Assembly: GCA_913009825.1 (NCBI GenBank)
Contig: CAJVYQ010000005.1
Location: 25,265-89,264 of the forward strand
Source: an uncultured Deferribacteres bacterium
GTDB taxonomy: Bacteria > Zhuqueibacterota > JdFR-76 > DREG01
Length of the DNA stretch: 64,000 nt
Direction: 5' to 3'
Both the position numbers and the translations under genes were made by a program. Positions 1 to 64,000 of this stretch are shown here, piece after piece. Within the stretch, counting starts at the first letter, position 1; every line of letters starts with the position of its first letter. The notes below the pieces were generated by a model. It was given only the letters and a program-made list of their open reading frames with translations. It was not told where the DNA came from and searched no databases.

Positions 1-239
1 GGCGTGGGAACGGTGCCGATATCGATCACATTTACACCGGTACTGGTAATCCCTTCGATGACGGCCGCTTTCAAACCGGGAGAGGTCAAACGCACATCGC
101 AACCGACAGATACCTGTTTTGCACCATGCCGTTGCACAAAAGTACCGTACGCTTTGCCAATTTCTCCCACAACTTCCACAGTTAAATCTGTAGCTACAAT
201 ACCACGGATATCGTATTCCCGAAAAATAGCAGGATTCAT
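1..239 (-). CDS. Phosphomannomutase/phosphoglucomutase, N-terminal part (continues off the window edge)
   Basis: Manual translation MNPAIFREYDIRGIVATDLTVEVVGEIGKAYG...VGCDVRLTSP...DIGTVPTP is the alpha-D-phosphohexomutase N-terminus; AGGAGG RBS at 245-250. Confidence 0.9.
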   Translation of the reverse strand, partial: MNPAIFREYDIRGIVATDLTVEVVGEIGKAYGTFVQRHGAKQVSVGCDVRLTSPGLKAAVIEGITSTGVNVIDIGTVPT

Positions 240-302
240 TCATTCCTCCTTTGATCCGTTTCAGATGATATTCAGTTTGATCTAAAATCCATTTTAAAAT
301 GA

Positions 303-1199
303 TCACACCCGGTCATTTCTTCCTACTTGCAGCACCCTTTCAATCCCGGCCAGATCCCGACGTAAATCAATAAACCTGAACCCATGTGATGCAAAAATTT
401 CTTTCACGGGATCTGCCTGTTTATGGCCGATTTCCACAAAAACGGCGCCATCTTCTTTAAGCAGCCGGGCGGCAGCGCCGGCAATTTTTTGATAATAATA
501 ACCGTTCTGCTCGCCATCCCGCAGAGCAAGATGAGGTTCATGTTTTAAAATTCCCCCGGAGAGGAATTCAAATTCATGTTCCGGAATATATGGCGGATTA
601 GAGACAATGTAATCAAATTTAGCCTGAAATACATTCACAAAATTCTCGTGAGTGAAATTACTGCGAAAAAAATGCACCCTCGCGGTACAATTATTTTCCC
701 TGCAATTCGCAGCCGCAATTCGCAAAGCCGCCGGAGAAACATCGATGGCCACAACATGAATAAAAGGCAGGTAGTGGGCAAGGCTCACGGCAATGTTGCC
801 GGAACCGGTGCCAATATCCAAAATCCATTTTTTTCCCCCGGTCCGGCAAGTCTCAATCACCCACTCAACTAAAGTCTCCGTATCCGGGCGCGGGATTAAA
901 ACAGCGGGCGTTACTTTGAAAGGAAGCGACATGAATTCGGTTTTACCAAGAATATATTGCATCGGTTCATCTGTCAGACGACGACGAACCAAATTTCTGT
1001 AAGTGGTTAATTCAACCTCGTTCAGGGGACGATCATAATTCAAATAAAGCCGGACTCTGTCCATTTGCAGTGTATGTGCCAACAACAATTCGGCATTAAG
1101 GCGAGCATTTTCAATTTGATGTTTTTTAAACAATTCGACCGATGTTTTTATGAGTTCGGCCAAACGCCAATGCTTTGATTTCATTTCATTTTGATTCAA
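303..1199 (-). CDS. prmC: Release factor glutamine methyltransferase
   Basis: VLIPRPDTE, ILDIGTGSG and SNPPY motifs; directly downstream of prfA. Confidence 0.95.
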   Translation of the reverse strand: MNQNEMKSKHWRLAELIKTSVELFKKHQIENARLNAELLLAHTLQMDRVRLYLNYDRPLNEVELTTYRNLVRRRLTDEPMQYILGKTEFMSLPFKVTPAVLIPRPDTETLVEWVIETCRTGGKKWILDIGTGSGNIAVSLAHYLPFIHVVAIDVSPAALRIAAANCRENNCTARVHFFRSNFTHENFVNVFQAKFDYIVSNPPYIPEHEFEFLSGGILKHEPHLALRDGEQNGYYYQKIAGAAARLLKEDGAVFVEIGHKQADPVKEIFASHGFRFIDLRRDLAGIERVLQVGRNDRV

Positions 1200-1227
1200 A
1201 TAAGATTTGAAACGGCAAACATAGTAA

Positions 1228-2295
1228 TTAACCGGCCTGTTTCAACAACTCCATCTGATTAGCAATTTGCAGTGCTTCGATTAAATCATCCAGGGCACCG
1301 TCTTTAATTTGCTCCAGTTTATACAGTGTTAAATTGATCCGGTGATCGGTAACCCGGTTTTGAGGATAATTGAATGTACGAATTTTTGCGCTCCTGTCGC
1401 CGGTGCCGACCATAGCACGGCGGGCAGCGGTAATTTTGGCCATCTCTTCTTCCTGTTTTTTAGCCAAAAGGCGGGAGCGAAGAATTTTCATCGCTTTCAT
1501 CCGGTTTTTATGCTGGGATTTTTCATCCTGGCACGAAACCACAATCCCCGTAGGAATGTGAGTGAGGCGAACCGCCGATTCCACTTTGTTCACATTTTGT
1601 CCGCCCGGTCCGGAAGAACGAAACAGATCGATACGAATCTCTTTTTGATCGATATCGATATCTACTTCCTCCGCTTCAGGCAGCACAGCAACAGAAACCG
1701 CCGAAGTATGAATGCGGCCACCCGATTCGGTGGCGGGGATTCGCTGAACGCGGTGAACTCCGCCTTCAAATTTTAAATGGCTGTAAACATCATTGCCGCT
1801 GATATTGAAAATAATCTCTTTAAAACCGCCAATCCCCTGCTCATGGGCAGCCATAATTTCAATTTTCCAATTTTTTCTTTCCGCATAGCGAGAGTACATT
1901 CTGAAAAGATCCCCGGCAAACAGGCCTGCTTCATCGCCTCCGGTTCCGGCCCGGATTTCCATGATGATATTTTTCTCATCCATGGGATCCCTGGGAATCA
2001 GCATGATTTTCAACTTTTGTTCCAGATCCTCCTTCTGCTGCAAAAGTTCTTCCATCTCGGTTTCTGCCAATTCACTGAGCTCCGGATCGGAATTGTCGTC
2101 GATGATTTCCCGGTTCCCGGCGATGTTGTGTAACACATCCTTGTATTGGCGAACCAGCATAATCAGCGGCGCTAAATCGCTCTGCTCTTTGGCAAGCTGT
2201 GTGTAGCGTTCGATATTGGAAACCACATCGGGTTTCCCAAGCTCATCCTGCAGAAATTTATACCGTTCTTCAATTTCTTTTAATTTTTCAATCAT
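1228..2295 (-). CDS. prfA: Peptide chain release factor 1
   Basis: GGQ motif (SGPGGQNVN), EIRAGTGGDEA, PAT tripeptide (RIPATE). Confidence 0.97.
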   Translation of the reverse strand: MIEKLKEIEERYKFLQDELGKPDVVSNIERYTQLAKEQSDLAPLIMLVRQYKDVLHNIAGNREIIDDNSDPELSELAETEMEELLQQKEDLEQKLKIMLIPRDPMDEKNIIMEIRAGTGGDEAGLFAGDLFRMYSRYAERKNWKIEIMAAHEQGIGGFKEIIFNISGNDVYSHLKFEGGVHRVQRIPATESGGRIHTSAVSVAVLPEAEEVDIDIDQKEIRIDLFRSSGPGGQNVNKVESAVRLTHIPTGIVVSCQDEKSQHKNRMKAMKILRSRLLAKKQEEEMAKITAARRAMVGTGDRSAKIRTFNYPQNRVTDHRINLTLYKLEQIKDGALDDLIEALQIANQMELLKQAG

Positions 2296-3241
2296 GATTG
2301 TTCGTTTTAATGATTTCAGTAGGTTTGGAAAAATCCGGACTTATGGATGATTTTAATGCCGCGAATGCAACTTCTAATTGGGAATCGTCCGGCTCTTTGG
2401 TAGTGATACGCTGCAGCCAGAGACCGGGAGCTACCAGAAAGGAGGCAAATTTCCGATCGGCGTATTTTCCGGACAGACGAATAAATTCGTAAGAAATGCC
2501 GCCAATTACGGGAACAAACAACAGGCGGATGAGTCGGTCGGAGATTGTTTCCGGCCGGCCGAGAAACAGAAAAACCAGAACGCTGACAATCATCACAATC
2601 AAAAGAAAACTAGTGCCGCATCTGGGATGGAAAGTGGTGAATTTTCTGGTGTTGGACACCGTTAGTTCCAGCTTGTTTTCGAAGGTAAAAATGCTTTTAT
2701 GTTCCGCACCGTGATATTCAAAAATCCGGCGAATATCCTTCAGCATTGTAATGAAAATCAGATAGAGAAAAAATACCAACAGGCGGAAGCCACCGTCCAC
2801 TATATTGAACCAAAAACCGGATTTGATCCCCAACAGATCGGTAAGCACCAATGGCAGATAGAAAAACAGCAATAGCCCGATCCCAAACGATACAATCAAA
2901 AGCAATCCCAAACGGAAACCAGACATTTTTTTGGGTATTTCAAGTGTCTCCTCCGCCCCCGGTTTACCATTAGATTTCTCCTCTTCCATGGCAATATCAC
3001 CGGAGAAAGCGAGCGCGCGAATCCCCAAAACGATGGACTCTATTAAAACAACCGCACCACGGAATATCGGTAGATTCAAGATTTTAAAACGTTTGGTCCA
3101 TGAAATGTAACGATCCTTTTTCACTACAATATCACCGGAAAGTTTACGTACAGCAACCGACACCGCATGAGGCGATCTCATCATCACCCCTTCTATAACG
3201 GCCTGTCCTCCAACATTTATTTCTTCATTTTTTTCTTTCAT
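2288..3241 (-). CDS. DUF1385 membrane protein
   Basis: GGQAVIEGVMMR, YHGAEHK and HPRCGTSF motifs; typical rpmE-DUF1385-prfA-prmC synteny. Confidence 0.9.
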   Translation of the reverse strand: MKEKNEEINVGGQAVIEGVMMRSPHAVSVAVRKLSGDIVVKKDRYISWTKRFKILNLPIFRGAVVLIESIVLGIRALAFSGDIAMEEEKSNGKPGAEETLEIPKKMSGFRLGLLLIVSFGIGLLLFFYLPLVLTDLLGIKSGFWFNIVDGGFRLLVFFLYLIFITMLKDIRRIFEYHGAEHKSIFTFENKLELTVSNTRKFTTFHPRCGTSFLLIVMIVSVLVFLFLGRPETISDRLIRLLFVPVIGGISYEFIRLSGKYADRKFASFLVAPGLWLQRITTKEPDDSQLEVAFAALKSSISPDFSKPTEIIKTNNHD

Positions 3242-3291
3242 TTATCCTGTTCTCTTAAAAAACCCACATCGTAAGTATATTTGCAACAAAT

Positions 3292-3335
3292 AAAAAACGG
3301 AATGCACGCGTCCGGAGACGTAATGATTCCGTTTA
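3292..3335 (-). terminator. Possible intrinsic terminator after rpmE
   Basis: aaacggaat...attccgttt imperfect inverted repeat followed by a T-run on the minus strand. Confidence 0.4.
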
Positions 3336-3355
3336 AAAATTTTACATTAAAAAGG

Positions 3356-3574
3356 CTAATTCTGGGCAGTGTTACTTTGCATTTTGTATTTACGTCTGAA
3401 TTTTTCAACCCGGCCGGCCGTGTCTACCAATTTTTGCTTCCCGGTAAAAAATGGATGACAACTGGAACAAATATCCAGTTTGATATCCCCAATGGTAGAT
3501 TTGGTCACAAAGCTGTTGCCACAGGCACAAGTTACCGTCGCCATCTTATATTTAGGATGAATTCCCTTCTTCAA
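3356..3574 (-). CDS. rpmE: 50S ribosomal protein L31 (zinc-binding type)
   Basis: [23 protein letters not shown]; TTG start with RBS. Confidence 0.97.
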
Positions 3575-3662
3575 CGTTCATCTCCTCTTTGAACTCACAA
3601 TTCTTCTCTAAATTTACAAATTATAAATGTAATCCAAAAATCTTCTAATTGCAAGCCATATT

Positions 3663-4910
3663 TTACATACTCATGGATTCCAGAAAATCCTTATTGGTTT
3701 TAGTTCTTTTAATTCGGCTCAGTAAAAATTCCATTGCTTCAACGGAATTGAATTCGCTGAAAAATTTTCTCAGAATCCAAACCCGGTTCAACATCAGTTT
3801 ATCAAGCAACAATTCTTCCTTTCTGGTACCGGAACGGGTAATATCGATAGCCGGAAAAATCCGCCGGTCGGACAGGTTGCGATCCAGCACAATTTCCAGG
3901 TTTCCGGTTCCCTTAAACTCTTCAAAAATAACCTCATCCATACGGCTGCCGGTGTCGATCAAAGCTGTGGCGATAATGGTCAGGCTACCGCCCTCTTCCA
4001 CATTCCTTGCGGCGCCGAAAAATCGCTTGGGCCATTGCAGGGCATTGGCATCTACACCACCGGAAAGAATTTTACCGGAATGGGGAATTACTGCATTATT
4101 GGCCCGGGCCAGCCGGGTGAGGCTATCCAGCAAAATTACCACATCTCTGCCGTACTCCACCAGCCGCTTTGACTTTTCCAATACCATATTGGCTACATGA
4201 ACATGCTGCTCTGCCGGTGAATCAAACGTAGAACTGATTACCTCCGCTTCCACCGAGCGTTTCATGTCAGTCACTTCCTCCGGTCGTTCATCGATGAGCA
4301 GAACAATAAGATGCACTTCCGGATGATTACGCGTGATGGCATTAGCGATGGATTGCAAGATTGTTGTTTTTCCCGTTTTCGGCTGTGCCACAATCATCCC
4401 ACGCTGTCCTTTGCCTACCGGAGTTAACATATCCATAATCCGGGTAGAATATTCATTGCTCATATATTCCAGTTGGAGTTTCTCTTCAGGGTAAAGTGGC
4501 GTCAGATTGTCAAAAATGATCTTATTCTTGGCATCATCGGGATTTTCGTAGTTCACCGCTTCCACTTTGAGTAAAGCAAAAAATCGTTCATTTTCCTTGG
4601 GGGGCCGGATCTGGCCTGACACCACATCACCGATTCTCAGACTGAACCGTTTAATTTGCGAAGGCGACACATAAATATCGTCCGGACCCGGCAGAAAGTT
4701 GTAGTCCGCTGCGCGTAAAAATCCATACCCATCCGGTAATACTTCCAGAGCACCTTCGGCAAAAATAAGTCCTTCTTTCTTGGTTTGTTCTTCTACTATT
4801 CTGAAGATCAACTCCTGCTTGGACATACTTGCGAAATTATAAATACTATTTTCCTGAGCTAATTTTGTAAGTTCCGGAATCTTCAGCGTTTTCAAATCGT
4901 TAATTTCCAT
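3663..4910 (-). CDS. rho: Transcription termination factor Rho
   Basis: [38 protein letters not shown]. Confidence 0.98.
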
Positions 4911-4984
4911 TGTTATTCCCTCAAATTATTTTGTTAAATGGATCAACCATCTCTTATATTTATCGGCAAAAAACTGAATTATTA

Positions 4985-5176
4985 ATAACTATTCAGGTAT
5001 GCGAATTGTTTTTTAAACAGGAAGCATTCGACTGAGTTTCCCTGAGCGTGTCGAAGTGTTCAATCTGACTTTAAGAGCCATGCTGAACGCCTGTCCGCTG
5101 CGGGCAGACCCGCCTGCAGTAAGCAGGGAATCGAAGCGTGATTTAGGTAAATATTTAGAGCATCCCTTAATATTTA
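4985..5176. mobile_element. Degenerate MITE of the GTAACTAYTCAG family carrying two tandem 19-bp mini-palindromes
   Basis: Starts ataactattcaggtatgc; body aligns by eye with copies at 40638, 46775 and 53688. Confidence 0.6.
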
Positions 5177-5326
5177 CCTAAATTGAGCGATTCTTAGCTT
5201 AAAACAACCACCCAAAGATTTTTGTCATTCTGCCTGCCCAACCGCAGGCGGGAAAGAATCTTGTTAGTTCTGTGCACTAAACCAACAAAATTCCTACGGA
5301 ATGACATTAGAATCGCTCAATTTAGG
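5177..5326. mobile_element. MITE with CCTAAATTGAGCGATTCT terminal inverted repeats
   Basis: TIRs at both ends; 5-bp TSD ATTTA (5172-5176 / 5327-5331); related ends at 28049-28165, ~47825-47842 and ~52372-52387. Confidence 0.75.
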
Positions 5327-5377
5327 ATTTAGTAACATTTACAATTTTCCCTTGTATTTCCCAATCATTCGCAACAA

Positions 5378-6478
5378 TTATACAATTCTATTTTCCGTAT
5401 CACTATCAAACAGATGCATTTTACTCAGATCAAAAATCAGGTCAATCTGACTTCCGCTTTTGGGCAGGGAATCTGCAGTTAATCGGGCAATAATATTATG
5501 TGCTCCTGTTTTAAGATAAATGTATACTTCATTCCCCATCGGTTCGACAACTTCCACCTCATTTCGCAATGATAGCTTCTCAGTCACTCCAAACGCCTTT
5601 TCCGGTAAATAAATATCTTCCGGGCGTATTCCTAAAAACACCTGTTTGCCGACATACACAGATATTTTTTCCTGATACTTTTCAGGAACCGGAATTTCTA
5701 TCTTGCCATCCATCAGTTTAAATTTGCCATTTTTCGCCACCCGGCAAGTTAAAAAATTCATTGCCGGCGAACCGATAAAACCGGCGACAAATTTATTAAC
5801 CGGGTGATGATACAAATTAAGCGGCGTATCGAGCTGGTGAACTTTCCCGTCTTTCATCACCACAATACGGTCTCCCATGGTCATTGCTTCAACCTGATCA
5901 TGGGTCACGTAAATCATGGTCGATTTCAACTGCTGATGTAATTTACTAATCTCGGCGCGCATCTGCACACGCAGCTTTGCATCCAGGTTGGACAACGGTT
6001 CATCGAACAGAAAAACCTTGGGCCTGCGCACGATGGCACGCCCCACGGCAACCCGCTGACGCTGCCCGCCGGAGAGTACTTTCGGCTTTCTTTTAAGTAA
6101 ACCGGTGATACTCAAAATTTCAGCTGTTTCTTCTACACGCTGCCGAATTTTGTCTTTCGGATATTTTCGCAATTTCAAACCGAAAGCCATATTGTCATAA
6201 ATCGTCATGTGGGGGTATAGCGCGTAATTTTGGAACACCATGGCAATGTCTCTGTCCTTTGGCGGCACATCATTAACCAAACGACCATCGATATATATTT
6301 CCCCCGCACTAATTTCCTCCAGGCCGGCAATCATCCGCAATGTAGTTGACTTGCCACATCCGGAAGGCCCCACTAAAACGATAAATTCTTTATCCTTAAC
6401 CGTTACGTTTACACTATCAACCGCAACAATATTCTTGTCGAACAATTTGGAAACTTTTTTTAGTACAACTTCGGCCAT
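5378..6478 (-). CDS. Carbohydrate ABC transporter ATP-binding protein (MalK/UgpC/MsmX family), stand-alone
   Basis: GPSGCGKST, VFQNYALYPHM, LSGGQRQRVA, DEPLSNLDAKLR, C-terminal TOBE region; no permease adjacent. Confidence 0.93.
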   Translation of the reverse strand: MAEVVLKKVSKLFDKNIVAVDSVNVTVKDKEFIVLVGPSGCGKSTTLRMIAGLEEISAGEIYIDGRLVNDVPPKDRDIAMVFQNYALYPHMTIYDNMAFGLKLRKYPKDKIRQRVEETAEILSITGLLKRKPKVLSGGQRQRVAVGRAIVRRPKVFLFDEPLSNLDAKLRVQMRAEISKLHQQLKSTMIYVTHDQVEAMTMGDRIVVMKDGKVHQLDTPLNLYHHPVNKFVAGFIGSPAMNFLTCRVAKNGKFKLMDGKIEIPVPEKYQEKISVYVGKQVFLGIRPEDIYLPEKAFGVTEKLSLRNEVEVVEPMGNEVYIYLKTGAHNIIARLTADSLPKSGSQIDLIFDLSKMHLFDSDTENRIV

Positions 6479-6703
6479 CTTCTTCTCCGGTTAAATAAGC
6501 AGCAAACGAAACACGAACCCCAACACTGTAGCATTTATTCAGGAAATAAAAATATGGTTTAAATGAAATTGACTCTTGCCTCGGTGGATTTATAAAACAG
6601 TGAGGGAAACAGAATGCGGACAAAAAATTAAAAGCCCACAACTCATATCAAAGCAACAACTTATACAGCGACAAAATAAAAATATAAAAAAATTCTCCCT
6701 TTG

Positions 6704-7987
6704 TCAAGGATTTTTATAATAATTGATAACTTCTCCGGCAACAAAATGAGAACCGATGATACAAATCAAATCTTCCGGCCCCGCCAATCTCTGCGCTTTT
6801 TTTAAACCGTCGATGATGGAATTCCCGGCAACCACCCTTTTCCCCATCTTTGCAATCTGTTCCCGCAGTTCACCGGCAGGCAGCGCCCGCTCATCATTTG
6901 GCGTAACCGCTATATAGAAATCCACAAAAGGATTCATCGTCCGCAGCATTTTGCTGAAATCTTTATCTTTCAAAACACCAAACACACAAAATAATTTCTG
7001 ATGCAAAAATATTCTGTCTACTTCTTTTATGGTTACGGAAATCCCCTGATCATTGTGCGCCACATCCACCACCACAGTTGGTTTCTCCTGTAGTACTTGC
7101 ATCCTTCCGTTCCATTTCACCCTTTCAAGTCCGGCGTAAACCGCCTTTCTTTTTACGGGCAAAATGTTGTCGTGCAGGGTTTCCACAGCGCGAACAGCGG
7201 TTACAGCATTTTGAACCTGGTGTTTCCCCAACAAGGACAATTGCATTTTCGGCCAGTGATTTTGAGGTGTAGTAAGATCGAAATAACAGGCTCTCGGGGT
7301 ACAATCCGGATTTTCTATCTTCATCCCGGCAGAAGCATCGATAAATTCCGCATCTCTCTCCCGGCAAACCAAGGCAAATAGTTCCTGCACTTTCCGGTCA
7401 CTGGCGTTAGACAACACCGGAACTCCCGGTTTGATAATACCGGCTTTTTCCTGCGCAATCTGTAAAAACGTGGCTCCCAACTGCTTAACATGATCAATAT
7501 CTATTTCCGTGATCACCGAGAGCTTAGGGTGCAGAACGTTGGTGGCATCCAGCCGCCCCCCCAACCCGGTTTCAACAATGGCGATGTCCACTTTTTCATC
7601 CCGGAAATGAGCAAAAGCGGTGGCGGTTAAAATTTCAAAAAAGGAACAACCGTGTTTTTGGATTGTGGAATAGAGGAATTCTATTTTTTCGCGAAATACG
7701 TCCAGCGGCACAAATTGCCCATCGATGCGGATCCGTTCCCGGACATCGATCAAATGAGGCGACGTGTTCAACCCCGTTTTATACCCCGCCGCCATGTAGA
7801 TCGCTTCTAAAAGCGCGCTGGTTGAACCCTTGCCGTTGGTGCCGGCAACATGAATCGAGGCATAACTTTCTTCCGGGTGTCCAAATACACTCAGCAGATG
7901 CCTGATATTGTCCAGTCCCAATTTAATTTTTATTCTCTTTCGGGAGAATAAAAATTCGATCATTTCTTTATTCGAAGAAAATTTCAC
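6704..7987 (-). CDS. folC: Folylpolyglutamate synthase/dihydrofolate synthase
   Basis: HVAGTNGKGST, TSPHL, ETGLGGRLDATN, DVAHN. Confidence 0.95.
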   Translation of the reverse strand: MKFSSNKEMIEFLFSRKRIKIKLGLDNIRHLLSVFGHPEESYASIHVAGTNGKGSTSALLEAIYMAAGYKTGLNTSPHLIDVRERIRIDGQFVPLDVFREKIEFLYSTIQKHGCSFFEILTATAFAHFRDEKVDIAIVETGLGGRLDATNVLHPKLSVITEIDIDHVKQLGATFLQIAQEKAGIIKPGVPVLSNASDRKVQELFALVCRERDAEFIDASAGMKIENPDCTPRACYFDLTTPQNHWPKMQLSLLGKHQVQNAVTAVRAVETLHDNILPVKRKAVYAGLERVKWNGRMQVLQEKPTVVVDVAHNDQGISVTIKEVDRIFLHQKLFCVFGVLKDKDFSKMLRTMNPFVDFYIAVTPNDERALPAGELREQIAKMGKRVVAGNSIIDGLKKAQRLAGPEDLICIIGSHFVAGEVINYYKNP

Positions 7988-8044
7988 GCAGCTCTTTTAC
8001 CTTATAAATGCCAAGGATAATCGGATCAATTATACTGGTTTTTT

Positions 8045-8100
8045 GTAACTACTCAGGTATGCTCATTTTTGAGGTGCAGGAAGACAACCTGAGTAGTTAC
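8045..8100. mobile_element. 56-bp minimal MITE (GTAACTACTCAGG...CCTGAGTAGTTAC)
   Basis: Perfect TIR; 8-bp TSD GGTTTTTT (8037-8044 / 8101-8108). Confidence 0.8.
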
Positions 8101-8386
8101 GGTTTTTTACAAAATGGTTGTTCCGCTTGCCTGCAGATTTTATCACACCGCCGGAAGGTTTTCACTCCGTAATGGCCGGAAAATAAATTTAGGACTTTTT
8201 TTAGGAAAAACAATATTTTTTATACGTAATCAACAGTTTGGAAATAAAAAAAGCGCCTGTGCAAAAGTAAGCTTATTCTTTGCAACATGCGCTTTGCTAT
8301 AAAAAAAAGGAAATAGTTACCGGGTCGCTGCCCAATTTACCCAATTCCGGGCGGGCGGAATCAGGTAAATTTCGGACAGTTTTTGC

Positions 8387-11300
8387 TTAATTCACAATCA
8401 TCAATTTGCGCAACTGTGTGAAATTGGGCGCAGTCATTTTGATAAAATACAACCCATTCCCCACAGTTACACCGTTCCGGTCTCTCCCCGTCCACTGCAG
8501 TTGATGTTGCCCTGCCTGCATCTCACGGTCGATGAGCCGCGCAATCTCCTGTCCCAGCAAATTGTAGATTGAAATGGTGACATGGGCAGCTTTCGGAATC
8601 TGAAACGCCACAGTAGTTATATTTGCTATGCGTAAATTAAAGGGGTTCGGATAATTTTGCAATAGCGAAAATGTTTTCGGCTGCGTTTTTTGTGCTTTAT
8701 CTACAGCGGAAAATTTGGAAAATTGTATTTCCACCGTATCTCCCGGAGCAGCATATAGCGGTTGTGGACTGATTAAATTGTACTCTGCCTGTGTGAATCG
8801 ATCGAAATCTTCCCCATCGACTCTCACTTCATATTGACCTGCAATTTGGGAGACGTGAATCGCAAAAAATCCGCTTGCATCCGTAAATGCACCGGCACGT
8901 CCGGTGGTGTCATTTTCTGCACTTATACGACGATGGCCGACAATGGGGTCGCCATCTGCGCTAATCCGGCCGTATATGAAAGCATCCGTTTCATAAACGA
9001 CAAAATTTGCCAGCAGGGTGTCTTCATTCGCAGGCCAGCAAATTTCTTGCTGAACCGGTTTCATATATTGCCTTTCAAATTGATCCGACCGGATTCCCAC
9101 ATCCCAGCAGCCTGCATCCCGGGGCAAAAATCCTACGAAATAAGTTCCCAGCGTATCAGCTAACCAACCTTCGCGCTGAAAATGGAGCGGTTCGTTCCAA
9201 GCGTAAGGATTAAAGCTGCCGCGAAACGGCACGCCATTTTGATCGACAACTGTACCGGTTACAACCCATCGAGGTGACTGCAACATAAAATCAACGGGGC
9301 CATGATTTCCGGTAATCTGAAAAACCGTGTCCCGCGGTATGGGGATAAATCCCTTCGCCGTTTCTTTGTCAATGCTGACACGCCACGGATTGGGAACTCC
9401 GGCGGCGGAACTATCCAGATCGACGACATAATTTCCTGAACTATCCGTCATTGCCTGCCAGAAAACCGGTAACTGTGACGGCACTTGCGGTTCCGCCTGA
9501 ATCAGCACCCAGGGCACACCTGTTCCGTTTTCGCCGGTCACACGGCCAAATACGGAAAACGCCGGATTTAGCAGCGGTAACACCTGAAAATCCACAGTAT
9601 CGGCCAGACCTGCCTGAAAAACCCGCATAAAATAACGACCGGGAGCCAGGCCGTTTTTCATACTCACCCAAACCCGGCCATTTACCAGACCGTCCATATC
9701 CGGAGGACCGTTGCCTTCCGGTTGTCCATCCGTTTGAGTAAATTGAATCAGGGAAAAATCAATTGCAGGATCCAAAACCGAATTGGTGTCCGTATCGACC
9801 CAGATTTCCATATTGGCCGTACTGCCAACCGGGAGATTGAATTGCCACGTGAATGGCTCTCCCTGCCGGGCCTGCACGTTGGCCGCCAGTCCGTTGATTA
9901 GCAGATTGCCAAACTCAACCGGTTCATCGGAAAAAATGATAGAAACCGTATCGCCCGCACCGGCTGTAACCGGATTTTGTGAACTCAAATATAATCCCGC
10001 TTGAAGAAAGGAATCATACGCCTCGGGCTGCAACCGGATTTCATAAGTCCCTCCCACTGAAGATACCGGAATGGTAAAGAAACCCACTGAATCCGTCCGG
10101 CCATACGACCGGCCGGTTGTATCATTCATCGCGATCACTCCCATATCGCCAACAATTGGATTTCCGCCGGCTATCAATTGCCCCCAAATCGTACCATCTA
10201 CGGTGAAAGCATGAAAATTAAGAAACACAGAATCACTGCCGGCGGACAGGTTCACAAACATTGACGGCGGTTCCATGTAGGTACTCCATTCCTCACCGAC
10301 CACACGAAATTCCCAGTGTCCGTAGTCATCGGGCGTAAAGTTGAAAGCAAAACTGCCATCCGGATTTAACGGTTGACGATACCGAATCTGCCGTGCATCA
10401 TTCCAGACGTCCACCAGAAAATTTCCAGCCAGAGGCGCATTGTTTTGATCTGCAACCAATCCGTAAACGACAACCTTTCCGGAAGTTTGCCGGAATATGA
10501 TCGGCCCGTGATCACCGGTTATGTTAAGCATAGTGTCCGGCGGCTCAAAAAACAGATTCTGTTCATGTGAATCCACAAAAACCCACCAGGGGTTCATGGT
10601 AAATCCGGCCGAACTGTCTATATGAAAAACAAAATTCCCCTGGTCATCCGTAATGGCAAGCCAGAAATTGGGCAGGACCTGCATGTCATTATTTTGCATT
10701 CGCACAACAGCCCCGGGAATTCTGTTGTTATCGCCATCCAATACCTGGCCAAAAACGGAATATACCGGGTTTACCATCGGCAGCACCTCAAGATCCGCCA
10801 TATCAGGCGAATCGTAAACAAAAACCTGCATGAAATAAAATCCGGGTGCCAAACCGTGGGGAATTTGTGTGAAAATTTCGCCATTGGCGGCGCCATCCAT
10901 ATCCGGAAGGCTGTCCAATCCCATGCCGTTATCCTGCTGTTCAAAATTGAGAACCTGCAAATCGAACTGAGGATTAAAAATGCGGTTTCCGTCCCGATCC
11001 AGCCAGATTTCAACGTGGGCAGTGCCGGAAACGGGAAGAGAATAATGCCAATTTACAATTTCTCCCGGCGTAGTCTGCGCGCCTGTGCGCATACCATTAA
11101 TGGTTAAGTCTCCACCCGGAGGGGGTTCATTTGAAAAAGTCAAAGTAACCGTATCTCCCGGTGCAGCCTGAACCGGATAGGGCTGAACCGGAGAAAAACC
11201 CGCCTGGCGGAATAATTCTTCACCATCCCCCTCAAGATGTACATCATAAACAGAGCCCGACGAAGAGACCGGAATCACAAAATAACCGCTTGCATCAGTT

Positions 11301-12406
11301 GTATCCCGGGATCTGCCGGCAATTTGATTTTCGACAGTTACAGCCACATTTCCGACGATGGAGTCGCCATTAGCGACAACCACACCCCATATTGTGTCAT
11401 CAGCCACATAAACCGTGTAATTCTGTATGATAGAATCACCTATTGCCGCCAGGGTTATTCTTTGTGACATCGGTTCCAGATAATCTTTGCCGAAAGTTTC
11501 ACTCCATAAACCGACTTCCCAATCTCCTGTATCATCGCCGGAGAATCCGATCACGTAACTGCCATCCGGTTTTACGCCGGTATCCCGATTTTTCTGCATC
11601 GCCTGATTCCAGGCCCAGGCACCCATTTCCACCGGAACAAGGGCGCCAAATTGATCCAGTACTGTACCGGAAATATACATTTGCGGCTGTTTGAGAACAA
11701 AGTTTACCGGGCCGTGATTACCGGTTACCGAAATAGCCGTGTCCTTTTTATCAGCAATCCAGTTAACTAAAAATGATTCTTCAATTTCAACATGCCAGGG
11801 CTCTTGAAATAGTCCGGCTGTCGAATCCATATTAATAGTATAGTTACCGGAGCTGTCCGAAAAAGCGTACCAAAAGTTGGGCATAATCTGGTCATTATTC
11901 TGAAAAGCTCCGACGGGAGCCCAGGGAACACCCGCTCCCGTTCCATCTGTAATCTGGCCGAATATGGTGTAGCGGGGATTCAGAAGCGGAAGAATGCGAA
12001 AGTCGGCACTGTCTGCAACACCATTTTCCGTTACGGTCATGATGTAATAGGCAACACCCAATCCGTTTGGTAACTGTACGCTAACCTGGCCGTTTGCAGC
12101 GCCATCCATGTCCGGCGGGCCATCATCGCCTTCTCCGCCATCTGCCTGTAAAAATTTAAATGCCGGAAAATCGATGGCGGGATCAAGAATTTTGTTTGTG
12201 TCAACATCCACCCATAACTCTACACGTGCACTGCCGGCAACGGAAAGATTGTATTGCCAGGAGATAATTTCCCCCTGCCGGGCTTGCGCCCCGGTATCCA
12301 CCCCATTCACCAGTAAATTGGTCACCTGACCCACCAACGCTGCCGGAATAAATGCGACCGCCAGCAAAAACAGAATCGGAAGCAAATGATTTTTCTTCAT
12401 CGTCAC
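8387..12406 (-). CDS. Large secreted protein with three ~400-aa tandem modules (carboxypeptidase-regulatory-like beta sandwiches, acidic loops) and a T9SS-type-A/FlgD-like C-terminal domain
   Basis: Signal peptide; three copies of NL(L/T)(V/I)NG...W(V/L)DxDxNxxxxP...PDMDGxxNG; C-terminal LLQNYPNPFN...IYNLLGQEI...GLYFIKM. Confidence 0.8.
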   Translation of the reverse strand: MTMKKNHLLPILFLLAVAFIPAALVGQVTNLLVNGVDTGAQARQGEIISWQYNLSVAGSARVELWVDVDTNKILDPAIDFPAFKFLQADGGEGDDGPPDMDGAANGQVSVQLPNGLGVAYYIMTVTENGVADSADFRILPLLNPRYTIFGQITDGTGAGVPWAPVGAFQNNDQIMPNFWYAFSDSSGNYTINMDSTAGLFQEPWHVEIEESFLVNWIADKKDTAISVTGNHGPVNFVLKQPQMYISGTVLDQFGALVPVEMGAWAWNQAMQKNRDTGVKPDGSYVIGFSGDDTGDWEVGLWSETFGKDYLEPMSQRITLAAIGDSIIQNYTVYVADDTIWGVVVANGDSIVGNVAVTVENQIAGRSRDTTDASGYFVIPVSSSGSVYDVHLEGDGEELFRQAGFSPVQPYPVQAAPGDTVTLTFSNEPPPGGDLTINGMRTGAQTTPGEIVNWHYSLPVSGTAHVEIWLDRDGNRIFNPQFDLQVLNFEQQDNGMGLDSLPDMDGAANGEIFTQIPHGLAPGFYFMQVFVYDSPDMADLEVLPMVNPVYSVFGQVLDGDNNRIPGAVVRMQNNDMQVLPNFWLAITDDQGNFVFHIDSSAGFTMNPWWVFVDSHEQNLFFEPPDTMLNITGDHGPIIFRQTSGKVVVYGLVADQNNAPLAGNFLVDVWNDARQIRYRQPLNPDGSFAFNFTPDDYGHWEFRVVGEEWSTYMEPPSMFVNLSAGSDSVFLNFHAFTVDGTIWGQLIAGGNPIVGDMGVIAMNDTTGRSYGRTDSVGFFTIPVSSVGGTYEIRLQPEAYDSFLQAGLYLSSQNPVTAGAGDTVSIIFSDEPVEFGNLLINGLAANVQARQGEPFTWQFNLPVGSTANMEIWVDTDTNSVLDPAIDFSLIQFTQTDGQPEGNGPPDMDGLVNGRVWVSMKNGLAPGRYFMRVFQAGLADTVDFQVLPLLNPAFSVFGRVTGENGTGVPWVLIQAEPQVPSQLPVFWQAMTDSSGNYVVDLDSSAAGVPNPWRVSIDKETAKGFIPIPRDTVFQITGNHGPVDFMLQSPRWVVTGTVVDQNGVPFRGSFNPYAWNEPLHFQREGWLADTLGTYFVGFLPRDAGCWDVGIRSDQFERQYMKPVQQEICWPANEDTLLANFVVYETDAFIYGRISADGDPIVGHRRISAENDTTGRAGAFTDASGFFAIHVSQIAGQYEVRVDGEDFDRFTQAEYNLISPQPLYAAPGDTVEIQFSKFSAVDKAQKTQPKTFSLLQNYPNPFNLRIANITTVAFQIPKAAHVTISIYNLLGQEIARLIDREMQAGQHQLQWTGRDRNGVTVGNGLYFIKMTAPNFTQLRKLMIVN

Positions 12407-12685
12407 TCTCCTTTTTTAAATATTCATAAATAGTAACTAAGATTTATTGGAAGCATCAATCTGACCTGGTAGATTTTTTGCTCTTCAGCCCTCCATTTGT
12501 AAATTATCGGATTGTAAGCGGGAATACTTTAAAGATAACACCGGTTTGAACCGTGAAGAATGCGCGGTTTTACCGGATTATTTTGGCCAAGCGCAAAATT
12601 TCAGTGAACTTATTTTTAACAAATTGGTTAAATAATCAACAACCGAAAAAAATTATCACAAACAGAAAATTCCCGGGAGGAAAAA

Positions 12686-13531
12686 ATGAAAAGTGCAAAA
12701 ACAGGCCTGATTATTTTTGCCGTCTTAATCCCAGTCCTGATGCTCTCCTGTTTGGGACCCAAGAAACTCACCACCGATCAAACCTTCTTAAACCTGAAAC
12801 CGGTAGAACAATTGCCGGTTTACGATCTGGAAAGTATTCCGGCCAATTTTGAAGTAACCATCGAAAATGTGGCGGATATGGGTTCCAGTTACAAAAATCA
12901 CACGGCATTTTATATCAACGATTATCTGATTATGCCGGACGAAGATATTACCAACGTACAAAATGCATATCACTACAAGCTAAAATTGCAACCGGGATTC
13001 TATAATATAAAGGGAGAATATTTTGCCCTGGATGGATTCTCAGAAAGGAAGTTTACTATCAAACCACAAACCAAAGTGATGGTTAAACCGGGGTTCATCA
13101 CTAAAGTACAGTGTAAAATAGAAAAAAACTGGGACGGCACGCCATTGAACAATCCACTTCTGTTCCAGGTAAGCTATCTGCCGCTCACGCAACAAAATAC
13201 CCGGCAGCCCAAAGTGGTGAAACCACAAGCGCCCAGACAACAAAGAAGGCCGGCGCCGGTGGCTAAAATGCGTAGACAATTACCCCCAAAAAAGTTCCCC
13301 AATAAACATATGGTTGTTTTACAGATAAATACGGCTCCCACCGGCGCCGATGTGATTGTGGATGATAAATATATCGGTCAGACACCGTTACGAGTACAAA
13401 TTGACCGTGACAACGACCATATTTTACAACTTTCTCTAAAAGGTTACGAAGATGTGATTAAATATTTTGACAAGACTCAATTCGGCAGGGAAAAGACAAT
13501 TCATTTTCTGCAAAAGCTGAAAGCCAAATAA
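12686..13531 (+). CDS. Lipoprotein with C-terminal PEGA domain
   Basis: Lipobox MLSC; INTAPTGADVIVDDKYIGQTPL PEGA signature; GGAGG RBS. Confidence 0.8.
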   Translation: MKSAKTGLIIFAVLIPVLMLSCLGPKKLTTDQTFLNLKPVEQLPVYDLESIPANFEVTIENVADMGSSYKNHTAFYINDYLIMPDEDITNVQNAYHYKLKLQPGFYNIKGEYFALDGFSERKFTIKPQTKVMVKPGFITKVQCKIEKNWDGTPLNNPLLFQVSYLPLTQQNTRQPKVVKPQAPRQQRRPAPVAKMRRQLPPKKFPNKHMVVLQINTAPTGADVIVDDKYIGQTPLRVQIDRDNDHILQLSLKGYEDVIKYFDKTQFGREKTIHFLQKLKAK

Positions 13532-13671
13532 AAACAAACAGTTTGGCAAATTTTTCATTGTAAGCACAGCAAAGAATTCATCCATCTCCCGGAGAGTCTT
13601 CAATAGGCTGGGAATAACATCGTCCACATAAAACTTGTTTAATTAGTTTTTGACCGAAAACCCATAAAAAC

Positions 13672-13709
13672 AAAAAAAGCCGGAATGACAAATCATTCCG
13701 GCTTTTTTA
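13672..13709. terminator. Bidirectional intrinsic terminator
   Basis: aaaaaaagccggaatga-caaa-tcattccggctttttt between convergent genes. Confidence 0.8.
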
Positions 13710-13724
13710 TTTAGTGAAACAAAT

Positions 13725-14285
13725 TTACTTCTTGGGTATTTTATGCTTGATTTTCGCCCAAAATTCGGCATATTTAAATTTTTTGTAGCTAGGGCTTTCC
13801 GGATTATGACATTTTTTACAACCTTCCGGTTTCAATTTGGTCAGTCCAACGGTTTCAGCTTTAACGGTTCCGGCATGAATCCCCTTCATTATTTTCATGC
13901 TTTTGTAAGCGGATCCGGGACCATGGCAGGTTTCACAACCGACACCTTCGGCGGCAGCTTTAAAGCTGGCGGCAAACATGGTTTTGGGCTGGCCGGCACC
14001 GGTTAAGTGACATTTCAAACATTTTTCACTTTTTTGCGGATCGGCAATCCCTTTCTCTTTGGCAATTTTTTTGGCTTCCGGGCTTGCCAAAGCAGCATAG
14101 GCCTTGGCATGTTTCGAGACGCTCCATACTTTAAATTGGGCCCCTTTTTTGGCAGAACTGTGGCATATTTTACATTTTTTAACGCCTACATACTTAAATT
14201 TCCCATTCGTTTTTGCGACGCCAAAATCAGATACAACTAAAATGAACACGCCCACTGCCATCAGGATTGCGGCTAACTTTTTCAT
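13725..14285 (-). CDS. Periplasmic tetraheme cytochrome c (c554-like)
   Basis: Signal peptide; CKICH, CLKCH, CETCH, CKKCH; YVG...VGCETCHGPGS pattern. Confidence 0.88.
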   Translation of the reverse strand: MKKLAAILMAVGVFILVVSDFGVAKTNGKFKYVGVKKCKICHSSAKKGAQFKVWSVSKHAKAYAALASPEAKKIAKEKGIADPQKSEKCLKCHLTGAGQPKTMFAASFKAAAEGVGCETCHGPGSAYKSMKIMKGIHAGTVKAETVGLTKLKPEGCKKCHNPESPSYKKFKYAEFWAKIKHKIPKK

Positions 14286-14511
14286 CTCCGAACCTCCGTT
14301 TTTAGGTGAATATTTCGGGCTTATTATGGTAAATTACAACTCCGTATCTTAAATAAGAAATATTTTACAAACATACAAGAGTAAAATCATCTTTTTCGTA
14401 CTCTACCGATTAATCGCTAAAAAAGAGGCCGTGATTAATCTGTCAACAAAAAAGGGACAAACCGGTGTTTAAAATACGGCTGCCTTTTCACATCTTTATG
14501 ATTTTAATCTA

Positions 14512-14814
14512 TTAAAATGTTTTATCCGGGTGTAATTTTCTGGCTTTTTCCAAAAGCTCTTCTTCGCTTTCTTCATGATCAGGATCCGGCACGCAAGCAT
14601 CCACAGGACAGACGCTGACGCACTGTTCATCATCATAAAAACCTATACATTCAGTGCATTTATCCGGAACTATATAATAAATATCCTCCGATAAAGCAGG
14701 TTTGGTTTCGCCCATATATTCATATTCGGCGCCGCCTTCATAAATAGCAGTGTTTGGGCATTCCGGTTCGCAAGCTGCACAATTAATGCATTCTTCATTG
14801 ATCATTAAAGCCAT
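14512..14814 (-). CDS. YfhL-family 2[4Fe-4S] ferredoxin
   Basis: CINCAACEPECP and CTECIGFYDDEQCVSVCP. Confidence 0.92.
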   Translation of the reverse strand: MALMINEECINCAACEPECPNTAIYEGGAEYEYMGETKPALSEDIYYIVPDKCTECIGFYDDEQCVSVCPVDACVPDPDHEESEEELLEKARKLHPDKTF

Positions 14815-15038
14815 TTTAAAACTCCTTTTTTTTAATAAATAAAGTAAATGAAATTATTTGACGGATCTACTTAAGAGCATCCAATACACGCTGAACAAAC
14901 ATATCTTCGGGAACCGCTCCCTCAAATGAAATAGTCTCATTCACAATGGTTTTGGGCGCCCCCATAACATTTTATTTTTAGGACAGATGATGGAATTCGG
15001 AAGCCTCAACCATGTCGGCAGTGACAAATTCACTTTCC

Positions 15039-15245
15039 AGCCTACATTATTCACAAACTTTTGCCACAAAGAGACTAAGTCATTAATAATATTGCAATTA
15101 TGGCAACCCATTAATTAAAACTCAGTTTTTTTACGTATTTTTCTATTTAAATGCAAATTTATATAACTTTTTGTTTATTATACCTTTGTGTCTTTCCTGC
15201 CCGATGCAGACGGGGTGCCTTCGCGGCGAATGAATTTTTCAGGCT
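15039..15245. mobile_element. Insertion inside the PDO pseudogene (agcct...aggct ends)
   Basis: Removing it restores in-frame ...ISL-ESEF...; contains 9-bp-period repeats and a 19-bp mini-palindrome. Confidence 0.55.
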
Positions 15246-15307
15246 AGAGAAATTTGATGCGCCAACAACACCGCCTTCGGGCAATACGGACATCTAAGGA
15301 GTAACAT

Positions 15308-15506
15308 CAGACCTCGTTAAATTTGATAAATATTAGGTTGAATAACCGGACAAAAATCATCATGAATTTGCACTATATATTGCGTAAGTACTTGTTTTTT
15401 AGTTTAAAGTCAAACATGCAGTGTTCAATTATTCATGGATTTTCTCACAATTGACTGGTAAACAAGAACTTAATGAGCAATAAAACACCTGATTTAACGA
15501 GGTCTG
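15308..15506. mobile_element. 199-bp MITE with CAGACCTCGTTAAAT TIRs
   Basis: 15-bp perfect TIR; 5-bp TSD AACAT (15303-15307 / 15507-15511). Confidence 0.85.
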
Positions 15507-15966
15507 AACATAAACCTGAATACGTATCTGTTTATCAATTTTCTGAATCGACTGTTTGCTTTGTTCTGACAAACCGGATTCTCCCCTGGATACCATAATC
15601 TTTTTCCTTCTTGACCACTGTCGCCGGGATTTTATTTGTTTTGTATTTTTCTGCTTCAGATTTGTTTACCTGAAAATTATAAGCTTGAACCTTCACTTTA
15701 TCCGACAGCTCGGAGACTTCTGTCTGGTTTCCCGGCACCACATACATTCCAGTTCCCGGCTGAAATTGATAAGGGAAACCTCCCTTTCCAACTCGTTTAA
15801 ACGCTCACGTATGGGACCCTTATCGGCCTTCTGAATAAGCGCCATGTTGAAGCTCCTGTTTTATTGCGATAATTTAGTTAACTTTTTTTTGAAATGCAAG
15901 ATCAAATTTTACTGTAATTGTCTGTAAGTAAATTCAATAACGGACCGCCGGTCCGCTTCAAACGCC

Positions 15967-16170
15967 TCAGCCAAAATTTTCTGAGCAGCAACTACTTGCA
16001 GATGAACTGAAGTCGCCGGAACCGCCGCCGGACGAGGCGAAAGTGGAAAGCAATTTTATCGTGTTTTGTGAATCGCAATCCGGACAACAGACCGGGTCTG
16101 TATTGGAAAAGGAACGAAACAGCTCGAACTTCCCACCACAATCTTTACATCGGTATTCGAATATCGGCAT
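15967..16170 (-). CDS. FmdB-family zinc-ribbon protein
   Basis: MPIFEYRCKDCG...CPDC, KLLSTF, Gly/Ser-rich tail. Confidence 0.88.
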   Translation of the reverse strand: MPIFEYRCKDCGGKFELFRSFSNTDPVCCPDCDSQNTIKLLSTFASSGGGSGDFSSSASSCCSENFG

Positions 16171-16448
16171 TTTATCTCCTGTTTCAATTATTATTTGATT
16201 CTACTTATTTTACAATTCATTCTTATTTTCTGTTTTATTTTCAGGTTCTTCGTTTATTTTCGTATCTCCCGCCGGGAGATTACATGATCCGCCCGTTCAG
16301 GAACGAATTCCCAATTTGGGAAACACATAAAAAACCAAAAAAATATACCCACCAACCAACATGATTGCATCGAGCATTTGCATATCCTTTATTTATTTTA
16401 ATACGTTTAAATTTTGATTCAACAGGCAGGAAAAGGTTACAATTCGCT

Positions 16449-17042
16449 TCAAACCCGGCAGCTCACCACCTTTTTCCGGGACAAAACCTGGTAATGAGAT
16501 TCGCCGATATTATCAGCCCGGCTCACGGTAAAACCATTTTTCGTCAGACTGGATCGAAGCTCGGTCTGCGAAATCCGGTGAAGGGCCGGCGGTCCCTTGG
16601 TTTCCTCCTTCGGCTGCCATTCCAATATCCACAAATGACCATCGTCCCTCAAAATACGGCGGATTTCCAATAGAAATTTGTCCCGATTTTCAATCTCATG
16701 AAATACGGCGGAAAGTAAAACAAAGTCGATACTGTTCGTTTTCAGTGGAAAACGGTTTTCTTCGCACAGATGAACCTGTAAATTGGCAGGTGGTCGTCTT
16801 GCTTTTAACAAATCCAGCATTTCGGAAGATATATCCAGAGCATGAAGCATACCGTCCGGCGCTACAATTTTTGCTGCCGGAACACTAAAAAAACCATTGC
16901 CGCAACCGATATCTGCCGCAGTCATTCCCGGTTTCAGATCCATTTCTTTCAAAAGATTCTCCGGATCAAATTCACGAAAACGTTCTGCCGCCAACAGCCG
17001 GGCCGCGCCTTTTTGCGGAAATTTTTTATCACTATTAGACAA
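16449..17042 (-). CDS. Class I SAM-dependent methyltransferase
   Basis: ADIGCGNGFF, ALDIS, VFHE, GPP...RIS. Confidence 0.85.
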   Translation of the reverse strand: MSNSDKKFPQKGAARLLAAERFREFDPENLLKEMDLKPGMTAADIGCGNGFFSVPAAKIVAPDGMLHALDISSEMLDLLKARRPPANLQVHLCEENRFPLKTNSIDFVLLSAVFHEIENRDKFLLEIRRILRDDGHLWILEWQPKEETKGPPALHRISQTELRSSLTKNGFTVSRADNIGESHYQVLSRKKVVSCRV

Positions 17043-17057
17043 GATTATTTTTTTCCA

Positions 17058-17534
17058 TTAAATGTTCTTCCATAATCCGGCAAGATAATTTTCAAAACCG
17101 CATTTTCGCCAGAAACCAAATCCAGCCTCATTTGCAGCGGCAATATAAAGCTGAACAACGGACACCCCTTGCCCGCTGAACCAATCCTGAGTGTTTCCGG
17201 CCAATTTTTTTCCAACGCCGCTGTGCCGCATCGGTTCGATTACAATGAAATCGTTGATAAAACCGACTTTCCTCGGATAAAACCCGGGAACGTTGTTGAA
17301 AATAAAGCCGAACACATATCCGACAAAACGGTTATTCTGTTCCGCCACAAAAATTACCCCCTGTTTTTTCCTGAGATAATAAGTAAACCGGTCCAATACG
17401 CCGGGCCAATCATCGGGGAAAAATTGATAACGCGAACCAAACTCTGCATGGTAAGACATAAATTCAAGCCAGAGCGGTTTTAACCGGGGCAGATCGGCAA
17501 GCTCTGCGCTGCGAATAGAAAGGTCTTCGCTCAT
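17058..17534 (-). CDS. GNAT family N-acetyltransferase
   Basis: RHSGVGKKL acetyl-CoA motif; NEAGFGFWRKCGF. Confidence 0.85.
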   Translation of the reverse strand: MSEDLSIRSAELADLPRLKPLWLEFMSYHAEFGSRYQFFPDDWPGVLDRFTYYLRKKQGVIFVAEQNNRFVGYVFGFIFNNVPGFYPRKVGFINDFIVIEPMRHSGVGKKLAGNTQDWFSGQGVSVVQLYIAAANEAGFGFWRKCGFENYLAGLWKNI

Positions 17535-17535
17535 T

Positions 17536-18414
17536 TCACATCCTTTGGTCCGGTTCGGGAAGAATAGTCAATCTGCCAACCTGCCTTTTGAAAGGAATCC
17601 CCAGATAAGCAGGGCCAAATCCCTCGGCATCTTCGCCGATACTTTTCAACAATCCTTCAGGGATGCCGTATTGCCAGATCAGGATATACGGCACAATCTC
17701 GTAATCCCCGATGGGAACGATACCCGGTTTGTAAAAAATCGGTAAATCCCATTCCGATACTTCGTCTTTAACAATCACACTGCGTTCAGTCGCGCCGCTA
17801 TTTTCGATAAAAAACATTTCTCCCTCGTCGTTTCGCAAGATTGCACCGGCTAATGCCTGTCCGGAAATTTTCGGGAATTTGACAATAACCGGTTCTTCCA
17901 ATGCCGTCAGAGAAACGTGCACATTGACAATGCCGTTATATTTTTCCGTGATGGTGTCCGGTTCTGTCTTTGCCTTCATCTCAAGAATTTTGATCAACTT
18001 AATTTTGTGTTTCAGGCGCCCTTTTTCATCCACATCGCCTCTTGACAACAGCAAAATACCGTTGTTCACAATGACGATGGCGGATTCCCAATAGTAATTA
18101 GCTACGTAAAAATAGAGATGGTAAATTCCGCTCAATTTTTGCGCCACCGTTTCACTACCCAACGGCAGCGCCAAAGTGAATTGGCCGTCTTTGTCGCTTC
18201 GGGTGTTCAAATCGAAACCCTCCAGCCAGATGAACACGCTGTCCGGGGTTGACTCGTCATTCAACACAACCCGGCCGCTGATCTGTCTGATATCCGGTGC
18301 AATAATGGCATCGCCGGCAACCGGATTTTTTGTGCAGCTCATCATAGACAAAATTGAAACCGGAACAAGAAACGATAAGGGCAGGAGGAAAATTGTTTTT
18401 TGCAAACCGTTCAT
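17536..18414 (-). CDS. Hypothetical lipoprotein with carboxypeptidase-regulatory-like N-domain
   Basis: Lipobox-like MMSC; ISGRV...TRSDKDGQFTL. Confidence 0.65.
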   Translation of the reverse strand: MNGLQKTIFLLPLSFLVPVSILSMMSCTKNPVAGDAIIAPDIRQISGRVVLNDESTPDSVFIWLEGFDLNTRSDKDGQFTLALPLGSETVAQKLSGIYHLYFYVANYYWESAIVIVNNGILLLSRGDVDEKGRLKHKIKLIKILEMKAKTEPDTITEKYNGIVNVHVSLTALEEPVIVKFPKISGQALAGAILRNDEGEMFFIENSGATERSVIVKDEVSEWDLPIFYKPGIVPIGDYEIVPYILIWQYGIPEGLLKSIGEDAEGFGPAYLGIPFKRQVGRLTILPEPDQRM

Positions 18415-18462
18415 TTCTTTTTTCCATAAGCCAAAACTTCCGGCTTGTTCATCAACAAAAAC

Positions 18463-20355
18463 TCAGCGTAACTCAATCACTCTTTTCAGGAAACCGATTT
18501 GCGCGGCACCGGCTGTAACGGTTATTTTGGATCCCTGCTTCCCCTGCACGGTCCAGGTAAGGGTTCGCGCGCCGCCCCGGCCGTCGATGGCGGCAATCTC
18601 CTCGTACGGCTTGCCGGAATAGAGCATCTGTCCCTTTCCCGTTTTCAAACGAACCACAATGGGGGCAGGAATTCGTTGTATCCGGCCGTAGGCGGTAGCG
18701 GTGGGAAACCAGCCGGAATTAACAAGAGTAACCGAAACCGAATACATTTCCCTGCCGTTTTTCACAACTTTCACTTTGCCGATCTCCGTCGATGCGGTAT
18801 GCAACATCAGAGCGGTGAAAAAATGATTGTGAAACAAAATGGATTCTTTCATTTTTGCCAAAGGAGGATTGTACCGTAAAAACGGCACAAAGCCGCCTAT
18901 TTCCACCTGACCCAACTTGGGATGTTTGAAAGGCTGCCAGGCGACAAATCCTTTCCCGGCCAAAACTGTGTCGGAAAATCTCAGAAAAGCTTGTTCGGTT
19001 CGAACCGCGCTTTCCGGCAGTAAAATTTCAGCATAATCGCTCTTTGTGTCAAGCGGTCGATTCTCCGTGAAACTTTTTGGGAACGCCATCAAGTTCGCCG
19101 AAAAAACCGGCAGACCCAGATGAAAATAGCAATAGGACAGAAACGAACCTTTTTTCACACCGGCGTCTGTTTCAGGCCAGAGAGTCAGACCGCTTTCGGC
19201 TATCTTTCTGAGGTATTCTTCCCGAACGTATTGAAAAAATTTCACATCTTCCGGCTCGATGGAAGCGATTGGCGTCAATCCCAGAAAAGAAGCGATCCGG
19301 AGTTCATCGAGCATGCTGTCGGCCGGAGCAATCTGTTTTTGTTCCATTAAGCGCCGGATTTCCCGGAGTGTCGGGGATTGTTGCGGATCGGCTCCCAGAT
19401 AGCGGGCGAGATGGGGCGGCAATTTTATTTTTCCGCCGAACATCCGCGGGTCGCCGTCGCCGAACTGCCGGAAATTGAGCAGTGTATTGGTCAGAGAATA
19501 ACTCAGAATCAGGGAAATATTGGGACGGGCGATTAAAAAAATCATCCAGGCGGAGGTTTCATTTGTGGAATCCGGCCACATGTCGTTCAGGTTGGTTTGA
19601 TATTCGAAAAAGTGCGGGAAATCGCGGTTCAGATCGATCCCCCCCGGCGGATCTTCATTATATTTCCCGTCGCCGTCGTTATCGATCCCTTCCGTAAACA
19701 GAGAATAGGCTGCAACGCCGGCGGAGGAATCTGCGCGCCGTTCCATCAGGCGGGGATCTGCCCGGTTCAAAACCCACAAACCGTTTTTATCTTTCACCCG
19801 CATCTGAGTAATCATGCCGTCGCGATTCAAATCTTCCGGGCCGTCTTCATCCATTTTGCCGTCCGCATCATCATCCACAGGCTGATCGTTTGTCGTGCGT
19901 TCGAAAATGGGTTTCTCAAAATAATTTTTGGCCGCATCGGGGTTCATGAGAGGAGCTACATAAACGGTGTGCTTGTTCAGCAGATCGGTGATTTGCGGGT
20001 CAGCATTGTAACCGGTTAACAGCTTGTCGATGAGCGCCAGGATCGCTTGTGTACCGACCAGATGGACACCCTCAATGTTGGCCGAAACAAAGACGGCCGG
20101 CCGGTAGTCCGCTTCCTGAATATTTTTGGGCTTTGCCGCAATGCGCAGTACCACCAATTCGCTCCCGCCGGCGCTTTCACCGGCAATCATCACTTTTGTC
20201 AGATCGGGATACTTTTCATGCCAATTTTTGAGTTGGGCGACAACTTCCTCCGGCTTAAAATAGCGTTGCAAAAAAGCCTGATTTTGCGCGCTGCCGTTTG
20301 TGGGAACGGAAAAACCGGGCAACAGAAGATAAAACAAAAACGAGCGGATATTCAT
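18463..20355 (-). CDS. Secreted M14-family carboxypeptidase-like protein
   Basis: GESAGG, ANIEGVH, PLMNPD, DxDxDG repeats, DLNRDFP, HPKLGQVEIGG. Confidence 0.8.
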   Translation of the reverse strand: MNIRSFLFYLLLPGFSVPTNGSAQNQAFLQRYFKPEEVVAQLKNWHEKYPDLTKVMIAGESAGGSELVVLRIAAKPKNIQEADYRPAVFVSANIEGVHLVGTQAILALIDKLLTGYNADPQITDLLNKHTVYVAPLMNPDAAKNYFEKPIFERTTNDQPVDDDADGKMDEDGPEDLNRDGMITQMRVKDKNGLWVLNRADPRLMERRADSSAGVAAYSLFTEGIDNDGDGKYNEDPPGGIDLNRDFPHFFEYQTNLNDMWPDSTNETSAWMIFLIARPNISLILSYSLTNTLLNFRQFGDGDPRMFGGKIKLPPHLARYLGADPQQSPTLREIRRLMEQKQIAPADSMLDELRIASFLGLTPIASIEPEDVKFFQYVREEYLRKIAESGLTLWPETDAGVKKGSFLSYCYFHLGLPVFSANLMAFPKSFTENRPLDTKSDYAEILLPESAVRTEQAFLRFSDTVLAGKGFVAWQPFKHPKLGQVEIGGFVPFLRYNPPLAKMKESILFHNHFFTALMLHTASTEIGKVKVVKNGREMYSVSVTLVNSGWFPTATAYGRIQRIPAPIVVRLKTGKGQMLYSGKPYEEIAAIDGRGGARTLTWTVQGKQGSKITVTAGAAQIGFLKRVIELR

Positions 20356-20404
20356 GCGGAACCGTATGCCTCCCGAAAAAATTGGTTGACCAAAATATTA
20401 AATT

Positions 20405-20562
20405 GTGTCTGTCCGAAAATTCCCCAAAATATTATCATTCCGGCCTGTCTGCACAGGCAGGCAATTTTTAAGCCGCCTGCCTGTTGCAGACAGGGAATCT
20501 ACTTAAAAGCAGCAATGGATTCCCACTGAAAGAATGCGGGAATGACAAATTCGGACAGACAC
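20405..20562. mobile_element. MITE with GTGTCTGTCCGAA TIRs containing a GTCATTCC...GGAATGAC-type palindrome and two mini-palindromes
   Basis: 13-bp TIR; related copy at 30078-30201. Confidence 0.8.
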
Positions 20563-20662
20563 TAATTATAGTATATACAGATAACTGAAAATTCAACACA
20601 AATATTCCTGCCGGCTATTCAGCGAATCGCCCTATAAGCGCTCGACTCGGATATAAACAAAT

Positions 20663-22237
20663 TTATCGCTTCGCGGTGATTTTACTCACGGCTCTCTCTG
20701 TGAGTGCAATAATGGTCATAGAAGGGTTCACGCCGGGATTTGCCGAAATCATGGAGCCGTCGCAGATCCACATATTTTTGTAGCCGAAAACGCGGTTATC
20801 CCGATCAATCACACCTTCAGTGTGATCTCTACCCATGACGGCTCCGCCTAAAATATGTGCGGTGGTCGGCCGGCCGAGAATGGTTTCCGACAACAGCGCG
20901 CCTGGTTTTCCATCTACAATTTCAGCAAATTCCCTCATCAGGCTATTGGCTTCAGGGATAAATGCGGTTGGTTTCTTCCCCTCGTCAAGAGTTGATTTCA
21001 GTCCGAAAAGTCCCATGGAAAAGCGTAATGTACTGTTTACCGTCTGCATAAAAAGCAGAATCTGCGTCCTTTTTGCCCAATCATCCACAAAAAGCATTTT
21101 CAGATTTTGCAGCGGGTGTATTACGGCATCCCACAAAATACTGAACAGCCTGGAATAAAGATGGTTACCGTGGGACATAGGCGACATGATCAACCGCCAG
21201 AAACCTGAACCGGCCGAGTAACGAACCGGTTCCACATGGCTGAATTGATCCGTGTGCAGAATGGAACCGATGGCGATACCGTCAGAAAAAATATGCTTCT
21301 TTTTATAATCCACTACCCCCATCAGACTTTCCGAATTGGTGCGGACACCATATCCAACCCGTTCGGAAAGATCAGGGAGAGACCTCTTTTTTAAGCGTAA
21401 CAATAATGGAATGGTGCCGAGAACACCGCCGGCAAAGATGATATTTTTCGCCCGCAGTTCTCCCTTTTTTCTGAAAACGGAAGTGGATGAGCGCCATCCG
21501 ATTTTATACCCACCGGCGCCATCGCTGCCGTTCAGGGGAATCACATCGAATACTTCTGTCTGCGACTTGATGGTCGCTCCGTTCTTTTGCGCTAGATAAA
21601 GATAATTTTTGTCCAAAGAATTTTTTGCGTTGTAGCGGCAGCCGACCATGCAACCACCGCAGAAAACACAGCCGCTGCGTTCCGGCCCTTCCCCATTGAA
21701 ATAAGGATCCGGCACCGTTTTTTCCTGTTCGCCGAAAAATACCGCCACATTGGTCGGTTCGAACTGATCCTCCTTGCCCATTTTCTTTGCCAGGGTTTGC
21801 AACGCTTTATCGCCAATCTCCAGGCGCGGATTGGGATTAGCGCCCATCATTTTGGCACCGTTTTTGTAAAAAGGCATGAGTTCATTTTCCCAGTCGGCCA
21901 GATGTACCCAGGAATCGGATTGAAAAAAATCGCGTTTGGGCGTTTGCAGACAGTTAGCATAAACCAGCGAGCCGCCGCCCACACCGGCTCCGGACAACAC
22001 CGTGACATGGCGGAAGAAACTTAAACGAAAAAATCCGAAGAATCGCAGCGCAGGCAGCCAGAACCATTTTCGCACATTCCAGCTTGTTTTGGGAAAATCT
22101 TCAGCCCGGTGCCATTTCCCTTTTTCAACGACCAAAACGCGGTAGCCTTTTTCCGCAAGACGCAAAGCAGAAACCGAGCCGCCGAATCCGGACCCGATGA
22201 TGACGAAGTCGTACTCAAAACTGTGTTGTTCCGGCAT
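20663..22237 (-). CDS. GMC oxidoreductase, cholesterol-oxidase (ChoD)-like
   Basis: IIGSGFGGSVSA, GVGGGSLVYAN, CVFCGGCMVGC, TAHILGG, NPGVNPS. Confidence 0.88.
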   Translation of the reverse strand: MPEQHSFEYDFVIIGSGFGGSVSALRLAEKGYRVLVVEKGKWHRAEDFPKTSWNVRKWFWLPALRFFGFFRLSFFRHVTVLSGAGVGGGSLVYANCLQTPKRDFFQSDSWVHLADWENELMPFYKNGAKMMGANPNPRLEIGDKALQTLAKKMGKEDQFEPTNVAVFFGEQEKTVPDPYFNGEGPERSGCVFCGGCMVGCRYNAKNSLDKNYLYLAQKNGATIKSQTEVFDVIPLNGSDGAGGYKIGWRSSTSVFRKKGELRAKNIIFAGGVLGTIPLLLRLKKRSLPDLSERVGYGVRTNSESLMGVVDYKKKHIFSDGIAIGSILHTDQFSHVEPVRYSAGSGFWRLIMSPMSHGNHLYSRLFSILWDAVIHPLQNLKMLFVDDWAKRTQILLFMQTVNSTLRFSMGLFGLKSTLDEGKKPTAFIPEANSLMREFAEIVDGKPGALLSETILGRPTTAHILGGAVMGRDHTEGVIDRDNRVFGYKNMWICDGSMISANPGVNPSMTIIALTERAVSKITAKR

Positions 22238-22645
22238 GATTTATCCTTTCATAAAAAAAATGGAAACAATCGGAGTTTCCCTCAAAACACTCAAAAGGTT
22301 TTATTTTATTTTTTTCGTGTCTTTTCGAGTCTTTCGCAGGCTGCCTGAGTAATCGCTGATATGGATAAGCCAAAAAGCAACTTTCAAGGAACTTGAATTT
22401 TTTTAGAAGTTTCTTGTATTCAATTAGGTCCGCCGTTTTTGCGAATCTCTTTTACTATTCAGGAACCGAACCGGAATTACCCCAAAGAAAGGAGATTTCT
22501 GCCGGAATATGTAATTCGCTCCCACACGGGGAATGATAGGTTAAGTTGTAATACCTCACTTACGGGTTGATAATAAAATGCAATCAGTACCAAAAGATTC
22601 ATGTTCTGTTTACATCAGGTTTTGATGCTGCTCATCTAATGTTCT

Positions 22646-22763
22646 GTAACCCCAAATAGCACACGGATTACGCGGATGACACAGATACACACGGATAAAA
22701 TCTGTGAAAATCAGTGTGATCCGTGTCATCCGTGTTCTGTTTACTATTTTGGTTGAATAGATA
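22646..22763. repeat. Inverted repeat of ~9-bp-period units (cacggat.../...atccgtg) with degenerate GTA-family ends
   Basis: cacggattacgcggatgacacagatacacacggat ... atctgtgaaaatcagtgtgatccgtgtcatccgtg. Confidence 0.6.
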
Positions 22764-22894
22764 TAATAACATAAACAAATATTCACACCAATAAGTGAGG
22801 TGTTACGTTAAGTTTCTGATCGCGGCAATAAATTCCCGAACATCCCGGTAATTTGCGGCAACGTTCTCCATGATTCAGGCCTAAACTTCTTTTT

Positions 22895-23923
22895 TCAGGA
22901 CAACAGCGTTCTTTTGTGCAGAGCCGCCTGCAGTAACGGTTCAATCTGAGTCTGAATATGTTTGTTTGCATAGGCAACCCAGGCAACATCCGCCTCCACA
23001 TTCAGCGGTGCCGACAGGGGATCGCCCCGTTCGTCGGTGATGATAATGTCCATTTCCCGGGCGATCAGTTCGGTGCACAGATCGTATGGGTGGCAGCAGA
23101 TGCCCAATTTCAAACCGCGTTGATGCAATATCTTTTCCATGAGCGGGCGTAAATCTGCCACAAACCGGTCGTGTCCGGCCATCAATTCATACAATTGTCC
23201 GCCGGTGCTGATATACTGATCTTCGAAACAGTGAGCCTTGCCGGGCTGCACCGGTCCCAGTGCGCCCATGACGATCTCTTCATCCATCCCGGCAAGGATT
23301 TCCCGTGCGCCGGGGAAAAAGCGCACCAGCATGGCGAAACCGTGTGCGATGGTTTTGGCCTGCGACGGTTGTAGCTGCAGGGACCCGCTTTCACCGGTCA
23401 GCCGGTTGAACCGCTGCAGTTGGACGCCTTCCCCTTTGATCGCCCAGAGCGTATCGGAGAGGTGCTGCTTGATTAATGGAATTTCTGTCTGCACTGCCAA
23501 TCGGATATCCGGCAAACTGGTTTTTACGCCGCGATTTTCGGCGACGCCGGTCAATATCCAGGCGCTCCGTTTTTGGTACATCAGCCCCCGGGTGCCGTCG
23601 ATGGGATCCACAATAATCCGCCAATGAGCTTCTTTTTCAGGCGTTCCCGCGGGCAGCATCATCCTTCCATTCGGAATTCCTTCCGCCACCAAAACCAGCG
23701 GAAAAAACGGTCTCATCTCTTTTTGAAAAAATTCTACCAGCAGCGCTTCACCGATCCGGTCGACGACGTAAATAGTATCCCCATCCTCCTCTTTGGCAAT
23801 GCGGCTCAATTGAGTAAAATCGGTCTGTTCGTAAGCAGCGGTGACCGCAGCGCGAATTTGTCCATGAAGTTTAAGCAGGGCGTTTAGAATGGCTTCGAGA
23901 TTTTTCCCCGGTTTTTGCATCAT
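22895..23923 (-). CDS. Inositol monophosphatase/FBPase superfamily protein
   Basis: DPIDGT motif, AEG, HPYD. Confidence 0.8.
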
Positions 23924-24185
23924 GGATCCAATTCAGTTTAAGATTGAACTTTTTTGTATTGAATATCCGGTTGGGCGCGCAGTTCTGCGGCTTTTTCTTC
24001 CGGCGACGTATTGCTGAGAAAATTACCGCCGCTAATCTCCGGTCCGGCCAGGTATTTGAGCAAACCGGGATGTCGCAGCGGCGGATGAAATTCAACATGA
24101 AAATGAAAAGTGTATTACACCCCCCGTTCCCCCCTTGGGGTGTTCCCTCACGTTTCCTTAATAGTTATAAAATCAGAAACAAATT

Positions 24186-24518
24186 TCATTTTCCGCGTGG
24201 TGGTTCATAACGTTCGTAATAGCCGATCAACTGACCATTCTCATCCCGTACGGCGAGCATGTAAATACGGTATTTTTCACTATCGGTGATGAGCCTTTCC
24301 TCCAGCCCCTGCTGCATTTCCGTGTAGATTTCATGAATCATTTTTTGAGACGCTTCATTATGACAATCCAGCAGAGATCTGCCCAACAAATTTTCACCTT
24401 CATCGTAGTGTTCAATGGCCGCCTTATTCATATAGCGGATAATGTGGTTTGTATCCGTAAAAGCAACAGGATTTTTCAGGCTGTCTAAAATCAGTGATTT
24501 GGTTCTGTCATCGATCAT
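24186..24518 (-). CDS. Small PAS-domain protein
   Basis: ILDSL, IRYMNKAA, LLGRSLLDCH, AVRDENGQLIGY. Confidence 0.85.
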   Translation of the reverse strand: MIDDRTKSLILDSLKNPVAFTDTNHIIRYMNKAAIEHYDEGENLLGRSLLDCHNEASQKMIHEIYTEMQQGLEERLITDSEKYRIYMLAVRDENGQLIGYYERYEPPRGK

Positions 24519-24763
24519 GCCATTCTCCGTTTTAATATTTAAATAAACCGTTTTAACAGCTTCCGTTCACCCTGCGCTATTATTTAAATTAACCGCTTTT
24601 TAGCCACAATCAAGATTTTTTATGCCTAACTTTTGTTTTGGCGACAATTTCACCACACTTCGGAGAGTAGCATAAAAGTGATTGCTTTCAAAAACGAAAT
24701 TCCTTATTTTGGTAACACAACTCCAAAACCGGAATTAAACTCAAATTGTGAAGGAGGAATAAA

Positions 24764-27526
24764 ATGTGCACCAAACCCCATGCACTCATTCGTCTATTTA
24801 TCTTGTTCATCTTTTTATCTATTTTTTCGCCGCCTATTTTTGCTCAGCAGAAAAAGGCACTGACCGTAACCGATATGATGAAATTCAGAGAGATCCACAA
24901 TCCGGTTATTTCCGAAGACGGAAAATGGATTGCTTACGTCGTAAAACCGGACCGCGGCGACGGAGAGGCCATTGTAGAAGCGACGGCAACGGATCGAATA
25001 TTCCATATTGAAAGGGGCAGTAAGCTTGTGATTTCCCGGAATGGAAAATGGGCGGCTGCAACGGTTCTGCCAAAAGCCGTTGACATGGAAACGAAAAAAA
25101 AGGATAAACCCCAAAACGGATTAGAACTGTTGAATATGGAAAACGGGGAAATTTTACAGCGGGAAAAAGTGCAAAAATTTATCTTTTCCAATGATTCAAG
25201 ATGGCTCATCTATCTTCATTTTAAAGAGGTGAAAAAAGAAAAAGCGAAAGAGAAAAAAGAAAAAGCAAAGAAATATGTTGGTTCGGATTTAACAGTGAGA
25301 GATTTAAATTCAACGGCAGAAACAACGTTTCATTTTATAAAATCCTTTGCCCTTGACAGCGCTGCCACCGTACTTGCTTTCACTGTAGCCGACACAAACG
25401 GCAAAGGGAACGGCCTGTATTTCATCAATTTGAAAAGCAAAAAATTGAACAAACGTCCCATAACGGAGAAAGAGAACGGCTATTTTGACTATCTGACCTG
25501 GAACAACAAAGCAGGAAAATTAGCTTTCCTCGCCGGTATTTTGAACCGGAAAGAAAACCCGGATTCCATCTCATTGATGATTTGGGATACTGACAAGAAA
25601 AAAATCAATACCGCTATGTCGCAAAAATCTTTGCAAAAGGGCTGGCTGCTTCATGCAAAAAACGAGCTGCGCTGGAGCAAAGACGGCAGGCGATTGTTTT
25701 TGGGGACAAAGCCGGAATCTGAAATTGTGCCGGACGAAGAAGAAAAAAAGGATGAAAAAACGGTCGATCTATTCAGTATCGATGAAATACTGAAAGGTCG
25801 GGGCGTGGATGTCTGGCACTGGAACGATCCGCTCATCAATCCCAATCAGAAGAAGATGTGGAAGCGCATTAAAGATCACACGTACCGGGGAGTTTATCAT
25901 TTAAATTCGGGAAAATTTGTACAGCTTGCCGATGAAAAAGTCCCTGATGTTCAGGTAAGCGAAAATGCCAAATACACCCTGGGAATTTCAAATCTTCCTT
26001 ATCAAAAGATGATCACATGGTACGGCCGGCTTAATGATTTTTATGTGATCGATATGAAGAACGGTGCAAAGAAAAAGGTAGTGAGCAAAATTGCCAGCCG
26101 GGCGTCCCTCTCTCCACAGGGAAAATTTGTCATTTATTATAACAAAAAACACTGGCATCTGTACAACACAAAAACCGGCACAACTAAAAACCTTACACAG
26201 AATATGAATGTGCCCTTTTACAACGAAGACCATGATTACCCTTCCCCGGCGCCCGGCTACGGCATTGCCGGATGGACTAAGGGCAACAAAGCGGTTTTGA
26301 TTTATGACAAATACGATATCTGGGAATTCCCCACAGCAAAAGGGGAACCGGTGAATCTGACCAATGGGAGGAAAGAACACGTCATTTACCGGGTACAGAG
26401 AACGGATCCCAAACAAAGATTTTTCCGCAACGGAGAAACGCTGTTCCTGACTGCATACCACGATTTAAAAAAATACACCGCTTTCTACTCGGTTACAGTT
26501 GGCAAACCGGGCGTGAAAAAACTAATTCAGGAGGATAAAAAATTCACGCTGATTGCCAAAGCGAAAAAAGCCGATAAAATTTTATTCACCCGCCAGAGTT
26601 ACACGGAATTTCCCGATTTGTGGGTAAGCGATCTGAATCTGAACCGGCCAAAGAAAATTTCCGACGTCAATCCGCAGGTGAAGGATTTTGCCTGGGGAAC
26701 GGCGGAGCTGATTTCCTGGCGCAACGATGACGGCATTCCACTGCAGGGTGTTCTCATCAAACCGGGGAATTACGAACCCGGAAAAAAATATCCGGTTTTG
26801 GTTTATTATTATCGGTTTTTTTCCCAACGCCTGTACGAGTTCAATCAGGTGGTGGTGAATCACCGCCCCTGCTTTCCTTTTTACGCCGGTAACGGATACG
26901 CCGTTTTTTTGCCGGATATCCGCTTTGAAGTGGGCCGGCCCGGTTTTGCGGCCACCAAATGTCTGGTGCCGGGTGTGCAAAAAATTATCGATATGGGTAT
27001 TGCCGACCCCAACGCCATTGCCCTGCACGGTCATTCCTGGAGCGGCTACCAGACCGCGTTTGTCATCACCCAGACCGATATTTTTGCCTGTGCTATCGCC
27101 GGTGCGCCGGTGTCCAATATGACCAGCGCGTACGGCGGCATCCGCTGGGGCAGCGGTCTGGCGCGGCAATTCCAGTACGAACAATCGCAGAGCAGAATCG
27201 GCGGCACACTCTGGAACGCGCTGCCCAAATACATCGAAAATTCGCCGCTGTTTTATGCAGACCGTATTCACACCCCTCTTCTGATCATGCATGGCGACAA
27301 AGATGATGCTGTGCCCTGGTACCAGTCCATCGAGCTGTATCTCGGTATGCGCCGACTGGGCAAAGATTGTATTTTTCTCGAATATCGGGGCGAGCCGCAT
27401 CACCCGCAAAAATACGCAAATAAGTTGGATTATACCATCAGAATGAAACAATATCTGGATCACTATTTGAAAGGAAAACCGGCACCGGAATGGATCAGCA
27501 AAGGAGTACCGTACAGAGGGAAATAG
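24764..27526 (+). CDS. Secreted S9 prolyl oligopeptidase family peptidase
   Basis: Signal peptide, beta-propeller region, GHSWSG nucleophile, HGDKDDAVP, GEPHH. Confidence 0.92.
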   Translation: MCTKPHALIRLFILFIFLSIFSPPIFAQQKKALTVTDMMKFREIHNPVISEDGKWIAYVVKPDRGDGEAIVEATATDRIFHIERGSKLVISRNGKWAAATVLPKAVDMETKKKDKPQNGLELLNMENGEILQREKVQKFIFSNDSRWLIYLHFKEVKKEKAKEKKEKAKKYVGSDLTVRDLNSTAETTFHFIKSFALDSAATVLAFTVADTNGKGNGLYFINLKSKKLNKRPITEKENGYFDYLTWNNKAGKLAFLAGILNRKENPDSISLMIWDTDKKKINTAMSQKSLQKGWLLHAKNELRWSKDGRRLFLGTKPESEIVPDEEEKKDEKTVDLFSIDEILKGRGVDVWHWNDPLINPNQKKMWKRIKDHTYRGVYHLNSGKFVQLADEKVPDVQVSENAKYTLGISNLPYQKMITWYGRLNDFYVIDMKNGAKKKVVSKIASRASLSPQGKFVIYYNKKHWHLYNTKTGTTKNLTQNMNVPFYNEDHDYPSPAPGYGIAGWTKGNKAVLIYDKYDIWEFPTAKGEPVNLTNGRKEHVIYRVQRTDPKQRFFRNGETLFLTAYHDLKKYTAFYSVTVGKPGVKKLIQEDKKFTLIAKAKKADKILFTRQSYTEFPDLWVSDLNLNRPKKISDVNPQVKDFAWGTAELISWRNDDGIPLQGVLIKPGNYEPGKKYPVLVYYYRFFSQRLYEFNQVVVNHRPCFPFYAGNGYAVFLPDIRFEVGRPGFAATKCLVPGVQKIIDMGIADPNAIALHGHSWSGYQTAFVITQTDIFACAIAGAPVSNMTSAYGGIRWGSGLARQFQYEQSQSRIGGTLWNALPKYIENSPLFYADRIHTPLLIMHGDKDDAVPWYQSIELYLGMRRLGKDCIFLEYRGEPHHPQKYANKLDYTIRMKQYLDHYLKGKPAPEWISKGVPYRGK

Positions 27527-27540
27527 AATAGAATTGCTGC

Positions 27541-27590
27541 AAACCTTCCGTAACGGTTGCATCTTACGGAAGGTAAACCCGGAAGGTTTT
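27541..27590. terminator. Hairpin/terminator-like repeat between convergent genes
   Basis: accttccgtaa...ttacggaaggt, then ccggaaggtttttt. Confidence 0.45.
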
Positions 27591-27618
27591 TATATACAAC
27601 GAACTAAATAAAAGAAGC

Positions 27619-27690
27619 ACATAATAATGATCTCCACCTAACCGCTATTCTTCTTCGCTCCATAGAGGCAGGTGAACTTGGTCGTTACCG
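27619..27690 (-). other. Degenerate attC-like recombination site
   Basis: Minus strand TAAC-gaccaagt-TCACCT...AGGTGGA-gatcatt-ATTATGT immediately after the stop codon of the PEGA gene. Confidence 0.35.
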
Positions 27691-27691
27691 C

Positions 27692-28024
27692 CTACTTTAT
27701 CCTTTTCAAATTCGGATAAATATTCTGTTTGTGACCGGCTCCCACCATCAGGATCGTTTCTTCCCAGGTCTCGTAACCGTCCAGCGAAATCCGCACCATA
27801 TATTCCCCCTTCCTTAAATTGATGACCAAATTACCGTTTTTATCGGTCATGCCTATAAATTTGCTGTTGAGATACACGTTGGCCTGAGCGTTAAACTCCC
27901 GGTTATCCCGTTTCAGATCGATGGTCAGGCGATTTTCACCCGGCTTTACAACAACTTTGTTGCAGATAAATGAAGAAGAAAACAGGGAGAGAATCAAAAT
28001 GAGAAAAAGAATTTTTGTTTTCAT
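27692..28024 (-). CDS. Small secreted PEGA-domain protein
   Basis: MKTKILFL signal peptide; ANVYLNSKFIGMT...GEYMVRISLDGYETW; start moved to 28024 because the longer ORF runs through a MITE. Confidence 0.75.
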   Translation of the reverse strand: MKTKILFLILILSLFSSSFICNKVVVKPGENRLTIDLKRDNREFNAQANVYLNSKFIGMTDKNGNLVINLRKGEYMVRISLDGYETWEETILMVGAGHKQNIYPNLKRIK

Positions 28025-28048
28025 AAAAATACCGCCATTTAACTCGTA

Positions 28049-28165
28049 CCTTAATTGAGCGATTGTAGGGCGATTCGCTGAATCGCCAATCGGATTTAGT
28101 TTAAAAATGAAAATCCGTTTAGTAATAAAAACAAGCTCAAAAATAAGAGAATCGCTCAATTCAGG
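28049..28165. mobile_element. MITE (CCT-AATTGAGCGATT TIR family)
   Basis: TIRs; 5-bp TSD TCGTA; internal ggcgattcgctgaatcgcc palindrome also at ~20614-20631 and ~52349-52367. Confidence 0.75.
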
Positions 28166-28208
28166 TCGTACAAAAACAGATTTACGAACTTAATTGGATA
28201 TTTTTCGA

Positions 28209-28305
28209 GTATCCGCTCAATAATTGAGGGTAAAAATGAAATATTTGTTAATTAGTGCCTTCGCGACAATTATTCCTCTTCACCGTATACATATTGAGCA
28301 GATAC
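28209..28305. mobile_element. 97-bp MITE GTATCCGCTCAAT...ATTGAGCAGATAC
   Basis: TIR; 8-bp TSD TTTTTCGA (28201-28208 / 28306-28313). Confidence 0.75.
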
Positions 28306-28711
28306 TTTTTCGACTATATTAAAATCGTAAAAACAATTGTTTGATGCAACTACAATTTTGTTAGCATTTTAGGATTCTGAAAATTCTGCCAAACTTCCAT
28401 ACAAGTGTGTAGCTGATCGTGAACGACCCACAGCCTCTTTGCTTTTTCTTGTAAGGATGGGAAATTCCTTTCCCGGCAAGGCCTGTTCCAAGTTGGTGAT
28501 CCGGAAGATCGGAATCTATCGTTACAAAAAAACAATTGAAACAAAAACGAGCCCCAACCGGCGAATAAAACAGATGCATCGTTTGCCGGGGAATAGAGTG
28601 TCACGTTAAAAAAACCTTGAATCAGAGAGAGCCATAAATTATATTTTCACGCACTCAGTAAGGAGTGCCCGTTCAAAAAAGAGTTCAAAATCATTCAAGG
28701 GAACCACATTA

Positions 28712-29965
28712 ATGAGTCAATTCCGCATCAACAAAATCATTATTCATTACGGCGAAATCGGTTTGAAAGGGAAAAACCAGCCTGTCTTTCGCAAGCAGTT
28801 AAAAAGGAATATTCAGCAAAAGCTGAAAACAGCGGCACTGGACTGGCCGGTAACGGAAACACGGGGTTCACTGTCTATCGACGTGCCGGAGTCCGCTGTT
28901 GAGCAGATTGAACAAGCGCGGCAAATTTTGCGGGAAGTGGCGGGAATTGTCTGGTTTGCCCCAGCCGTAAAAACACTTTTTACCGACGGTAATTTCAGTG
29001 ATGGAAATACGAAGCTGAAAAAAATGGCAGAGACGGTTACTCAAATAGCAAACGGGAGAGATGCGGAAGGCAAAACATTTTGCGTCCGGGTGAAACGCAG
29101 CGATAAAAATTTTCCATTCAATTCGCTGCAACTGGAGCGCCGGTTTGGCGCCGCAATTATAGAAAACACCAACTGGAAGAAGGTGAAACTGGACAATCCG
29201 GATGTCACCTTTTCTATTATCGTCCAACCAGGCGCCGCTTTATTTTATGATCAGCGATTTCCGGGGATGGGTGGTTTGCCGGTGGGCACCGTGGGCAAAG
29301 CGCTCACTTTGTTATCCGGCGGTATCGATTCGCCCGTGGCCGCGTTCCTTGCTGCTAAACGGGGCTGCCGGGTTGATTTTATCCACTTCACGGCAACCAC
29401 GATGCAGCAAAAAGAAGCCGCCGCTTACAAGATCACTCAACTGGCACGGGATTTGAGCCATTTTACACTGCGCTCAAAACTGTACCTGGTGCCCTATATT
29501 CATTTCGATATGGCTCTGTTCGGCAAACAGGTTTCTTACGAACTCATCCTCTTCCGCCGCTTCATGGCCCGAACCGCGGCGCGCCTTGCCGGCCGGATCG
29601 ACGCCGAGGTTCTGCTCAGCGGCGACAACCTGGCGCAAGTGGCCTCACAAACCATGTCCAATCTGGTCTCAACATCGAGGGCAATCGGCATGCCCATCCT
29701 GCGCCCGCTCCTGACTTACGACAAACAGGAGATCATCGATCTGGCCAAAAAAATCGGCACCTACCAACTTTCCGTTGAACCGTATAAAGACTGCTGCGCC
29801 ATCATCAGCCGGCATCCAAAAACTAGGTCCAGGCATGAAAATCTGACCCGTTTGGAAGAAGAAATCTTCGCCGGGAAATACGATGATCTGATTGAAAAAA
29901 CTTTACAGGATACGGTTTGTCTGGAATTCCGGGACGGGGAAATGCAAAACTCCGGCGTTAACTGA
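28712..29965 (+). CDS. thiI: tRNA 4-thiouridine synthase ThiI (no rhodanese domain)
   Basis: HYGEIGLKGKN, THUMP domain, LLSGGIDSPVA PP-loop, QVASQT, PYKDCC. Confidence 0.95.
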   Translation: MSQFRINKIIIHYGEIGLKGKNQPVFRKQLKRNIQQKLKTAALDWPVTETRGSLSIDVPESAVEQIEQARQILREVAGIVWFAPAVKTLFTDGNFSDGNTKLKKMAETVTQIANGRDAEGKTFCVRVKRSDKNFPFNSLQLERRFGAAIIENTNWKKVKLDNPDVTFSIIVQPGAALFYDQRFPGMGGLPVGTVGKALTLLSGGIDSPVAAFLAAKRGCRVDFIHFTATTMQQKEAAAYKITQLARDLSHFTLRSKLYLVPYIHFDMALFGKQVSYELILFRRFMARTAARLAGRIDAEVLLSGDNLAQVASQTMSNLVSTSRAIGMPILRPLLTYDKQEIIDLAKKIGTYQLSVEPYKDCCAIISRHPKTRSRHENLTRLEEEIFAGKYDDLIEKTLQDTVCLEFRDGEMQNSGVN

Positions 29966-30049
29966 GCTACAATTTTGAATTAATCCTTCGTCGTTCCTTG
30001 TTCCATAATTCATGTTCAATCTGAATCATGAACTGTGAACCAGATATGG

Positions 30050-30360
30050 GCGACATTTTTTTTAACCAGTCTAATTCGTGTCTGTCCGAAAATACCCACG
30101 ATATTATCATTCCGGCATGTCTGCACAGGCAGGCAATCTGCTTGAAGGCAGCAATGGATTCCCGCTAAAAGCATGCGGGAATGACAAATTCGGACAGCCT
30201 CTAATTCGACCTTTAAACGGCCTGTTTCCTGACAAAGTTTAGCTTGTAATTTCTCGTTCTTAATACTGGAACCGGAAGATGAATTCGTGGAAAATATATC
30301 TTTAATTCCATCTTGAAGTTGTTTCTTCCAATGAGCAATTTGATTGGTGTGAATACCACT
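30050..30360 (-). pseudogene. IS3-family OrfA remnant interrupted by a MITE
   Basis: GIHTNQIAHWKKQL...GRLKVEL|DWLKK is restored after removing 30078-30201 and one TSD copy. Confidence 0.7.
30078..30201. mobile_element. MITE with GTGTCTGTCCGAA TIRs
   Basis: 6-bp TSD TAATTC (30072-30077 / 30202-30207); related to 20405-20562. Confidence 0.85.
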
Positions 30361-30527
30361 CAAGTTTCACATTTATAATAACTCAGGTCTTGTAACTTGT
30401 CGGGATCCGAAAAATACAGTTGTCCGGAATATCTTTTGTTCCATTCTTCGATGTTAATCATCATGTGCATAAAACAAGTATCCGTATGTTTCCGGGACAA
30501 TCCCTGTTCATTGATTCATATCCTGCG

Positions 30528-30740
30528 AGCCCTGAAAGGGCGGAATATACCAGCCCGGGGCAACGCCCCGGGGGAAAAAACAACGGAATCAAGCCCTGAA
30601 GGGGCGGAATACAAAATTCAAATGAACAGACCGTACCGGCACAGGTAAATATTCCGCCCTTTCAGGGCTTGTTATTCTTTTTCCTCTTTCCCCCCCGGGG
30701 CGTTGCCCCGGGCTATTGTATTTCACCCCGTTGGGACGGC
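30528..30740. repeat. REP-like large palindrome (AGCCCTGAAAGGGCG / AGCCCGGGGCAACGCCCC units)
   Basis: Nested inverted repeats; resembles repeats associated with RAYT-type tyrosine transposases. Confidence 0.7.
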
Positions 30741-30766
30741 TGAAAATATATTTTAATTGCTATGTG

Positions 30767-30959
30767 ACAACCAGCACAACATAGGTTACTCTTTTTTGAT
30801 GTCGTAAGTGATATAACACCCTCCCCGTGATTGTTTGTAAGGGAGGGTGTTATATCACTATATAATAATGGTTTATCAGTAATTGAAAAGCATTTGACGG
30901 TAAACTTCATAGTTTGACTTACGTCCTATTAATTAGGTAACCTATGTTGTGCTAGTTGT
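30767..30959. mobile_element. MITE-like element with 23-bp TIRs and an internal 19-bp perfect hairpin
   Basis: acaaccagcacaacataggttac / gtaacctatgttgtgctagttgt (22/23 match); hairpin 30807-30859. Confidence 0.7.
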
Positions 30960-30967
30960 GAACCTAT

Positions 30968-31110
30968 GTGAATATTCTGTATTGTTATATGTTTTTTGTA
31001 TTTCCGGGTCTTTTGAAGCGCTTTGTCCGCTTCCAAAATGACAAACTAAAAAGTTAAAAAATTTTGTATAAAATGCAATAGAAAAAGTGGAAGAGCAGTG
31101 ACTAAAGTTG
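30968..31110 (-). promoter_or_regulatory. Promoter/leader-like ~140-bp repeat, copy 1
   Basis: Similar to 38202-38338; minus strand TTGCAT-N16-TAACTT then AAGCGCTTCAAAAGACCCGGAAA. Confidence 0.5.
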
Positions 31111-31290
31111 AAAAAAACACCAAGCGGTCAGCACTCAGCTATTAGCTTCTACAGGCTTTATTCAGATCAAATACCTTTTTCTTCTCCCAAGCCCGTTCCA
31201 GTTTATTCCGAAATCCTTTAGGCAACCTTTCTCTGGCCGGATAGATTGCAAAGCTGTTTTTATTTAGGTGAAAGTAAAAGTGAGGTATAG

Positions 31291-31445
31291 TTACAAGTTG
31301 AAAGTGACTAAAGTTACGAGTGAACAAAGAACTAAAGATAGAAATTGCCAGTATCCAGTGATTGGTGATCAGTTATGGGTTATCGGAAATCTGTGATTAG
31401 TTGCCAAAACGACCATGCAGCAGAGAGAAGCTGGCAACGAATTGC
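31291..31445. repeat. Short-period spacer repeat block
   Basis: gtgactaaagtt...ttgcc...ggtgatcagttat...ttgccaaaac; closely resembles 39027-39165. Confidence 0.75.
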
Positions 31446-31514
31446 AAAGGATTTTTATTTCATCTCTCGCCAAGCGCGCTACGAGCGCTAAGGCTTTTTA
31501 TGGCCTCGCTGGCG

Positions 31515-31932
31515 TGGCGAGATCATGTATGGCTAAATCTTCTCCGTTACCGATATTTAAATGGGAGATTCCATGGTCGTATAAATCAGGCGCATTCACA
31601 CTTTGGATGAGGTAATAAACGCATCTGCCCGATCGTCCACATGGAGAATTTCTCGGTGAGGTTTGCCGGTGCTCCAAAGTTTAAGATATACTGTCCACGG
31701 TGTATGTTTTATCGATTGATAAAAATGTAATTTCGTAAAATGTTTTCTTATTTCACAGGGCAGGCTCCTCTTTTTTGTATTTTTCCGCTGCCAGCACAAT
31801 TCCTTCAGCCGCATTCGCAACATAAACAAATTCTCTTGAAGCTTTCCCACTTCCCCAGACAGTAACAGTTGGACTGCCATTTGATTTGGCACGCATAAAC
31901 TTTTTGATTAATGCCGGTATAACATGGGAAGC
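31515..31932 (-). pseudogene. fcl: GDP-L-fucose synthase (Fcl/WcaG) internal fragment
   Basis: Manual translation SHVIPALIKKF...LWSTGKPHREILHVDDRADA...HLNIGNGEDLAIHDLA, with frameshifts. Confidence 0.75.
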
Positions 31933-31937
31933 GTATA

Positions 31938-32085
31938 GTGAACTAAAGCAAGGGAGCAGTGACTAAAGTTTAAAGTGCCTAAAGTTGGAATTTGCCTGAA
32001 TCTGTGATTGTTTATAGGTGATCAGTGATCCTTTATCTGCTGCGAATACTGCAAAGTAACAGAACAGTGCCGGCAATTTGTTGTG
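31938..32085. repeat. Short-period spacer repeat block
   Basis: gagcagtgactaaagtttaaagtgcctaaagttggaatttgcc...ggtgatcagtgat. Confidence 0.75.
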
Positions 32086-32118
32086 TTGTTATTTTACATA
32101 AAATGGTCTTTTGTAACG

Positions 32119-32361
32119 TTACACATACCATCTTAAATATTTTAATTCCAAATAAGATTTTTTCTCGTGTATTGTTTTTTCGCCTAAATATTTTCTTGGA
32201 TTCCCACACATCCAATATGAACAAGGTTTAGGTGTATTAATACTGAGACCAAGCTGTTTTTTATTTTTATTATATCCCCAATATTGTTTGGTAATTCTCT
32301 TGTTTTTTAATCTCCGGTATTGGTTTCTTCTAAATGCTCGCTTTGGTACAATATTTAACAT
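32119..32361 (-). CDS. Small basic hypothetical protein with a TPKPCSxWMCGNPRK motif
   Basis: Arg/Lys-rich 80-aa ORF co-oriented with the nucleotidyltransferase gene. Confidence 0.6.
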   Translation of the reverse strand: MLNIVPKRAFRRNQYRRLKNKRITKQYWGYNKNKKQLGLSINTPKPCSYWMCGNPRKYLGEKTIHEKKSYLELKYLRWYV

Positions 32362-32374
32362 AATGAATTAGATG

Positions 32375-32824
32375 CTAATTACCTTTCTTCGTTTTCTTTA
32401 ATCTTTCTAAATAGTTCAAATCTTCGATATCTTTAGGTCTTTTTGCTGCTTTTTTTATCTTTATCAAAGAATCCAAAGCTGCAAAGTATGTTTTTACATT
32501 TTTATATCGTTCTTCAACTTTATGTTCCCACACTTCCTCAAATGTAATACCTTTTACGAATGGATGAATATCAGTTTCCACAGAATATTGACGAATTAAA
32601 ATTTTAGTTCTTAATAAATCAGTCTCAGTAAGTTCAGTTAAATCATAACCAAATTGTTCCAATGCTTTTTTGGTTCGCCTTGCATTTTCAAGCGAATTTT
32701 CAATAAAGATGTCAATATCTAAAGTTGCCCGAATATAGCCATGCACAGGGAACGCAGAAGCGCCAATAATCACATATTTTACTTTATGTTCGTTTAATAA
32801 TTTGAGTAGTTTTTGGGTATTCAT
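32375..32824 (-). CDS. Minimal nucleotidyltransferase-like protein (DUF6036-like, TA-associated)
   Basis: YVIIGASA..HGYIRATLDIDI and LIKIKKAAKRPKDIEDL. Confidence 0.85.
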   Translation of the reverse strand: MNTQKLLKLLNEHKVKYVIIGASAFPVHGYIRATLDIDIFIENSLENARRTKKALEQFGYDLTELTETDLLRTKILIRQYSVETDIHPFVKGITFEEVWEHKVEERYKNVKTYFAALDSLIKIKKAAKRPKDIEDLNYLERLKKTKKGN

Positions 32825-32966
32825 TCTTTTTTAAAAATGATCTGATAAAACTATTTTTTTCTTCCATCATTTCGAAACGTTGCTTCAATGGTAAAGACAG
32901 AAGATAATTTATTTCAAATTCAATCTCTTTTTCTTCGTTGTGTTCTTTTAATTTAAGGATTGGCAT
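32784..32966 (-). CDS. Small partner protein of the nucleotidyltransferase (antitoxin-like)
   Basis: 60-aa ORF overlapping the NTase start; YLLSLPLKQRFEM pattern. Confidence 0.65.
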   Translation of the reverse strand: MPILKLKEHNEEKEIEFEINYLLSLPLKQRFEMMEEKNSFIRSFLKKNEYPKTTQIIKRT

Positions 32967-33010
32967 AAATGTAGTGGATAAATAAAATCGCGTGATTGTT
33001 CTTCAGAAGA

Positions 33011-33145
33011 TCAGTGACTAAAATTACAAGTGCCTAAAGTGACCTAAAATTAAAAATTGCCGGTATTTTTATTGGGTGATCGATAATCAATTGCGTAAAT
33101 AGCCGCGCAACACGATGCAAGTGGTGAAAGCCAGTAATTTGTTCT
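33011..33145. repeat. Short-period spacer repeat block
   Basis: cagtgactaaaattacaagtgcctaaagtgacctaaaatt...ttgccgg...ggtgatcgataatc. Confidence 0.7.
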
Positions 33146-33285
33146 TCAGCTTAATTCTTCCTTGAAAATCGGGTTTAAATCTTTGAGCGCTCTTTAGGGC
33201 CCAGATCTTTCGGGATCCTTTTTGTTAATAGCCTGTGGGTTTACTTTCAGGCGGTGAGAAAACGAAAAAAAATAAAGATAAAAGT

Positions 33286-35229
33286 GACGCATTCGTAAAA
33301 AGTAAAATCACTATTTGAAATATTTTAGCCAAATTTGACTATTGAGATCTAATTTAATCCTAATTCACTGATTTTTTATTGTTCTTCGAAAATTTCGATT
33401 TTATTTCCCTCTGATTTGTGCGGAGACAAGTAAATTATCACCCAATTAAGCAACATTCAGGGCAATTTCTCTATTTTCGGGCACACTAATCCCATGTTGT
33501 AATTGATACTGTGCTGCTCTAAATAGATTTATTCCCAGAGCCTTTAACCTTGCAGCATAACTAATTTTTGGTAACCCTCGATAATTTAATCGTCTGGCCC
33601 CGGTCATATGGATATATCGGGAATTAGTAGCTTCTATACCTGACCGATAACGATATTTTTCTTTGAACTCTTTACTCTGTTCATATTGTCGGCGAAGCAT
33701 CGTGTGAATTTCTTCTCTGGTATAGTTTAAAAGATAACCCGATTTCCCTGGTCTTACCGGACAGATGTCCTGACCCGGACAATTTCCGCAGAACGATTCT
33801 GACCAGATCGCAGTAATAGAACCTTTTTTGTTATATTTTATCTTCTCTGGTTTATGTCCACAACGACATTTCCGAATTTCTTCTGTTTGTTCATCTACTG
33901 TGAAAACCGACAAATCTTTTTGGGGCTTTCTACCTGGTACCGGTGCGATCAAATCCACACCATATTTTTTTGCCTTTTGGTTGTTTGTTTCACTCCCATA
34001 AGAGGTGTCGGCGGCCAGTTGGTCGGGTAATAAATCTCTGTCTTTGACATCTGCTAAAGCAGGCTCCAGAGCGCCACTATCATGTTTATGAGCCGGTTCT
34101 ACCTCTACATAAGTAAGCAATTCCAGTGAGGGTTTGTCGGATTTCTCTTGGCTTGCTCCAGGCTCTCCCTTCGTTTTAGGCGTGTATGTTTCCATGATTT
34201 GAACCTGATAACCCTGTCCTTTATGACCATCATAAGTCGCATCGGCATCCGATGGATTCTGCAGACTATCTGATGAAATCTCACTGGATTCTTTGACAAT
34301 GATCTTATCTTCCTCAATGCGACATTGCTCGGAAAACACCCGCTGAAGAAGCGTATAACTATACATCGAAACTACACAGTCATGTTCAGAAAAATGGCTA
34401 AGCAAGGTATGTAAATCGGTTGCAATTTCTTCCAAGCGTTTACGGGAACCGGATGGCTTTACATTACCAAAATAAGTATCATCTTCTTCTTTCTCATAAC
34501 GTACCCGCAACTCTTGCAATGAGGAATCGAAATATAAATCCTTGTGATGACGTTTTAAATTCTTTAAAAATGTGGTTATTGTGCGACTTAATAAACGCAC
34601 CCGCCCTAACTGAGCCATGTTGGACTGAATATGAACTGAATCAAGACGTTGTAAACGACTATCTACATGATAAACGTCAGCCAACTTATCGGCTGATTTC
34701 GAAAATGTCTCTTTCGCTAAGTTATCATTAACCAAGATATTTCGCATGCTCCACAATGTCTTCAGTGATACAACATGATCCTTTGGATTAAAACTGTCTA
34801 ACGCGTAATGCCATTGTTCATTAAATGCCAATTGATCTCGTGTCTCGATGTCGCTTAAATCAAACACTTGTTGAAATACGCACGCTCCAACCACCGTAAC
34901 TAATTCTTTCGTCGGACGACCCATCGTTTTAGAGAAGTGTTGACTGACCGCATGTATCGGTAAGGTCTCTAAAAGATGATCTCGAAACACTCCCGCCCAC
35001 GAGGATTTGAGAAGTTTGATCTTTCGTTCATTTAAAATGCCACCCCAAGATTCCATGCCGGGGAAACATGAATTGTCACGTGTTTTAATCTCTACCATTC
35101 TTTATCTTATCCTTCTGTTTTATATGATGATAAGATAAGTCTTTTTATTGTTAAATGCAATAGCTATTATTGTTTAACTTAATTATTATTAATTGCTTAG
35201 AATAGTTTATGACTTTTTACGAATGCATC
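33286..35229 (-). mobile_element. Complete 1944-bp insertion sequence (IS1182/IS5-like DDE)
   Basis: TIRs GAYGCATTCGTAAAAAGT; 6-bp TSD AAAAGT (33280-33285 / 35230-35235). Confidence 0.9.
33446..35098 (-). CDS. DDE transposase
   Basis: GRPTK, QRLDSVHIQSNM, SLQNPSDADATY, ADTSYGS, Cys-rich insert, YRYRSGIEATNS. Confidence 0.92.
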   Translation of the reverse strand: MVEIKTRDNSCFPGMESWGGILNERKIKLLKSSWAGVFRDHLLETLPIHAVSQHFSKTMGRPTKELVTVVGACVFQQVFDLSDIETRDQLAFNEQWHYALDSFNPKDHVVSLKTLWSMRNILVNDNLAKETFSKSADKLADVYHVDSRLQRLDSVHIQSNMAQLGRVRLLSRTITTFLKNLKRHHKDLYFDSSLQELRVRYEKEEDDTYFGNVKPSGSRKRLEEIATDLHTLLSHFSEHDCVVSMYSYTLLQRVFSEQCRIEEDKIIVKESSEISSDSLQNPSDADATYDGHKGQGYQVQIMETYTPKTKGEPGASQEKSDKPSLELLTYVEVEPAHKHDSGALEPALADVKDRDLLPDQLAADTSYGSETNNQKAKKYGVDLIAPVPGRKPQKDLSVFTVDEQTEEIRKCRCGHKPEKIKYNKKGSITAIWSESFCGNCPGQDICPVRPGKSGYLLNYTREEIHTMLRRQYEQSKEFKEKYRYRSGIEATNSRYIHMTGARRLNYRGLPKISYAARLKALGINLFRAAQYQLQHGISVPENREIALNVA

Positions 35230-35439
35230 AAAAGTGACTAAAGTTTATAAAACAAGATTAAAGAGCGAAGATTAAAAACCATTAAAACTATATGGCTACT
35301 GATAAGTCTGCAATTGCACAAAATTTGTAGTGAATTTGTCGAAGAATTATCATTGCACAATGATGGCATAGATCAAATCCTTGTACAGAAACTCCTGCTC
35401 CACCATTGATTCTGATACAACAGTCTGCGGTTCCACACT

Positions 35440-35703
35440 CTAAGCAATGGCAACTTTAGGTTTAAGCAGCCTTAATTTGGCTGGTTTGAGGCCTTTCACT
35501 TTTATATAAACTACCTTTTGGTCTGGCTCTCTTTGTCTCTCGGCTAACTGTTTACTCCACTTATTATATTCTTGATCTCCTTCAACCTGAAGAACTATCT
35601 GGGCATTTCGTGGTATTTTCATTTCAAATTCAGGATGCTCTATCACGTATCGGTCAAATTCCGTTACCAATATGGCATGTTTTTTCTCTAAGATATTCAT
35701 CAT
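35440..35703 (-). CDS. DUF5647-like antitoxin candidate
   Basis: EFDRYVIEHPEF...IPRNAQIV pattern; directly downstream of an RYDxAHG gene. Confidence 0.75.
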   Translation of the reverse strand: MMNILEKKHAILVTEFDRYVIEHPEFEMKIPRNAQIVLQVEGDQEYNKWSKQLAERQREPDQKVVYIKVKGLKPAKLRLLKPKVAIA

Positions 35704-35707
35704 TTAG

Positions 35708-36003
35708 TTACCCTTTAGAAAAGCGGTAAATCTTCCAATTTCCCTTTATATCTTCATCTGCCAAAATCAAGGCTTCGCTGAGTTTCAAATTGAGTTCCTC
35801 TTTGATCTTTCTTCCATCCGGATAGTATCGGTCTATATGAGCAAAGCCGTGAGCGGAATCATAACGAATGACTACCTGCCATCAATCGTCAACTAAAACT
35901 TCCAATTGAGCGATAAAACCGATAACCCTACCTTTATCTGTTTCATGATAATCCTCTTGCGCGCATTCTCGCCCAAAGGAATTACATACTCAATAATCCT
36001 CAA
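35708..36003 (-). pseudogene. Toxin-like RYDxAHG protein (DUF7718-like), with a frameshift and an internal stop
   Basis: Manual translation ...FIAQLEVLVDD*WQVVIRYDSAHGFAHIDRYYPDG...DIKGNWKIY. Confidence 0.7.
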
Positions 36004-36174
36004 ATCCCGGTTACCTCAGGTTTTGTTTTGTCCGGATTTGTGAAGAAAGGACAGGAGAGGAAAGGAGAAAGTAAAACTGAAAACGGAAAATAATGTAACT
36101 GCGAGAAAGGCGCGCTTGCCCAACGTCTTTCTGGTGGGTTGGTTTGGCGGGAAAAACACGAAATAATAAAAATT

Positions 36175-36270
36175 AGTGACTAAAGTTAAAAATGATTAAA
36201 GTGACTAAAGTAAAAGAGCAGTGACTGAAATTGTAAGTTGTCGGTGATAGGTTATCGGTTTAAAATCTGA
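36175..36270. repeat. Short-period spacer repeat block
   Basis: agtgactaaagttaaaaatgattaaagtgactaaagtaaaagagcagtgactgaa...ggtgataggttatcgg. Confidence 0.75.
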
Positions 36271-36490
36271 ACCGAGCGGTGACTTAAGCGCATGAAGTTA
36301 AGAAACAAGAATAAAGATAACAAAACTATGGTTACAAGCGCCAAAGGATTAGAAATAAATCAAAGATTAACTCTCATTTTTCTATCTCTCTTCTATCTGT
36401 GCCAACTTTTCATTCTTTTTCTTAGTTCTTTAATCTTGCATTTTGATACTTGCTTCCCGGCAATGTCTTTCACCCATGGAAATTTCAAAA

Positions 36491-36700
36491 TTATCTTTCA
36501 TTTACTTTACCCTTTCTATCTTTCACGGCTAATTGACTTAATTTATTTACTCCCATATCATCAAAAAGATCTTTTTGCCATTTAGTATAATCAAATGGCT
36601 CACACAATAAAAGGGAGATGAATTTTTCAGCATCTACTTTTCCCATTTTCTGAGCAAGAATTTGTATTCCTTTAATTTTTATTTCAGTCTCTGTTAACAT
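36491..36700 (-). CDS. Small antitoxin-like protein (family usually next to a PIN-domain gene)
   Basis: TETEIKIKG...GKVDAEKFI...EPFDYTKWQ motif. Confidence 0.7.
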   Translation of the reverse strand: MLTETEIKIKGIQILAQKMGKVDAEKFISLLLCEPFDYTKWQKDLFDDMGVNKLSQLAVKDRKGKVNER

Positions 36701-36889
36701 GAATTATTTCTCTAATATTGATGGCAACAATAATTAACCACCGGGAACATCCGCTAAAAAGACTAGGGGTTGGCGGTAGGCACCGAAATTTTAATTTTTA
36801 CATAAATTTGAGAGATACTCATGTCTTTCAGCCTGCAGATGGTGATTTTAGGCTGATAAATACTCAGTTAAAGTAATAATTAAACAACC

Positions 36890-37126
36890 TTATATTGAGG
36901 CAATAGTTGAATAATTTGAAGTTTGAAAAGATATATTCACTTCACCTTGTTTTATAAGATTTTTTACCGTAGCATTTCTAAACTCTATTGTAACCGGATT
37001 CCCTTGCTTGCCATAGCTTATTATAACTCCGCCCGGTTCCTCTAAAGCATCGACTGGGGGATCATCACTGATACCTATTAATAATATATCTGATTCCGGA
37101 TCATATTTGAATCTCATATTAAGCAT
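36890..37126 (-). CDS. DUF2283 protein (antitoxin-like)
   Basis: MRFKYDPESDILLI...GNPVTIEFRNA; start at 37126 or 37117. Confidence 0.8.
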   Translation of the reverse strand: MLNMRFKYDPESDILLIGISDDPPVDALEEPGGVIISYGKQGNPVTIEFRNATVKNLIKQGEVNISFQTSNYSTIASI

Positions 37127-37385
37127 TTCTCCAATATTTTTCAATTTTGCTGGTATGATATAGCGTTAGAATTTTACGACTGCCATTAATTTCTATGAAT
37201 GGCACTCTCATTAAACCATTTTTATATTTTGATTGGGCAATTAGATCTTCTCCATCTCCCGGTACAATCTGGTTTGGTCTTTTAATTATTTCTTCGATAT
37301 CTTTTTTTAAAGGATAATTTGTGATAACAATTAACCGATCTTTTTCTACAAAATAAATAATTTTAAATGGAAATTGAAAATCATT
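37119..37385 (-). pseudogene. DUF4258/RelE-like toxin remnant, apparently chimeric and lacking a true start
   Basis: FPFKIIYFVEKDRLIVITNYPL joined to KDIEEIIKRPNQIV...KILTLYHTSKIEKYW; ORF N-terminus derives from repeat DNA. Confidence 0.55.
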
Positions 37386-37759
37386 CTGCTTCTTGAGATA
37401 TTTACACACCAAGTTGGTTAAAAAAGAGCAAGTAAAAAGTAAAAAGGCAAAAGTGAAAAAAAAGAGCAAGAGCCTGAAGAAATTTTAACCACGAAATACA
37501 CGAATAGAGAAAAGTAAGAAGGAGGGAGTGAGAAGTAAGAAAATAAACAAAAGATCAAAGAAATATCGCCCGCGAATGTTGCGAATAGAGAAAGACGTCA
37601 CGATTAAAGATTGCTCAATATATTTCTCCATTATTTATCTTGTTTTTGTTTTTTTTCCAGGTAATAAATTTAAATTTCAACCCAGTTGTTGAGTTTTAGC
37701 AGTTATTCGTAAAACGCCTGGCACTACTTATAACTTTTTTACTTTCTACTTTTGACTTT

Positions 37760-38080
37760 TTATTTCTCTTCCAGCGCGGTTATTCTTTTTTCATGTCTAA
37801 GAAGCGCAGAATTGGTGGTTACTTGTTCTGTTCTGATGACATCCAATTCTTTAACTATTTTATCTTGCCCAGTGATTATGATATTCATTATATTCTTGAG
37901 GTCATTTGCATCATTTTTGATCTCATTGACCTCGGTTTTGATTTCATTGACCTCGGTTTTGATCTCATTGACCTCGGTTTTGATTTCATTGACTTCGCTT
38001 TTCTTAGCCACATCGTTCATTACATATTCTGCAAGTGTTTCTAACAATGCGTGAATTTTTTCAATTGTTATTTTTGACAT
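37760..38080 (-). CDS. Coiled-coil hypothetical protein with an (EVNEIKT)x4 tandem repeat
   Basis: 21-bp tandem repeat at ~37915-37998; RBS-like AGGGCGG. Confidence 0.75.
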   Translation of the reverse strand: MSKITIEKIHALLETLAEYVMNDVAKKSEVNEIKTEVNEIKTEVNEIKTEVNEIKNDANDLKNIMNIIITGQDKIVKELDVIRTEQVTTNSALLRHEKRITALEEK

Positions 38081-38142
38081 ATTGGCCGCCCTTTTTATAA
38101 ACGTTAAATTTTTCTGTGGAGAGGAACCAAATGAATACTCAA

Positions 38143-38156
38143 TTTACAGCTCCGCC
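38143..38156 (-). promoter_or_regulatory. ops-like motif GGCGGAGCTGTAAA, copy 2
   Basis: Identical 14-mer to 44126-44139 upstream of upxY. Confidence 0.5.
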
Positions 38157-38201
38157 ATATAACTCACATAAATGAAAGAGATAGCAAGCAGATTTGCACT
38201 G

Positions 38202-38338
38202 AGAATATTGTGTATTATATTTTTTTATTTTTCCGGGTCTTTTGCAGCGCTTCAGCCCACCCCAAAATGATAAGTTAAAAAGATAAAATATTTGTAATAA
38301 AATTCAATAGGGAAATGCGGAAGAGCAGTGATTAAAGT
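38202..38338 (-). promoter_or_regulatory. Promoter/leader-like ~140-bp repeat, copy 2
   Basis: TTGAAT-N16-TATCTT then AAGCGCTGCAAAAGACCCGGAAA; similar to 30968-31110. Confidence 0.5.
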
Positions 38339-38384
38339 GAACTAAAGTAAAAAGTAAAAGGGCAAAAGTAAAAAGTTTTTTATC

Positions 38385-38959
38385 TTATTTTGGAATTTTT
38401 AATTTTGGCTTTGTTTTTGAATTTTTAGCAACTTTAGTTGAGATTGAACCAAGAATTTTCTTTAGCTGGAAGACTCATCTATCAGTCGGGCAGTTTTGGT
38501 CTTATCCGCTATATTAGTTGCTAAAATTAATCTCACTAGTAATTTGACTCTCTCATTTCTTCTAACGATATATCCACCTTACTTTTAAAGTCAGCTCTTG
38601 ATGAAGCAGCTTGCGCCTCTTCGTAATTAGTGCCTGAACGAAAAGTATCTAAATTGTATATCAAACATCTTGTTTGAATTATAATCTTATTGAAAAGAAG
38701 GAAACTAAACAGTTTATAAAACAAGCAAGATGCATGTTTTCCACTTTTCGTTCAGACACTAATTAGCACCAGATGAAGTTGCTGCCTTAGTTAACTGATA
38801 GCGGATAACATCAGATTCAGGACTTCTTTTCATTGTTCGTAGAAGATTTATCACATCTATAGCAAAATCGAATAGTCTCTTTTGCAAAGAAACGGAATAT
38901 GTTTTCTTTAATTCATTAATTGAATCTGCTTCATATAATTTTTCTTCCATTTGCCTCAT
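38385..38959 (-). pseudogene. Four-helix-bundle protein (23S rRNA IVP / TIGR02436-like), disrupted
   Basis: LQKRLFDFAIDVI...QLTKAATSSGAN|YEEAQAASSRADFKSKVDISLEEMRESNY*...ESSQLKKILGSI; split by the MITE at 38630-38759 and by a further stop/frameshift. Confidence 0.88.
38630..38759. mobile_element. 130-bp MITE GTGCCTGAACGAAAAGT...ACTTTTCGTTCAGACAC
   Basis: TIR; 6-bp TSD TAATTA; second copy at 47136-47698. Confidence 0.9.
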
Positions 38960-39026
38960 CTTTTGCCTTTTTACTCTTGCCCTCTCTCGCGTTATTTTTT
39001 CTTAATTGTATGTTTAAGGTTAAAAA

Positions 39027-39165
39027 TAGCAACTAAAGTTTAAAGTGCCTAAAGTGAGGTAAAGTTGGAAGTTGCCGGCAGCCGGTGATCAGTTATCGGT
39101 CATCGGTCATCGGTGATCAGTTGCCAAAACAGCCGTGCAGAATGGAGAAACTGATAGCGAATGGC
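39027..39165. repeat. Short-period spacer repeat block
   Basis: actaaagtttaaagtgcctaaagtgaggtaaagtt...ggtgatcagttatcggtcatcggtcatcggtgatcagttgccaaaacagccgtgcag. Confidence 0.8.
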
Positions 39166-39380
39166 TGTATTTCTTAGATTAAATCGCAACTCCGTCTCCT
39201 GTTGGTTCAACTCACCGCTCAGTCATGTAAATCACATGGATGTAAGACATAGCAAATATTTATGAGTTTGTTGATGTACAACAAAAAAGCTGCCAAAGTT
39301 TTTTATCACTCCTGCAAATTTTCAGGATTTCCAGGTACTTTAGGTGTTGACTTGACAGCAAACAATCACAGAAAAAGGGT

Positions 39381-40619
39381 TCAATTTCCGGCAATAATAT
39401 CTGCCAGAACATGGACAATTCTTTCCGCAGCATTTCCGTCCCAATATTTTATTTTAGCCGGACGGACGTGATTTAGTTTCAGCATATTTTGCGCATCTGC
39501 AACAATTGCTTCCCGGCGTAAAGGGACCAGTTTATTCGTACCCGCGCGGATTGTAATTGGGCGTTCCGTATTAGGCCGCAGTGTGAGACAGGGCACACCG
39601 AGATAACTGGTTTCTTCCTGTATGCCGCCGGAATCGGTAAGCACCAGCGCCGCCCTGGTCTGTAGATGAAGAAAATCCAAATACCCGATTGGCTCTGTAA
39701 ACAGAATCTCACTGCTATCAATTTTACGGCGCAAAGATTCACCCGACTGGGCTAACAATTTCCTCGTCCGGGGATGTACCGGAAAAATCACGGGGATTTC
39801 TTTGCTGATTTCCGTCAGGGCAGTTACGATGGCCGTCAACATCGGTGGATCATCTACATTACTGGGCCGGTGCAGCGTAACCAGGGCATATCGCCGGATG
39901 CTTCCGTTCCCGTCACGATGGGCTGCCAATTCGTCCAAAATAGTGGACTTCTCAGATCTGTTCAGATAAAATTGCAGAGAATCGATCATCACATTTCCGA
40001 CGAAAAATATCTTGCGTGTATCGAAACCCTCTGCAATCAGATTCTCATCACCGTCGACGCATGTGGTAAATAACAGATCGGACAGAGAATCCGTAATAGT
40101 GCGATTAATTTCTTCCGGCATGTCGGAATCAAAGCTGCGCAGCCCCGCTTCCACATGGGCAATCAGAGGCCGGTCGTTCGACTGTTTCTTTGATTGTTGT
40201 AGAGCTGTAATATTACGGGAAGCAATGTATTGGTCATAATTTGTCCAACATTTATGTAACCGGTCTGAACCATATCGAATTTTTGCCGCTGTTAAAGAAC
40301 AAGCAAGAGTTGAATTTACATCCCCGACTAAAATCAATAATTCCGGTTTGAGCCGCTCGAGTTCCCGCTCAAACTTTTTCATTACTTCGGCGGTCTGAAC
40401 CGCATGGCTGCCGGAACCAACTCCCAGATAAATATGAGGTTTGGGTAGTTCCAGATCGTCAAAAAATATTTTCGACATCTTTTCATCGTAATGCTGGCCT
40501 GTATGCAGAATGATCGGTTCGAACAGCTCCGCGTATTTTTTCATCTCCTTGTAAATAGGCGCTATTTTCATAAAATTCGGCCGCGCGCCGACGATAAGAA
40601 ATATTCTTCGTTTGGGCAT
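39381..40619 (-). CDS. wecB: UDP-N-acetylglucosamine 2-epimerase (non-hydrolysing; WecB/WbpI family)
   Basis: VGARPNFMK, HTGQHYD, VGDVNST, HVEAGLRS, MPEEINR, TDSGGIQEE. Confidence 0.93.
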   Translation of the reverse strand: MPKRRIFLIVGARPNFMKIAPIYKEMKKYAELFEPIILHTGQHYDEKMSKIFFDDLELPKPHIYLGVGSGSHAVQTAEVMKKFERELERLKPELLILVGDVNSTLACSLTAAKIRYGSDRLHKCWTNYDQYIASRNITALQQSKKQSNDRPLIAHVEAGLRSFDSDMPEEINRTITDSLSDLLFTTCVDGDENLIAEGFDTRKIFFVGNVMIDSLQFYLNRSEKSTILDELAAHRDGNGSIRRYALVTLHRPSNVDDPPMLTAIVTALTEISKEIPVIFPVHPRTRKLLAQSGESLRRKIDSSEILFTEPIGYLDFLHLQTRAALVLTDSGGIQEETSYLGVPCLTLRPNTERPITIRAGTNKLVPLRREAIVADAQNMLKLNHVRPAKIKYWDGNAAERIVHVLADIIAGN

Positions 40620-40637
40620 AGGGTACTCTTTCTTTTT

Positions 40638-40783
40638 GTAACTCTTATTGTTTGATATGCAGGAAGCCTTCGACCGAGTTTATCCCGAGCTTGATGGAAG
40701 GGCTCAGGCCGGCTTAAATAGCCATGCTTAGCGGTGTCGAAACGTGATTACAGCTAATTCACAGAGCATACCTGAGTAGTTAC
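40638..40783. mobile_element. MITE of the GTAACTAYTCAG family with a REP-like core
   Basis: Ends in cctgagtagttac; body is the reverse complement of 53688-53843 and 46775-46949. Confidence 0.75.
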
Positions 40784-40922
40784 TAATTCCTCTAAAAATT
40801 AACTTCCCGTCCCCTTAAGTCAACAACATTGGGGGAGAAGTACGGGTGTCTAAAAAAACTGAAAAACAAAAATAAGCCTTACAGAAAATCAAATAACCCG
40901 GTGATTGGTTACGCACACCTCA

Positions 40923-42566
40923 TCATTTTCCATCAACCCGTTTAACCGGTTTGTCTTCATCCCAATCCAGACATTTCAGCACGCCGGGCTTAACTTCCCG
41001 GTAGCGCCACCCACTTTTCGGGCAAATCATGATTCCTTTTTCATCCTGTTCAGGCAACCTGGCGCCGTGACGACTTATCCAGCCGATTCTGCGCGCCGGC
41101 ACGCCGGCCATCAGCGCATACCCGGGCACATCTTTTGTCACCACCGCACCGGCGGCGATGAAAGCAAATCGACCGATAGTGTTGCCGCAGACAATGGTGG
41201 CATTGGCACCGATGGATGCGCCGTACTTCACCAGCGTTTCGTTATAAAATTCAGCGCCGCGCTGCGGGAATTCACAGCGCGGTTCCATGATATTGGTAAA
41301 AACCATGGATGGGCCGCAAAATACGTAATCCTCTAATTCCACACCTTCGTAAACAGAAACATTGTTTTGTATTTTGCAATAATTACCAATTTTTACGTGA
41401 TTGCCTAAGTTTACATTCTGTCCCAGCGTGCAATTTTTACCAATTTCCGAACCGCCTTGTACGTGCGAAAAATGCCATATTTTTGTCCCGGCGCCGATTT
41501 TCACACCTTCATCCACAATCGCCAGGGGATGGATGAAATAGCCGGTTTTATCTTCCTTTTCAATCCCGGACTTTTCCACACTTCGGTTCAATTTGCCGTT
41601 CATGCTCTTCGTTGCGCTCTCTAAAATATCAAGCACTTCAACCCCATTCCGGCCGTCGGCGATTTCGATGGGAGCGCCATCCAGATGGTCAACAAAATAT
41701 TTCATCTCTTCGGTCAACGCCATCGCCGGATTATAAGGGATCACATCTGTCGGACCGTCCCGTTTTATCGGTTCACCCTTTATCCAATCGATCCCTTTTT
41801 CATAGAACAAAATCTGCTTTTCCCGGCTGGAATCTTCAAAAGAGAGCATCCCTCTCGAACCGATCACGACCAGACGCTGTTCTTTAAACGGATGCAGCCA
41901 GCTCACAAAAATATGCGCCACAATGTTACCTGGATATTTCAAGGTGGTTAACGTAGTATCATCAATATCCGGCTGTAAAAAAGCACCGCCGCGAGAAAGG
42001 ATCTCGACCGGATTTGCTCCGATCAAGTATTGAAAAATGGAAATATCGTGGGGCGCAAAACTCCATAATATATTTTCTTCCGTCCGAACCGTGCCCAGAT
42101 TGAGGCGATTGCTGTAGAGATATTGCAGCCGGCCGATTTTGCCGTTATCGATCCATTCTTTAATTTTCCGAATTGCAGGATGAAAAAGTAAAACATGCCC
42201 CACCATCAGGTTAACCTGATGGTCTTCCGCCGTTTTTTTCAGTTTCCGGGCTTCAGCGGCAGTCAGGGCCAGCGGTTTTTCCACTAATACATGATTTTTA
42301 TGTTCAAGTAAAAAAGAGGCAATCTCAAAATGTGTCTCCGCAGGCGTGGCCACGGTGAAACCGTCAAAGTCAGTCTCGATCGCATCCCGGTAATTCCTGA
42401 ACATCTCAACGTCCGGGTATCGTTGGGAAAATTCGGTGTTAATCTTATCATCCTGTTCGACAATACCGCCAAGACAGCCCAGCGAATGCAGGGTTTTGAT
42501 ATGATTTCTCCCCCATCTTCCGGCGCCGATGGTACAAACTCTCATTTTTTTTATCGATTCACTCAT
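40923..42566 (-). CDS. Fused Gfo/Idh/MocA oxidoreductase (WbpB/WlbA-like) and hexapeptide N-acetyltransferase (WbpD/WlbB-like)
   Basis: IGAGRWG, VEKP, MVGH, FAPHD; then KIWHFSH, CKIQNNVSVYEGV, FCGPSMVFTN, GVPARRIGW; start moved to 42566 because the upstream ORF part lies in a MITE. Confidence 0.88.
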   Translation of the reverse strand: MSESIKKMRVCTIGAGRWGRNHIKTLHSLGCLGGIVEQDDKINTEFSQRYPDVEMFRNYRDAIETDFDGFTVATPAETHFEIASFLLEHKNHVLVEKPLALTAAEARKLKKTAEDHQVNLMVGHVLLFHPAIRKIKEWIDNGKIGRLQYLYSNRLNLGTVRTEENILWSFAPHDISIFQYLIGANPVEILSRGGAFLQPDIDDTTLTTLKYPGNIVAHIFVSWLHPFKEQRLVVIGSRGMLSFEDSSREKQILFYEKGIDWIKGEPIKRDGPTDVIPYNPAMALTEEMKYFVDHLDGAPIEIADGRNGVEVLDILESATKSMNGKLNRSVEKSGIEKEDKTGYFIHPLAIVDEGVKIGAGTKIWHFSHVQGGSEIGKNCTLGQNVNLGNHVKIGNYCKIQNNVSVYEGVELEDYVFCGPSMVFTNIMEPRCEFPQRGAEFYNETLVKYGASIGANATIVCGNTIGRFAFIAAGAVVTKDVPGYALMAGVPARRIGWISRHGARLPEQDEKGIMICPKSGWRYREVKPGVLKCLDWDEDKPVKRVDGK

Positions 42567-42589
42567 CACTCCATCCTTTTCGATATTTT

Positions 42590-42832
42590 GTAACACTTTA
42601 GTCCTTTGAAAATAACTTATTTTTGACGAGAAGAAACAAGTAGACCCTTCAACTTCATCCCGATAAAAACCATCGGAACACGCGTTCAGAGTGACAACCT
42701 CTAAAACCATGCCATGTTGAACGCGTGTCCGCCGCAGGCGGGAAGTTCCGGGGGTTTTTGTCGGGACGGAGTCGAAAAAATCTACATCATATAAGAAAAT
42801 GAATTAACAATTTCAAAAAACTAAAGTGATAC
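42590..42832. mobile_element. MITE GTAACACTTTAG...CTAAAGTGATAC
   Basis: TIR; 8-bp TSD GATATTTT (42582-42589 / 42833-42840). Confidence 0.85.
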
Positions 42833-42840
42833 GATATTTT

Positions 42841-43179
42841 TTAAATCGGAATATTCTTTATGGTTTTATAAGCGACCGGATCCAGCAACAACGCCGCGTT
42901 TATGGTTTGCTGATACGACGCGTACGCCTGCCGGCCATCGATCAGAGAAGCAATTACTTCCCGCAATCGCAAACACTCGGAAAGCTTCCTATTCCATTTG
43001 GGATCGGCTATGATATAATCCAGCAGAATAACAGCCCGATAAAGGTGGTTTTTAGCAGTCTGCGGAGTGCTTTTTGAAAAATTTTTTGCTTTGTTCAGAT
43101 CGCTGACCAGATGCAACACCTGTGTCGCTGCAGGGAAGGATGAGAACCTGAATTTTAAATTTTTATACCAGTTCTTCAT
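42841..43179 (-). CDS. Hypothetical helical protein, partner of DUF5674
   Basis: Overlaps the DUF5674 stop; 112 aa. Confidence 0.65.
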   Translation of the reverse strand: MKNWYKNLKFRFSSFPAATQVLHLVSDLNKAKNFSKSTPQTAKNHLYRAVILLDYIIADPKWNRKLSECLRLREVIASLIDGRQAYASYQQTINAALLLDPVAYKTIKNIPI

Positions 43180-43588
43180 TTGCCCTTAAAATATTTTCTT
43201 CTACAATACGCTTGATTTTATCACGAATTTCAGAATCAAGTAATTCTATACCGGGATTGTTCTGATGCGGGCGAATGTTAATCAACGCCGTAAACTCTAT
43301 TCTTTTTCCCGGATACTGCCGGGGATAGAAATTTACACCCCACAAATCTTCCTGCATACTCCCTTCCTGCAGCAGCATCTCTTCCCCATCTGCATGCAAA
43401 TCGCCGCCAACGGCAATTCTTTTCCGCTCGATATCTACCACCAATTTTACCATGTCGCCAAACCAGGCGTTACATAAGGAACGTAATGCCTGTGCCGATA
43501 TCTTATCGCCGATAATTTGGATCGATTGATCATGCAACGGAAAGTCCTGAATTTTACGCCTGCGTTTCCCACAAGCAGGCACTTTCAT
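43163..43588 (-). CDS. DUF5674-like protein
   Basis: MVKLVVDI...HADGE..LL..GS.QEDLWGVN...ALINIRP. Confidence 0.8.
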   Translation of the reverse strand: MKVPACGKRRRKIQDFPLHDQSIQIIGDKISAQALRSLCNAWFGDMVKLVVDIERKRIAVGGDLHADGEEMLLQEGSMQEDLWGVNFYPRQYPGKRIEFTALINIRPHQNNPGIELLDSEIRDKIKRIVEENILRANEELV

Positions 43589-44097
43589 CCCAGCTTGCGC
43601 AACAGGCCGGGATCGATTTCCACAGATAAAGATTGACGAATGGCATCAATGGTGATGACAAACCGGCGCTTGTTTCTCTTCTCTATCAATTTTCCTTTGA
43701 TGCCGGCAAACGTACCTTGAGTGACCTCGACAGCATCTCCATATTGTAGATAATCGCACGGCCCAACAGAGGCGCCTCCCTCCATCAATCTCCGGATCGA
43801 GTCGATCTGATCATCCGGGATAACAGATGGTTTACCGCCAAACCTGACCATGCGCACAACCCCGTCCACACGCAGAGAACTGATCCGATCCCGGGGAGAC
43901 ACGTGGACAAATACATAGCCGCGAAACAAAGGTTCTTTTATTTTTTTCTTCCGGTCACTCCATTGCCGAATAACCGTTTGCAAAGGAAGATAAGTTTCGA
44001 TCTCTTTTTCATCCAATTGCACCTCTACCTTTTTTTCAAAGCGCGGCCGGGTGTAAAGGGCGTACCAATTCAACTTAGTTTCAGCTTGTTCCAACAA
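43585..44097 (-). CDS. upxY: UpxY-family (NusG paralog) transcription antiterminator
   Basis: WYALYTRPRFEKKV, WSDRKKK, PLFRGYVFV, KOW motif GDAVEVTQGTFAG; TTG start with RBS. Confidence 0.92.
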   Translation of the reverse strand: MLEQAETKLNWYALYTRPRFEKKVEVQLDEKEIETYLPLQTVIRQWSDRKKKIKEPLFRGYVFVHVSPRDRISSLRVDGVVRMVRFGGKPSVIPDDQIDSIRRLMEGGASVGPCDYLQYGDAVEVTQGTFAGIKGKLIEKRNKRRFVITIDAIRQSLSVEIDPGLLRKLG

Positions 44098-44125
44098 TTA
44101 ACCAAATCCTTCCCGGAAAATGAAT

Positions 44126-44139
44126 TTTACAGCTCCGCC
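44126..44139 (-). promoter_or_regulatory. ops-like motif GGCGGAGCTGTAAA in the upxY leader
   Basis: 28 nt upstream of the upxY start; resembles the RfaH ops GGCGGTAG; second copy at 38143. Confidence 0.5.
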
Positions 44140-44425
44140 CTGTCAGTCCCACAAAACGGCACGATTATAAAAAAACAGAGAAATTGACCCATTAAATCAA
44201 TTTGCCGAAAGCAATCCTGCTAAATTCCAAAAGATAATTTCAGATATTCTGAATAAAGAGTAAGAAGACAGGAATCGGGATTGCAAAATCTGATTTGAGT
44301 ACCACATACTACCTTTAAGACTTCGCTTTCAATCATACACTATCAAACAGAACCGGCCTTGCAGCAAGACTTCGACATCAATAAATGAATGGTTCAAATA
44401 AAATAACAAGTACAGAAAAACAGAA

Positions 44426-46741
44426 TTATATCTGATGAACAGAATGACTGTGTTTTTTATGCCGGCTTTTACTTTTGCGTTTCTTCTTCTTTCTGCCGTC
44501 TTCCGCGCCGTAGTAATAATAGTAATAGTAATAATAGTAATAGGAACCGTACATGTAGCCGGAAGACACATCGTTCAGTAAACTTCCCAATAAAGAGGCC
44601 TTCACATTTTCCAGCAATTCATGCGCCCGGATTGCCGCATCCTGATCGGTTATTTCCGAACGCAGCACCAAAATGACACCGTCCACTTTGGGCGCCAGCA
44701 CAAGGGCGTCCGTAACCGCAATGAGGGGCGGTGAGTCGAAAAAGACATAATCATAGTTTTGCGACAAGTCCTGAATTAATTGTTCCATTCTTTGCGAAGC
44801 CAATACCTCCGATGGGTTCGGCGGCAAAATTCCGGTTGTAATCAAATCAAGGTTTTCCACTCCGGTTGTTTTAATTATCTCATCCAGGGATGCCCTTCCC
44901 ACCAGATAATTGGACAGCCCTGTTTCCCGTTTCAAACTAAACAGGTTATGCAAAACGGGACGGCGTAAATCCGCATCCACAAGTATAGTTTTTGAACCCA
45001 TCTGCGCCACGGAGATGGCTAAATTGGTTACAGACGTAGATTTACCTTCGCCCGGTCCGGGGCTCGAAACCAGAATCGTTCGCGGCGGATTGTCTGCCTT
45101 CGAATACTGAATTTGGGTGCGCAGAGAGCGGTAAGCCTCTGAAATGGGCGATTTCGGCTTCAGATGAGTAATTAATCGATCTGCAATTTCACCCTGTTCG
45201 GATCTTCTGCGTCCCTTCGATTTTTTCACCGTAAAAATAGCCGGTTTCCAGAAGCCGTTACTATCATCCGGTTTGATCTCCGGTATGGAACCTAAGAACG
45301 GCAATTTGATACGCTCCAGGTCTTCCACGGTTCGGATAGAATTATCCAGATATTCCAGGAAAAAAGTAATGCCGACCCCAAGACCCAAGCCGATTAATAC
45401 TCCCAAAATCAGATTCATTTTTTTCTTCGGAGAAATCGGTGTTCTGGGTGGAACAGCCACATCAACAATTTTGATTTTTCCAATCTGTCCCGCACGGGTT
45501 ATGCGTGATTCTTCATATTTCTCTTTCATCATTAAATAGATATTTTCGTTAAGCTGACGCGCACGCTCTAATCGAGCTAACTCCATACTTTTGTCCGGCA
45601 AGGTATCCAATTTTTTACTGTATTGATCTACAATCTCTTTCAATTTTTCTACACGGGAAGAATTTGCTTCGATCTCAGTTTCTGCTTCAATAATTTTTGT
45701 CACCAGTTCCTGATACGGTTGCAAAGGGTCGTCAACCGGAATTTTACTGCGTAATATTTTACCGACTTCTCCCTTTAATTCTTTTTTTAAAGCATTAATA
45801 TCTTTTTTCATCTTTTTCATATTAGGAAAATTCTCATTCACGCCTTCAATTTTATATTCGATATATCTGGCTTCTTTTTCAGCGATTCGCTCCCTTAATT
45901 GTCTTATATAAGGCGTAGCAATTTGGGAAAGATCATTTTCAAGTGATTCTCTTCTGTCACCGAGTTGCGATTTTAAATAATTTAGCCTGGTTTGGTAAGT
46001 CTTCAATTCAATATCAGCAGTATTGTAGGCAGTCTGAAATTCCACAACTTGATCGACCATTCTCTGAGTTTCTTCGGGCAATGCGACAATACCCGTATTC
46101 TGTTGAAATTGGCGCAAAGCTTCCTCAGAATTTTTCAGATCTTTTGATTTTTGAGATAATTGCTTATCTAAAAAATTTACGACTTCACTTATTTCCCCTC
46201 TGCTTTGGTTTCTGTCTAAAACCTGATACCCATGGGCAATTTTATTTGTTAAAAAAGCCGCCTCCCAACCGGATGGCGCTTTCATCTTTATTTTGATAAT
46301 ATCCGTATCTCTGACGGGAGAAATAGATAAATTCCTTCGGATACGAGCGACTCCCAATACCCGATAATTCACAGGACCTTTAGCTTTTTCAACATAAAAA
46401 AGTTTTAACGAATCTTTCTCAGGAGAATTAAAAAGATCATCAACGACTTTTCCCGCAAGAGATCTGCTTTTGAGAATTTCAACCTGATTATTTATTTCTG
46501 TCATTTGTTTGCCAAAAGGAGTAACACCAAAAAGGGTATTTTCGATCCCTCCTTTCTGACTTATAATAACAGAAGATTCCGCCTCGTACACCGGCGGCGT
46601 GGTGAAAGTAAAATAGGCTGTAGCGGCAACAACAATAATAAACGAAAAAATGATAATCCATTTTCCCCCGTACAGCACCCGAAGATAATCCGTTAACCGT
46701 ACCGGCTTTTCTTCTAATTGATTATTCCATGATTCCTGCAA
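44426..46741 (-). CDS. wzc: Wzc-type polysaccharide co-polymerase/tyrosine autokinase
   Basis: Two TM segments, coiled coil, PISPKK, EAYRSLRT, GEGKST, DADLRRP, DSPP, C-terminal Tyr cluster. Confidence 0.93.
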   Translation of the reverse strand: MQESWNNQLEEKPVRLTDYLRVLYGGKWIIIFSFIIVVAATAYFTFTTPPVYEAESSVIISQKGGIENTLFGVTPFGKQMTEINNQVEILKSRSLAGKVVDDLFNSPEKDSLKLFYVEKAKGPVNYRVLGVARIRRNLSISPVRDTDIIKIKMKAPSGWEAAFLTNKIAHGYQVLDRNQSRGEISEVVNFLDKQLSQKSKDLKNSEEALRQFQQNTGIVALPEETQRMVDQVVEFQTAYNTADIELKTYQTRLNYLKSQLGDRRESLENDLSQIATPYIRQLRERIAEKEARYIEYKIEGVNENFPNMKKMKKDINALKKELKGEVGKILRSKIPVDDPLQPYQELVTKIIEAETEIEANSSRVEKLKEIVDQYSKKLDTLPDKSMELARLERARQLNENIYLMMKEKYEESRITRAGQIGKIKIVDVAVPPRTPISPKKKMNLILGVLIGLGLGVGITFFLEYLDNSIRTVEDLERIKLPFLGSIPEIKPDDSNGFWKPAIFTVKKSKGRRRSEQGEIADRLITHLKPKSPISEAYRSLRTQIQYSKADNPPRTILVSSPGPGEGKSTSVTNLAISVAQMGSKTILVDADLRRPVLHNLFSLKRETGLSNYLVGRASLDEIIKTTGVENLDLITTGILPPNPSEVLASQRMEQLIQDLSQNYDYVFFDSPPLIAVTDALVLAPKVDGVILVLRSEITDQDAAIRAHELLENVKASLLGSLLNDVSSGYMYGSYYYYYYYYYYYGAEDGRKKKKRKSKSRHKKHSHSVHQI

Positions 46742-46774
46742 GAATATTCTCCTCCGATTAATCTAAAAAATTTA

Positions 46775-46949
46775 GTGACTACTCAGGTATACTCTCCAAT
46801 TTAGCTGTAATCACGCTTTGATTCCCTGCCCGCAACAGGCAGGCGCTCAGCATGGCTATATAAGCCAGCCTGAACCCTTCGTCAAGCTAAGGATAAACTC
46901 AGTCGAAGGCTTTCTGCGCATCGAACAATAAGCATACCTTAGTAATTAA
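46775..46949. mobile_element. MITE of the GTAACTAYTCAG family with a 19-bp insertion
   Basis: Aligns with 53688-53843 plus extra cctgcccgcaacaggcagg at 46825-46843. Confidence 0.75.
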
Positions 46950-47135
46950 ATAAATAAAATATGTAAAAATCACATGCAATCCGAGATGTTCCATATTAAT
47001 ACGAACTAATAATATTAGGAAATAATTATTTCAAAATCAAGTGTAATTTACTGCATAAATGTAACAAATATTTATGGAATTTTACCATCTTGAAACATTA
47101 TTCCCTGTAATAAATTAGCAGAAAAATATTATATA

Positions 47136-47698
47136 GCGGCTGAACAAAAAGTATCTAAATTAGTAACTATTCAGCCACAAAGTCTCCCTGCCTGCATCGG
47201 GCAGGGAAGGCACTAAGATACATAAAGAAAAAGAAATTAGGCAACTATTCAGGTTGCCCGCTAATATCGCTAAAAAACGAGAATCGTTAACTATTTTGTC
47301 CTATTCGTATGATTTCGTGTAATTCGCGGGCTGAACAGGCAGACGATTTTTTCAATTTCTCTGCGCCCTCCGCGTCTCTGCGTTAAAAAAACAGGCGCTT
47401 TAAAACGCAGAGACGCAGAGAGCGCAAAGGAAGCGGTTTTGTTCAAAAAACTAAAGTGTTACGGTATTGTCACTACTCAGGCAGCCCGCGAAAGACTCAA
47501 AAAAAACAGGAAAAAAGTTAGATGAGATCTTTCGATTGTTTCGTGTGCTTTCTGCCTGTGTCAGACAGACGTGAGCTGAATAGTTACCTAAATTATATAT
47601 CAAACATCTTGTTTGAATTATAATCTTATTGAAAAGCAGGAAACTAAACAGTTTATAAAACAAGCAAGATGCATGTTTTCCACTTTTCGTTAAGACAC
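47136..47698. mobile_element. Nested MITE complex: 130-bp element interrupted by a 425-bp GTAACTATTCAG...CTGAATAGTTAC element (47163-47587)
   Basis: Outer halves match 38630-38759; inner element has an 8-bp TSD CTAAATTA. Confidence 0.85.
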
Positions 47699-47895
47699 TA
47701 TAATTACCGCAGTTCAAAAACAAATAGAAGATAAAAGAATCAGATACAATAATGATTAATCATGAATGATTCTGTTTATTAATTTAATTTCCAAAGTTTC
47801 CCCGGGGGTGGTTGTCTCAAGTACAGAATCATTCAATTTAGGATTGACTAAAATGTAAAATTTTTCACATTAAAAGCACCCAAAAAACATTCGCA

Positions 47896-48543
47896 TTAAC
47901 GCATATCGATCACTTCAAAATCCGGTTGTTCCGTGTAGCGAAACAAATCTTTTTGGCTTTGGTTCAGCAATTGAATATTCTGAATCAGATAAGTGGTCAC
48001 ATTGTCATTGGCGTCCAGATACGAAACTTTTTGGGTCAGCCAGGTTTTCCGGTTAATCCAGACTTCCAGTTTTTGGATGTACACATCCTCATTTTTCGGC
48101 ATCAAAATCAGATGATAACAGTCATGCTTCTGCACCTTTTCAATCCCGGCGAGGGAAACGCGATAGTCTTTTTCGTAACGGACAAAAAGCTGGCGCGGCA
48201 GCAGCGCATCCTCGCTGTTATCCAGATTGTCGATGATCACCTGCCGGTTCACATTATCGATGGTCCAAACCGTTTTGCCATCGGAGATGATTACTTGTTC
48301 CGGCGTCTGAATCCGAAAAGCGTCTTTCCGGCCGATGTAAATTTTTCCGGTATTTTCCCGGGATTCTCCGGCGATGGCCCATTCGAATGTTTGGACAAAT
48401 TCCGCCGAGATCAGAGTAACCTTATCAATTTTTTTGCGGACTTTTTTAATAATATCCGAAGCAGAAATATCCTCGCCCCTGCTGTTCATGAAAAACAGGA
48501 GTAGCATCAATAAACTCAGGATACTGATTTTTAGTCGATTCAT
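47896..48543 (-). CDS. lolA: Outer membrane lipoprotein carrier LolA family protein
   Basis: SAEFVQT, FRI...EQVIISDGKTVW...QVII; ftsK-lolA synteny. Confidence 0.85.
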   Translation of the reverse strand: MNRLKISILSLLMLLLFFMNSRGEDISASDIIKKVRKKIDKVTLISAEFVQTFEWAIAGESRENTGKIYIGRKDAFRIQTPEQVIISDGKTVWTIDNVNRQVIIDNLDNSEDALLPRQLFVRYEKDYRVSLAGIEKVQKHDCYHLILMPKNEDVYIQKLEVWINRKTWLTQKVSYLDANDNVTTYLIQNIQLLNQSQKDLFRYTEQPDFEVIDMR

Positions 48544-48569
48544 TTTCTTCTCATGTTTGGTTACGGAAA

Positions 48570-50969
48570 CTACAAAATACCCATCTCTTCCAGATCATCC
48601 TCGCTGATCAGGACGTTTCTCGCTTTACTGCCATCGAAAGCGCCGACGAACCCCGCTTGCTCCAGTTCGTCCACAATACGCGCCGCCCGGGCATAACCGA
48701 TTCTCAACCGCCGCTGCAACAGAGAGATGGAACCCTGTTGGTGACGTACAATCAATTTTAAGGCTTCGTAAAACAACGGATCCCGCTGGGCGCTCACTTT
48801 CCGCCCGTCCGGCATTTCAATAACCGTTTCGCTGCCTTTGTCCGGTAATTTATACTCAGGGAACGGTGGCTGGTTCGCAATGGCGTCGATAATTTTTGTA
48901 ATTTCTTCATTGGCAACAAAAGGGCCGTGTAACCGCACCGGCGCCGGCTGTCCCGGCGGCTGAAACAACATATCACCACGCCCCAACAGCTTCTCGGCAC
49001 CATTCACATCTAATACCACGCGGGAATCGGTTTTGGAAAATACGCGAAAAGCGATCCGGCACGGGAAATTTGCCTTGATGGCACCGGTAACCACATCGGT
49101 GGAAGGCCGCTGCGTTGCGACAATCAGATGAATGCCCACGGCGCGGCTTTTGTGCGCCAAACGACCGATCGGTTCCTCCACATCCTGGCCGGAAGCCATT
49201 AACAGATCAGCCAACTCGTCGATGATGACAACAATATAGGGGAATTTTTCAAATTTCCGGCTGGGGAAGCGCTCTTTCAACTCGCCGCTTTCGATCCTGG
49301 CATTGTAATCTTCCAGCGTTCTCACATTTGCCTTGGCAAGCTGGGTGAAACGATTTTCCATCTCCTGCCACACGCGTCCCAAAATAGTGATGGCATTTTC
49401 CGGTGTTGTGATGACATCTTCATTCATCTCCGGAATTGTGATAAGATGGTGGTTTTGTAAATCCGCATATCCGGAAAGTTCCAGCTTTTTCGGATCAATC
49501 AAAATCAACCTTAAATCCTGCGGCGTCATCCTGTAAAGCAGCGAAGCAATGATAGTGTTCAAACAAACACTTTTTCCTGAACCGGTAGATCCGGCCACCA
49601 AAAGATGCGGCATACGCACCAGGTCGGCCAAATATACTTTTCCTGTAGTATCCACACCCAGGGCAATCGGTAATTTGTAGGATGATTTGCGAAATTCTTC
49701 CGAGTCGATCACTCGTTTGAAACTGATCACTTCCTGCTGTTTGTTGGGAATTTCGATACCGACCACTGCCTTGCCGGGGATGGGAGCAATGATACGGATT
49801 TGTTTTGCCTTCATCACCATGGCCAGGTCGTCGGCAATGCCAAAAAATTTACTGATTTTTACGCCCTGGCCAGGTTCCACTTCAAACTGGGTGATTAGCG
49901 GACCGGGATGAATTTGAACCACTTTTGCCTCGATGCCGTAAATTGCCAGCTTTTCTTCCAAGATGCGGGATTCCTGCAACAATTCGCTTTTCAATGTTTC
50001 ACCATCCACCGGCACCGAATCTTGCAGCAACTCCAATCCCGGCAAGTGATATTCGGGGGGAGCTTCTGCAACATCTGCCCGCGGGTGCATTTTTTTAGGC
50101 TCTTCGTTCCCATTTTCTTTTGAATCGAAAGATCCATTCCGTGGCGCGGAGGAAAAATCAAAATCTTCCACCGAAATTTTCTCTCCACTCGCCGGGTTCA
50201 TCTCTTCATCAAAATCAAAGGCGATGCTCTCTTTTTCTGCTTCTGAGCCGGCAGATGGAATTTCCGAAATAACCGGTTGCGCCCATTCTTTTTCTTCTGA
50301 TACAGAACTGATTTTGCGGGAAGATTTCAGAGATTTTTCTTTCGATTTTAAATTTCGCTTCAACCTTTGCCGGCGGTAAAATTTATCCCAGCTTACAAAC
50401 AGTTGATTTTGAAACCGCTTCAACTCTTCCACAAAGCGAATCAACATATCCGTAATAGTTACATCGGTTAACATGAGAAAAGCCAGCAGCATCATGGTGA
50501 ACAGAACGAATACACTGCCGATGGAGCCTAAATATTTGTGCAGAATCTGTGCAAAAAAAAGACCGATGAAGCCGTTGAATTCGTGTGCAAAACGGGTTGC
50601 TTCCTGTAAGATGGTGCGAGGCAGAGCAAAGGCGATAGAAAAACAGAGCGCAAAAAAGAATACATACCCGGTTCGTCTGATAAACAAAAACAAAGAATCC
50701 TTCTTGATCACAACCCAGCCGAGATAAACAACTAAAAAAGGCAGCACAAGCACGGGATAACCGATTGTGTAATTATAGAGATAAAAAGAGAGCCAGGCGC
50801 CGGCCAGTCCCAGCCAGTTTTTTATACCCATACGACTGCTGCTGTTGGGCCAGTCACCGGAATGATAAGAGAGTAAGCTTAGCAGGATCAGAAATCCCAG
50901 GATGATCAGCAATAATCCTAAGAATTCTTCCTTTTTTGCTTTTTGATTTTTTTTCTTCTGAATAGTCAT
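48570..50969 (-). CDS. ftsK: DNA translocase FtsK
   Basis: N-terminal TM segments, PHLLVAGSTGSGKS, IDELADL, ATQRPS, gamma domain LQRRLRIGYARAARI. Confidence 0.96.
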   Translation of the reverse strand: MTIQKKKNQKAKKEEFLGLLLIILGFLILLSLLSYHSGDWPNSSSRMGIKNWLGLAGAWLSFYLYNYTIGYPVLVLPFLVVYLGWVVIKKDSLFLFIRRTGYVFFFALCFSIAFALPRTILQEATRFAHEFNGFIGLFFAQILHKYLGSIGSVFVLFTMMLLAFLMLTDVTITDMLIRFVEELKRFQNQLFVSWDKFYRRQRLKRNLKSKEKSLKSSRKISSVSEEKEWAQPVISEIPSAGSEAEKESIAFDFDEEMNPASGEKISVEDFDFSSAPRNGSFDSKENGNEEPKKMHPRADVAEAPPEYHLPGLELLQDSVPVDGETLKSELLQESRILEEKLAIYGIEAKVVQIHPGPLITQFEVEPGQGVKISKFFGIADDLAMVMKAKQIRIIAPIPGKAVVGIEIPNKQQEVISFKRVIDSEEFRKSSYKLPIALGVDTTGKVYLADLVRMPHLLVAGSTGSGKSVCLNTIIASLLYRMTPQDLRLILIDPKKLELSGYADLQNHHLITIPEMNEDVITTPENAITILGRVWQEMENRFTQLAKANVRTLEDYNARIESGELKERFPSRKFEKFPYIVVIIDELADLLMASGQDVEEPIGRLAHKSRAVGIHLIVATQRPSTDVVTGAIKANFPCRIAFRVFSKTDSRVVLDVNGAEKLLGRGDMLFQPPGQPAPVRLHGPFVANEEITKIIDAIANQPPFPEYKLPDKGSETVIEMPDGRKVSAQRDPLFYEALKLIVRHQQGSISLLQRRLRIGYARAARIVDELEQAGFVGAFDGSKARNVLISEDDLEEMGIL

Positions 50970-50973
50970 TCAA

Positions 50974-52059
50974 TTAATTATCAGGTTTGTAAAAAGGGGT
51001 TTCCACAACGGTTGCCGTTTCCAAATTCTTCCGAATTTTTACACCGAAAGTAGCGCCAACATCTGCAAACCGGGTTTCCACGTAGCCGATGCCGATCCCC
51101 GCGTTCAGCATGGGTGAAAATGTGCCGCTTGTCACCATACCGATCTCACGGCCATTTTTAAAAATTGGATATTCATGCCGCGGAAATGCCCGGCTATTCA
51201 TCTGAAACCCGATCAACTTCCTTTTCAATTCTTCTTCTTTCACTTTCAGCAACACATCCCTGCCGATAAAATCACCTTTTTTCAATTTAGTTATCCAACC
51301 CAGGCCCGCTTCCAGGGGATTGGTGGTTTGATCGATATCGTTGCCGTACAGACAGTACTTCATCTCCAGCCGCAGGGTATCCCTGGCGCCCAGTCCGACC
51401 GGTTCAATTTCGTATCCTTTGCCTGTCGATAGAATGGTCTGCCACAGTTTCACACCGTATTGATTATCCATATATAATTCGAACCCCAATTCGCCGGTGT
51501 AGCCTGTGCGGGAGATGGTCATTTGAGCGCCATTAACAGCACCGTGAGTAAAATGATAAAACTTAATTACCGACAGATCTGTATCGGTCAGTTTTTGCAA
51601 TAATTCACGGGATTTGGGTCCCTGCACTGCCAACAAGGTAGTAGCATCGGAAATATTTTTCATATTTACACCGGCCGGTTTATGTTCGGCAAGCCAATCC
51701 CAGTCTTTCTGTAAATTGGAGGCATTGACTACCATCATAAAATGATCGTCGTAACGATAGAGCAGAAGATCGTCCACAATTCCGCCGTCATCATAACATA
51801 AAACAGAATATTGCACCTGACCGACGGTAAGTTTTTTCACATTATTAACAGTCATTTTTTGCAGAAAGTCCTCTGCACCGGAGCCGGAGAACAGGAATTC
51901 ACCCATGTGTGAGACATCAAAAATGCCAACCGTAGTACGCACTCTCCTGTGTTCCTGCATGATACCGGCGTACTGAATGGGCATCAGATAACCGGCAAAC
52001 TCCACAATTTTTGCGCCTAAGTTCACGTGTTCATCGTACAGTACAGTTTTTTTTGCCAT
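50974..52059 (-). CDS. gcvT: Glycine cleavage system aminomethyltransferase T
   Basis: FDVSHMG, SRTGYTGELGFE, GLGARDTLRLE. Confidence 0.96.
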   Translation of the reverse strand: MAKKTVLYDEHVNLGAKIVEFAGYLMPIQYAGIMQEHRRVRTTVGIFDVSHMGEFLFSGSGAEDFLQKMTVNNVKKLTVGQVQYSVLCYDDGGIVDDLLLYRYDDHFMMVVNASNLQKDWDWLAEHKPAGVNMKNISDATTLLAVQGPKSRELLQKLTDTDLSVIKFYHFTHGAVNGAQMTISRTGYTGELGFELYMDNQYGVKLWQTILSTGKGYEIEPVGLGARDTLRLEMKYCLYGNDIDQTTNPLEAGLGWITKLKKGDFIGRDVLLKVKEEELKRKLIGFQMNSRAFPRHEYPIFKNGREIGMVTSGTFSPMLNAGIGIGYVETRFADVGATFGVKIRKNLETATVVETPFYKPDN

Positions 52060-52477
52060 TGTAACCCTCTTTCATGCGGCACAAGTTTTTGTTTGGGATA
52101 GAAACAATTAAAAATACGAAATTTCACTATTTAATGCCAAAGATATTCTCGGGAAAATAAAAAAGTACACCACATTCAGCGAAGTTAAAACAGACGGCAT
52201 AAAAATGCAGCAAACGCAAAAGCGCAGAGATTGAACCGTTTTCTCCCTGCGCTCCCGCTATCTATTTTGGCCCGAATCGAGTGATTCCCTTGTTTTTGAG
52301 CTTGTTTTTGTTACCAACCGGATTTTTATTTTTAATGTAAATCCGGTTGGCGATTCAGCGAATCGCCCTACAATCGCTCAATTAAGGTTTGAGTAAGAGT
52401 AATTTCCGGGCAGCAGAACATACCGGTAAAGAACAAGATTTTGTCACTTTGTTCCCTGCGGTTACACGAAACGTAAA

Positions 52478-53653
52478 TTACAATTTTTTGATACTCGTTG
52501 CCATTCTTCTCAGCGCCTCCTGAATATTCTCAACCGAATTGGCGTAAGAGAAACGCAGATAGCCTTCACCGTACCCGCCGAAGGCGGTTCCGGAAAGAGC
52601 AGCCACACCGGCCTCATTGAGAAAATAACCGGCTAGCTGCCGTGTATCCATGCCGGTTTTTTTCACCAGTTCGGTCACATTGGGAAAGACATAAAAAGCG
52701 CCGCGGGGCCGGAGACAGGTGATGCCGTCGATAGCATTCAATCCATCGACAATCACATCCCGGCGCCGCTTGAATTCCGCTACCATCGCTTGCGATTCGT
52801 CTTGCGGACCGGTTAATGCGGCAATACCGCCATACTGGATAAAACTATTTGGACAGGAGTTACTGTTTACCTGCAACTGTGCCACTTTTTCCGCCAATTC
52901 AGCAGGCATCACACCGTATCCCAAACGCCAGCCGGTCATCGCGTAGGTTTTGGAAAAACCGTGCAAAATAATGGTTTTTTCCTGCATACCCGGAAAAGAA
53001 GCAATGCTGAGATGTTCTCCCTCATAAAGGATGAATTCGTACACCTCATCTGAAAGAATCATAATATCACGATCTTTCACTAACCCGACAATCCCTTCCA
53101 GATCGCTCTTTGACAGCACACCGCCGGTTGGATTTTGTGGTGAATTGAGGATGATCATTTTTGTCTTGCCGGTGATGAGCTGTTTCAGATCGTTGATATC
53201 AAAACTAAACTCTTTCTCTTCTTTCAACGGTAAAGGAACCGCTTTGGCGCCGACAAATTCGATCACCGATTCATAAATGGGGAAACCGGGATTGGGATAA
53301 ATCACTTCATCGCCTTCGTTCACCAGGGCCAAAATGGAAAAAAATATGATCGGCTTCGCGCCAGGGGTAACGACCACCTGATCGGGAGTAAATTCAAGGC
53401 TGCGCGACCGGCCGGTGACTTTGGCAATCACCGAGCGGAGTTCAAGAGAACCCGGCGCGGGGCCGTAATGAGTTTGTCCGTTGCACAGCGCCTGAATGGC
53501 AGCATCGGAAATATTTTTAGGAGTGAGAAAATCAGGTTCACCCAACTCGAGGTGAACAATATTCTTCCCCTTCGCTTCCAATGCTTTTGCTTTTGCTAAA
53601 ACTTCAAAAGCGGTTTCCGTGCCTAAACGACTCATTCTTTCGGCTAATTTCAT
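52478..53653 (-). CDS. PLP-dependent class I/II (aspartate-type) aminotransferase
   Basis: GEPDF, NSPQNPTG, SDEVY, GFSKTYAMTGWRLG. Confidence 0.93.
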   Translation of the reverse strand: MKLAERMSRLGTETAFEVLAKAKALEAKGKNIVHLELGEPDFLTPKNISDAAIQALCNGQTHYGPAPGSLELRSVIAKVTGRSRSLEFTPDQVVVTPGAKPIIFFSILALVNEGDEVIYPNPGFPIYESVIEFVGAKAVPLPLKEEKEFSFDINDLKQLITGKTKMIILNSPQNPTGGVLSKSDLEGIVGLVKDRDIMILSDEVYEFILYEGEHLSIASFPGMQEKTIILHGFSKTYAMTGWRLGYGVMPAELAEKVAQLQVNSNSCPNSFIQYGGIAALTGPQDESQAMVAEFKRRRDVIVDGLNAIDGITCLRPRGAFYVFPNVTELVKKTGMDTRQLAGYFLNEAGVAALSGTAFGGYGEGYLRFSYANSVENIQEALRRMATSIKKL

Positions 53654-53687
53654 TCAGTATCTCCTTTCATTCAATTTAAGTTCTTCT

Positions 53688-53843
53688 GTAACTACTCAGG
53701 TGTGCTCCATGAATTAATTGTAATCACGCTTCGAATCCGCTCAGCATGGCTATTTTAGCCGGCCTGAGCCCTTCGTCAAGCTCAGGATAAACTCAGTCGA
53801 AGGTTTCCTGCATATCAAAATACAAGCACAACTGAATAGTTAC
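53688..53843. mobile_element. MITE GTAACTACTCAG...CTGAATAGTTAC with REP-like core (cccttcgtcaagctcagg)
   Basis: TIRs; reference copy without the mini-palindrome. Confidence 0.8.
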
Positions 53844-53847
53844 GTTT

Positions 53848-54456
53848 TTAGTATTCAATAGATTCTGCTTTACTCTTCAACCAGATATCCCGAATTCCTG
53901 GAATATGTTTAATCAGAATCAAGATACAAATGATTGAAACGGGAATTGCCAACCGGTTTGCAACAAAAAGTGCGCCCGGCCACCAAATAAAAATAAACAG
54001 CGCGCTTGTCACCAGAACACTGGCGTAAATTACTTTTCTCAGGATTGAATAAACCAATGCCCACAAAACCAGCCAAACCCCTGCCAAAGACGGAGCGAGA
54101 AGAACCATCACACCGGCGCCGGTTGCCAAACCACGCCCGCCATGGAATTTCAACCAAACCGGATAATTGTGCCCCAATACAGCAAGTACAGCCGCAGCGC
54201 CAATCATGAACGGATCAGCGGAGAAAAACTGCCGCGCCAGACCGGCCGCCAACAGTCCTTTTGAAAAATCCATGAGCAGCACCAGGACAGACAAGGGTTT
54301 GGAACGGGTGGTGCGAAACACATTCATCGTTCCCACATTGCCGCTGCCATCAGTCGTTACATCCCGGTGGTAACGCCATTTAACCAGAAGATAAGCAGAT
54401 GGGATGGAACCGAGCAGATAGGCCGGGAGAAGGGCGATACTATTTTCGAGCCACAT
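53848..54456 (-). CDS. plsY: Glycerol-3-phosphate acyltransferase PlsY
   Basis: YLLGSIP, GSGNVGTMN, DFSKG, GHNYP, GGRGLAT; start moved to 54456. Confidence 0.9.
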   Translation of the reverse strand: MWLENSIALLPAYLLGSIPSAYLLVKWRYHRDVTTDGSGNVGTMNVFRTTRSKPLSVLVLLMDFSKGLLAAGLARQFFSADPFMIGAAAVLAVLGHNYPVWLKFHGGRGLATGAGVMVLLAPSLAGVWLVLWALVYSILRKVIYASVLVTSALFIFIWWPGALFVANRLAIPVSIICILILIKHIPGIRDIWLKSKAESIEY

Positions 54457-54663
54457 TCTGTTTTTCCCTTCATAAATTCCGGTTAACTTAAAAAAGTAAA
54501 TAAATATCGCAGGATAATCAAGCAGATTTTTCAAATATTCAGGATAAGTATTATTTTTTTCAATAACCTGAATTGAAGGGTAAAGAGGGAGCCGGTCTTC
54601 AAAACCATGAAACAGGAATTGCCGGTTGCAGCGAAAATATATTTTTGCTACATTGAACAAACT

Positions 54664-54866
54664 GTAACACTTTAGTTCTCTGAAAAAATCTATCAAGCAC
54701 CCATTTAAAGTGCATGCTTCATAATTGGTGGTAAGCAACCTCTCCTGGCTCCTCACTTCGGCAGACTCAGTACAGACCTTGCAGCAAAGGAGGGGAAATT
54801 CCTCCCCTTTATAAGAGGAGGTCAGAAGGGGTTGAATCCCATATTTTCAACGGACTAAAATATTAC
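54664..54866. mobile_element. MITE GTAACACTTTAG...CTAAAATATTAC
   Basis: TIR family shared with 42590; 7/8 TSD match AACAAACT/AACAAATT. Confidence 0.7.
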
Positions 54867-54895
54867 AACAAATTTAATTTTCCGGAGAATGTGCA

Positions 54896-55987
54896 ATGCT
54901 AAAGGACAAAATAAAGCAACGTGCCGAGCTGGTTCCATTATGCCGCACATGGCGAAGCGAAAAACGAGTGATAGGCTTTACTTCCGGCGCTTTTGATCTG
55001 CTGCATGCCGGACATGTGGAATACCTGGAAAAGGCCCGGCAGCAATGTGACATTCTCATTGTCGGCCTCAACAGCGATGCTTCCGTGCGGCGTTACAAAG
55101 GCAAAAATCGTCCCGTCATTCCTGAACATGAGCGCATAAAAATTGTGGCTGCATTGGCGTCGGTAGATTATGTCTATGGTTTCAACGAAAGAAGAAACCG
55201 AAAAAATATTGAGCAACTGAAACCGGACATCTATATCAAAGCCGGTGATTACACCGTCGATCAATTAACTTCGCAGGAGTTCGTCACCGCTTATGGTGGG
55301 AAAGCGGTTTTAATTCCCATCGAATCGGATACCTCCACAAGTAAAATTATCGAAAAGATCCGGGCCGATAAAACCGGTTCATTTCAGTCTGTTCAGTTCG
55401 AAAATCAGATTCATTTTCTCCGGCACGAAAGTAAATCCAAACCGGCTGTTTTTGTAGACCGAGACGGCACAATTAATATGGACACGGAATATCTCCACGA
55501 ACCGGAAAAATTCCAATTGCTGCCGGGTGTGCTGCCCGGACTGAAAAAAATGCAGGATATGGGTTTCCGTTTAATCATAGTCACCAATCAGGCGGGTATC
55601 GGTTTGGGATATTTTACAAAAGAGGATTTCTACCGGGTGAACCGGCGGATGTTTCAACTCTTAGCGGAACAGAATATACAAATTGATAAAATTTATTTTT
55701 GTCCCCACAGCATCGCGGAAAACTGCAACTGCCGGAAGCCAAAAACAGGGCTCATCGAGCAGGCACAGCGGGATTTGAATATAGACATGGCGCACAGTTT
55801 TATGATCGGCGACACCACCATCGACTTACAAACCGGTAAAAACGCAGGATTAAAAACCGTTTTGGTAGAAACAGGCAAAGGCGGCAAAGACGGAAAATAC
55901 CCGGTACATGCGGATTTCATTGCAAAAAACCTCTTGTTTGCGGCGGATTGGATCCTTGCGCTGGAAAGAGAAACAAAGGAAAAATAA
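54896..55987 (+). CDS. Fused RfaE-II/HldC-type nucleotidyltransferase and GmhB heptose-bisphosphate phosphatase
   Basis: GAFDLLHAGH, VGLNSDASV, KAGDY, STSKII; then FVDRDGTIN, VTNQAGI, CPH...CNCRKP, MIGD. Confidence 0.9.
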   Translation: MLKDKIKQRAELVPLCRTWRSEKRVIGFTSGAFDLLHAGHVEYLEKARQQCDILIVGLNSDASVRRYKGKNRPVIPEHERIKIVAALASVDYVYGFNERRNRKNIEQLKPDIYIKAGDYTVDQLTSQEFVTAYGGKAVLIPIESDTSTSKIIEKIRADKTGSFQSVQFENQIHFLRHESKSKPAVFVDRDGTINMDTEYLHEPEKFQLLPGVLPGLKKMQDMGFRLIIVTNQAGIGLGYFTKEDFYRVNRRMFQLLAEQNIQIDKIYFCPHSIAENCNCRKPKTGLIEQAQRDLNIDMAHSFMIGDTTIDLQTGKNAGLKTVLVETGKGGKDGKYPVHADFIAKNLLFAADWILALERETKEK

Positions 55988-56019
55988 AAGCAGATAATTG
56001 GTACTGTAAAATCCTCAAA

Positions 56020-56066
56020 GAGACAAAATGCAGGAGATTCCCCGTCGCTCCGCTCGCTCGGAATGA
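56020..56066. repeat. REP-like half element (GAGATTC...CGCTCGGAATGA)
   Basis: Related to the GTCATTC...GGAATGAC palindromes at ~5224-5305 and in the 20405/30078 MITEs. Confidence 0.45.
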
Positions 56067-56100
56067 TAAACAAGGATCGGTTTGCTTTATCGGGATTCTT

Positions 56101-57108
56101 TCAACCCAAAATACTGCGGATCGATTTTTCGTTGAGTAAACTGCGGGCGTGGAAAAGAGTGGCGCTGTGAATACCCAAAGGCTGAATTCGCTCAATTAGA
56201 GCAGGCAGGCTGTCGCCGCTCTCTTTTCTGCGATCCCACTTGATAGACGATACCTGAAAAGACGGAATGACCGGCAATTTTTGGCGCTTCAACAATTCAA
56301 CCAAATAAGCGATGCTGTCGTCATGATGCCAGTCCAATAATTTCTCATAAATCAGGGGGCTGAAGAAATGGGCGTTTTTCTGCAACAGATGCACATCCTG
56401 CCCCAACCACTCACTGCACATTTCATTTCCGTCATCAGAAACCAACGGCAAAAGCTGCACCCCAACCTGCGTTTTTTTGAATAGTTTCTGTATTTGTCCA
56501 CTGATCTCCGCCAGCCAACCGGAAATAATTTCACCTTGCCATTTTCGCCAATCGGCCGGTTTGGCGGCGCCAAAATTTATGTTTGTGTCCGCTTCAAATT
56601 TTAACCGGCAACGCTCACAATAACAAAAAGGCGGCCACTGGTGCGGATCGATTACATTGCCCCATTCTTCCCAAAAATAGGGTGTGCGCGCATAATCCAG
56701 TATGACTGCATGAGCCGGTAAATTGACTAATGAACGGGCAATCACATCACCAAGAAAAGAGCGGTATTGGTCATCTGTAGGACAAATTGGCGCAAACCAT
56801 CCCGGAAAGGAAAAATCCTCACCGGTGCGATGAACCGGATGAGATTCGGGATGACGGAAATAAAAAACGGAATTATTCAAAACAGGAAAAATGAGCCAGG
56901 ATTCCATCTCCCGGTCCCTGATTTTGCCGATCAGCGTTTGTACCTGGTCAAATAGACCACTCAACTGATCATTCAGGCTAACAGGAATAATGAGTCCGCC
57001 GATGCCTGAATTATGCCAGAGAGAGAGCAAACGATCCCAGCTAAAATTGGGCGCCCAACGGTTTGATTCAATGCCCGGAATTTTGACCATCCAATTCATC
57101 ATAAACAA
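56101..57108 (-). CDS. Hypothetical protein, possibly a glycoside-hydrolase-like TIM barrel
   Basis: ICPTD, LDYAR, FCYCERCRLKF, W..W, GQD, SPLIY. Confidence 0.6.
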   Translation of the reverse strand: MFMMNWMVKIPGIESNRWAPNFSWDRLLSLWHNSGIGGLIIPVSLNDQLSGLFDQVQTLIGKIRDREMESWLIFPVLNNSVFYFRHPESHPVHRTGEDFSFPGWFAPICPTDDQYRSFLGDVIARSLVNLPAHAVILDYARTPYFWEEWGNVIDPHQWPPFCYCERCRLKFEADTNINFGAAKPADWRKWQGEIISGWLAEISGQIQKLFKKTQVGVQLLPLVSDDGNEMCSEWLGQDVHLLQKNAHFFSPLIYEKLLDWHHDDSIAYLVELLKRQKLPVIPSFQVSSIKWDRRKESGDSLPALIERIQPLGIHSATLFHARSLLNEKSIRSILG

Positions 57109-57119
57109 ACGATTCAGGG

Positions 57120-58385
57120 TTATTTTACGAAAGCTTTGCGATATTTTCGCGTATCGATGAACGGCGGTTCAAACAGATCTTCCAGCACAAGTCCTACCGC
57201 TCCCTTCATGCCGCTCTCTTTTTTGGTAACCGACGACTGTATTTTTACTTTGGCGGCGGGAAGATGCAAGATATTTTTTTGCACCCGTTGTTTGATCAGA
57301 TCCAACAACCAGTTGCTATGTTCGAAAATCTCGCCGTTAAAAACAACTAATTCAGGATTCAGGTAATTAATTAAATTGATACTTAAAATACTGAGCAAAT
57401 GCGCATATTCTGCCAATATTTTGCGGCAAAGATCGTCACCCTTCACCGCCGCCTGAAGAATATCCGTTATCTGCAGCGGGACATCCTGCGCCGCCAGGGT
57501 GGTTTCATACCCGTTATAAACCGCAATTTCAAAAGAATGAAGCAGGTTGTGATAAGATAAGACATCGCCAAAATACTGTTGCCCGTGAAACAGGAGAGGA
57601 AATTTTTCTTTTTCTTTCAGAAAATAGCCGAGTTCGTCGTAACCGATTTCTCCGGCGCTGTAGGTAATCCCCCGGTGAATCTTCCCATCGATAATGAAGC
57701 CGGCGCCAATCCCCTCTCCCACGCCGATGAAGATCATATTGTTCATCTGTCTCTTTTGGCCAAACACAAATTCGCCGATGGCAGCCATTTTGATATCATT
57801 GTCCACATACACATAGGAGCTGCAACACTTTTTGAATATTTCCTTTAATTCAAGCCCCCGCCAGGGTTTTACGCTATGGGCTTCCGTTAAAACTCCCCGC
57901 TTTACATCGACCAGGCCGGGAATACCAATACCGATGCCGAATAATTGTTCAGGACGGATTTTTTCTTTGCCGATCAGACGATGGATGGCATCCACAACCT
58001 GTTGAATTAATTTTTCCCCTTCCTGATCTGCAGAAAAGCTTTTCCGGCAAATAGACAAAATGTTTGCGTAGAGATCGCAAACCGCTACACGAAAATGTGA
58101 TTTGCGTAATTCTACACCGATGATATAGCCGGCCTTTTCATTAAAAGAAAGCATAACCGGCTTGCGGCCGCCTTTGTCGGAAGATACGCCCGGACCAATT
58201 TCCCGGATGAAATCCCGCTTAATCAGGCGGGAGACAATATCTGAAACCGCAGCTCTGGAGATATTGTAGCGCCGCGACAACTCCGCCCGGGAGATAGGCC
58301 CCTCTTCTTTGATCAATTTCAAAATATAAATTTCGTTGATATCCCTCAGAAGCGTGATGTTTTTTTCCAGATCATGAATCGGCAT
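57120..58385 (-). CDS. ROK-family transcriptional regulator
   Basis: HTH ISRAELS, GGRKP, GIGIPG, DND, GEGIGAG, AGEIG. Confidence 0.92.
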   Translation of the reverse strand: MPIHDLEKNITLLRDINEIYILKLIKEEGPISRAELSRRYNISRAAVSDIVSRLIKRDFIREIGPGVSSDKGGRKPVMLSFNEKAGYIIGVELRKSHFRVAVCDLYANILSICRKSFSADQEGEKLIQQVVDAIHRLIGKEKIRPEQLFGIGIGIPGLVDVKRGVLTEAHSVKPWRGLELKEIFKKCCSSYVYVDNDIKMAAIGEFVFGQKRQMNNMIFIGVGEGIGAGFIIDGKIHRGITYSAGEIGYDELGYFLKEKEKFPLLFHGQQYFGDVLSYHNLLHSFEIAVYNGYETTLAAQDVPLQITDILQAAVKGDDLCRKILAEYAHLLSILSINLINYLNPELVVFNGEIFEHSNWLLDLIKQRVQKNILHLPAAKVKIQSSVTKKESGMKGAVGLVLEDLFEPPFIDTRKYRKAFVK

Positions 58386-58514
58386 TTTTTGTCTTTTTCA
58401 TTAAACAGGGCGCAATATTTTGTTATTTTTGTAAGATAAACAAACTAATTGTAAGTAAAAATTGCTACAGTGTCAAGTTAAAAATAGATTCGTAGAGAAA
58501 TGTGCGGAAGAGGC

Positions 58515-58551
58515 ACAGAAGCTGACCTTTTCTAAAAAGGTCGGCTTCTGT
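58515..58551. terminator. Hairpin/terminator downstream of the P1 peptidase
   Basis: acagaagctgacctttt-cta-aaaaggtcggcttctgt. Confidence 0.55.
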
Positions 58552-58584
58552 TTTGAATGTCCCCCTGCCCGGGTAAATAAAACT

Positions 58585-59727
58585 TTATTTCTCTTTCAGC
58601 CAGGGGATCACTTCATTTAGAGGCAGTTCTTCCACAGTTCTGCCTTTGAATCCGGTCATGGTTTTCGCCTGGAACAGCGAATTATAAATTGCCTCCTCCG
58701 TTGCTTCCACGGCTGCCAAAAACAACGGACTCATGGCGTTGTTATCAACATCGGTTTTTTTGCGCTTTTTTTCATGCCCGGCCGATGAGACCCGGTTTCC
58801 GGCAAAAGTAGAAAACGCAATCACATAATCGCCGCTGCCGTTGCTCATGTACCCTCCGGTTCTGGCCAATCCCAACAGGGTTCGCTTGGCCAGCCGTTTC
58901 AAGTTCCGGGCGGAAAGCGGCGCATCGGTGGCAACAACAATGGCGCAGGAGCCGTCGTCTTTTTTATTCAGGAACCGTTTGTATGGATATTTGCCTAATT
59001 TTTGCCCAACCGGCACGCCGTTGATCTGCAGCACGCCGCCGAAATTAGTCTGCACAAGAACGCCAACGGTAAAACCTCCCAGTTCCCGTGGCAACTTCCG
59101 CGAAGAGGTACCGATACCGCCTTTGAAACCGAAACAGACGGTACCGGTACCGGCGCCCACATTTCCTTCGTCAACCGGTCCCGATTTAGCGTCCCGAAGC
59201 GCAGCAAATACCTGTTCTTTGCCCACAGCTCTTTTTTGAATGTCGTTTAACCTGCCGTCATTGGTTTCTCCCACAACAGGGTTGATGGAACGCACATCTT
59301 CATTTCCCGGCAAACTAAGCATGTAATCGATCAGCGCATCGGCGACACGGAATACATTCAGCGTGCTGGTCAGCGCGACGGGCGTTTCAATTTCACCAAG
59401 TTCGTCCACCTGGATTTTGCCCAACAATTTACCGAAACCGTTGCCGACATAAATGGCGCCGGTCACTTTTTCCCGGAACAGATTTCCGTCGTGGGGCAGG
59501 ATAACGGTTACACCGGTGCGAAACGAATCTCCTTTAATCAGCGTGGCATGTCCCACTTTAACACCCGGCACATCGGTGATGGCATTCCATTTTCCGGTCG
59601 GCAAAATACCAACGGAGATGCCCAGTTCCCGAATACGGGGTTTTTCTTTTGCCACAGAAACGGTAACGGTAAACAGAAAAACAAAAAGGATAAAAAAACA
59701 AACGGGGTAAAAAAGGGATGTTTTCAT
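58585..59727 (-). CDS. Secreted P1-family (DmpA-like, S58) aminopeptidase
   Basis: NAITDVPGVKVGH, NGFGK, GAGTG, KGGIGTSSR, DGSC cleavage site, NGSGD. Confidence 0.92.
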   Translation of the reverse strand: MKTSLFYPVCFFILFVFLFTVTVSVAKEKPRIRELGISVGILPTGKWNAITDVPGVKVGHATLIKGDSFRTGVTVILPHDGNLFREKVTGAIYVGNGFGKLLGKIQVDELGEIETPVALTSTLNVFRVADALIDYMLSLPGNEDVRSINPVVGETNDGRLNDIQKRAVGKEQVFAALRDAKSGPVDEGNVGAGTGTVCFGFKGGIGTSSRKLPRELGGFTVGVLVQTNFGGVLQINGVPVGQKLGKYPYKRFLNKKDDGSCAIVVATDAPLSARNLKRLAKRTLLGLARTGGYMSNGSGDYVIAFSTFAGNRVSSAGHEKKRKKTDVDNNAMSPLFLAAVEATEEAIYNSLFQAKTMTGFKGRTVEELPLNEVIPWLKEK

Positions 59728-59917
59728 GATTGCCTCGAATTCTTGTTGTTTGATTCTCCGGGAAATCTATTCGTTCACTCAGAAAAGACCCGGCAGGTTT
59801 AGCTCCGGTATTATTCAGTGAAATTGAATGATTAAAATCGGAAAATTTGCGAAACCCGCCAGGTCTTAAACCACAATTTAGGTAGAGGCGCAAACTATGA
59901 ATAAAAAAACTTGTTTA

Positions 59918-59982
59918 ACACCCCCCGTACCCTTCTTAAAGGGGGAATTAGAGTCCCCCTTGAGGAGGGTACGGGGGGTGTA
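59918..59982. repeat. REP-like palindrome acaccccccgtaccc...gggtacggggggtgt
   Basis: Long inverted repeat; degenerate relatives at ~24117-24147 and ~40805-40849. Confidence 0.65.
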
Positions 59983-60011
59983 ATTTCACTTACCTAAATA
60001 GCCACAAAACA

Positions 60012-63000
60012 TCAATATTCTTTCCAGCTTTTTATCTGCAAATCTTTCAAATTCACGCGGGAAACGGATTCCACAAACCGGCGGGCTAACTGCACATTGG
60101 TGAACAGCGGAATAGCGTAATCCACGGCGGTACGGCGGATAATATAGTCGTTCGTCAGTTCATCTTCCTGATAATTTTTGGGAATATTGATTACCAGATC
60201 AACTTTACCGCCGGTGAGGTAATCAAGCACGTTGGGCTGTTTTCCCGAAAGGGGCCAGTGCACTTTTTCCGCCTCGATCCCATTTTCTGCCAGAAACCGG
60301 GCTGTGCCGCCGGTGGCGTAAAAATGGATGCCCATTTTCTGCATGGTTCGGGTGCAGGGTAAAAATTCCGCTTTCGATTCAATGGGGCCGGTGGAGAGAA
60401 GTACATTTTTCACCGGCAGTTTGTAGCCAACCGACAGCAGCGCTTTCAGAAACGCTTCCTCAAAATCATCGCCGATGCAGCCCACCTCGCCGGTGGAGGA
60501 CATCTCTACCCCCAGTGTCGGATCGGCGCCGATCAGGCGGGTGAAGGAAAATTGCGGCGCTTTAACGCCCACATATTCCAGATCGAAAGCAGAGCGATCA
60601 ATTTTCGGAACATGATGCCCCATGATCACCTTTGTAGCCACATCAATGAAATTCACTTTGAAAATTTTGGAAACAAACGGAAAACTGCGGGAGGCGCGCA
60701 AATTGCACTCGATCACCCGCACCGCATTCTCTTTGGCGACAAATTGGATATTGAACGGCCCGTTGATTTTTAATGAACCGGCAATCTCCCGGGCCATTTT
60801 TTTCACCCGGCGGGTGGTTTCCAAAAAGGTTCGCTGCGGCGGCAGCACGATGGTGGCGTCACCGGAATGGACGCCGGCATTTTCCACATGTTCCGTGATC
60901 GCGAACACCATCAACTCTCCTTCCTGTGCCACGGCGTCGATCTCGATCTCTTTGGCATTTTCGATGAATTTGCTGATCACCACGGGATGATCGGCGGAAA
61001 TATCCGCGGCTTTGTTCAAAAACCTTTCCAGCTCCAAATCATTGGAAGCCACACTCATGGCCGCGCCGCTTAACACATAAGAGGGACGGATTAAAACCGG
61101 GTAACCGACCGTATTGGCAAACCGGGTCGCTTCTGCCATGGAAGTGAGTTCCTTCCACTCCGGCTGATCGATCCCCAGCGTATCTAACAGTTTGGAAAAT
61201 TTGCGGCGGTCTTCCGCTTTATCGATATTCAATGCGGAGGTGCCCAACAACTTCACTCCGGCACTAGCCAGGCGTAGCGCCAGATTATTGGGAATCTGCC
61301 CGCCCATGGAAATAATGACGCCGACCGGCTTTTCCTTCTCGTAAATATCCAGAACCGTTTCGTAGCTGAGTTCATCGAAATAGAGTTTGTCGCATTCATC
61401 AAAATCTGTGCTCACCGTCTCCGGATTGTAGTTGACCATGATGGTTTGGTAGTTCAATTTTTTCAGGGTTTTTACGGAATTCATACAGCACCAGTCAAAT
61501 TCCACCGAGCTGCCGATGCGATAGGCGCCGCTGCCCAGCACCATCACGGAGTTGCGATCCAGAAACGACAGATCGTCTTCCATGCCGTTGTAAGTAAGGT
61601 AAAGATAATTGGTTTGCGCCGGATATTCCGCCGCCAGCGTATCGATCTGCTTGACGCTGGGCGTAATGTTGTAATTTTTTCTAAGCTGCCGGACCTGCTC
61701 TTCATCCGTTTCCAGAGCCCTGCCGATCTGCTCATCGGAAAAACCGTGCTGTTTGGCCTGCAACATCAGATCGCCGGGACATCTTTGTTCACCTAATTTT
61801 TTCAGCTCCGTTTCAATGGCCACAATATTTTTAATTTTATACAGGAACCATTTGTCGATGTGGGTCAGATCGTGGATATTTTCGATGGAGAAATCCTGCT
61901 TAATCGCTTCCGGGATGGCAAAAACGCGCAGATCCGTCGGCTGCGAAAGTTCTTTTGCCAATTCCCCGGCGGGCGGCGCGGCATTGAGCACTAAACCGCT
62001 GACACCGATCTCCAGCATACGCAGTCCCTTCTGCAGCGCTTCCTCAAATTTTCTGCCGATGGCCATCACCTCGCCAACAGACTTCATCCCCGAACCCAGT
62101 TTATTGGAGACCTGTTTGAATTTTTTCAGATCCCACCGGGGAATTTTCACTACCACATAATCCAGCGCCGGTTCATAGCAGGCTTTGGTGATTTTCGTAA
62201 TCGAATTGGGCAGATCGACCAAACTGTAGCCCAGAGCTAATTTTGCCGCGACCGCCGCCAAAGGATACCCCGTCGCTTTGGAAGCCAGCGCGGAACTGCG
62301 GGACAGACGCGCATTGATTTCGATGACCCGGTAATCTTCGGATTCGGCATCCAGTGCGTACTGGATGTTGCATTCGCCCACAATGCCCAGGTGACGCACG
62401 GTTCGAATGGCAATTTCCCGCAATTGGTGATATTCGCGATTGGTGAGCGTCTGGCTGGGCGCCACCACAATGCTTTCTCCTGTGTGAATCCCCATGGGGT
62501 CAAAATTTTCCATATTGCACACGGAAAGGCAGTTGTCGTACTGATCGCGGATAATTTCGTATTCGATCTCCTTCCAGCCCAACAAATATTCTTCCACCAA
62601 AATTTGGCCGGTGTATGAAAACGCCTTTTGCGCCAGTTCTTTCACCGCTTCTTCATCGATGCAGATACCGGAGCCCAAACCGCCCAGGGCGTACGCGATA
62701 CGAATCATCACCGGAAAACCGATTTCCCGCGCCCTGGCCACCGCTTCGTCGACGTTATTCACAGCGTAATTATGGGGAACTTTCACATCGATCTGTTTCA
62801 ATTTGGCGGTGAACAGTTTCCGGTCTTCCGTGTTCATGATCGCTTCCACCGAAGTGCCGAGGACATTTACACCATAACGGCGCAGCACACCGCTGCGCCG
62901 CAAATCCACGCCGCAATTGAGCGCGGTCTGACCGCCGAAAGAGAGCAGAATACCATCCGGCTTTTCTTTTTTAATGATCTGTTCCACAAAATAGGACGTT

Positions 63001-63200
63001 ACCGGTAAAAAATAAACCTCATCGGCCAGATGATCGGAAGTTTGAATAGTGGCAATATTTGGATTAACCAGAACCGTGGCCACGCCTTCCTCTTTCAGCG
63101 CTTTGATGGCCTGACTGCCGGAATAATCGAACTCCCCGGCTTCGCCGATTTTTAAAGCCGAACTGCCAAGAATAATCACTTTTTTAGGTTTGGGAATCAT
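60012..63200 (-). CDS. carB: Carbamoyl-phosphate synthase large subunit
   Basis: GEAGEFDYSG, NPNIATIQT, MGIHTGES, IGSSVEFDW, two ATP-grasp domains, MGS-like C-terminus. Confidence 0.97.
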   Translation of the reverse strand: MIPKPKKVIILGSSALKIGEAGEFDYSGSQAIKALKEEGVATVLVNPNIATIQTSDHLADEVYFLPVTSYFVEQIIKKEKPDGILLSFGGQTALNCGVDLRRSGVLRRYGVNVLGTSVEAIMNTEDRKLFTAKLKQIDVKVPHNYAVNNVDEAVARAREIGFPVMIRIAYALGGLGSGICIDEEAVKELAQKAFSYTGQILVEEYLLGWKEIEYEIIRDQYDNCLSVCNMENFDPMGIHTGESIVVAPSQTLTNREYHQLREIAIRTVRHLGIVGECNIQYALDAESEDYRVIEINARLSRSSALASKATGYPLAAVAAKLALGYSLVDLPNSITKITKACYEPALDYVVVKIPRWDLKKFKQVSNKLGSGMKSVGEVMAIGRKFEEALQKGLRMLEIGVSGLVLNAAPPAGELAKELSQPTDLRVFAIPEAIKQDFSIENIHDLTHIDKWFLYKIKNIVAIETELKKLGEQRCPGDLMLQAKQHGFSDEQIGRALETDEEQVRQLRKNYNITPSVKQIDTLAAEYPAQTNYLYLTYNGMEDDLSFLDRNSVMVLGSGAYRIGSSVEFDWCCMNSVKTLKKLNYQTIMVNYNPETVSTDFDECDKLYFDELSYETVLDIYEKEKPVGVIISMGGQIPNNLALRLASAGVKLLGTSALNIDKAEDRRKFSKLLDTLGIDQPEWKELTSMAEATRFANTVGYPVLIRPSYVLSGAAMSVASNDLELERFLNKAADISADHPVVISKFIENAKEIEIDAVAQEGELMVFAITEHVENAGVHSGDATIVLPPQRTFLETTRRVKKMAREIAGSLKINGPFNIQFVAKENAVRVIECNLRASRSFPFVSKIFKVNFIDVATKVIMGHHVPKIDRSAFDLEYVGVKAPQFSFTRLIGADPTLGVEMSSTGEVGCIGDDFEEAFLKALLSVGYKLPVKNVLLSTGPIESKAEFLPCTRTMQKMGIHFYATGGTARFLAENGIEAEKVHWPLSGKQPNVLDYLTGGKVDLVINIPKNYQEDELTNDYIIRRTAVDYAIPLFTNVQLARRFVESVSRVNLKDLQIKSWKEY

Positions 63201-64000
63201 ACAAGCATCCTTTTAAAATCATCGAAAAGAAGTTCCGTATCCACAGGTCCCGGCGCCGCTTCCGGGTGAAACTGCACGCTCATGAACGGTTTGGCTACAT
63301 GCCGGATCCCTTCATTGGTGCCGTCGTTGGCATTGACAAACCACGGTTCCCAATTTTCCGGCAGGGTTCTGCCATCCACGGCGAATCCGTGATTTTGGGA
63401 AGTGATGTAACAGCGTTTTGTCCCCTCCTCGATGCAGGGCTGATTTTGACTGCGGTGACCGAATTTCAGTTTGTACGTATCGGCGCCGGCGGCCAGGGCC
63501 AATATCTGGTTGCCCATACAGATGCCGAATACGGGCACCTCTTTTTCCATTACTTTCTGCACCGTTGCAATGGTTTCTTTACACATTTTGGGATCGCCCG
63601 GCCCGTTGGAGATTACCACACCGTCAAATTGTTCTGCGGTGAAATCGTAATTCCACGGCACACTCTTCACCAGCAAATTGCGCTGCACCAGACTGCGTAA
63701 AATATTTTCTTTGCAGCCGCAATCCACCAAAATTACTTTTTTATCACCGGCGCCGTATTCAACAGGCCGGGCGACACTTACTTTTTCCACTAAGTTCATT
63801 TTATTGGGATCGAAAAAATTGACCGCATCGGTGCGGAACAGAACGCGCCCCAACATGGTGCCCTCATCCCGCAAACGTTTGGTGAGCATACGCGTATCGA
63901 TGCCGTAAAGCGCCGGCACATCGTGTTCGATCAGCCAGCCGGAAAGACTTTTCTGCGCCTGCCAGTGACTGTATTCAAACGAATATTCGGAAACAATCAG
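63197..64000 (-). CDS. carA: Carbamoyl-phosphate synthase small subunit (5' end beyond the window)
   Basis: GIDTRMLT, SNGPGDP, GICMG, HRSQNQP, QNHGFAV, QFHPE; the frame stays open to the window edge. Confidence 0.96.
   Translation of the reverse strand: MIVSEYSFEYSHWQAQKSLSGWLIEHDVPALYGIDTRMLTKRLRDEGTMLGRVLFRTDAVNFFDPNKMNLVEKVSVARPVEYGAGDKKVILVDCGCKENILRSLVQRNLLVKSVPWNYDFTAEQFDGVVISNGPGDPKMCKETIATVQKVMEKEVPVFGICMGNQILALAAGADTYKLKFGHRSQNQPCIEEGTKRCYITSQNHGFAVDGRTLPENWEPWFVNANDGTNEGIRHVAKPFMSVQFHPEAAPGPVDTELLFDDFKRMLV

Follow-up and report, generated by a model that had tools for sequence, protein, structure and literature searches.

An 18-20-base hairpin palindrome that behaves as one of the smallest mobile DNA elements known

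Small GC-rich palindromes that insert into other sequences, genes included, are known from several settings: the GC clusters and 'byp' elements of yeast mitochondria, and the Rickettsia palindromic elements. Elhai and colleagues are said to have described, in 2008, small dispersed repeats (SDRs) of 21-27 nt nested inside other repeats. SDR1-8 of the Nostocaceae cyanobacteria are gene-less repeats of about 20 nt, thought to be mobile (PMC5861425, PMC2884548, PMC3116915); according to PMC5861425, none was found outside the Nostocaceae. REPs and REPINs, which go with RAYT (TnpA-REP) transposases (Nunvar 2010; Bertels and Rainey 2011, PMC3116915; Ton-Hoang 2012), are imperfect palindromes of short length that number in the hundreds per genome and lie largely between genes; they leave no target duplication, and they are presumed to be handled as single strands. 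Finally, SsnA proteins are single-domain GIY-YIG single-strand DNA nucleases, treated in their core description together with NTS/dRS3 and Ssn-related motifs (Chenal et al. 2025, PMC11893778), and the Supplementary Data of that paper are described as listing SRM-rich genomes.

The unit considered here is an 18-20-nt hairpin-forming palindrome, (CCYG)2-loop-(CRGG)2, from a marine bacterium. An earlier note, made from the sequence alone, listed 11 copies in the window (the whole stretch of 64,000 nucleotides that was analysed), and a pattern search of the window recovered every one of them in place. Two copies (46825-46843 and 47187-47205) match the literal consensus of that note exactly; the other nine have one to three mismatches. 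The units, their principal hosts, and one empty paralog are as follows, with no strand assigned to any of them.

5090..5108, no strand: unit CCTGTCCGCTGCGGGCAGA, first of a tandem pair; 2 mismatches; stacked at the point that is empty in the 53737/53738 paralog
5109..5127, no strand: unit CCCGCCTGCAGTAAGCAGG, second of the tandem pair; 3 mismatches; same stacking comparison
5233..5252, no strand: 20-nt unit inside a hairpin, between GTCATTCTG and AAAGAATC; 2 mismatches
15196..15214, no strand: 19-nt unit in a repeat host, between GTCTTT and GTGCC; 2 mismatches
20405..20575, no strand: MITE with inverted ends GTGTCTGTCCGAA...TTCGGACAGACAC and two units inside
20444..20461, no strand: 18-nt unit CCTGTCTGCACAGGCAGG, the commonest variant
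20476..20494, no strand: 19-nt unit CCTGCCTGTTGCAGACAGG, a variant in 7 site families
30116..30133, no strand: 18-nt unit in a paralogous MITE (30078-30240)
42724..42742, no strand: 19-nt unit CGTGTCCGCCGCAGGCGGG in a repeat host; 3 mismatches; family 11 type flanks
46825..46843, no strand: 19-nt unit; ...CACGCTTYGAWTC/CGCTCAGCATGG... host in its filled form; exact consensus match
47187..47205, no strand: 19-nt unit; exact consensus match; family 2 type flanks
47551..47569, no strand: unit, TCTGCCTGTGTCAGACAGA variant; 3 mismatches
53700..53775, no strand: empty paralog of the 46825 / 5090 host; junction between 53737 and 53738

All 11 copies are intergenic by the ORF list, and comparison of their flanks with the site families found all 11 hosts to be repeated, in agreement with the earlier statement that every copy lies inside a larger repeat. 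Rfam and tRNA scans of the window assigned no family to these hosts. The unit at 5233..5252 lengthens the stem of its host hairpin, which is dRS3/Ssn-motif-like, belongs to the largest site family (family 0), and has gapless empty paralogs; the host type at 15196..15214 also has empty paralogs (families 2 and 24). The core of the MITE at 20405..20575 is an Ssn-motif-like hairpin, GTCATTCCGG^CAAT..AAGCCG^GAATC, which hosts both units; the empty-empty form of this MITE, TGTCATTCCGGCAATCTTTAAGCCGGAATCTAC, fits the published SRM pattern.

In its 19-nt form, with up to three mismatches, the unit matches the window nine times versus 0.29 expected (100 shuffles, largest 2). One of these nine, at 18543-18561, falls within a long ORF and seems to be a chance match. 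A genome-wide search, a check that the earlier note proposed, was made with the degenerate pattern CCYGYCYG-N2-4-CRGRCRGG; it finds 266 such strict copies in 5.1 Mb, versus 1, 0, and 0 in three order-3 Markov simulations and 0 in a backwards-read control. By a crude ORF map, 248 of these 266 copies are intergenic in a genome that is 82% coding.

Departures from a perfect stem are patterned, not random: 245 of the 266 strict copies have one to three non-Watson-Crick stem pairs, and stem positions 3 and 7 are nearly without C-G pairs (2/532 each). The commonest variant, the 18-nt CCTGTCTGCACAGGCAGG, has 40 copies in 12 site families; the 19-nt CCTGCCTGTTGCAGACAGG has 22 copies in 7; the TCTGCCTGTGTCAGACAGA variant has 46 copies genome-wide, both orientations counted; and 36 variants each occur in at least two site families. 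(Site families were defined by junction-registered clustering; single-linkage on 50-nt flanks lumped 445 flanks into one cluster.) The presence of one exact 18-mer in 12 different site families argues for copy-paste spread. The one bias in the flanking base counts is a G at -1 or a C at +1, present in roughly half of the site families; a conserved non-palindromic head (GTAG-like tetranucleotide) beside the stem is absent. The flanks of the window copies contain no T-run 3' of the hairpin.

How does this unit compare with the known systems? The SDRs are probably the closest published analogue, as judged from their description rather than their sequence; the unit differs in its length of 18-20 nt, its (CCTG)2 palindrome, and its presence in many phyla and in phages. 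REPs and REPINs share with the unit each of the traits named above; however, the unit has neither a cognate Y1 gene nor a conserved head tetranucleotide, and its sequence is common to many phyla, whereas REPs are lineage-specific. The GC clusters, 'byp' elements, and Rickettsia elements are 30-150 nt long, have other sequences, and are confined to an organelle or a single lineage, unlike the cross-phylum unit of 18-20 nt. MITEs, defined by terminal inverted repeats plus a target-site duplication, differ as well: the unit consists of two 8-nt arms only, with no target-site duplication in filled/empty alignments. The NTS/dRS3-SRM-SsnA system offers a different kind of likeness. This genome has near-canonical NTS-like hairpins (TGTCATTCCCGCGAAAGCGGGAATCCAT and relatives) along with three small GIY-YIG genes, and the unit occupies the place of the GC-rich inner hairpin of NTS, between ATTC and GAAT, as that element is drawn in its core description (PMC11893778). 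However, the unit is off the SRM pattern, its counts do not follow Ssn-type genes, and the terms searched in PMC11893778 led to no hairpin insertion into other sequences. The earlier note knew of no named family for the unit, and none was found: the exact 20-mer described below and two sub-strings have no match in the literature searched (supplementary files lay outside the search), nor did a term search for small mobile palindromes yield one.

Comparison of empty and filled sites addresses whether the palindrome was gained or lost. The empty, single, and double states that the earlier note described at paralogous hosts are real: the 53737/53738 junction, which reads ...TTCGAATC/CGCTCAGC..., has no unit; the host at 46825 has one; and that at 5090-5127 has two, stacked. 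Paralog alignment, another of the checks proposed, found gapless empty paralogs for 262 of the 397 copies with at most one mismatch, at flank identities of up to 100%. Counted by site family, 49 of 147, which together hold 261 of 396 copies, can be matched to an empty paralog at an identity of at least 85%, in exact register and without gaps. Insertion is precise, with at most a 1-nt overlap at the junction, and the gapless alignments contain no target-site duplication; the earlier note had seen no obvious one. Among pan-phylum loci, identical flanking nucleotides on both sides extend over 4-6 nt at 0 of 124 and over 7 nt at 2 of 124.

The most informative case is a MITE family with 131 near-full copies, of which 122 are empty and nine are filled with an identical 18-mer. 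The nine filled backbones are 82-98% alike, and every one of them has a nearer neighbour among the empty copies than among the other filled ones; the empty copies span the diversity of the family, with the filled ones scattered among them. Fitch parsimony gives an empty root and nine gains. The palindrome is gained by its hosts, not ancestral to them, and the earlier proposal of a minimal non-autonomous module, gained precisely by structured repeats and without target duplication, is supported by these comparisons. Not every copy is an independent gain: among 189 filled copies from 11 families, 55 are more like an empty copy than like any filled one and 134 are closer to another filled copy, so many copies were inherited with their amplifying hosts. 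Public-run contigs (4 runs, 2 studies; window positions 28500-48400) show no 18-20-nt gap or joint at five units, the contigs being fragmented at repeats; one contig, from run X2, spans 43791-47192 unchanged, the 46825..46843 unit included.

Units sit preferentially in dRS3/Ssn-motif hairpins. ATTC within 10 nt to the left or GAAT within 10 nt to the right accompanies 231 of 397 units, and both accompany 93, versus 10.8% (either) and 0.5% (both) at random intergenic junctions; 166 of the 397 are without GTCATTC...GAATC flanks. The hosts fall largely into a small number of related repeat superfamilies. The SRM pattern HGTCWYN(0-2)YYVSBRHN(0-5)WNVSBRGN(0-2)RNCYNB (Methods of PMC11893778) has 78 matches in the genome versus 6-17 in controls. 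The unit itself falls off this pattern: a single unit of the 397 overlaps a match, and 41 of the 397 have a match within 60 nt. A preference for hairpin tips did not emerge from a contiguous-stem test (stem of at least 4 bp in 14% versus 15%, not significant), and a hairpin-tip rule was rejected, flank complementarity being no greater than in partner-shuffled controls (147 site families; 124 pan-phylum loci).

The unit extends far beyond this genome. In the phylum of the window its distribution is patchy: 266, 86, 66, 42, 20, and 17 copies in six genomes versus 0-8 in each of the 161 other genomes searched. The chromosome of a Gammaproteobacteria MAG (G169) has the largest bloom, with 682 units. 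One exact 20-mer, a perfect palindrome, makes up at least 70 of the approximately 135 perfect-arm matches listed from a search that ranged over 185,579 species genomes (both figures cover listed matches), and comes from many phyla and many MAGs. It also occurs in 35 stretches of viral contigs, and the unit is present, according to their records, in two cultured isolates, Winogradskyella echinorum and Flagellimonas yonaguniensis, with 1-6 copies. In the window, the earlier observation that no copy lies in coding DNA is correct; in other genomes, coding copies do occur. A transposase gene (HTH + rve + rve_3) in G169 is split into four pieces by three 19-bp units, and removal of the three units in silico yields an open frame of 317 aa. 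Similarly, a gene in G025 carries an 18-bp unit as six extra codons, whereas the ortholog in G064, of the same genus, is without it. (At about 75-80% identity, the DNA between the genes of these two genomes does not align, and of their units the coding insertion alone is informative.)

Together, these results probably reflect a self-contained, gene-less insertion module of 18-20 bp that is copied linearly, pasted precisely, given to entering the hairpins of host repeats, and moved in trans. Repeated gain, precision, lack of duplication, site preference, and spread through phyla and phages are all observed; that a single-stranded intermediate, an enzyme, and a joining step are involved is our inference. 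In outline, the unit would be copied as a linear sequence, with each variant retaining its own mismatches and loops. Its preferred targets here would be other hairpin repeats, at their loops and stem junctions, chiefly ATTC...GAAT hairpins inside MITEs, and many copies would then multiply passively with the host MITE. The unit presumably does not move itself. Rather, a trans-acting enzyme working on folded single-stranded DNA may free or copy a short self-complementary piece, which host repair could join into single-stranded or broken DNA at another exposed hairpin. For the cutting step, small Ssn-type GIY-YIG single-strand nucleases may be the best, if weak, candidate.

A broader hypothesis can be entertained, more tentatively and with doubt outweighing belief. 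Here the unit would be a pan-bacterial, phage-carried, hairpin-only mobile element of a new kind, the smallest known, which enters exposed single-stranded loops (repeat hairpins, tRNA gene arms, and coding DNA) by neither transposase-with-duplication nor HUH peel-and-paste, and which blooms to hundreds of copies in unrelated lineages. Capture by host repair of self-complementary oligonucleotides released by nucleases would be a possible route.

The rival that survives best, improbable as it is, denies the unit any dedicated mobility: related repeats with ATTC...GAAT flanks in common would pass it on by recombination or short-tract gene conversion, and it would spread in no other way. ATTC or GAAT does lie beside 58% of units, the hosts are drawn mostly from those few related superfamilies, and repeated gain at exactly one site in the 131-copy family is what conversion would give; conversion between repeats could mimic some of the gains. 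However, one variant occurs in contexts with no common flanks; units occur in a transposase, in ordinary coding sequence, and in pieces of tRNA genes; and the identical 20-mer is found in unrelated phyla and phage contigs. Moreover, the tracts would have to be very short, as two filled copies of the 131-copy family differ from its consensus no more than 8 nt away from the unit.

Less probable again is spread of the unit as a REP, with a REP-associated tyrosine transposase (HUH/Y1, RAYT) at work on single-stranded hairpins. In favour of this are the size of the imperfect palindrome, which is that of a REP, its intergenic position here, the lack of target duplication, and five Y1_Tnp-like (RAYT-like) proteins encoded by the genome, with one unit 430 nt downstream of the gene on C82. 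Yet the palindrome arrays that bracket the five Y1 genes are other ones, particular to each gene, and none of the five is flanked on both sides by the unit. Among Y1 loci from G000, G001, G002, G025, and G040, a strict unit lies within 1.5 kb at one of eight, and the co-occurrence with Y1/RAYT genes that was suggested for checking is not borne out. G169, with its 682 units, has no Pfam Y1_Tnp (PF01797) match at E <= 0.001, and no GTAG-type head flanks the unit. The earlier suggestion of an HUH/RAYT-type enzyme is not supported.

Could the unit instead be a functional site (protein-binding, or an RNA/DNA hairpin serving as terminator, stabiliser, or nuclease target) that was created or kept by selection and does not move? 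This is very unlikely. Its arms are very strongly conserved across phyla, its mismatches are patterned, with C-G nearly absent at stem positions 3 and 7, and it is associated with Ssn-motif hairpins, which the core description presents as nuclease targets (PMC11893778). However, point mutation cannot make the same 18-20 nt at a gapless indel, no T-run follows the hairpin, and copies break a transposase gene. A function may be added on top of mobility; to that extent the earlier idea of a binding site selected within repeats is possible, but it cannot explain the copies in the transposase gene.

The view that the hairpin is original to the host MITEs or REP-like repeats, with the empty copies arising as deletions of an unstable palindrome, is already largely refuted and retains scant probability. 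Palindromes are prone to deletion, and one real deletion is at hand: the 30078 MITE is the 20405 MITE minus 33 nt (spacer and second unit), as the earlier note had proposed, and the missing segment lies between AAT microhomologies. In several families, too, the filled copies mostly cluster (closer to empty: 0/9, 1/20). Against loss stand the nine scattered copies of the 131-copy family, their 18-mer unchanged on backbones that differ by up to 18%; the 49 site families with gapless, exact-register empty sites; and the units that break up the frame of a transposase gene or interrupt a pair of orthologs that are colinear apart from it. An artefact of assembly or of the library, such as a palindromic adapter, brought to mind by a perfect 20-bp palindrome in many metagenome-assembled genomes, has next to no chance of being the answer, given the hundreds of variant copies that one genome holds, with mutations specific to their families, the two cultured isolates, records from many laboratories, and an independent-run contig that spans a unit unchanged.

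If a bare hairpin of 18-20 bases does spread within and between genomes as the insertion module proposed above, it would set a new lower size limit for mobile DNA and hint at an undescribed route of DNA joining on folded single strands. It would also account for the gain of modules in mosaic repeats (BIME-, NIME-, and SRM-type arrays), provide a natural marker of single-stranded DNA exposure, and perhaps add peptides to proteins in frame or inactivate genes, as in the four-piece transposase gene. The proposal is testable at the bench because the same 20 bases occur in many phyla, in phages, and in cultured Flavobacteriaceae.

GIY-YIG nucleases cut DNA but do not join it. In its core description, the published SsnA cuts upstream of its own hairpin, not where the units sit (PMC11893778). 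Small GIY-YIG genes are present in the bloom genomes G000, G025, G040, and G169, and also in G002, which has no units. Orthologs of the C7 gene of the window's genome (at least 60% identity) occur in some 20 genomes whose unit counts are 0-2, G003 being one of those at 0; the C2 type is matched in 61 of 167 genomes, with at least one unit in 30 of these 61 versus 46 of the 106 genomes without a match. Across the genomes compared for these two, no GIY-YIG subtype tracks unit counts. Strict units were found at 0 of 13 C2-type ortholog loci in other genomes, and G169 has no C2-type match. By a home-made profile, which may overlook distant forms, only 3 of the 119 genome loci and 1 of the 35 viral loci that carry the unit have a small GIY-YIG ORF within about 400 nt. 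The link between the unit and GIY-YIG genes, for which the earlier note had suggested looking, is only circumstantial: gene neighbourhoods speak for it, and the ortholog distribution, the 13 loci, and G169 speak against it. The neighbourhoods are those of C7 and C2, two of the three small GIY-YIG genes of this genome (the third is C90), and of viral and WWE3 relatives. The C7 gene, of 97 aa, is bracketed by dRS3/Ssn-type repeats, with units 73, 264, and 411 nt away. For the C90 gene, the nearest listed unit is 974 nt away and has two mismatches. The C2 gene lies behind tRNA-Ser; after it comes a duplicated tRNA piece whose T-loop holds an 18-nt palindrome resembling the unit, and a unit-like palindrome with two mismatches is found at 77 nt. 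In one viral contig and one WWE3 genome, the 20-mer and a tRNA piece likewise adjoin GIY-YIG genes, and the proteins that these encode are 45-46% identical to the C2 product.

All 11 copies of the palindrome that the earlier note had read from the sequence were recovered in place: two match CCTGCCYG-N2-4-CRGGCAGG exactly, and nine carry one to three mismatches. The window is G000:C5:25265-89264, where G000 is its genome (5.1 Mb in 123 contigs, 43.5% G+C); the sequencing runs bearing it are labelled marine metagenome. The 19-nt form has nine window matches, versus 0.29 expected from shuffled sequence, and the match at 18543, within a long ORF, is probably chance. Because copies differ by transitions at fixed stem positions, the genome was searched with the wider pattern CCYGYCYG-N2-4-CRGRCRGG. 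A genome-wide pattern search was suggested by the same note; this one found 266 strict copies, versus 1, 0, and 0 in order-3 Markov simulations; the pattern read backwards has no match in the genome. Loops of 2, 3, and 4 nt occur in 89, 119, and 58 strict copies. A crude ORF map, in which 82% of the genome counts as coding, puts 248 of the 266 in intergenic DNA. The number rises to 397 with one mismatch tolerated and to 672 with two; roughly half of this last set is noise, as 129 of the 275 added copies fall in ORFs.

Host repeats with the unit (filled) have precise counterparts without it (empty). For each copy, 40 nt from either side were joined and searched against the genome. A gapless match spans the joined flanks of 262 of 397 copies, with flank identity up to 100%; these junctions show no target-site duplication, as first supposed, and no base is missing either. 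Clustered in register, the junctions form 147 site families (110 singletons). An empty paralog at ≥85% identity exists for 49 of these families, which together account for 261 of 396 copies. The window itself contains a series at one point: empty at 53737|53738, one unit at 46825, and two stacked units at 5090-5127. The 30078 MITE is 33 nt shorter than the 20405 MITE, a difference of the spacer plus the second unit, which agrees with the deletion originally read there.

Was the unit gained, or was it an ancestral part of its hosts, lost by deletion? In the MITE family with ends ACCTGAATTGAGCG..., nine of the 131 near-full copies are filled and 122 are empty. In all nine the unit lies at GATTCG^CTGAATC and is an unchanged CCTGTCTGCACAGGCAGG; their backbones are 82-98% alike, and each is nearer an empty copy than any filled one. 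Had the motif been present since the family arose, it would be expected to have diverged as well, so an identical unit on diverged backbones indicates gain. On a FastTree tree, parsimony reconstructs the root as empty, with nine changes, all gains; the deletion reading is not borne out. The 11 families with at least five filled and three empty copies hold 189 filled ones; 55 of these are nearer an empty copy, and the other 134 were, most simply, inherited along with multiplying hosts. Of 192 variants, 36 recur in two or more site families, and a single exact variant reaches as many as 12 unrelated ones.

Outside G000 the polarity is plain. The Gammaproteobacteria MAG chromosome G169 carries 682 units, three of which (19 nt each) split a transposase gene into four pieces, each unit exactly at a codon boundary. 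Read singly, the pieces give HTH, no match, rve (below cut-off), and rve_3; with the units deleted in silico, a 317-aa open frame results. The insertion sequence is present twice in G169, with the same three units in both copies:

L145:991-1998, first copy
L147:4180-4790, second copy

The shared units point either to duplication of a dead element or to continued mobilisation of the interrupted gene. A G025 gene has six codons added by an 18-nt unit, and precisely these 18 nt are absent from the ortholog in congeneric G064. Elsewhere in G169 (L159:1941-1977), one unit has a 5' arm lengthened into (CCTG)6, suggesting that the arm repeat slips in the manner of a microsatellite.

The ground state of the unit is a perfect palindrome, CCTGCCTG...CAGGCAGG. 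Pairing at stem positions 3 and 7 is either T-A or mismatched by a transition (C-G in 2 of 532 each, genome-wide), and position 5 is C-G or a mismatch; changes in the arms are thus one-sided, the opposite of what compensatory evolution would produce. Variants are copied with mismatches intact, as in 40 copies of one 18-mer carrying a C·A pair. This argues that the unit multiplies by copying of its linear sequence, rather than by regeneration from the fold. As DNA, the unit alone folds weakly (-3 to -5 kcal/mol); in place, it lengthens the host stem. Units also occur in tandem (e.g., 5090/5109) and nested in the loop of another, as CCCGCCTGCCG-unit-GCGGGCAGG (G040 loci L009, L011, and L015; genome loci L059 and L099). 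A left-border G or right-border C, seen in 43 of the 49 site families with empties, makes the junction ambiguous by 1 nt; among pan-phylum loci, border G occurs in 47 of 124 and border C in 34 of 124.

Landing sites are distinctive. ATTC within 10 nt to the left or GAAT within 10 nt to the right accompanies 231 of 397 G000 units, and both accompany 93, versus 10.8% and 0.5% of random intergenic junctions. These tetramers are the arms of dRS3/Ssn-related-motif (SRM) hairpins. The SRM pattern published in PMC11893778 has 78 matches in G000 versus 6-17 in controls; one, TGTCATTCCCGCGAAAGCGGGAATCCAT, is almost identical to the Neisseria NTS given there. The empty core of the 20405 MITE itself matches SRM, and its two units lie at CCGG^CAAT and GCCG^GAAT. 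A rule of insertion at the tip of a perfect stem reached no significance among G000 site families or pan-phylum loci. Outside G000, units also lie within coding DNA and in tRNA gene pieces (D arm, variable region, and T-loop).

The unit is sporadic in its own phylum. Only six of 167 genomes surveyed, from three families, hold at least 17 units (G000, 266; G025, 86; G064, 66; G040, 42; G047, 20; G001, 17), and the unit is absent from two genomes in the window's own family. (Survey tallies of units and GIY-YIG orthologs include unpublished G158 and G162, on which no claim rests.) A scan of one genome per species found at least 119 stretches with perfect arms. Among the matches listed, the 20-mer CCTGCCTGCCGGCAGGCAGG accounts for 70 of about 135 perfect-arm hits, and record titles name Patescibacteria, Omnitrophota, Bacteroidota including cultured Flavobacteriaceae, Planctomycetota, Gammaproteobacteria, Acidobacteriota, and others; by simple arithmetic, 596 Gb should contain any given 20-mer about 0.5 times. 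IMG/VR contigs carry CCTGCCTGCCGGCAGGCAGG too, in 35 stretches, with up to six on one contig. Unlike the duplication-free G000 sites, this 20-mer often lies within 7-nt tandem-repeat runs or between identical 7-14-nt direct repeats (e.g., TTGCGGA|unit|TTGCGGA):

L196, L198, L204, L214, L219, and L225, viral loci
L104, genome locus

The closest published kind is the SDR, 'very small mobile repeated elements' that PMC5861425 confines to Nostocaceae; the likeness is drawn through descriptions in citing papers. Because of this likeness, and because the unit departs from REP/RAYT on two of three defining tests and from SRM/Ssn on the motif test, we class it among tiny nested repeats, as a new one. 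There is a substantial chance that the mechanism behind it is also new.

The best lead to an enzyme, albeit a weak one, is a small GIY-YIG nuclease. A 97-aa GIY-YIG gene on contig C7 has GTCATTCAG..GGAATC repeats on both sides, some filled and some empty, and units lie at distances of 73-411 nt; orthologs of this gene, however, are common in unit-free genomes. A second gene lies on contig C2:

G000:C2:120551-120787 (locus L150:1416-1954), 78-aa GIY-YIG gene with in-frame TGA, directly after tRNA-Ser(tga) and followed by a duplicated 3' piece of that tRNA

The tRNA piece holds an 18-nt unit-like palindrome in its T-loop, and the locus resembles a minimal, tRNA-targeting selfish cassette. The gene product shares 45-46% identity with GIY-YIG proteins encoded in a viral contig (L227) and a WWE3 genome (L091), in each case beside the 20-mer and a piece of tRNA. 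Yet C2-type genes occur in 61 of 167 phylum genomes regardless of units, with the unit at none of 13 ortholog loci, and none was found in G169. Scored with a home-made profile, only 4 of 154 unit-bearing loci in other genomes and phages have a small GIY-YIG ORF no more than about 400 nt from the unit. Moreover, Ssn-type nucleases cut without joining, and the SsnA cut lies upstream of its hairpin (PMC11893778). The GIY-YIG co-occurrence raised earlier is circumstantial: the C7 and C2 loci carry units or a unit-like palindrome, but neither gene type follows unit counts across genomes. A general host route is possible, in which a released self-complementary fragment would be captured at a gap or break.

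The HUH/RAYT enzyme first proposed is an unlikely mobiliser: the unit is at one of eight Y1 loci from five genomes, unit-rich G169 has no Y1_Tnp match, and the five RAYT-like Y1 transposase genes of G000 are each bracketed by their own, different palindrome/repeat arrays:

C82:13229-13699, RAYT-like Y1 gene
C28:45846-46316, RAYT-like Y1 gene
C1:174217-174654, RAYT-like Y1 gene
C33:41928-42506, RAYT-like Y1 gene
C69:19816-20391, RAYT-like Y1 gene

These genes and arrays represent several independent REP/RAYT systems within G000.

Two further features of the window deserve mention. Positions 32000-40000 are low in G+C (33-39%, versus 43.5% for the genome). The sole Rfam family found in the window has its match some hundreds of bases away from the 30078 MITE:

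30528-30572, minus strand, Acido-Lenti-1 RNA (44 bits versus a gathering score of 37)

Follow-up and report, generated by a model that had tools for sequence, protein, structure and literature searches.

The end of a polysaccharide operon in the window (the whole 64-kb stretch of DNA that was analysed) is filled with small genes separated by direct repeats, and the question is whether these repeats are the sites of a gene-capture system or belong to elements of a more general kind. The original prediction was an integron-analogous platform for accretion and deletion. A pile of foreign small genes with direct repeats is indeed present, but the view that the repeats are its own sites is not supported, as they do not fold and their K words (see below) occur genome-wide. 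We consider it reasonably probable that the stretch is an eroded polysaccharide-operon tail in which selfish modules and hairpin elements made of word arrays have settled, with local copying of one composite arm, and that ordinary recombination reshuffles the copies. It is probably not a special gene-capture machine, because the short-word repeat is found throughout the genome and in distant bacteria.

Repeat words and composite units

The host genome is a metagenome assembly of 123 contigs, and the locus lies on a contig of 124 kb. The genes of the stretch are short and on the minus strand, and a NusG-family gene upstream (43585-44097) heads the operon. To call the stretch a pile-up zone of foreign small genes, with direct repeats between the modules, is right in the loose sense, because its GC content is 0.30-0.37 as against 0.435 in the genome.

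Words of the GTGACTAAAGT type, allowing at most one mismatch, have 11 matches in the window, all on the plus strand and between 31098 and 39055, whereas shuffled sequences average 0.60 matches and never exceed 3. These matches form eight blocks (31098, 31304, 31959/31975, 33014/33030, 35234, 36176/36201, 38328 and 39045), so the predicted series of blocks in the same orientation is real. The predicted ordered unit of about 140 bp is also borne out: five blocks (U1-U5; Table 1) can be aligned as one composite in which K words (GTGAnCTAAAGT) are followed by TTGCC, D words (GGTGATCAG/GTTATCGG), TTGCCAAAAC and about 35 further shared bases (the extension). Compared in pairs, the units are 48-75% identical over the K part and 21-74% over the D part. 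The longest word common to K blocks is a 24-mer, which U2 and U5 have exactly in common, and the K part of U2, U3 and U5 corresponds to an arm consensus found across phyla. The K sense strand is antisense to the flanking genes within the locus. No attC-like fold was found in the units (z -2.0 to +1.35) and no Rfam family, and raising the E limit to 10 brought up no inverted K partner within the window.

Table 1. Features of the module stretch and its border (window coordinates)
Feature	Position	Strand	Evidence or remark
c95a, element of ~145 bp with one K word (block 1) at its end	30964-31113	+	paralogue of 38190-38338
U1: K words, TTGCC, D words, TTGCCAAAAC, extension	31262-31450	+	profile E 3.6e-23
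Two overlapping NAD-dependent epimerase (fcl-like) fragments, frameshifted, truncated	31470-31930	-	three-frame translation; Pfam
U2: degenerate end part	31940-32075	+	profile E 1.1e-23
Three-gene module: 80-aa ORF, DUF6036/DUF2204 nucleotidyltransferase (32375-32824), overlapping 60-aa partner ORF	32119-32966	-	
U3: short D part	32995-33140	+	profile E 3.5e-20
IS with DDE transposase, inserted into K word	33285-35230	-	DDE_Tnp_1_6, DDE_Tnp_1, DUF772
Two-gene module: DUF5647 (35440-35703, intact), DUF7718 (35711-35989, in-frame TGA, pseudogene)	35440-35989	-	family matches
U4: three K words, most of D part lost	36155-36270	+	profile E 2.3e-12
69-aa ORF without known family, DUF2283 (36890-37144), truncated/chimeric DUF4258-like gene (37119-37469)	36491-37469	-	
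AAGTAAAAAG-type word array, first of four in alternating orientation	37419-37470	+	
Inverted AAGTAAAAAG-type array	37736-37765	-	pairs with 37419-37445 (78%) and 38345-38374 (80%)
106-aa coiled-coil gene, 4.2 copies of a 21-nt repeat, between inverted word arrays	37760-38080	-	
c95b, K words and AAGTAAAAAG array: 3' arm of four-helix-bundle cassette	38190-38376	+	
Four-helix-bundle (23S rRNA IVS protein family) pseudogene	38395-38959	-	MITE-split, frameshifted downstream
5' arm of four-helix-bundle cassette (CTTTTGCCTTTTTAC words)	38960-38990	-	17 nt, 94% complementary to 38359-38375
U5: most complete copy, closest to all other units	39010-39165	+	profile E 1.5e-30
~64-bp dispersed repeat, spacer below wecB	39255-39318		26 genome matches at 77-86%
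wecB (UDP-GlcNAc 2-epimerase), last intact operon gene	39381-40619	-	Pfam Epimerase_2, 1.8e-99

Gene modules between the units

Small addiction-type modules of two or three genes, several of them dead, fill the low-GC stretch, and some of the gaps between units hold gene fragments. The module genes are not related to one another, and paralogues elsewhere in the genome exist only for the families DUF2283 and nucleotidyltransferase. Of the gene identities first proposed, DUF2283, DUF5647, the nucleotidyltransferase (DUF6036) and the epimerase fragment are upheld by family matches, and the four-helix bundle falls just under the cut-off, its two halves matching positions 2-41 and 40-70 of TIGR02436. 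The 'PIN-partner' and the 'Cys-motif protein' have no family match, and neither have the 80-aa and 60-aa ORFs beside the nucleotidyltransferase. The 'DUF4258' gene is without a Pfam match; only its C-terminal half matches a DUF4258 gene on another contig (pairwise, E 1e-7), and the gene is therefore truncated. The fcl fragment that was said to break off at block edges (Pfam Epimerase match 2.6e-10 for 31756-31926) does abut U2, within about 15 nt, but there are two overlapping pieces and the second stops some 50 nt from U1.

Four or more of the 'cassette' genes are no longer intact, and the stretch contains two MITE families in addition to the IS and the epimerase fragments. The IS, which the first reading overlooked, encodes a transposase of 550 aa (33446-35098), has inverted ends of 19 nt (33285-33303/35212-35230, 95% complementary) and splits a K block into 33260-33284 and 35231-35290. 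The four-helix-bundle gene is split by a 142-bp MITE (38624-38765; ends 96% complementary) with copies on about 40 contigs of the genome; its frameshifts were read by eye. c95a and c95b (38200-38338) are 79% identical over 143 nt and have no further copy in the genome, and a diverged second copy of the coiled-coil gene is present in another sequencing run. The left edge of the stretch lies inside a repeat, 30732-30859 being 97.7% identical to part of contig C9.

K words elsewhere in the genome

A profile search of the genome with the unit recovers the K half at about 23 arms, spread over about 17 sites outside the locus, and the full composite unit nowhere else. In 13 of the 17 sites, the start lies -12 to +39 nt relative to the stop codon ending a co-oriented ORF of at least 160 aa; the same is true of 120 of 5000 random positions. 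Of ten ORFs preceding K arrays that were scanned, nine have Pfam matches; these are all ordinary genes, among them a class-I tRNA synthetase, a lumazine-binding protein of the riboflavin synthase type and an FGGY kinase, and none is a polysaccharide gene. The K words are thus not peculiar to the locus. The word array is the general form that intergenic repeats take in this genome: such arrays normally lie directly after a stop, are frequently paired with an inverted copy to give a long hairpin, and at times enclose a four-helix-bundle (23S-IVS-protein family) gene. Complementary arrays are present on both flanks of five of the seven PF05635 matches in the genome, as well as of the broken copy in the window, and each array-flanked copy uses a different word; the copy on contig C17 has arms of K words and that on C3 arms of D-type words. 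The original prediction had set repeats scattered without a link to cassette boundaries against its own reading; the words are scattered genome-wide, but elsewhere the arrays do bracket small cassettes.

Contigs C93 and C69 have a gene end and a K array in common (120 nt, 100%), and their sequences part precisely where the array ends on its inner side; the arms thus look like boundaries of exchangeable DNA. None of the five PF00589 (tyrosine recombinase) matches in the genome is on the locus contig. Positions 1-12000 of contig C7 provide a second example: a sugar operon (NTP_transferase, GHMP kinase, SIS-HAD, epimerase) with DUF4258/DUF2283 pairs, TumE, GIY-YIG, a four-helix-bundle remnant and word arrays before and between the genes, where one DUF2283 pair is enclosed by inverted arms.

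Other genomes and sequencing runs

Exact copies of the K-part 24-mer of U2 and U5 are present in 57 stretches belonging to 41 assemblies, which represent several phyla and have titles that include Desulfobacterota-type, Bacteroidota, Scalindua, PVC and other groups; by our own arithmetic, about 0.004 occurrences are expected by chance in 596 billion bases. An inverted partner lies within 1.5 kb in 27 of the 57 stretches, and the 24-mer follows an ORF stop in 28 of 55, as against 102 of 1100 random positions. Four-helix-bundle proteins within K arms in four genomes are 61-65% identical to the C17 copy, which has K arms, and 30-39% identical to the C3 and C45 copies. In a relative of the same family, K arms surround a four-helix-bundle gene, and one K hairpin is empty. 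The K words are thus the arm of one cassette lineage common to several phyla, and the D words represent the type of arm that a second four-helix-bundle cassette of this genome has. The composite unit was found in none of 30 relatives, 33 metagenome stretches fitting a loose pattern or 57 stretches bearing the 24-mer; this absence is weak evidence, because the class has just 10 other genomes, with no member of this genus among them, and the metagenome scan used one strict pattern.

Logan contigs contain alternative joins at c95 (38190 to 30964, two runs) and at the word blocks (35276 to 31289, three runs), and in three runs a second coiled-coil gene lies to the left of c95a instead. In a 1978-nt contig from another study, a diverged coiled-coil copy is joined through 18 bases to 30752-32270 (5 differences in 1519). 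Independent contigs of two runs match 31037-31975 (c95a, U1, epimerase fragments), 38886-39474 (arm, U5, wecB end), 33113-33472 (into the IS), 38160-38657 and 36601-37235 with 0-4 differences. None of the tabulated run contigs spans U2, U3 or U4 on both sides, and the module order is therefore that of one assembly path.

Comparison with known systems

Integron cassette arrays and CALINs (attC clusters without an integrase) resemble the locus in that small, mostly promoter-less, unrelated genes stand in a row in the same orientation, with a recurring site between them, downstream of a promoter-bearing region. attC sites, however, are imperfect palindromes that fold, whereas the locus units do not; the locus contig carries neither IntI nor another tyrosine recombinase, the locus words occur genome-wide at ordinary gene ends, and the locus unit is present in no other genome searched. 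ORF-bearing intervening sequences of 23S rRNA (S23p/PF05635) are the rRNA cases of hairpin-flanked four-helix-bundle cassettes. As in such cassettes, inverted arrays of 7-11-nt words bracket the broken PF05635 gene at 38395-38959 and five of the seven other copies in the genome, and two cassettes of this kind have the K and D words of the units in their arms. The composite units, in contrast, have no inverted partner, enclose no four-helix-bundle gene, and stand in direct orientation, each with two arm families placed head to tail.

REP/BIME elements, which are mobilised by RAYT (Y1) transposases, are likewise short intergenic hairpin repeats right after stops, with many gene-less copies that cluster, at times in alternating orientation (37419-38990 here). 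Unlike them, the arms are tandem word arrays rather than a fixed palindrome, and none of the five intact Y1 genes in the genome has K arrays within 450 nt, being flanked by other hairpins. Variable polysaccharide loci can carry islands rich in toxin-antitoxin genes, and the Neisseria 'minimal mobile elements' are an example of gene exchange through flanking homology. There, as here, a variable region of low GC accumulates small addiction modules, and exchange takes place, as we propose for the locus, by ordinary recombination between conserved flanks with no dedicated enzyme. The flanks at the locus, however, would be repeat units of 130-190 bp inside it instead of housekeeping genes.

Origin of the array

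We infer that one half-element had a single origin in this operon, and that segmental duplication and unequal crossing-over then produced its further copies in the locus. The half-element would consist of a K arm, a D array that had grown or been inserted between two TTGCC motifs, and about 35 bases of inner sequence. Duplication within the locus does happen here, since the c95 element is duplicated and the coiled-coil gene has a second copy. Modules may have landed, or been swapped, between the unit copies, which in direct orientation would offer stretches of homology to ordinary (RecA-type) recombination, and modules could in this way be deleted, duplicated and reshuffled between strains. 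Their persistence would be due to their addictiveness and not to a dedicated capture enzyme. Only the D part and the extension (74% and 69% identical between U1 and U5) argue for common descent of the units; the K parts of U2, U3 and U5 could be separate insertions, since they match the cross-phylum consensus.

Hairpin biology alone does not account for five ordered composites, in the same orientation and between modules, at a single locus; this layout is what site-based accretion would produce.

Three other accounts have to be weighed against local copying. The gene-end position and fixed orientation of K arrays elsewhere (13 of 17), the arm 24-mer in U2 and U5, the epimerase fragments adjoining U1 and U2, and the C7 operon, whose genes are still intact with modules and arrays in nearly every spacer, would all fit serial independent insertions, in which a K hairpin element and then a D element entered successive spacers, orientation was set by the operon, and operon genes and proximal arms were lost later. 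We regard this as unlikely: the K-then-D composite, the TTGCC punctuation and the common 35-nt extension would be needed five times here, against none of about 17 other K sites, the same arm would have been lost from all five units, and the antisense orientation of the K strand is contrary to the rule.

It seems very doubtful that small cassettes, expressed by the operon promoter and a NusG-like antiterminator, are inserted and excised at the units by a recombinase whose gene lies elsewhere, with the units as its specific recombination sites. Five ordered units in one orientation, unrelated modules largely without paralogues, low-GC, foreign-looking content, the NusG-family gene, the alternative joins at repeats and the C93/C69 divergence at the array edge are in line with such a platform. 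Yet the units have no hairpin fold and, at 21-75% identity, no conserved core besides the words; K words lie beside housekeeping genes throughout the genome and in many phyla, the composite does not recur in the genomes and stretches searched, and the contig has no PF00589 match. Dead cassette genes, modules of two or three genes and fragments between units also speak against it. We give little credence, too, to an assembly artefact, in which the module order would reflect a chimeric route taken through the repeat-rich graph of a metagenome and the array would exist in no single genome. The 123-contig assembly, the alternative joins, the left edge within a repeat and the second coiled-coil gene beside c95a in three runs would favour a chimera; long stretches, however, are matched by the independent contigs of two runs, and the longest match among the K blocks, a 24-mer, does not reach the assembler word length of 31.

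Repeat units downstream of wecB

Between thiI and wecB, whose ends converge, lies a stretch with repeat blocks built of two types of short word, K and D. The window has 11 matches to GTGACTAAAGT at no more than one mismatch, all on the plus strand and all within 31098-39055, against a mean of 0.6 in shuffles. In five of the eight blocks (U1 to U5 in the table) the same ordered unit can be aligned: K words (GTGAnCTAAAGT), TTGCC, D words (GGTGATCAG / GTTATCGG), TTGCCAAAAC and about 35 more bases, an extension common to U1, U3 and U5. These two results confirm the repeat blocks of the original prediction. U5 is the fullest copy and the nearest to all the others; pairwise, the units are 48-75% identical over the K part and 21-74% over the D part.

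The five units have no inverted partners: the 11 K words and the D words of the locus are all on the plus strand, and the unit profile has no minus-strand match within the locus (nhmmer, E up to 10). No inverted repeat was found inside the units, and an Rfam scan of 28000-42000 (E up to 1) placed no family on them. Self-folding of the units is no better than that of shuffles, with z between -2.01 and +1.35 in seven folds (the minus strand of all five units and the plus strand of U5 and U1; 200 shuffles each). We also considered TTGCCAAAAC and the next 35 bases as the 3' end of the epimerase gene. This was rejected, since U5 carries the same bases without an epimerase fragment and since the fragment stops about 55 codons before the full-length end, judging by the usual length of such enzymes.

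Features of the repeat-bearing stretch and its surroundings (window coordinates)
Feature	Position	Strand	Evidence or remark
Composite unit U1	31262-31450		
Composite unit U2	31940-32075		
Composite unit U3	32995-33140		
Composite unit U4	36155-36270		
Composite unit U5	39010-39165		
Element c95a	30964-31113		about 145 bp, ends in K word(s)
Element c95b, paralogue of c95a	within 38190-38376		about 145 bp, ends in K word(s)
AAGTAAAAAG-type arrays	37419, 37736, 38345, 38960		alternating orientation
DUF6036 nucleotidyltransferase and two small neighbours, one an overlapping 60-aa ORF	between units	-	family scan
DUF5647 gene adjoining DUF7718 gene	between units	-	family scan; DUF7718 gene with in-frame TGA (pseudogene)
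DUF2283 gene adjoining truncated DUF4258-like gene	between units	-	family scan and pairwise match
69-aa ORF without family	between units	-	
106-aa coiled-coil gene	between units	-	
21-nt repeat in coiled-coil gene	37915-38002		4.2 copies
Two overlapping epimerase fragments	between units	-	
Four-helix-bundle gene, broken	38395-38959	-	halves match TIGR02436 positions 2-41 (22.4 bits) and 40-70 (23.1 bits); cut-off 24
142-bp MITE	38624-38765, 47585-47700		23-nt ends, 96% complementary
1.9-kb IS with DDE transposase	inside one K block		DDE_Tnp_1_6 (1.3e-13), DDE_Tnp_1, DUF772
MITE-like repeat, about 200 bp	30762-30968		43-nt inverted ends
65-aa ORF	30713-30910		belongs to the MITE-like repeat
Acido-Lenti-1 RNA match	30528-30572	-	Rfam, 44 bits; gathering score 37
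Second, weaker Acido-Lenti-1 match	30694-30732		
GCCCTGAAAGGGC-type inverted repeats, several	30528-30730		around the Acido-Lenti-1 match
Hairpin of 8-nt words ACGCAGAG / CTCTGCGT	47362-47426		21-nt loop
wecB	39381-40619		

Small genes and selfish DNA between the units

Every ORF of note in the stretch lies on the minus strand. The DUF2283/DUF4258-like, DUF5647/DUF7718 and nucleotidyltransferase/60-aa ORF pairs, each of adjacent or overlapping genes, may be type II toxin-antitoxin modules. In the DUF4258-like gene the C-terminal half matches a DUF4258 gene on contig C7 of the same genome (E 1e-7) and the N-terminal part is absent; C7 has two further instances of the pairing of DUF2283 with DUF4258. 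PADLOC reports no defence system in the stretch, its sole matches being weak coiled-coil ones to the 106-aa gene. In another run 151 different bases stand in place of the 21-nt repeat of the coiled-coil gene, so this region differs between strains.

The four-helix-bundle gene is split by the 142-bp MITE and, as read by eye, frameshifted further on; the MITE has copies on about 40 contigs of the genome, mostly at 92-100% identity. The 1.9-kb IS, overlooked in the gene list of the original prediction, has 19-nt terminal inverted repeats (95% complementary), which together with its transposase domains mark it as a DDE insertion sequence, presumably IS1182-like by its domain make-up; partial copies lie on three other contigs. 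The GC content of the stretch is 0.30-0.37 versus 0.435 for the genome. At least five other copies of the MITE-like repeat of about 200 bp are found, on contigs C30, C16, C80 and C9.

Upstream of wecB the operon contains just one further enzyme gene, a NusG-family gene and a Wzc-like gene. With so few operon genes the polysaccharide locus looks truncated, the epimerase fragments being its remains. wecB-anchored synteny in relatives revealed no orthologous locus, the best match being 58% identical. The wecB product has some 27 extra residues (about 120-147) relative to four same-order relatives, whose matches split there; one same-phylum relative (58% identity) aligns through, and the inserted residues do not correspond to any repeat of this genome. 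A possible picture of the locus before its operon genes decayed is offered by C7:1-12000 (locus L137), a sugar-nucleotide operon. Its NTP_transferase, GHMP kinase, SIS-HAD and epimerase genes are intact, and the spaces ahead of and among them hold two DUF4258/DUF2283 pairs, a TumE toxin gene and a GIY-YIG gene, together with a four-helix-bundle remnant, tandem 85-bp hairpins and word arrays. One of the DUF2283 pairs is flanked by inverted AATGATG arms, and also by direct repeats of about 30 nt (338-372 and 1285-1312).

Word arrays in the rest of the genome

A search with the unit profile finds the full composite at the window locus only, while its K half recurs as about 23 arms at some 17 sites outside the locus. 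In 13 of these 17 cases a co-oriented ORF of at least 160 aa ends close by, the array beginning -12 to +39 nt from its stop codon, as against 120 of 5000 random positions; this placement holds for the outside arrays, but the blocks within the locus do not follow it. Ten of the 13 upstream ORFs were scanned and nine have Pfam matches, all to ordinary genes (among them a class-I tRNA synthetase, a 2-hydroxyacid dehydrogenase, a lumazine-binding protein and an FGGY kinase) and none to a polysaccharide gene. The repeats are thus not peculiar to the window locus. Several K arrays have an inverted copy 60-760 nt onward. A separate hairpin family, that of ACGCAGAG / CTCTGCGT, is present at dozens of genome sites and makes up the majority of the 76 arrays with an inverted partner among 288 arrays examined.

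Intergenic placement directly after stop codons likens the outside K arrays to REP/BIME elements; they differ in that a cognate RAYT is absent. A RAYT link was rejected, as none of the five intact PF01797 (Y1) genes has a K array within 450 nt; the Y1 transposase genes are flanked by other hairpins.

The arrays are linked to four-helix-bundle genes. Complementary word arrays stand on either side of five of the seven PF05635 matches in the genome and of the broken window copy, the word differing each time; the exceptions are a truncated copy and the remnant on C7. The arms are K words in the copy on contig C17 and D-type words in that at C3:65991, and in a same-family relative (G001) such a gene lies inside K arms with an empty K hairpin close by. 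Arrays flanking the window copy are complementary over 17 nt (94%). Between the AAGTAAAAAG-type arrays lie the coiled-coil gene, the four-helix-bundle pseudogene and 270 nt devoid of genes. The window thus holds one hairpin-flanked cassette, a broken PF05635/TIGR02436 gene with paired arms; the five composite units have no paired arms. We conclude that the repeats of the units belong with these cassettes, and that outside the locus their placement resembles that of REP/BIME.

Four-helix-bundle proteins encoded inside K arms in this genome, the same-family relative, a Bacteroidales MAG and a Syntrophorhabdus MAG are 61-65% identical to the C17 copy, versus 30-39% to this genome's C3 and C45 copies, so that arm and protein lineages travel together. 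Two K-lineage genes, C17:65252-65545 and that of the relative (L027, 1908-2201), are each interrupted by an internal stop codon and may both be dead. Listings and opening parts of abstracts yielded no description of word arrays around these genes and no joint treatment of DUF4258 and DUF2283; what they contained on PF05635 concerned DGRs.

Integron likeness, strain variation and origin of the locus

The original prediction envisaged an integron-like platform with the repeats as recombination sites. An attC site, in integrons and CALINs alike, is an imperfect palindrome that folds single-stranded, whereas the five units have no such fold. Its consensus is RYYYAAC / GTTRRRY, to which the GGCAAC / GTTGCC of the units, compared by eye, does not appear to conform. 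An integron also has an IntI-type tyrosine recombinase beside the array (not required in CALIN), and contig C5, which holds the window, has none: the genome has five PF00589 matches, all on other contigs, and the sole enzyme gene in the array is the DDE transposase of the IS. With K words genome-wide and across phyla as well, the platform is not borne out. The locus is somewhat like a cassette array in its working, but fails those integron tests that were runnable, and we regard a true site-specific, integron-like system as very improbable. Such an analogue would have meant a new gene-capture system, which the evidence does not carry. The full unit occurs in none of 30 relatives, an absence that is weak evidence because the class has only 10 other genomes, none of the same genus. 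It is likewise absent from 33 metagenome stretches fitting a loose structural pattern, which we take for chance matches.

Contigs C93 and C69 share 120 nt at 100% identity (C93:11352-11471 and C69:1472-1591), a gene end plus K array, and part exactly at the inner edge of the array, a strain-level fork at a repeat edge. This parting and the joins seen in other runs suggest some joint-like role for the arms. The best-supported joins are a 1978-nt contig from another study, in which a diverged coiled-coil copy lies 18 bases from the sequence of 30752-32270 (there 5 differences in 1519), and a join of 38190 to 30964, present in two runs with a side of 52. Both point to a second coiled-coil gene left of c95a in other strains, and hence to a segmental duplication of gene and c95 element. 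In this assembly, then, the array's left edge may reflect strain variation or a wrong join within a repeat; as an explanation of the locus, an assembly artefact seems to us a slender prospect.

Several further Logan joins within K words were rejected as strain breakpoints, namely those with short sides (31977 to 38333, side 24; 31424 to 38139, 27; 37451 to 37736, 22; 37736 to 38284, 28) and those without side lengths (31977 to 31090, 31983 to 31939 and 31985 to 31962), and loose contig ends at word arrays were likewise discounted. Many co-occurring organisms carry the same words, which by themselves would suffice to align foreign contigs. Parts of the stretch uncovered in runs X3 and X4 were left out of account.

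Four points are established: what the units are made of, that they are akin to hairpin arms found elsewhere, that the genes have decayed and that one segmental duplication took place. For the rest, the following account is in our judgment a probable one. A half-element, consisting of a K arm, a D array between two TTGCC and an inner stretch, would have arisen once and then been copied locally; selfish modules would have gathered between the copies; and, the copies being direct, ordinary homologous recombination could delete, duplicate and swap segments. Separate insertions into successive operon spacers would be in keeping with the K arrays found after stop codons elsewhere; we consider this account rather unlikely. 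For similar predictions a caution follows: in a decaying operon, ordinary selfish elements can produce a row of direct repeats with small genes between them.

Occurrence across phyla

A 24-mer common to U2 and U5 is found exactly in 57 stretches (L074-L130) from 41 assemblies of a species-representative collection, where chance would give about 0.004. Groups named in the record titles include Desulfobacterales, Syntrophales, Syntrophorhabdus, Bacteroidales, Prolixibacteraceae, Scalindua and a PVC-group bacterium; mis-binned contigs may inflate this list of phyla, which leaves the main point unaffected. An inverted partner lies within 1.5 kb in 27 of the 57, mostly 30-190 nt off, and 28 of 55 stretches follow an ORF stop, compared with 102 of 1100 random positions. 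Many are gene-less K-word hairpins of about 150 nt with related loops, the loop sometimes inverted. A four-helix-bundle gene lies within 1.2 kb of the 24-mer in just one of the 57 (L120 has another between K arms, further off), and the K-D composite was seen in none of them.

These data add to the picture of hairpin-flanked four-helix-bundle cassettes, of which the literature listings and abstract openings seen hold no description. Across phyla, one arm family keeps a 24-mer unchanged; copies that lack a gene or one arm lie only a few bases from stop codons; arm lineages go with protein lineages; and small addiction modules can sit between arms. The question of what moves these elements has become more testable. 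A bolder and, we think, doubtful possibility is that word-array hairpin cassettes with cognate four-helix-bundle proteins are cross-phylum mobile elements landing after stop codons, whose arms are true DNA-exchange joints, and that the composite arm here is a portable recombination site reshuffling addiction modules without an integrase. If true, this would be a new kind of cassette exchanger. Five of the 24-mer stretches come from one MAG (JAUWGF01 records).
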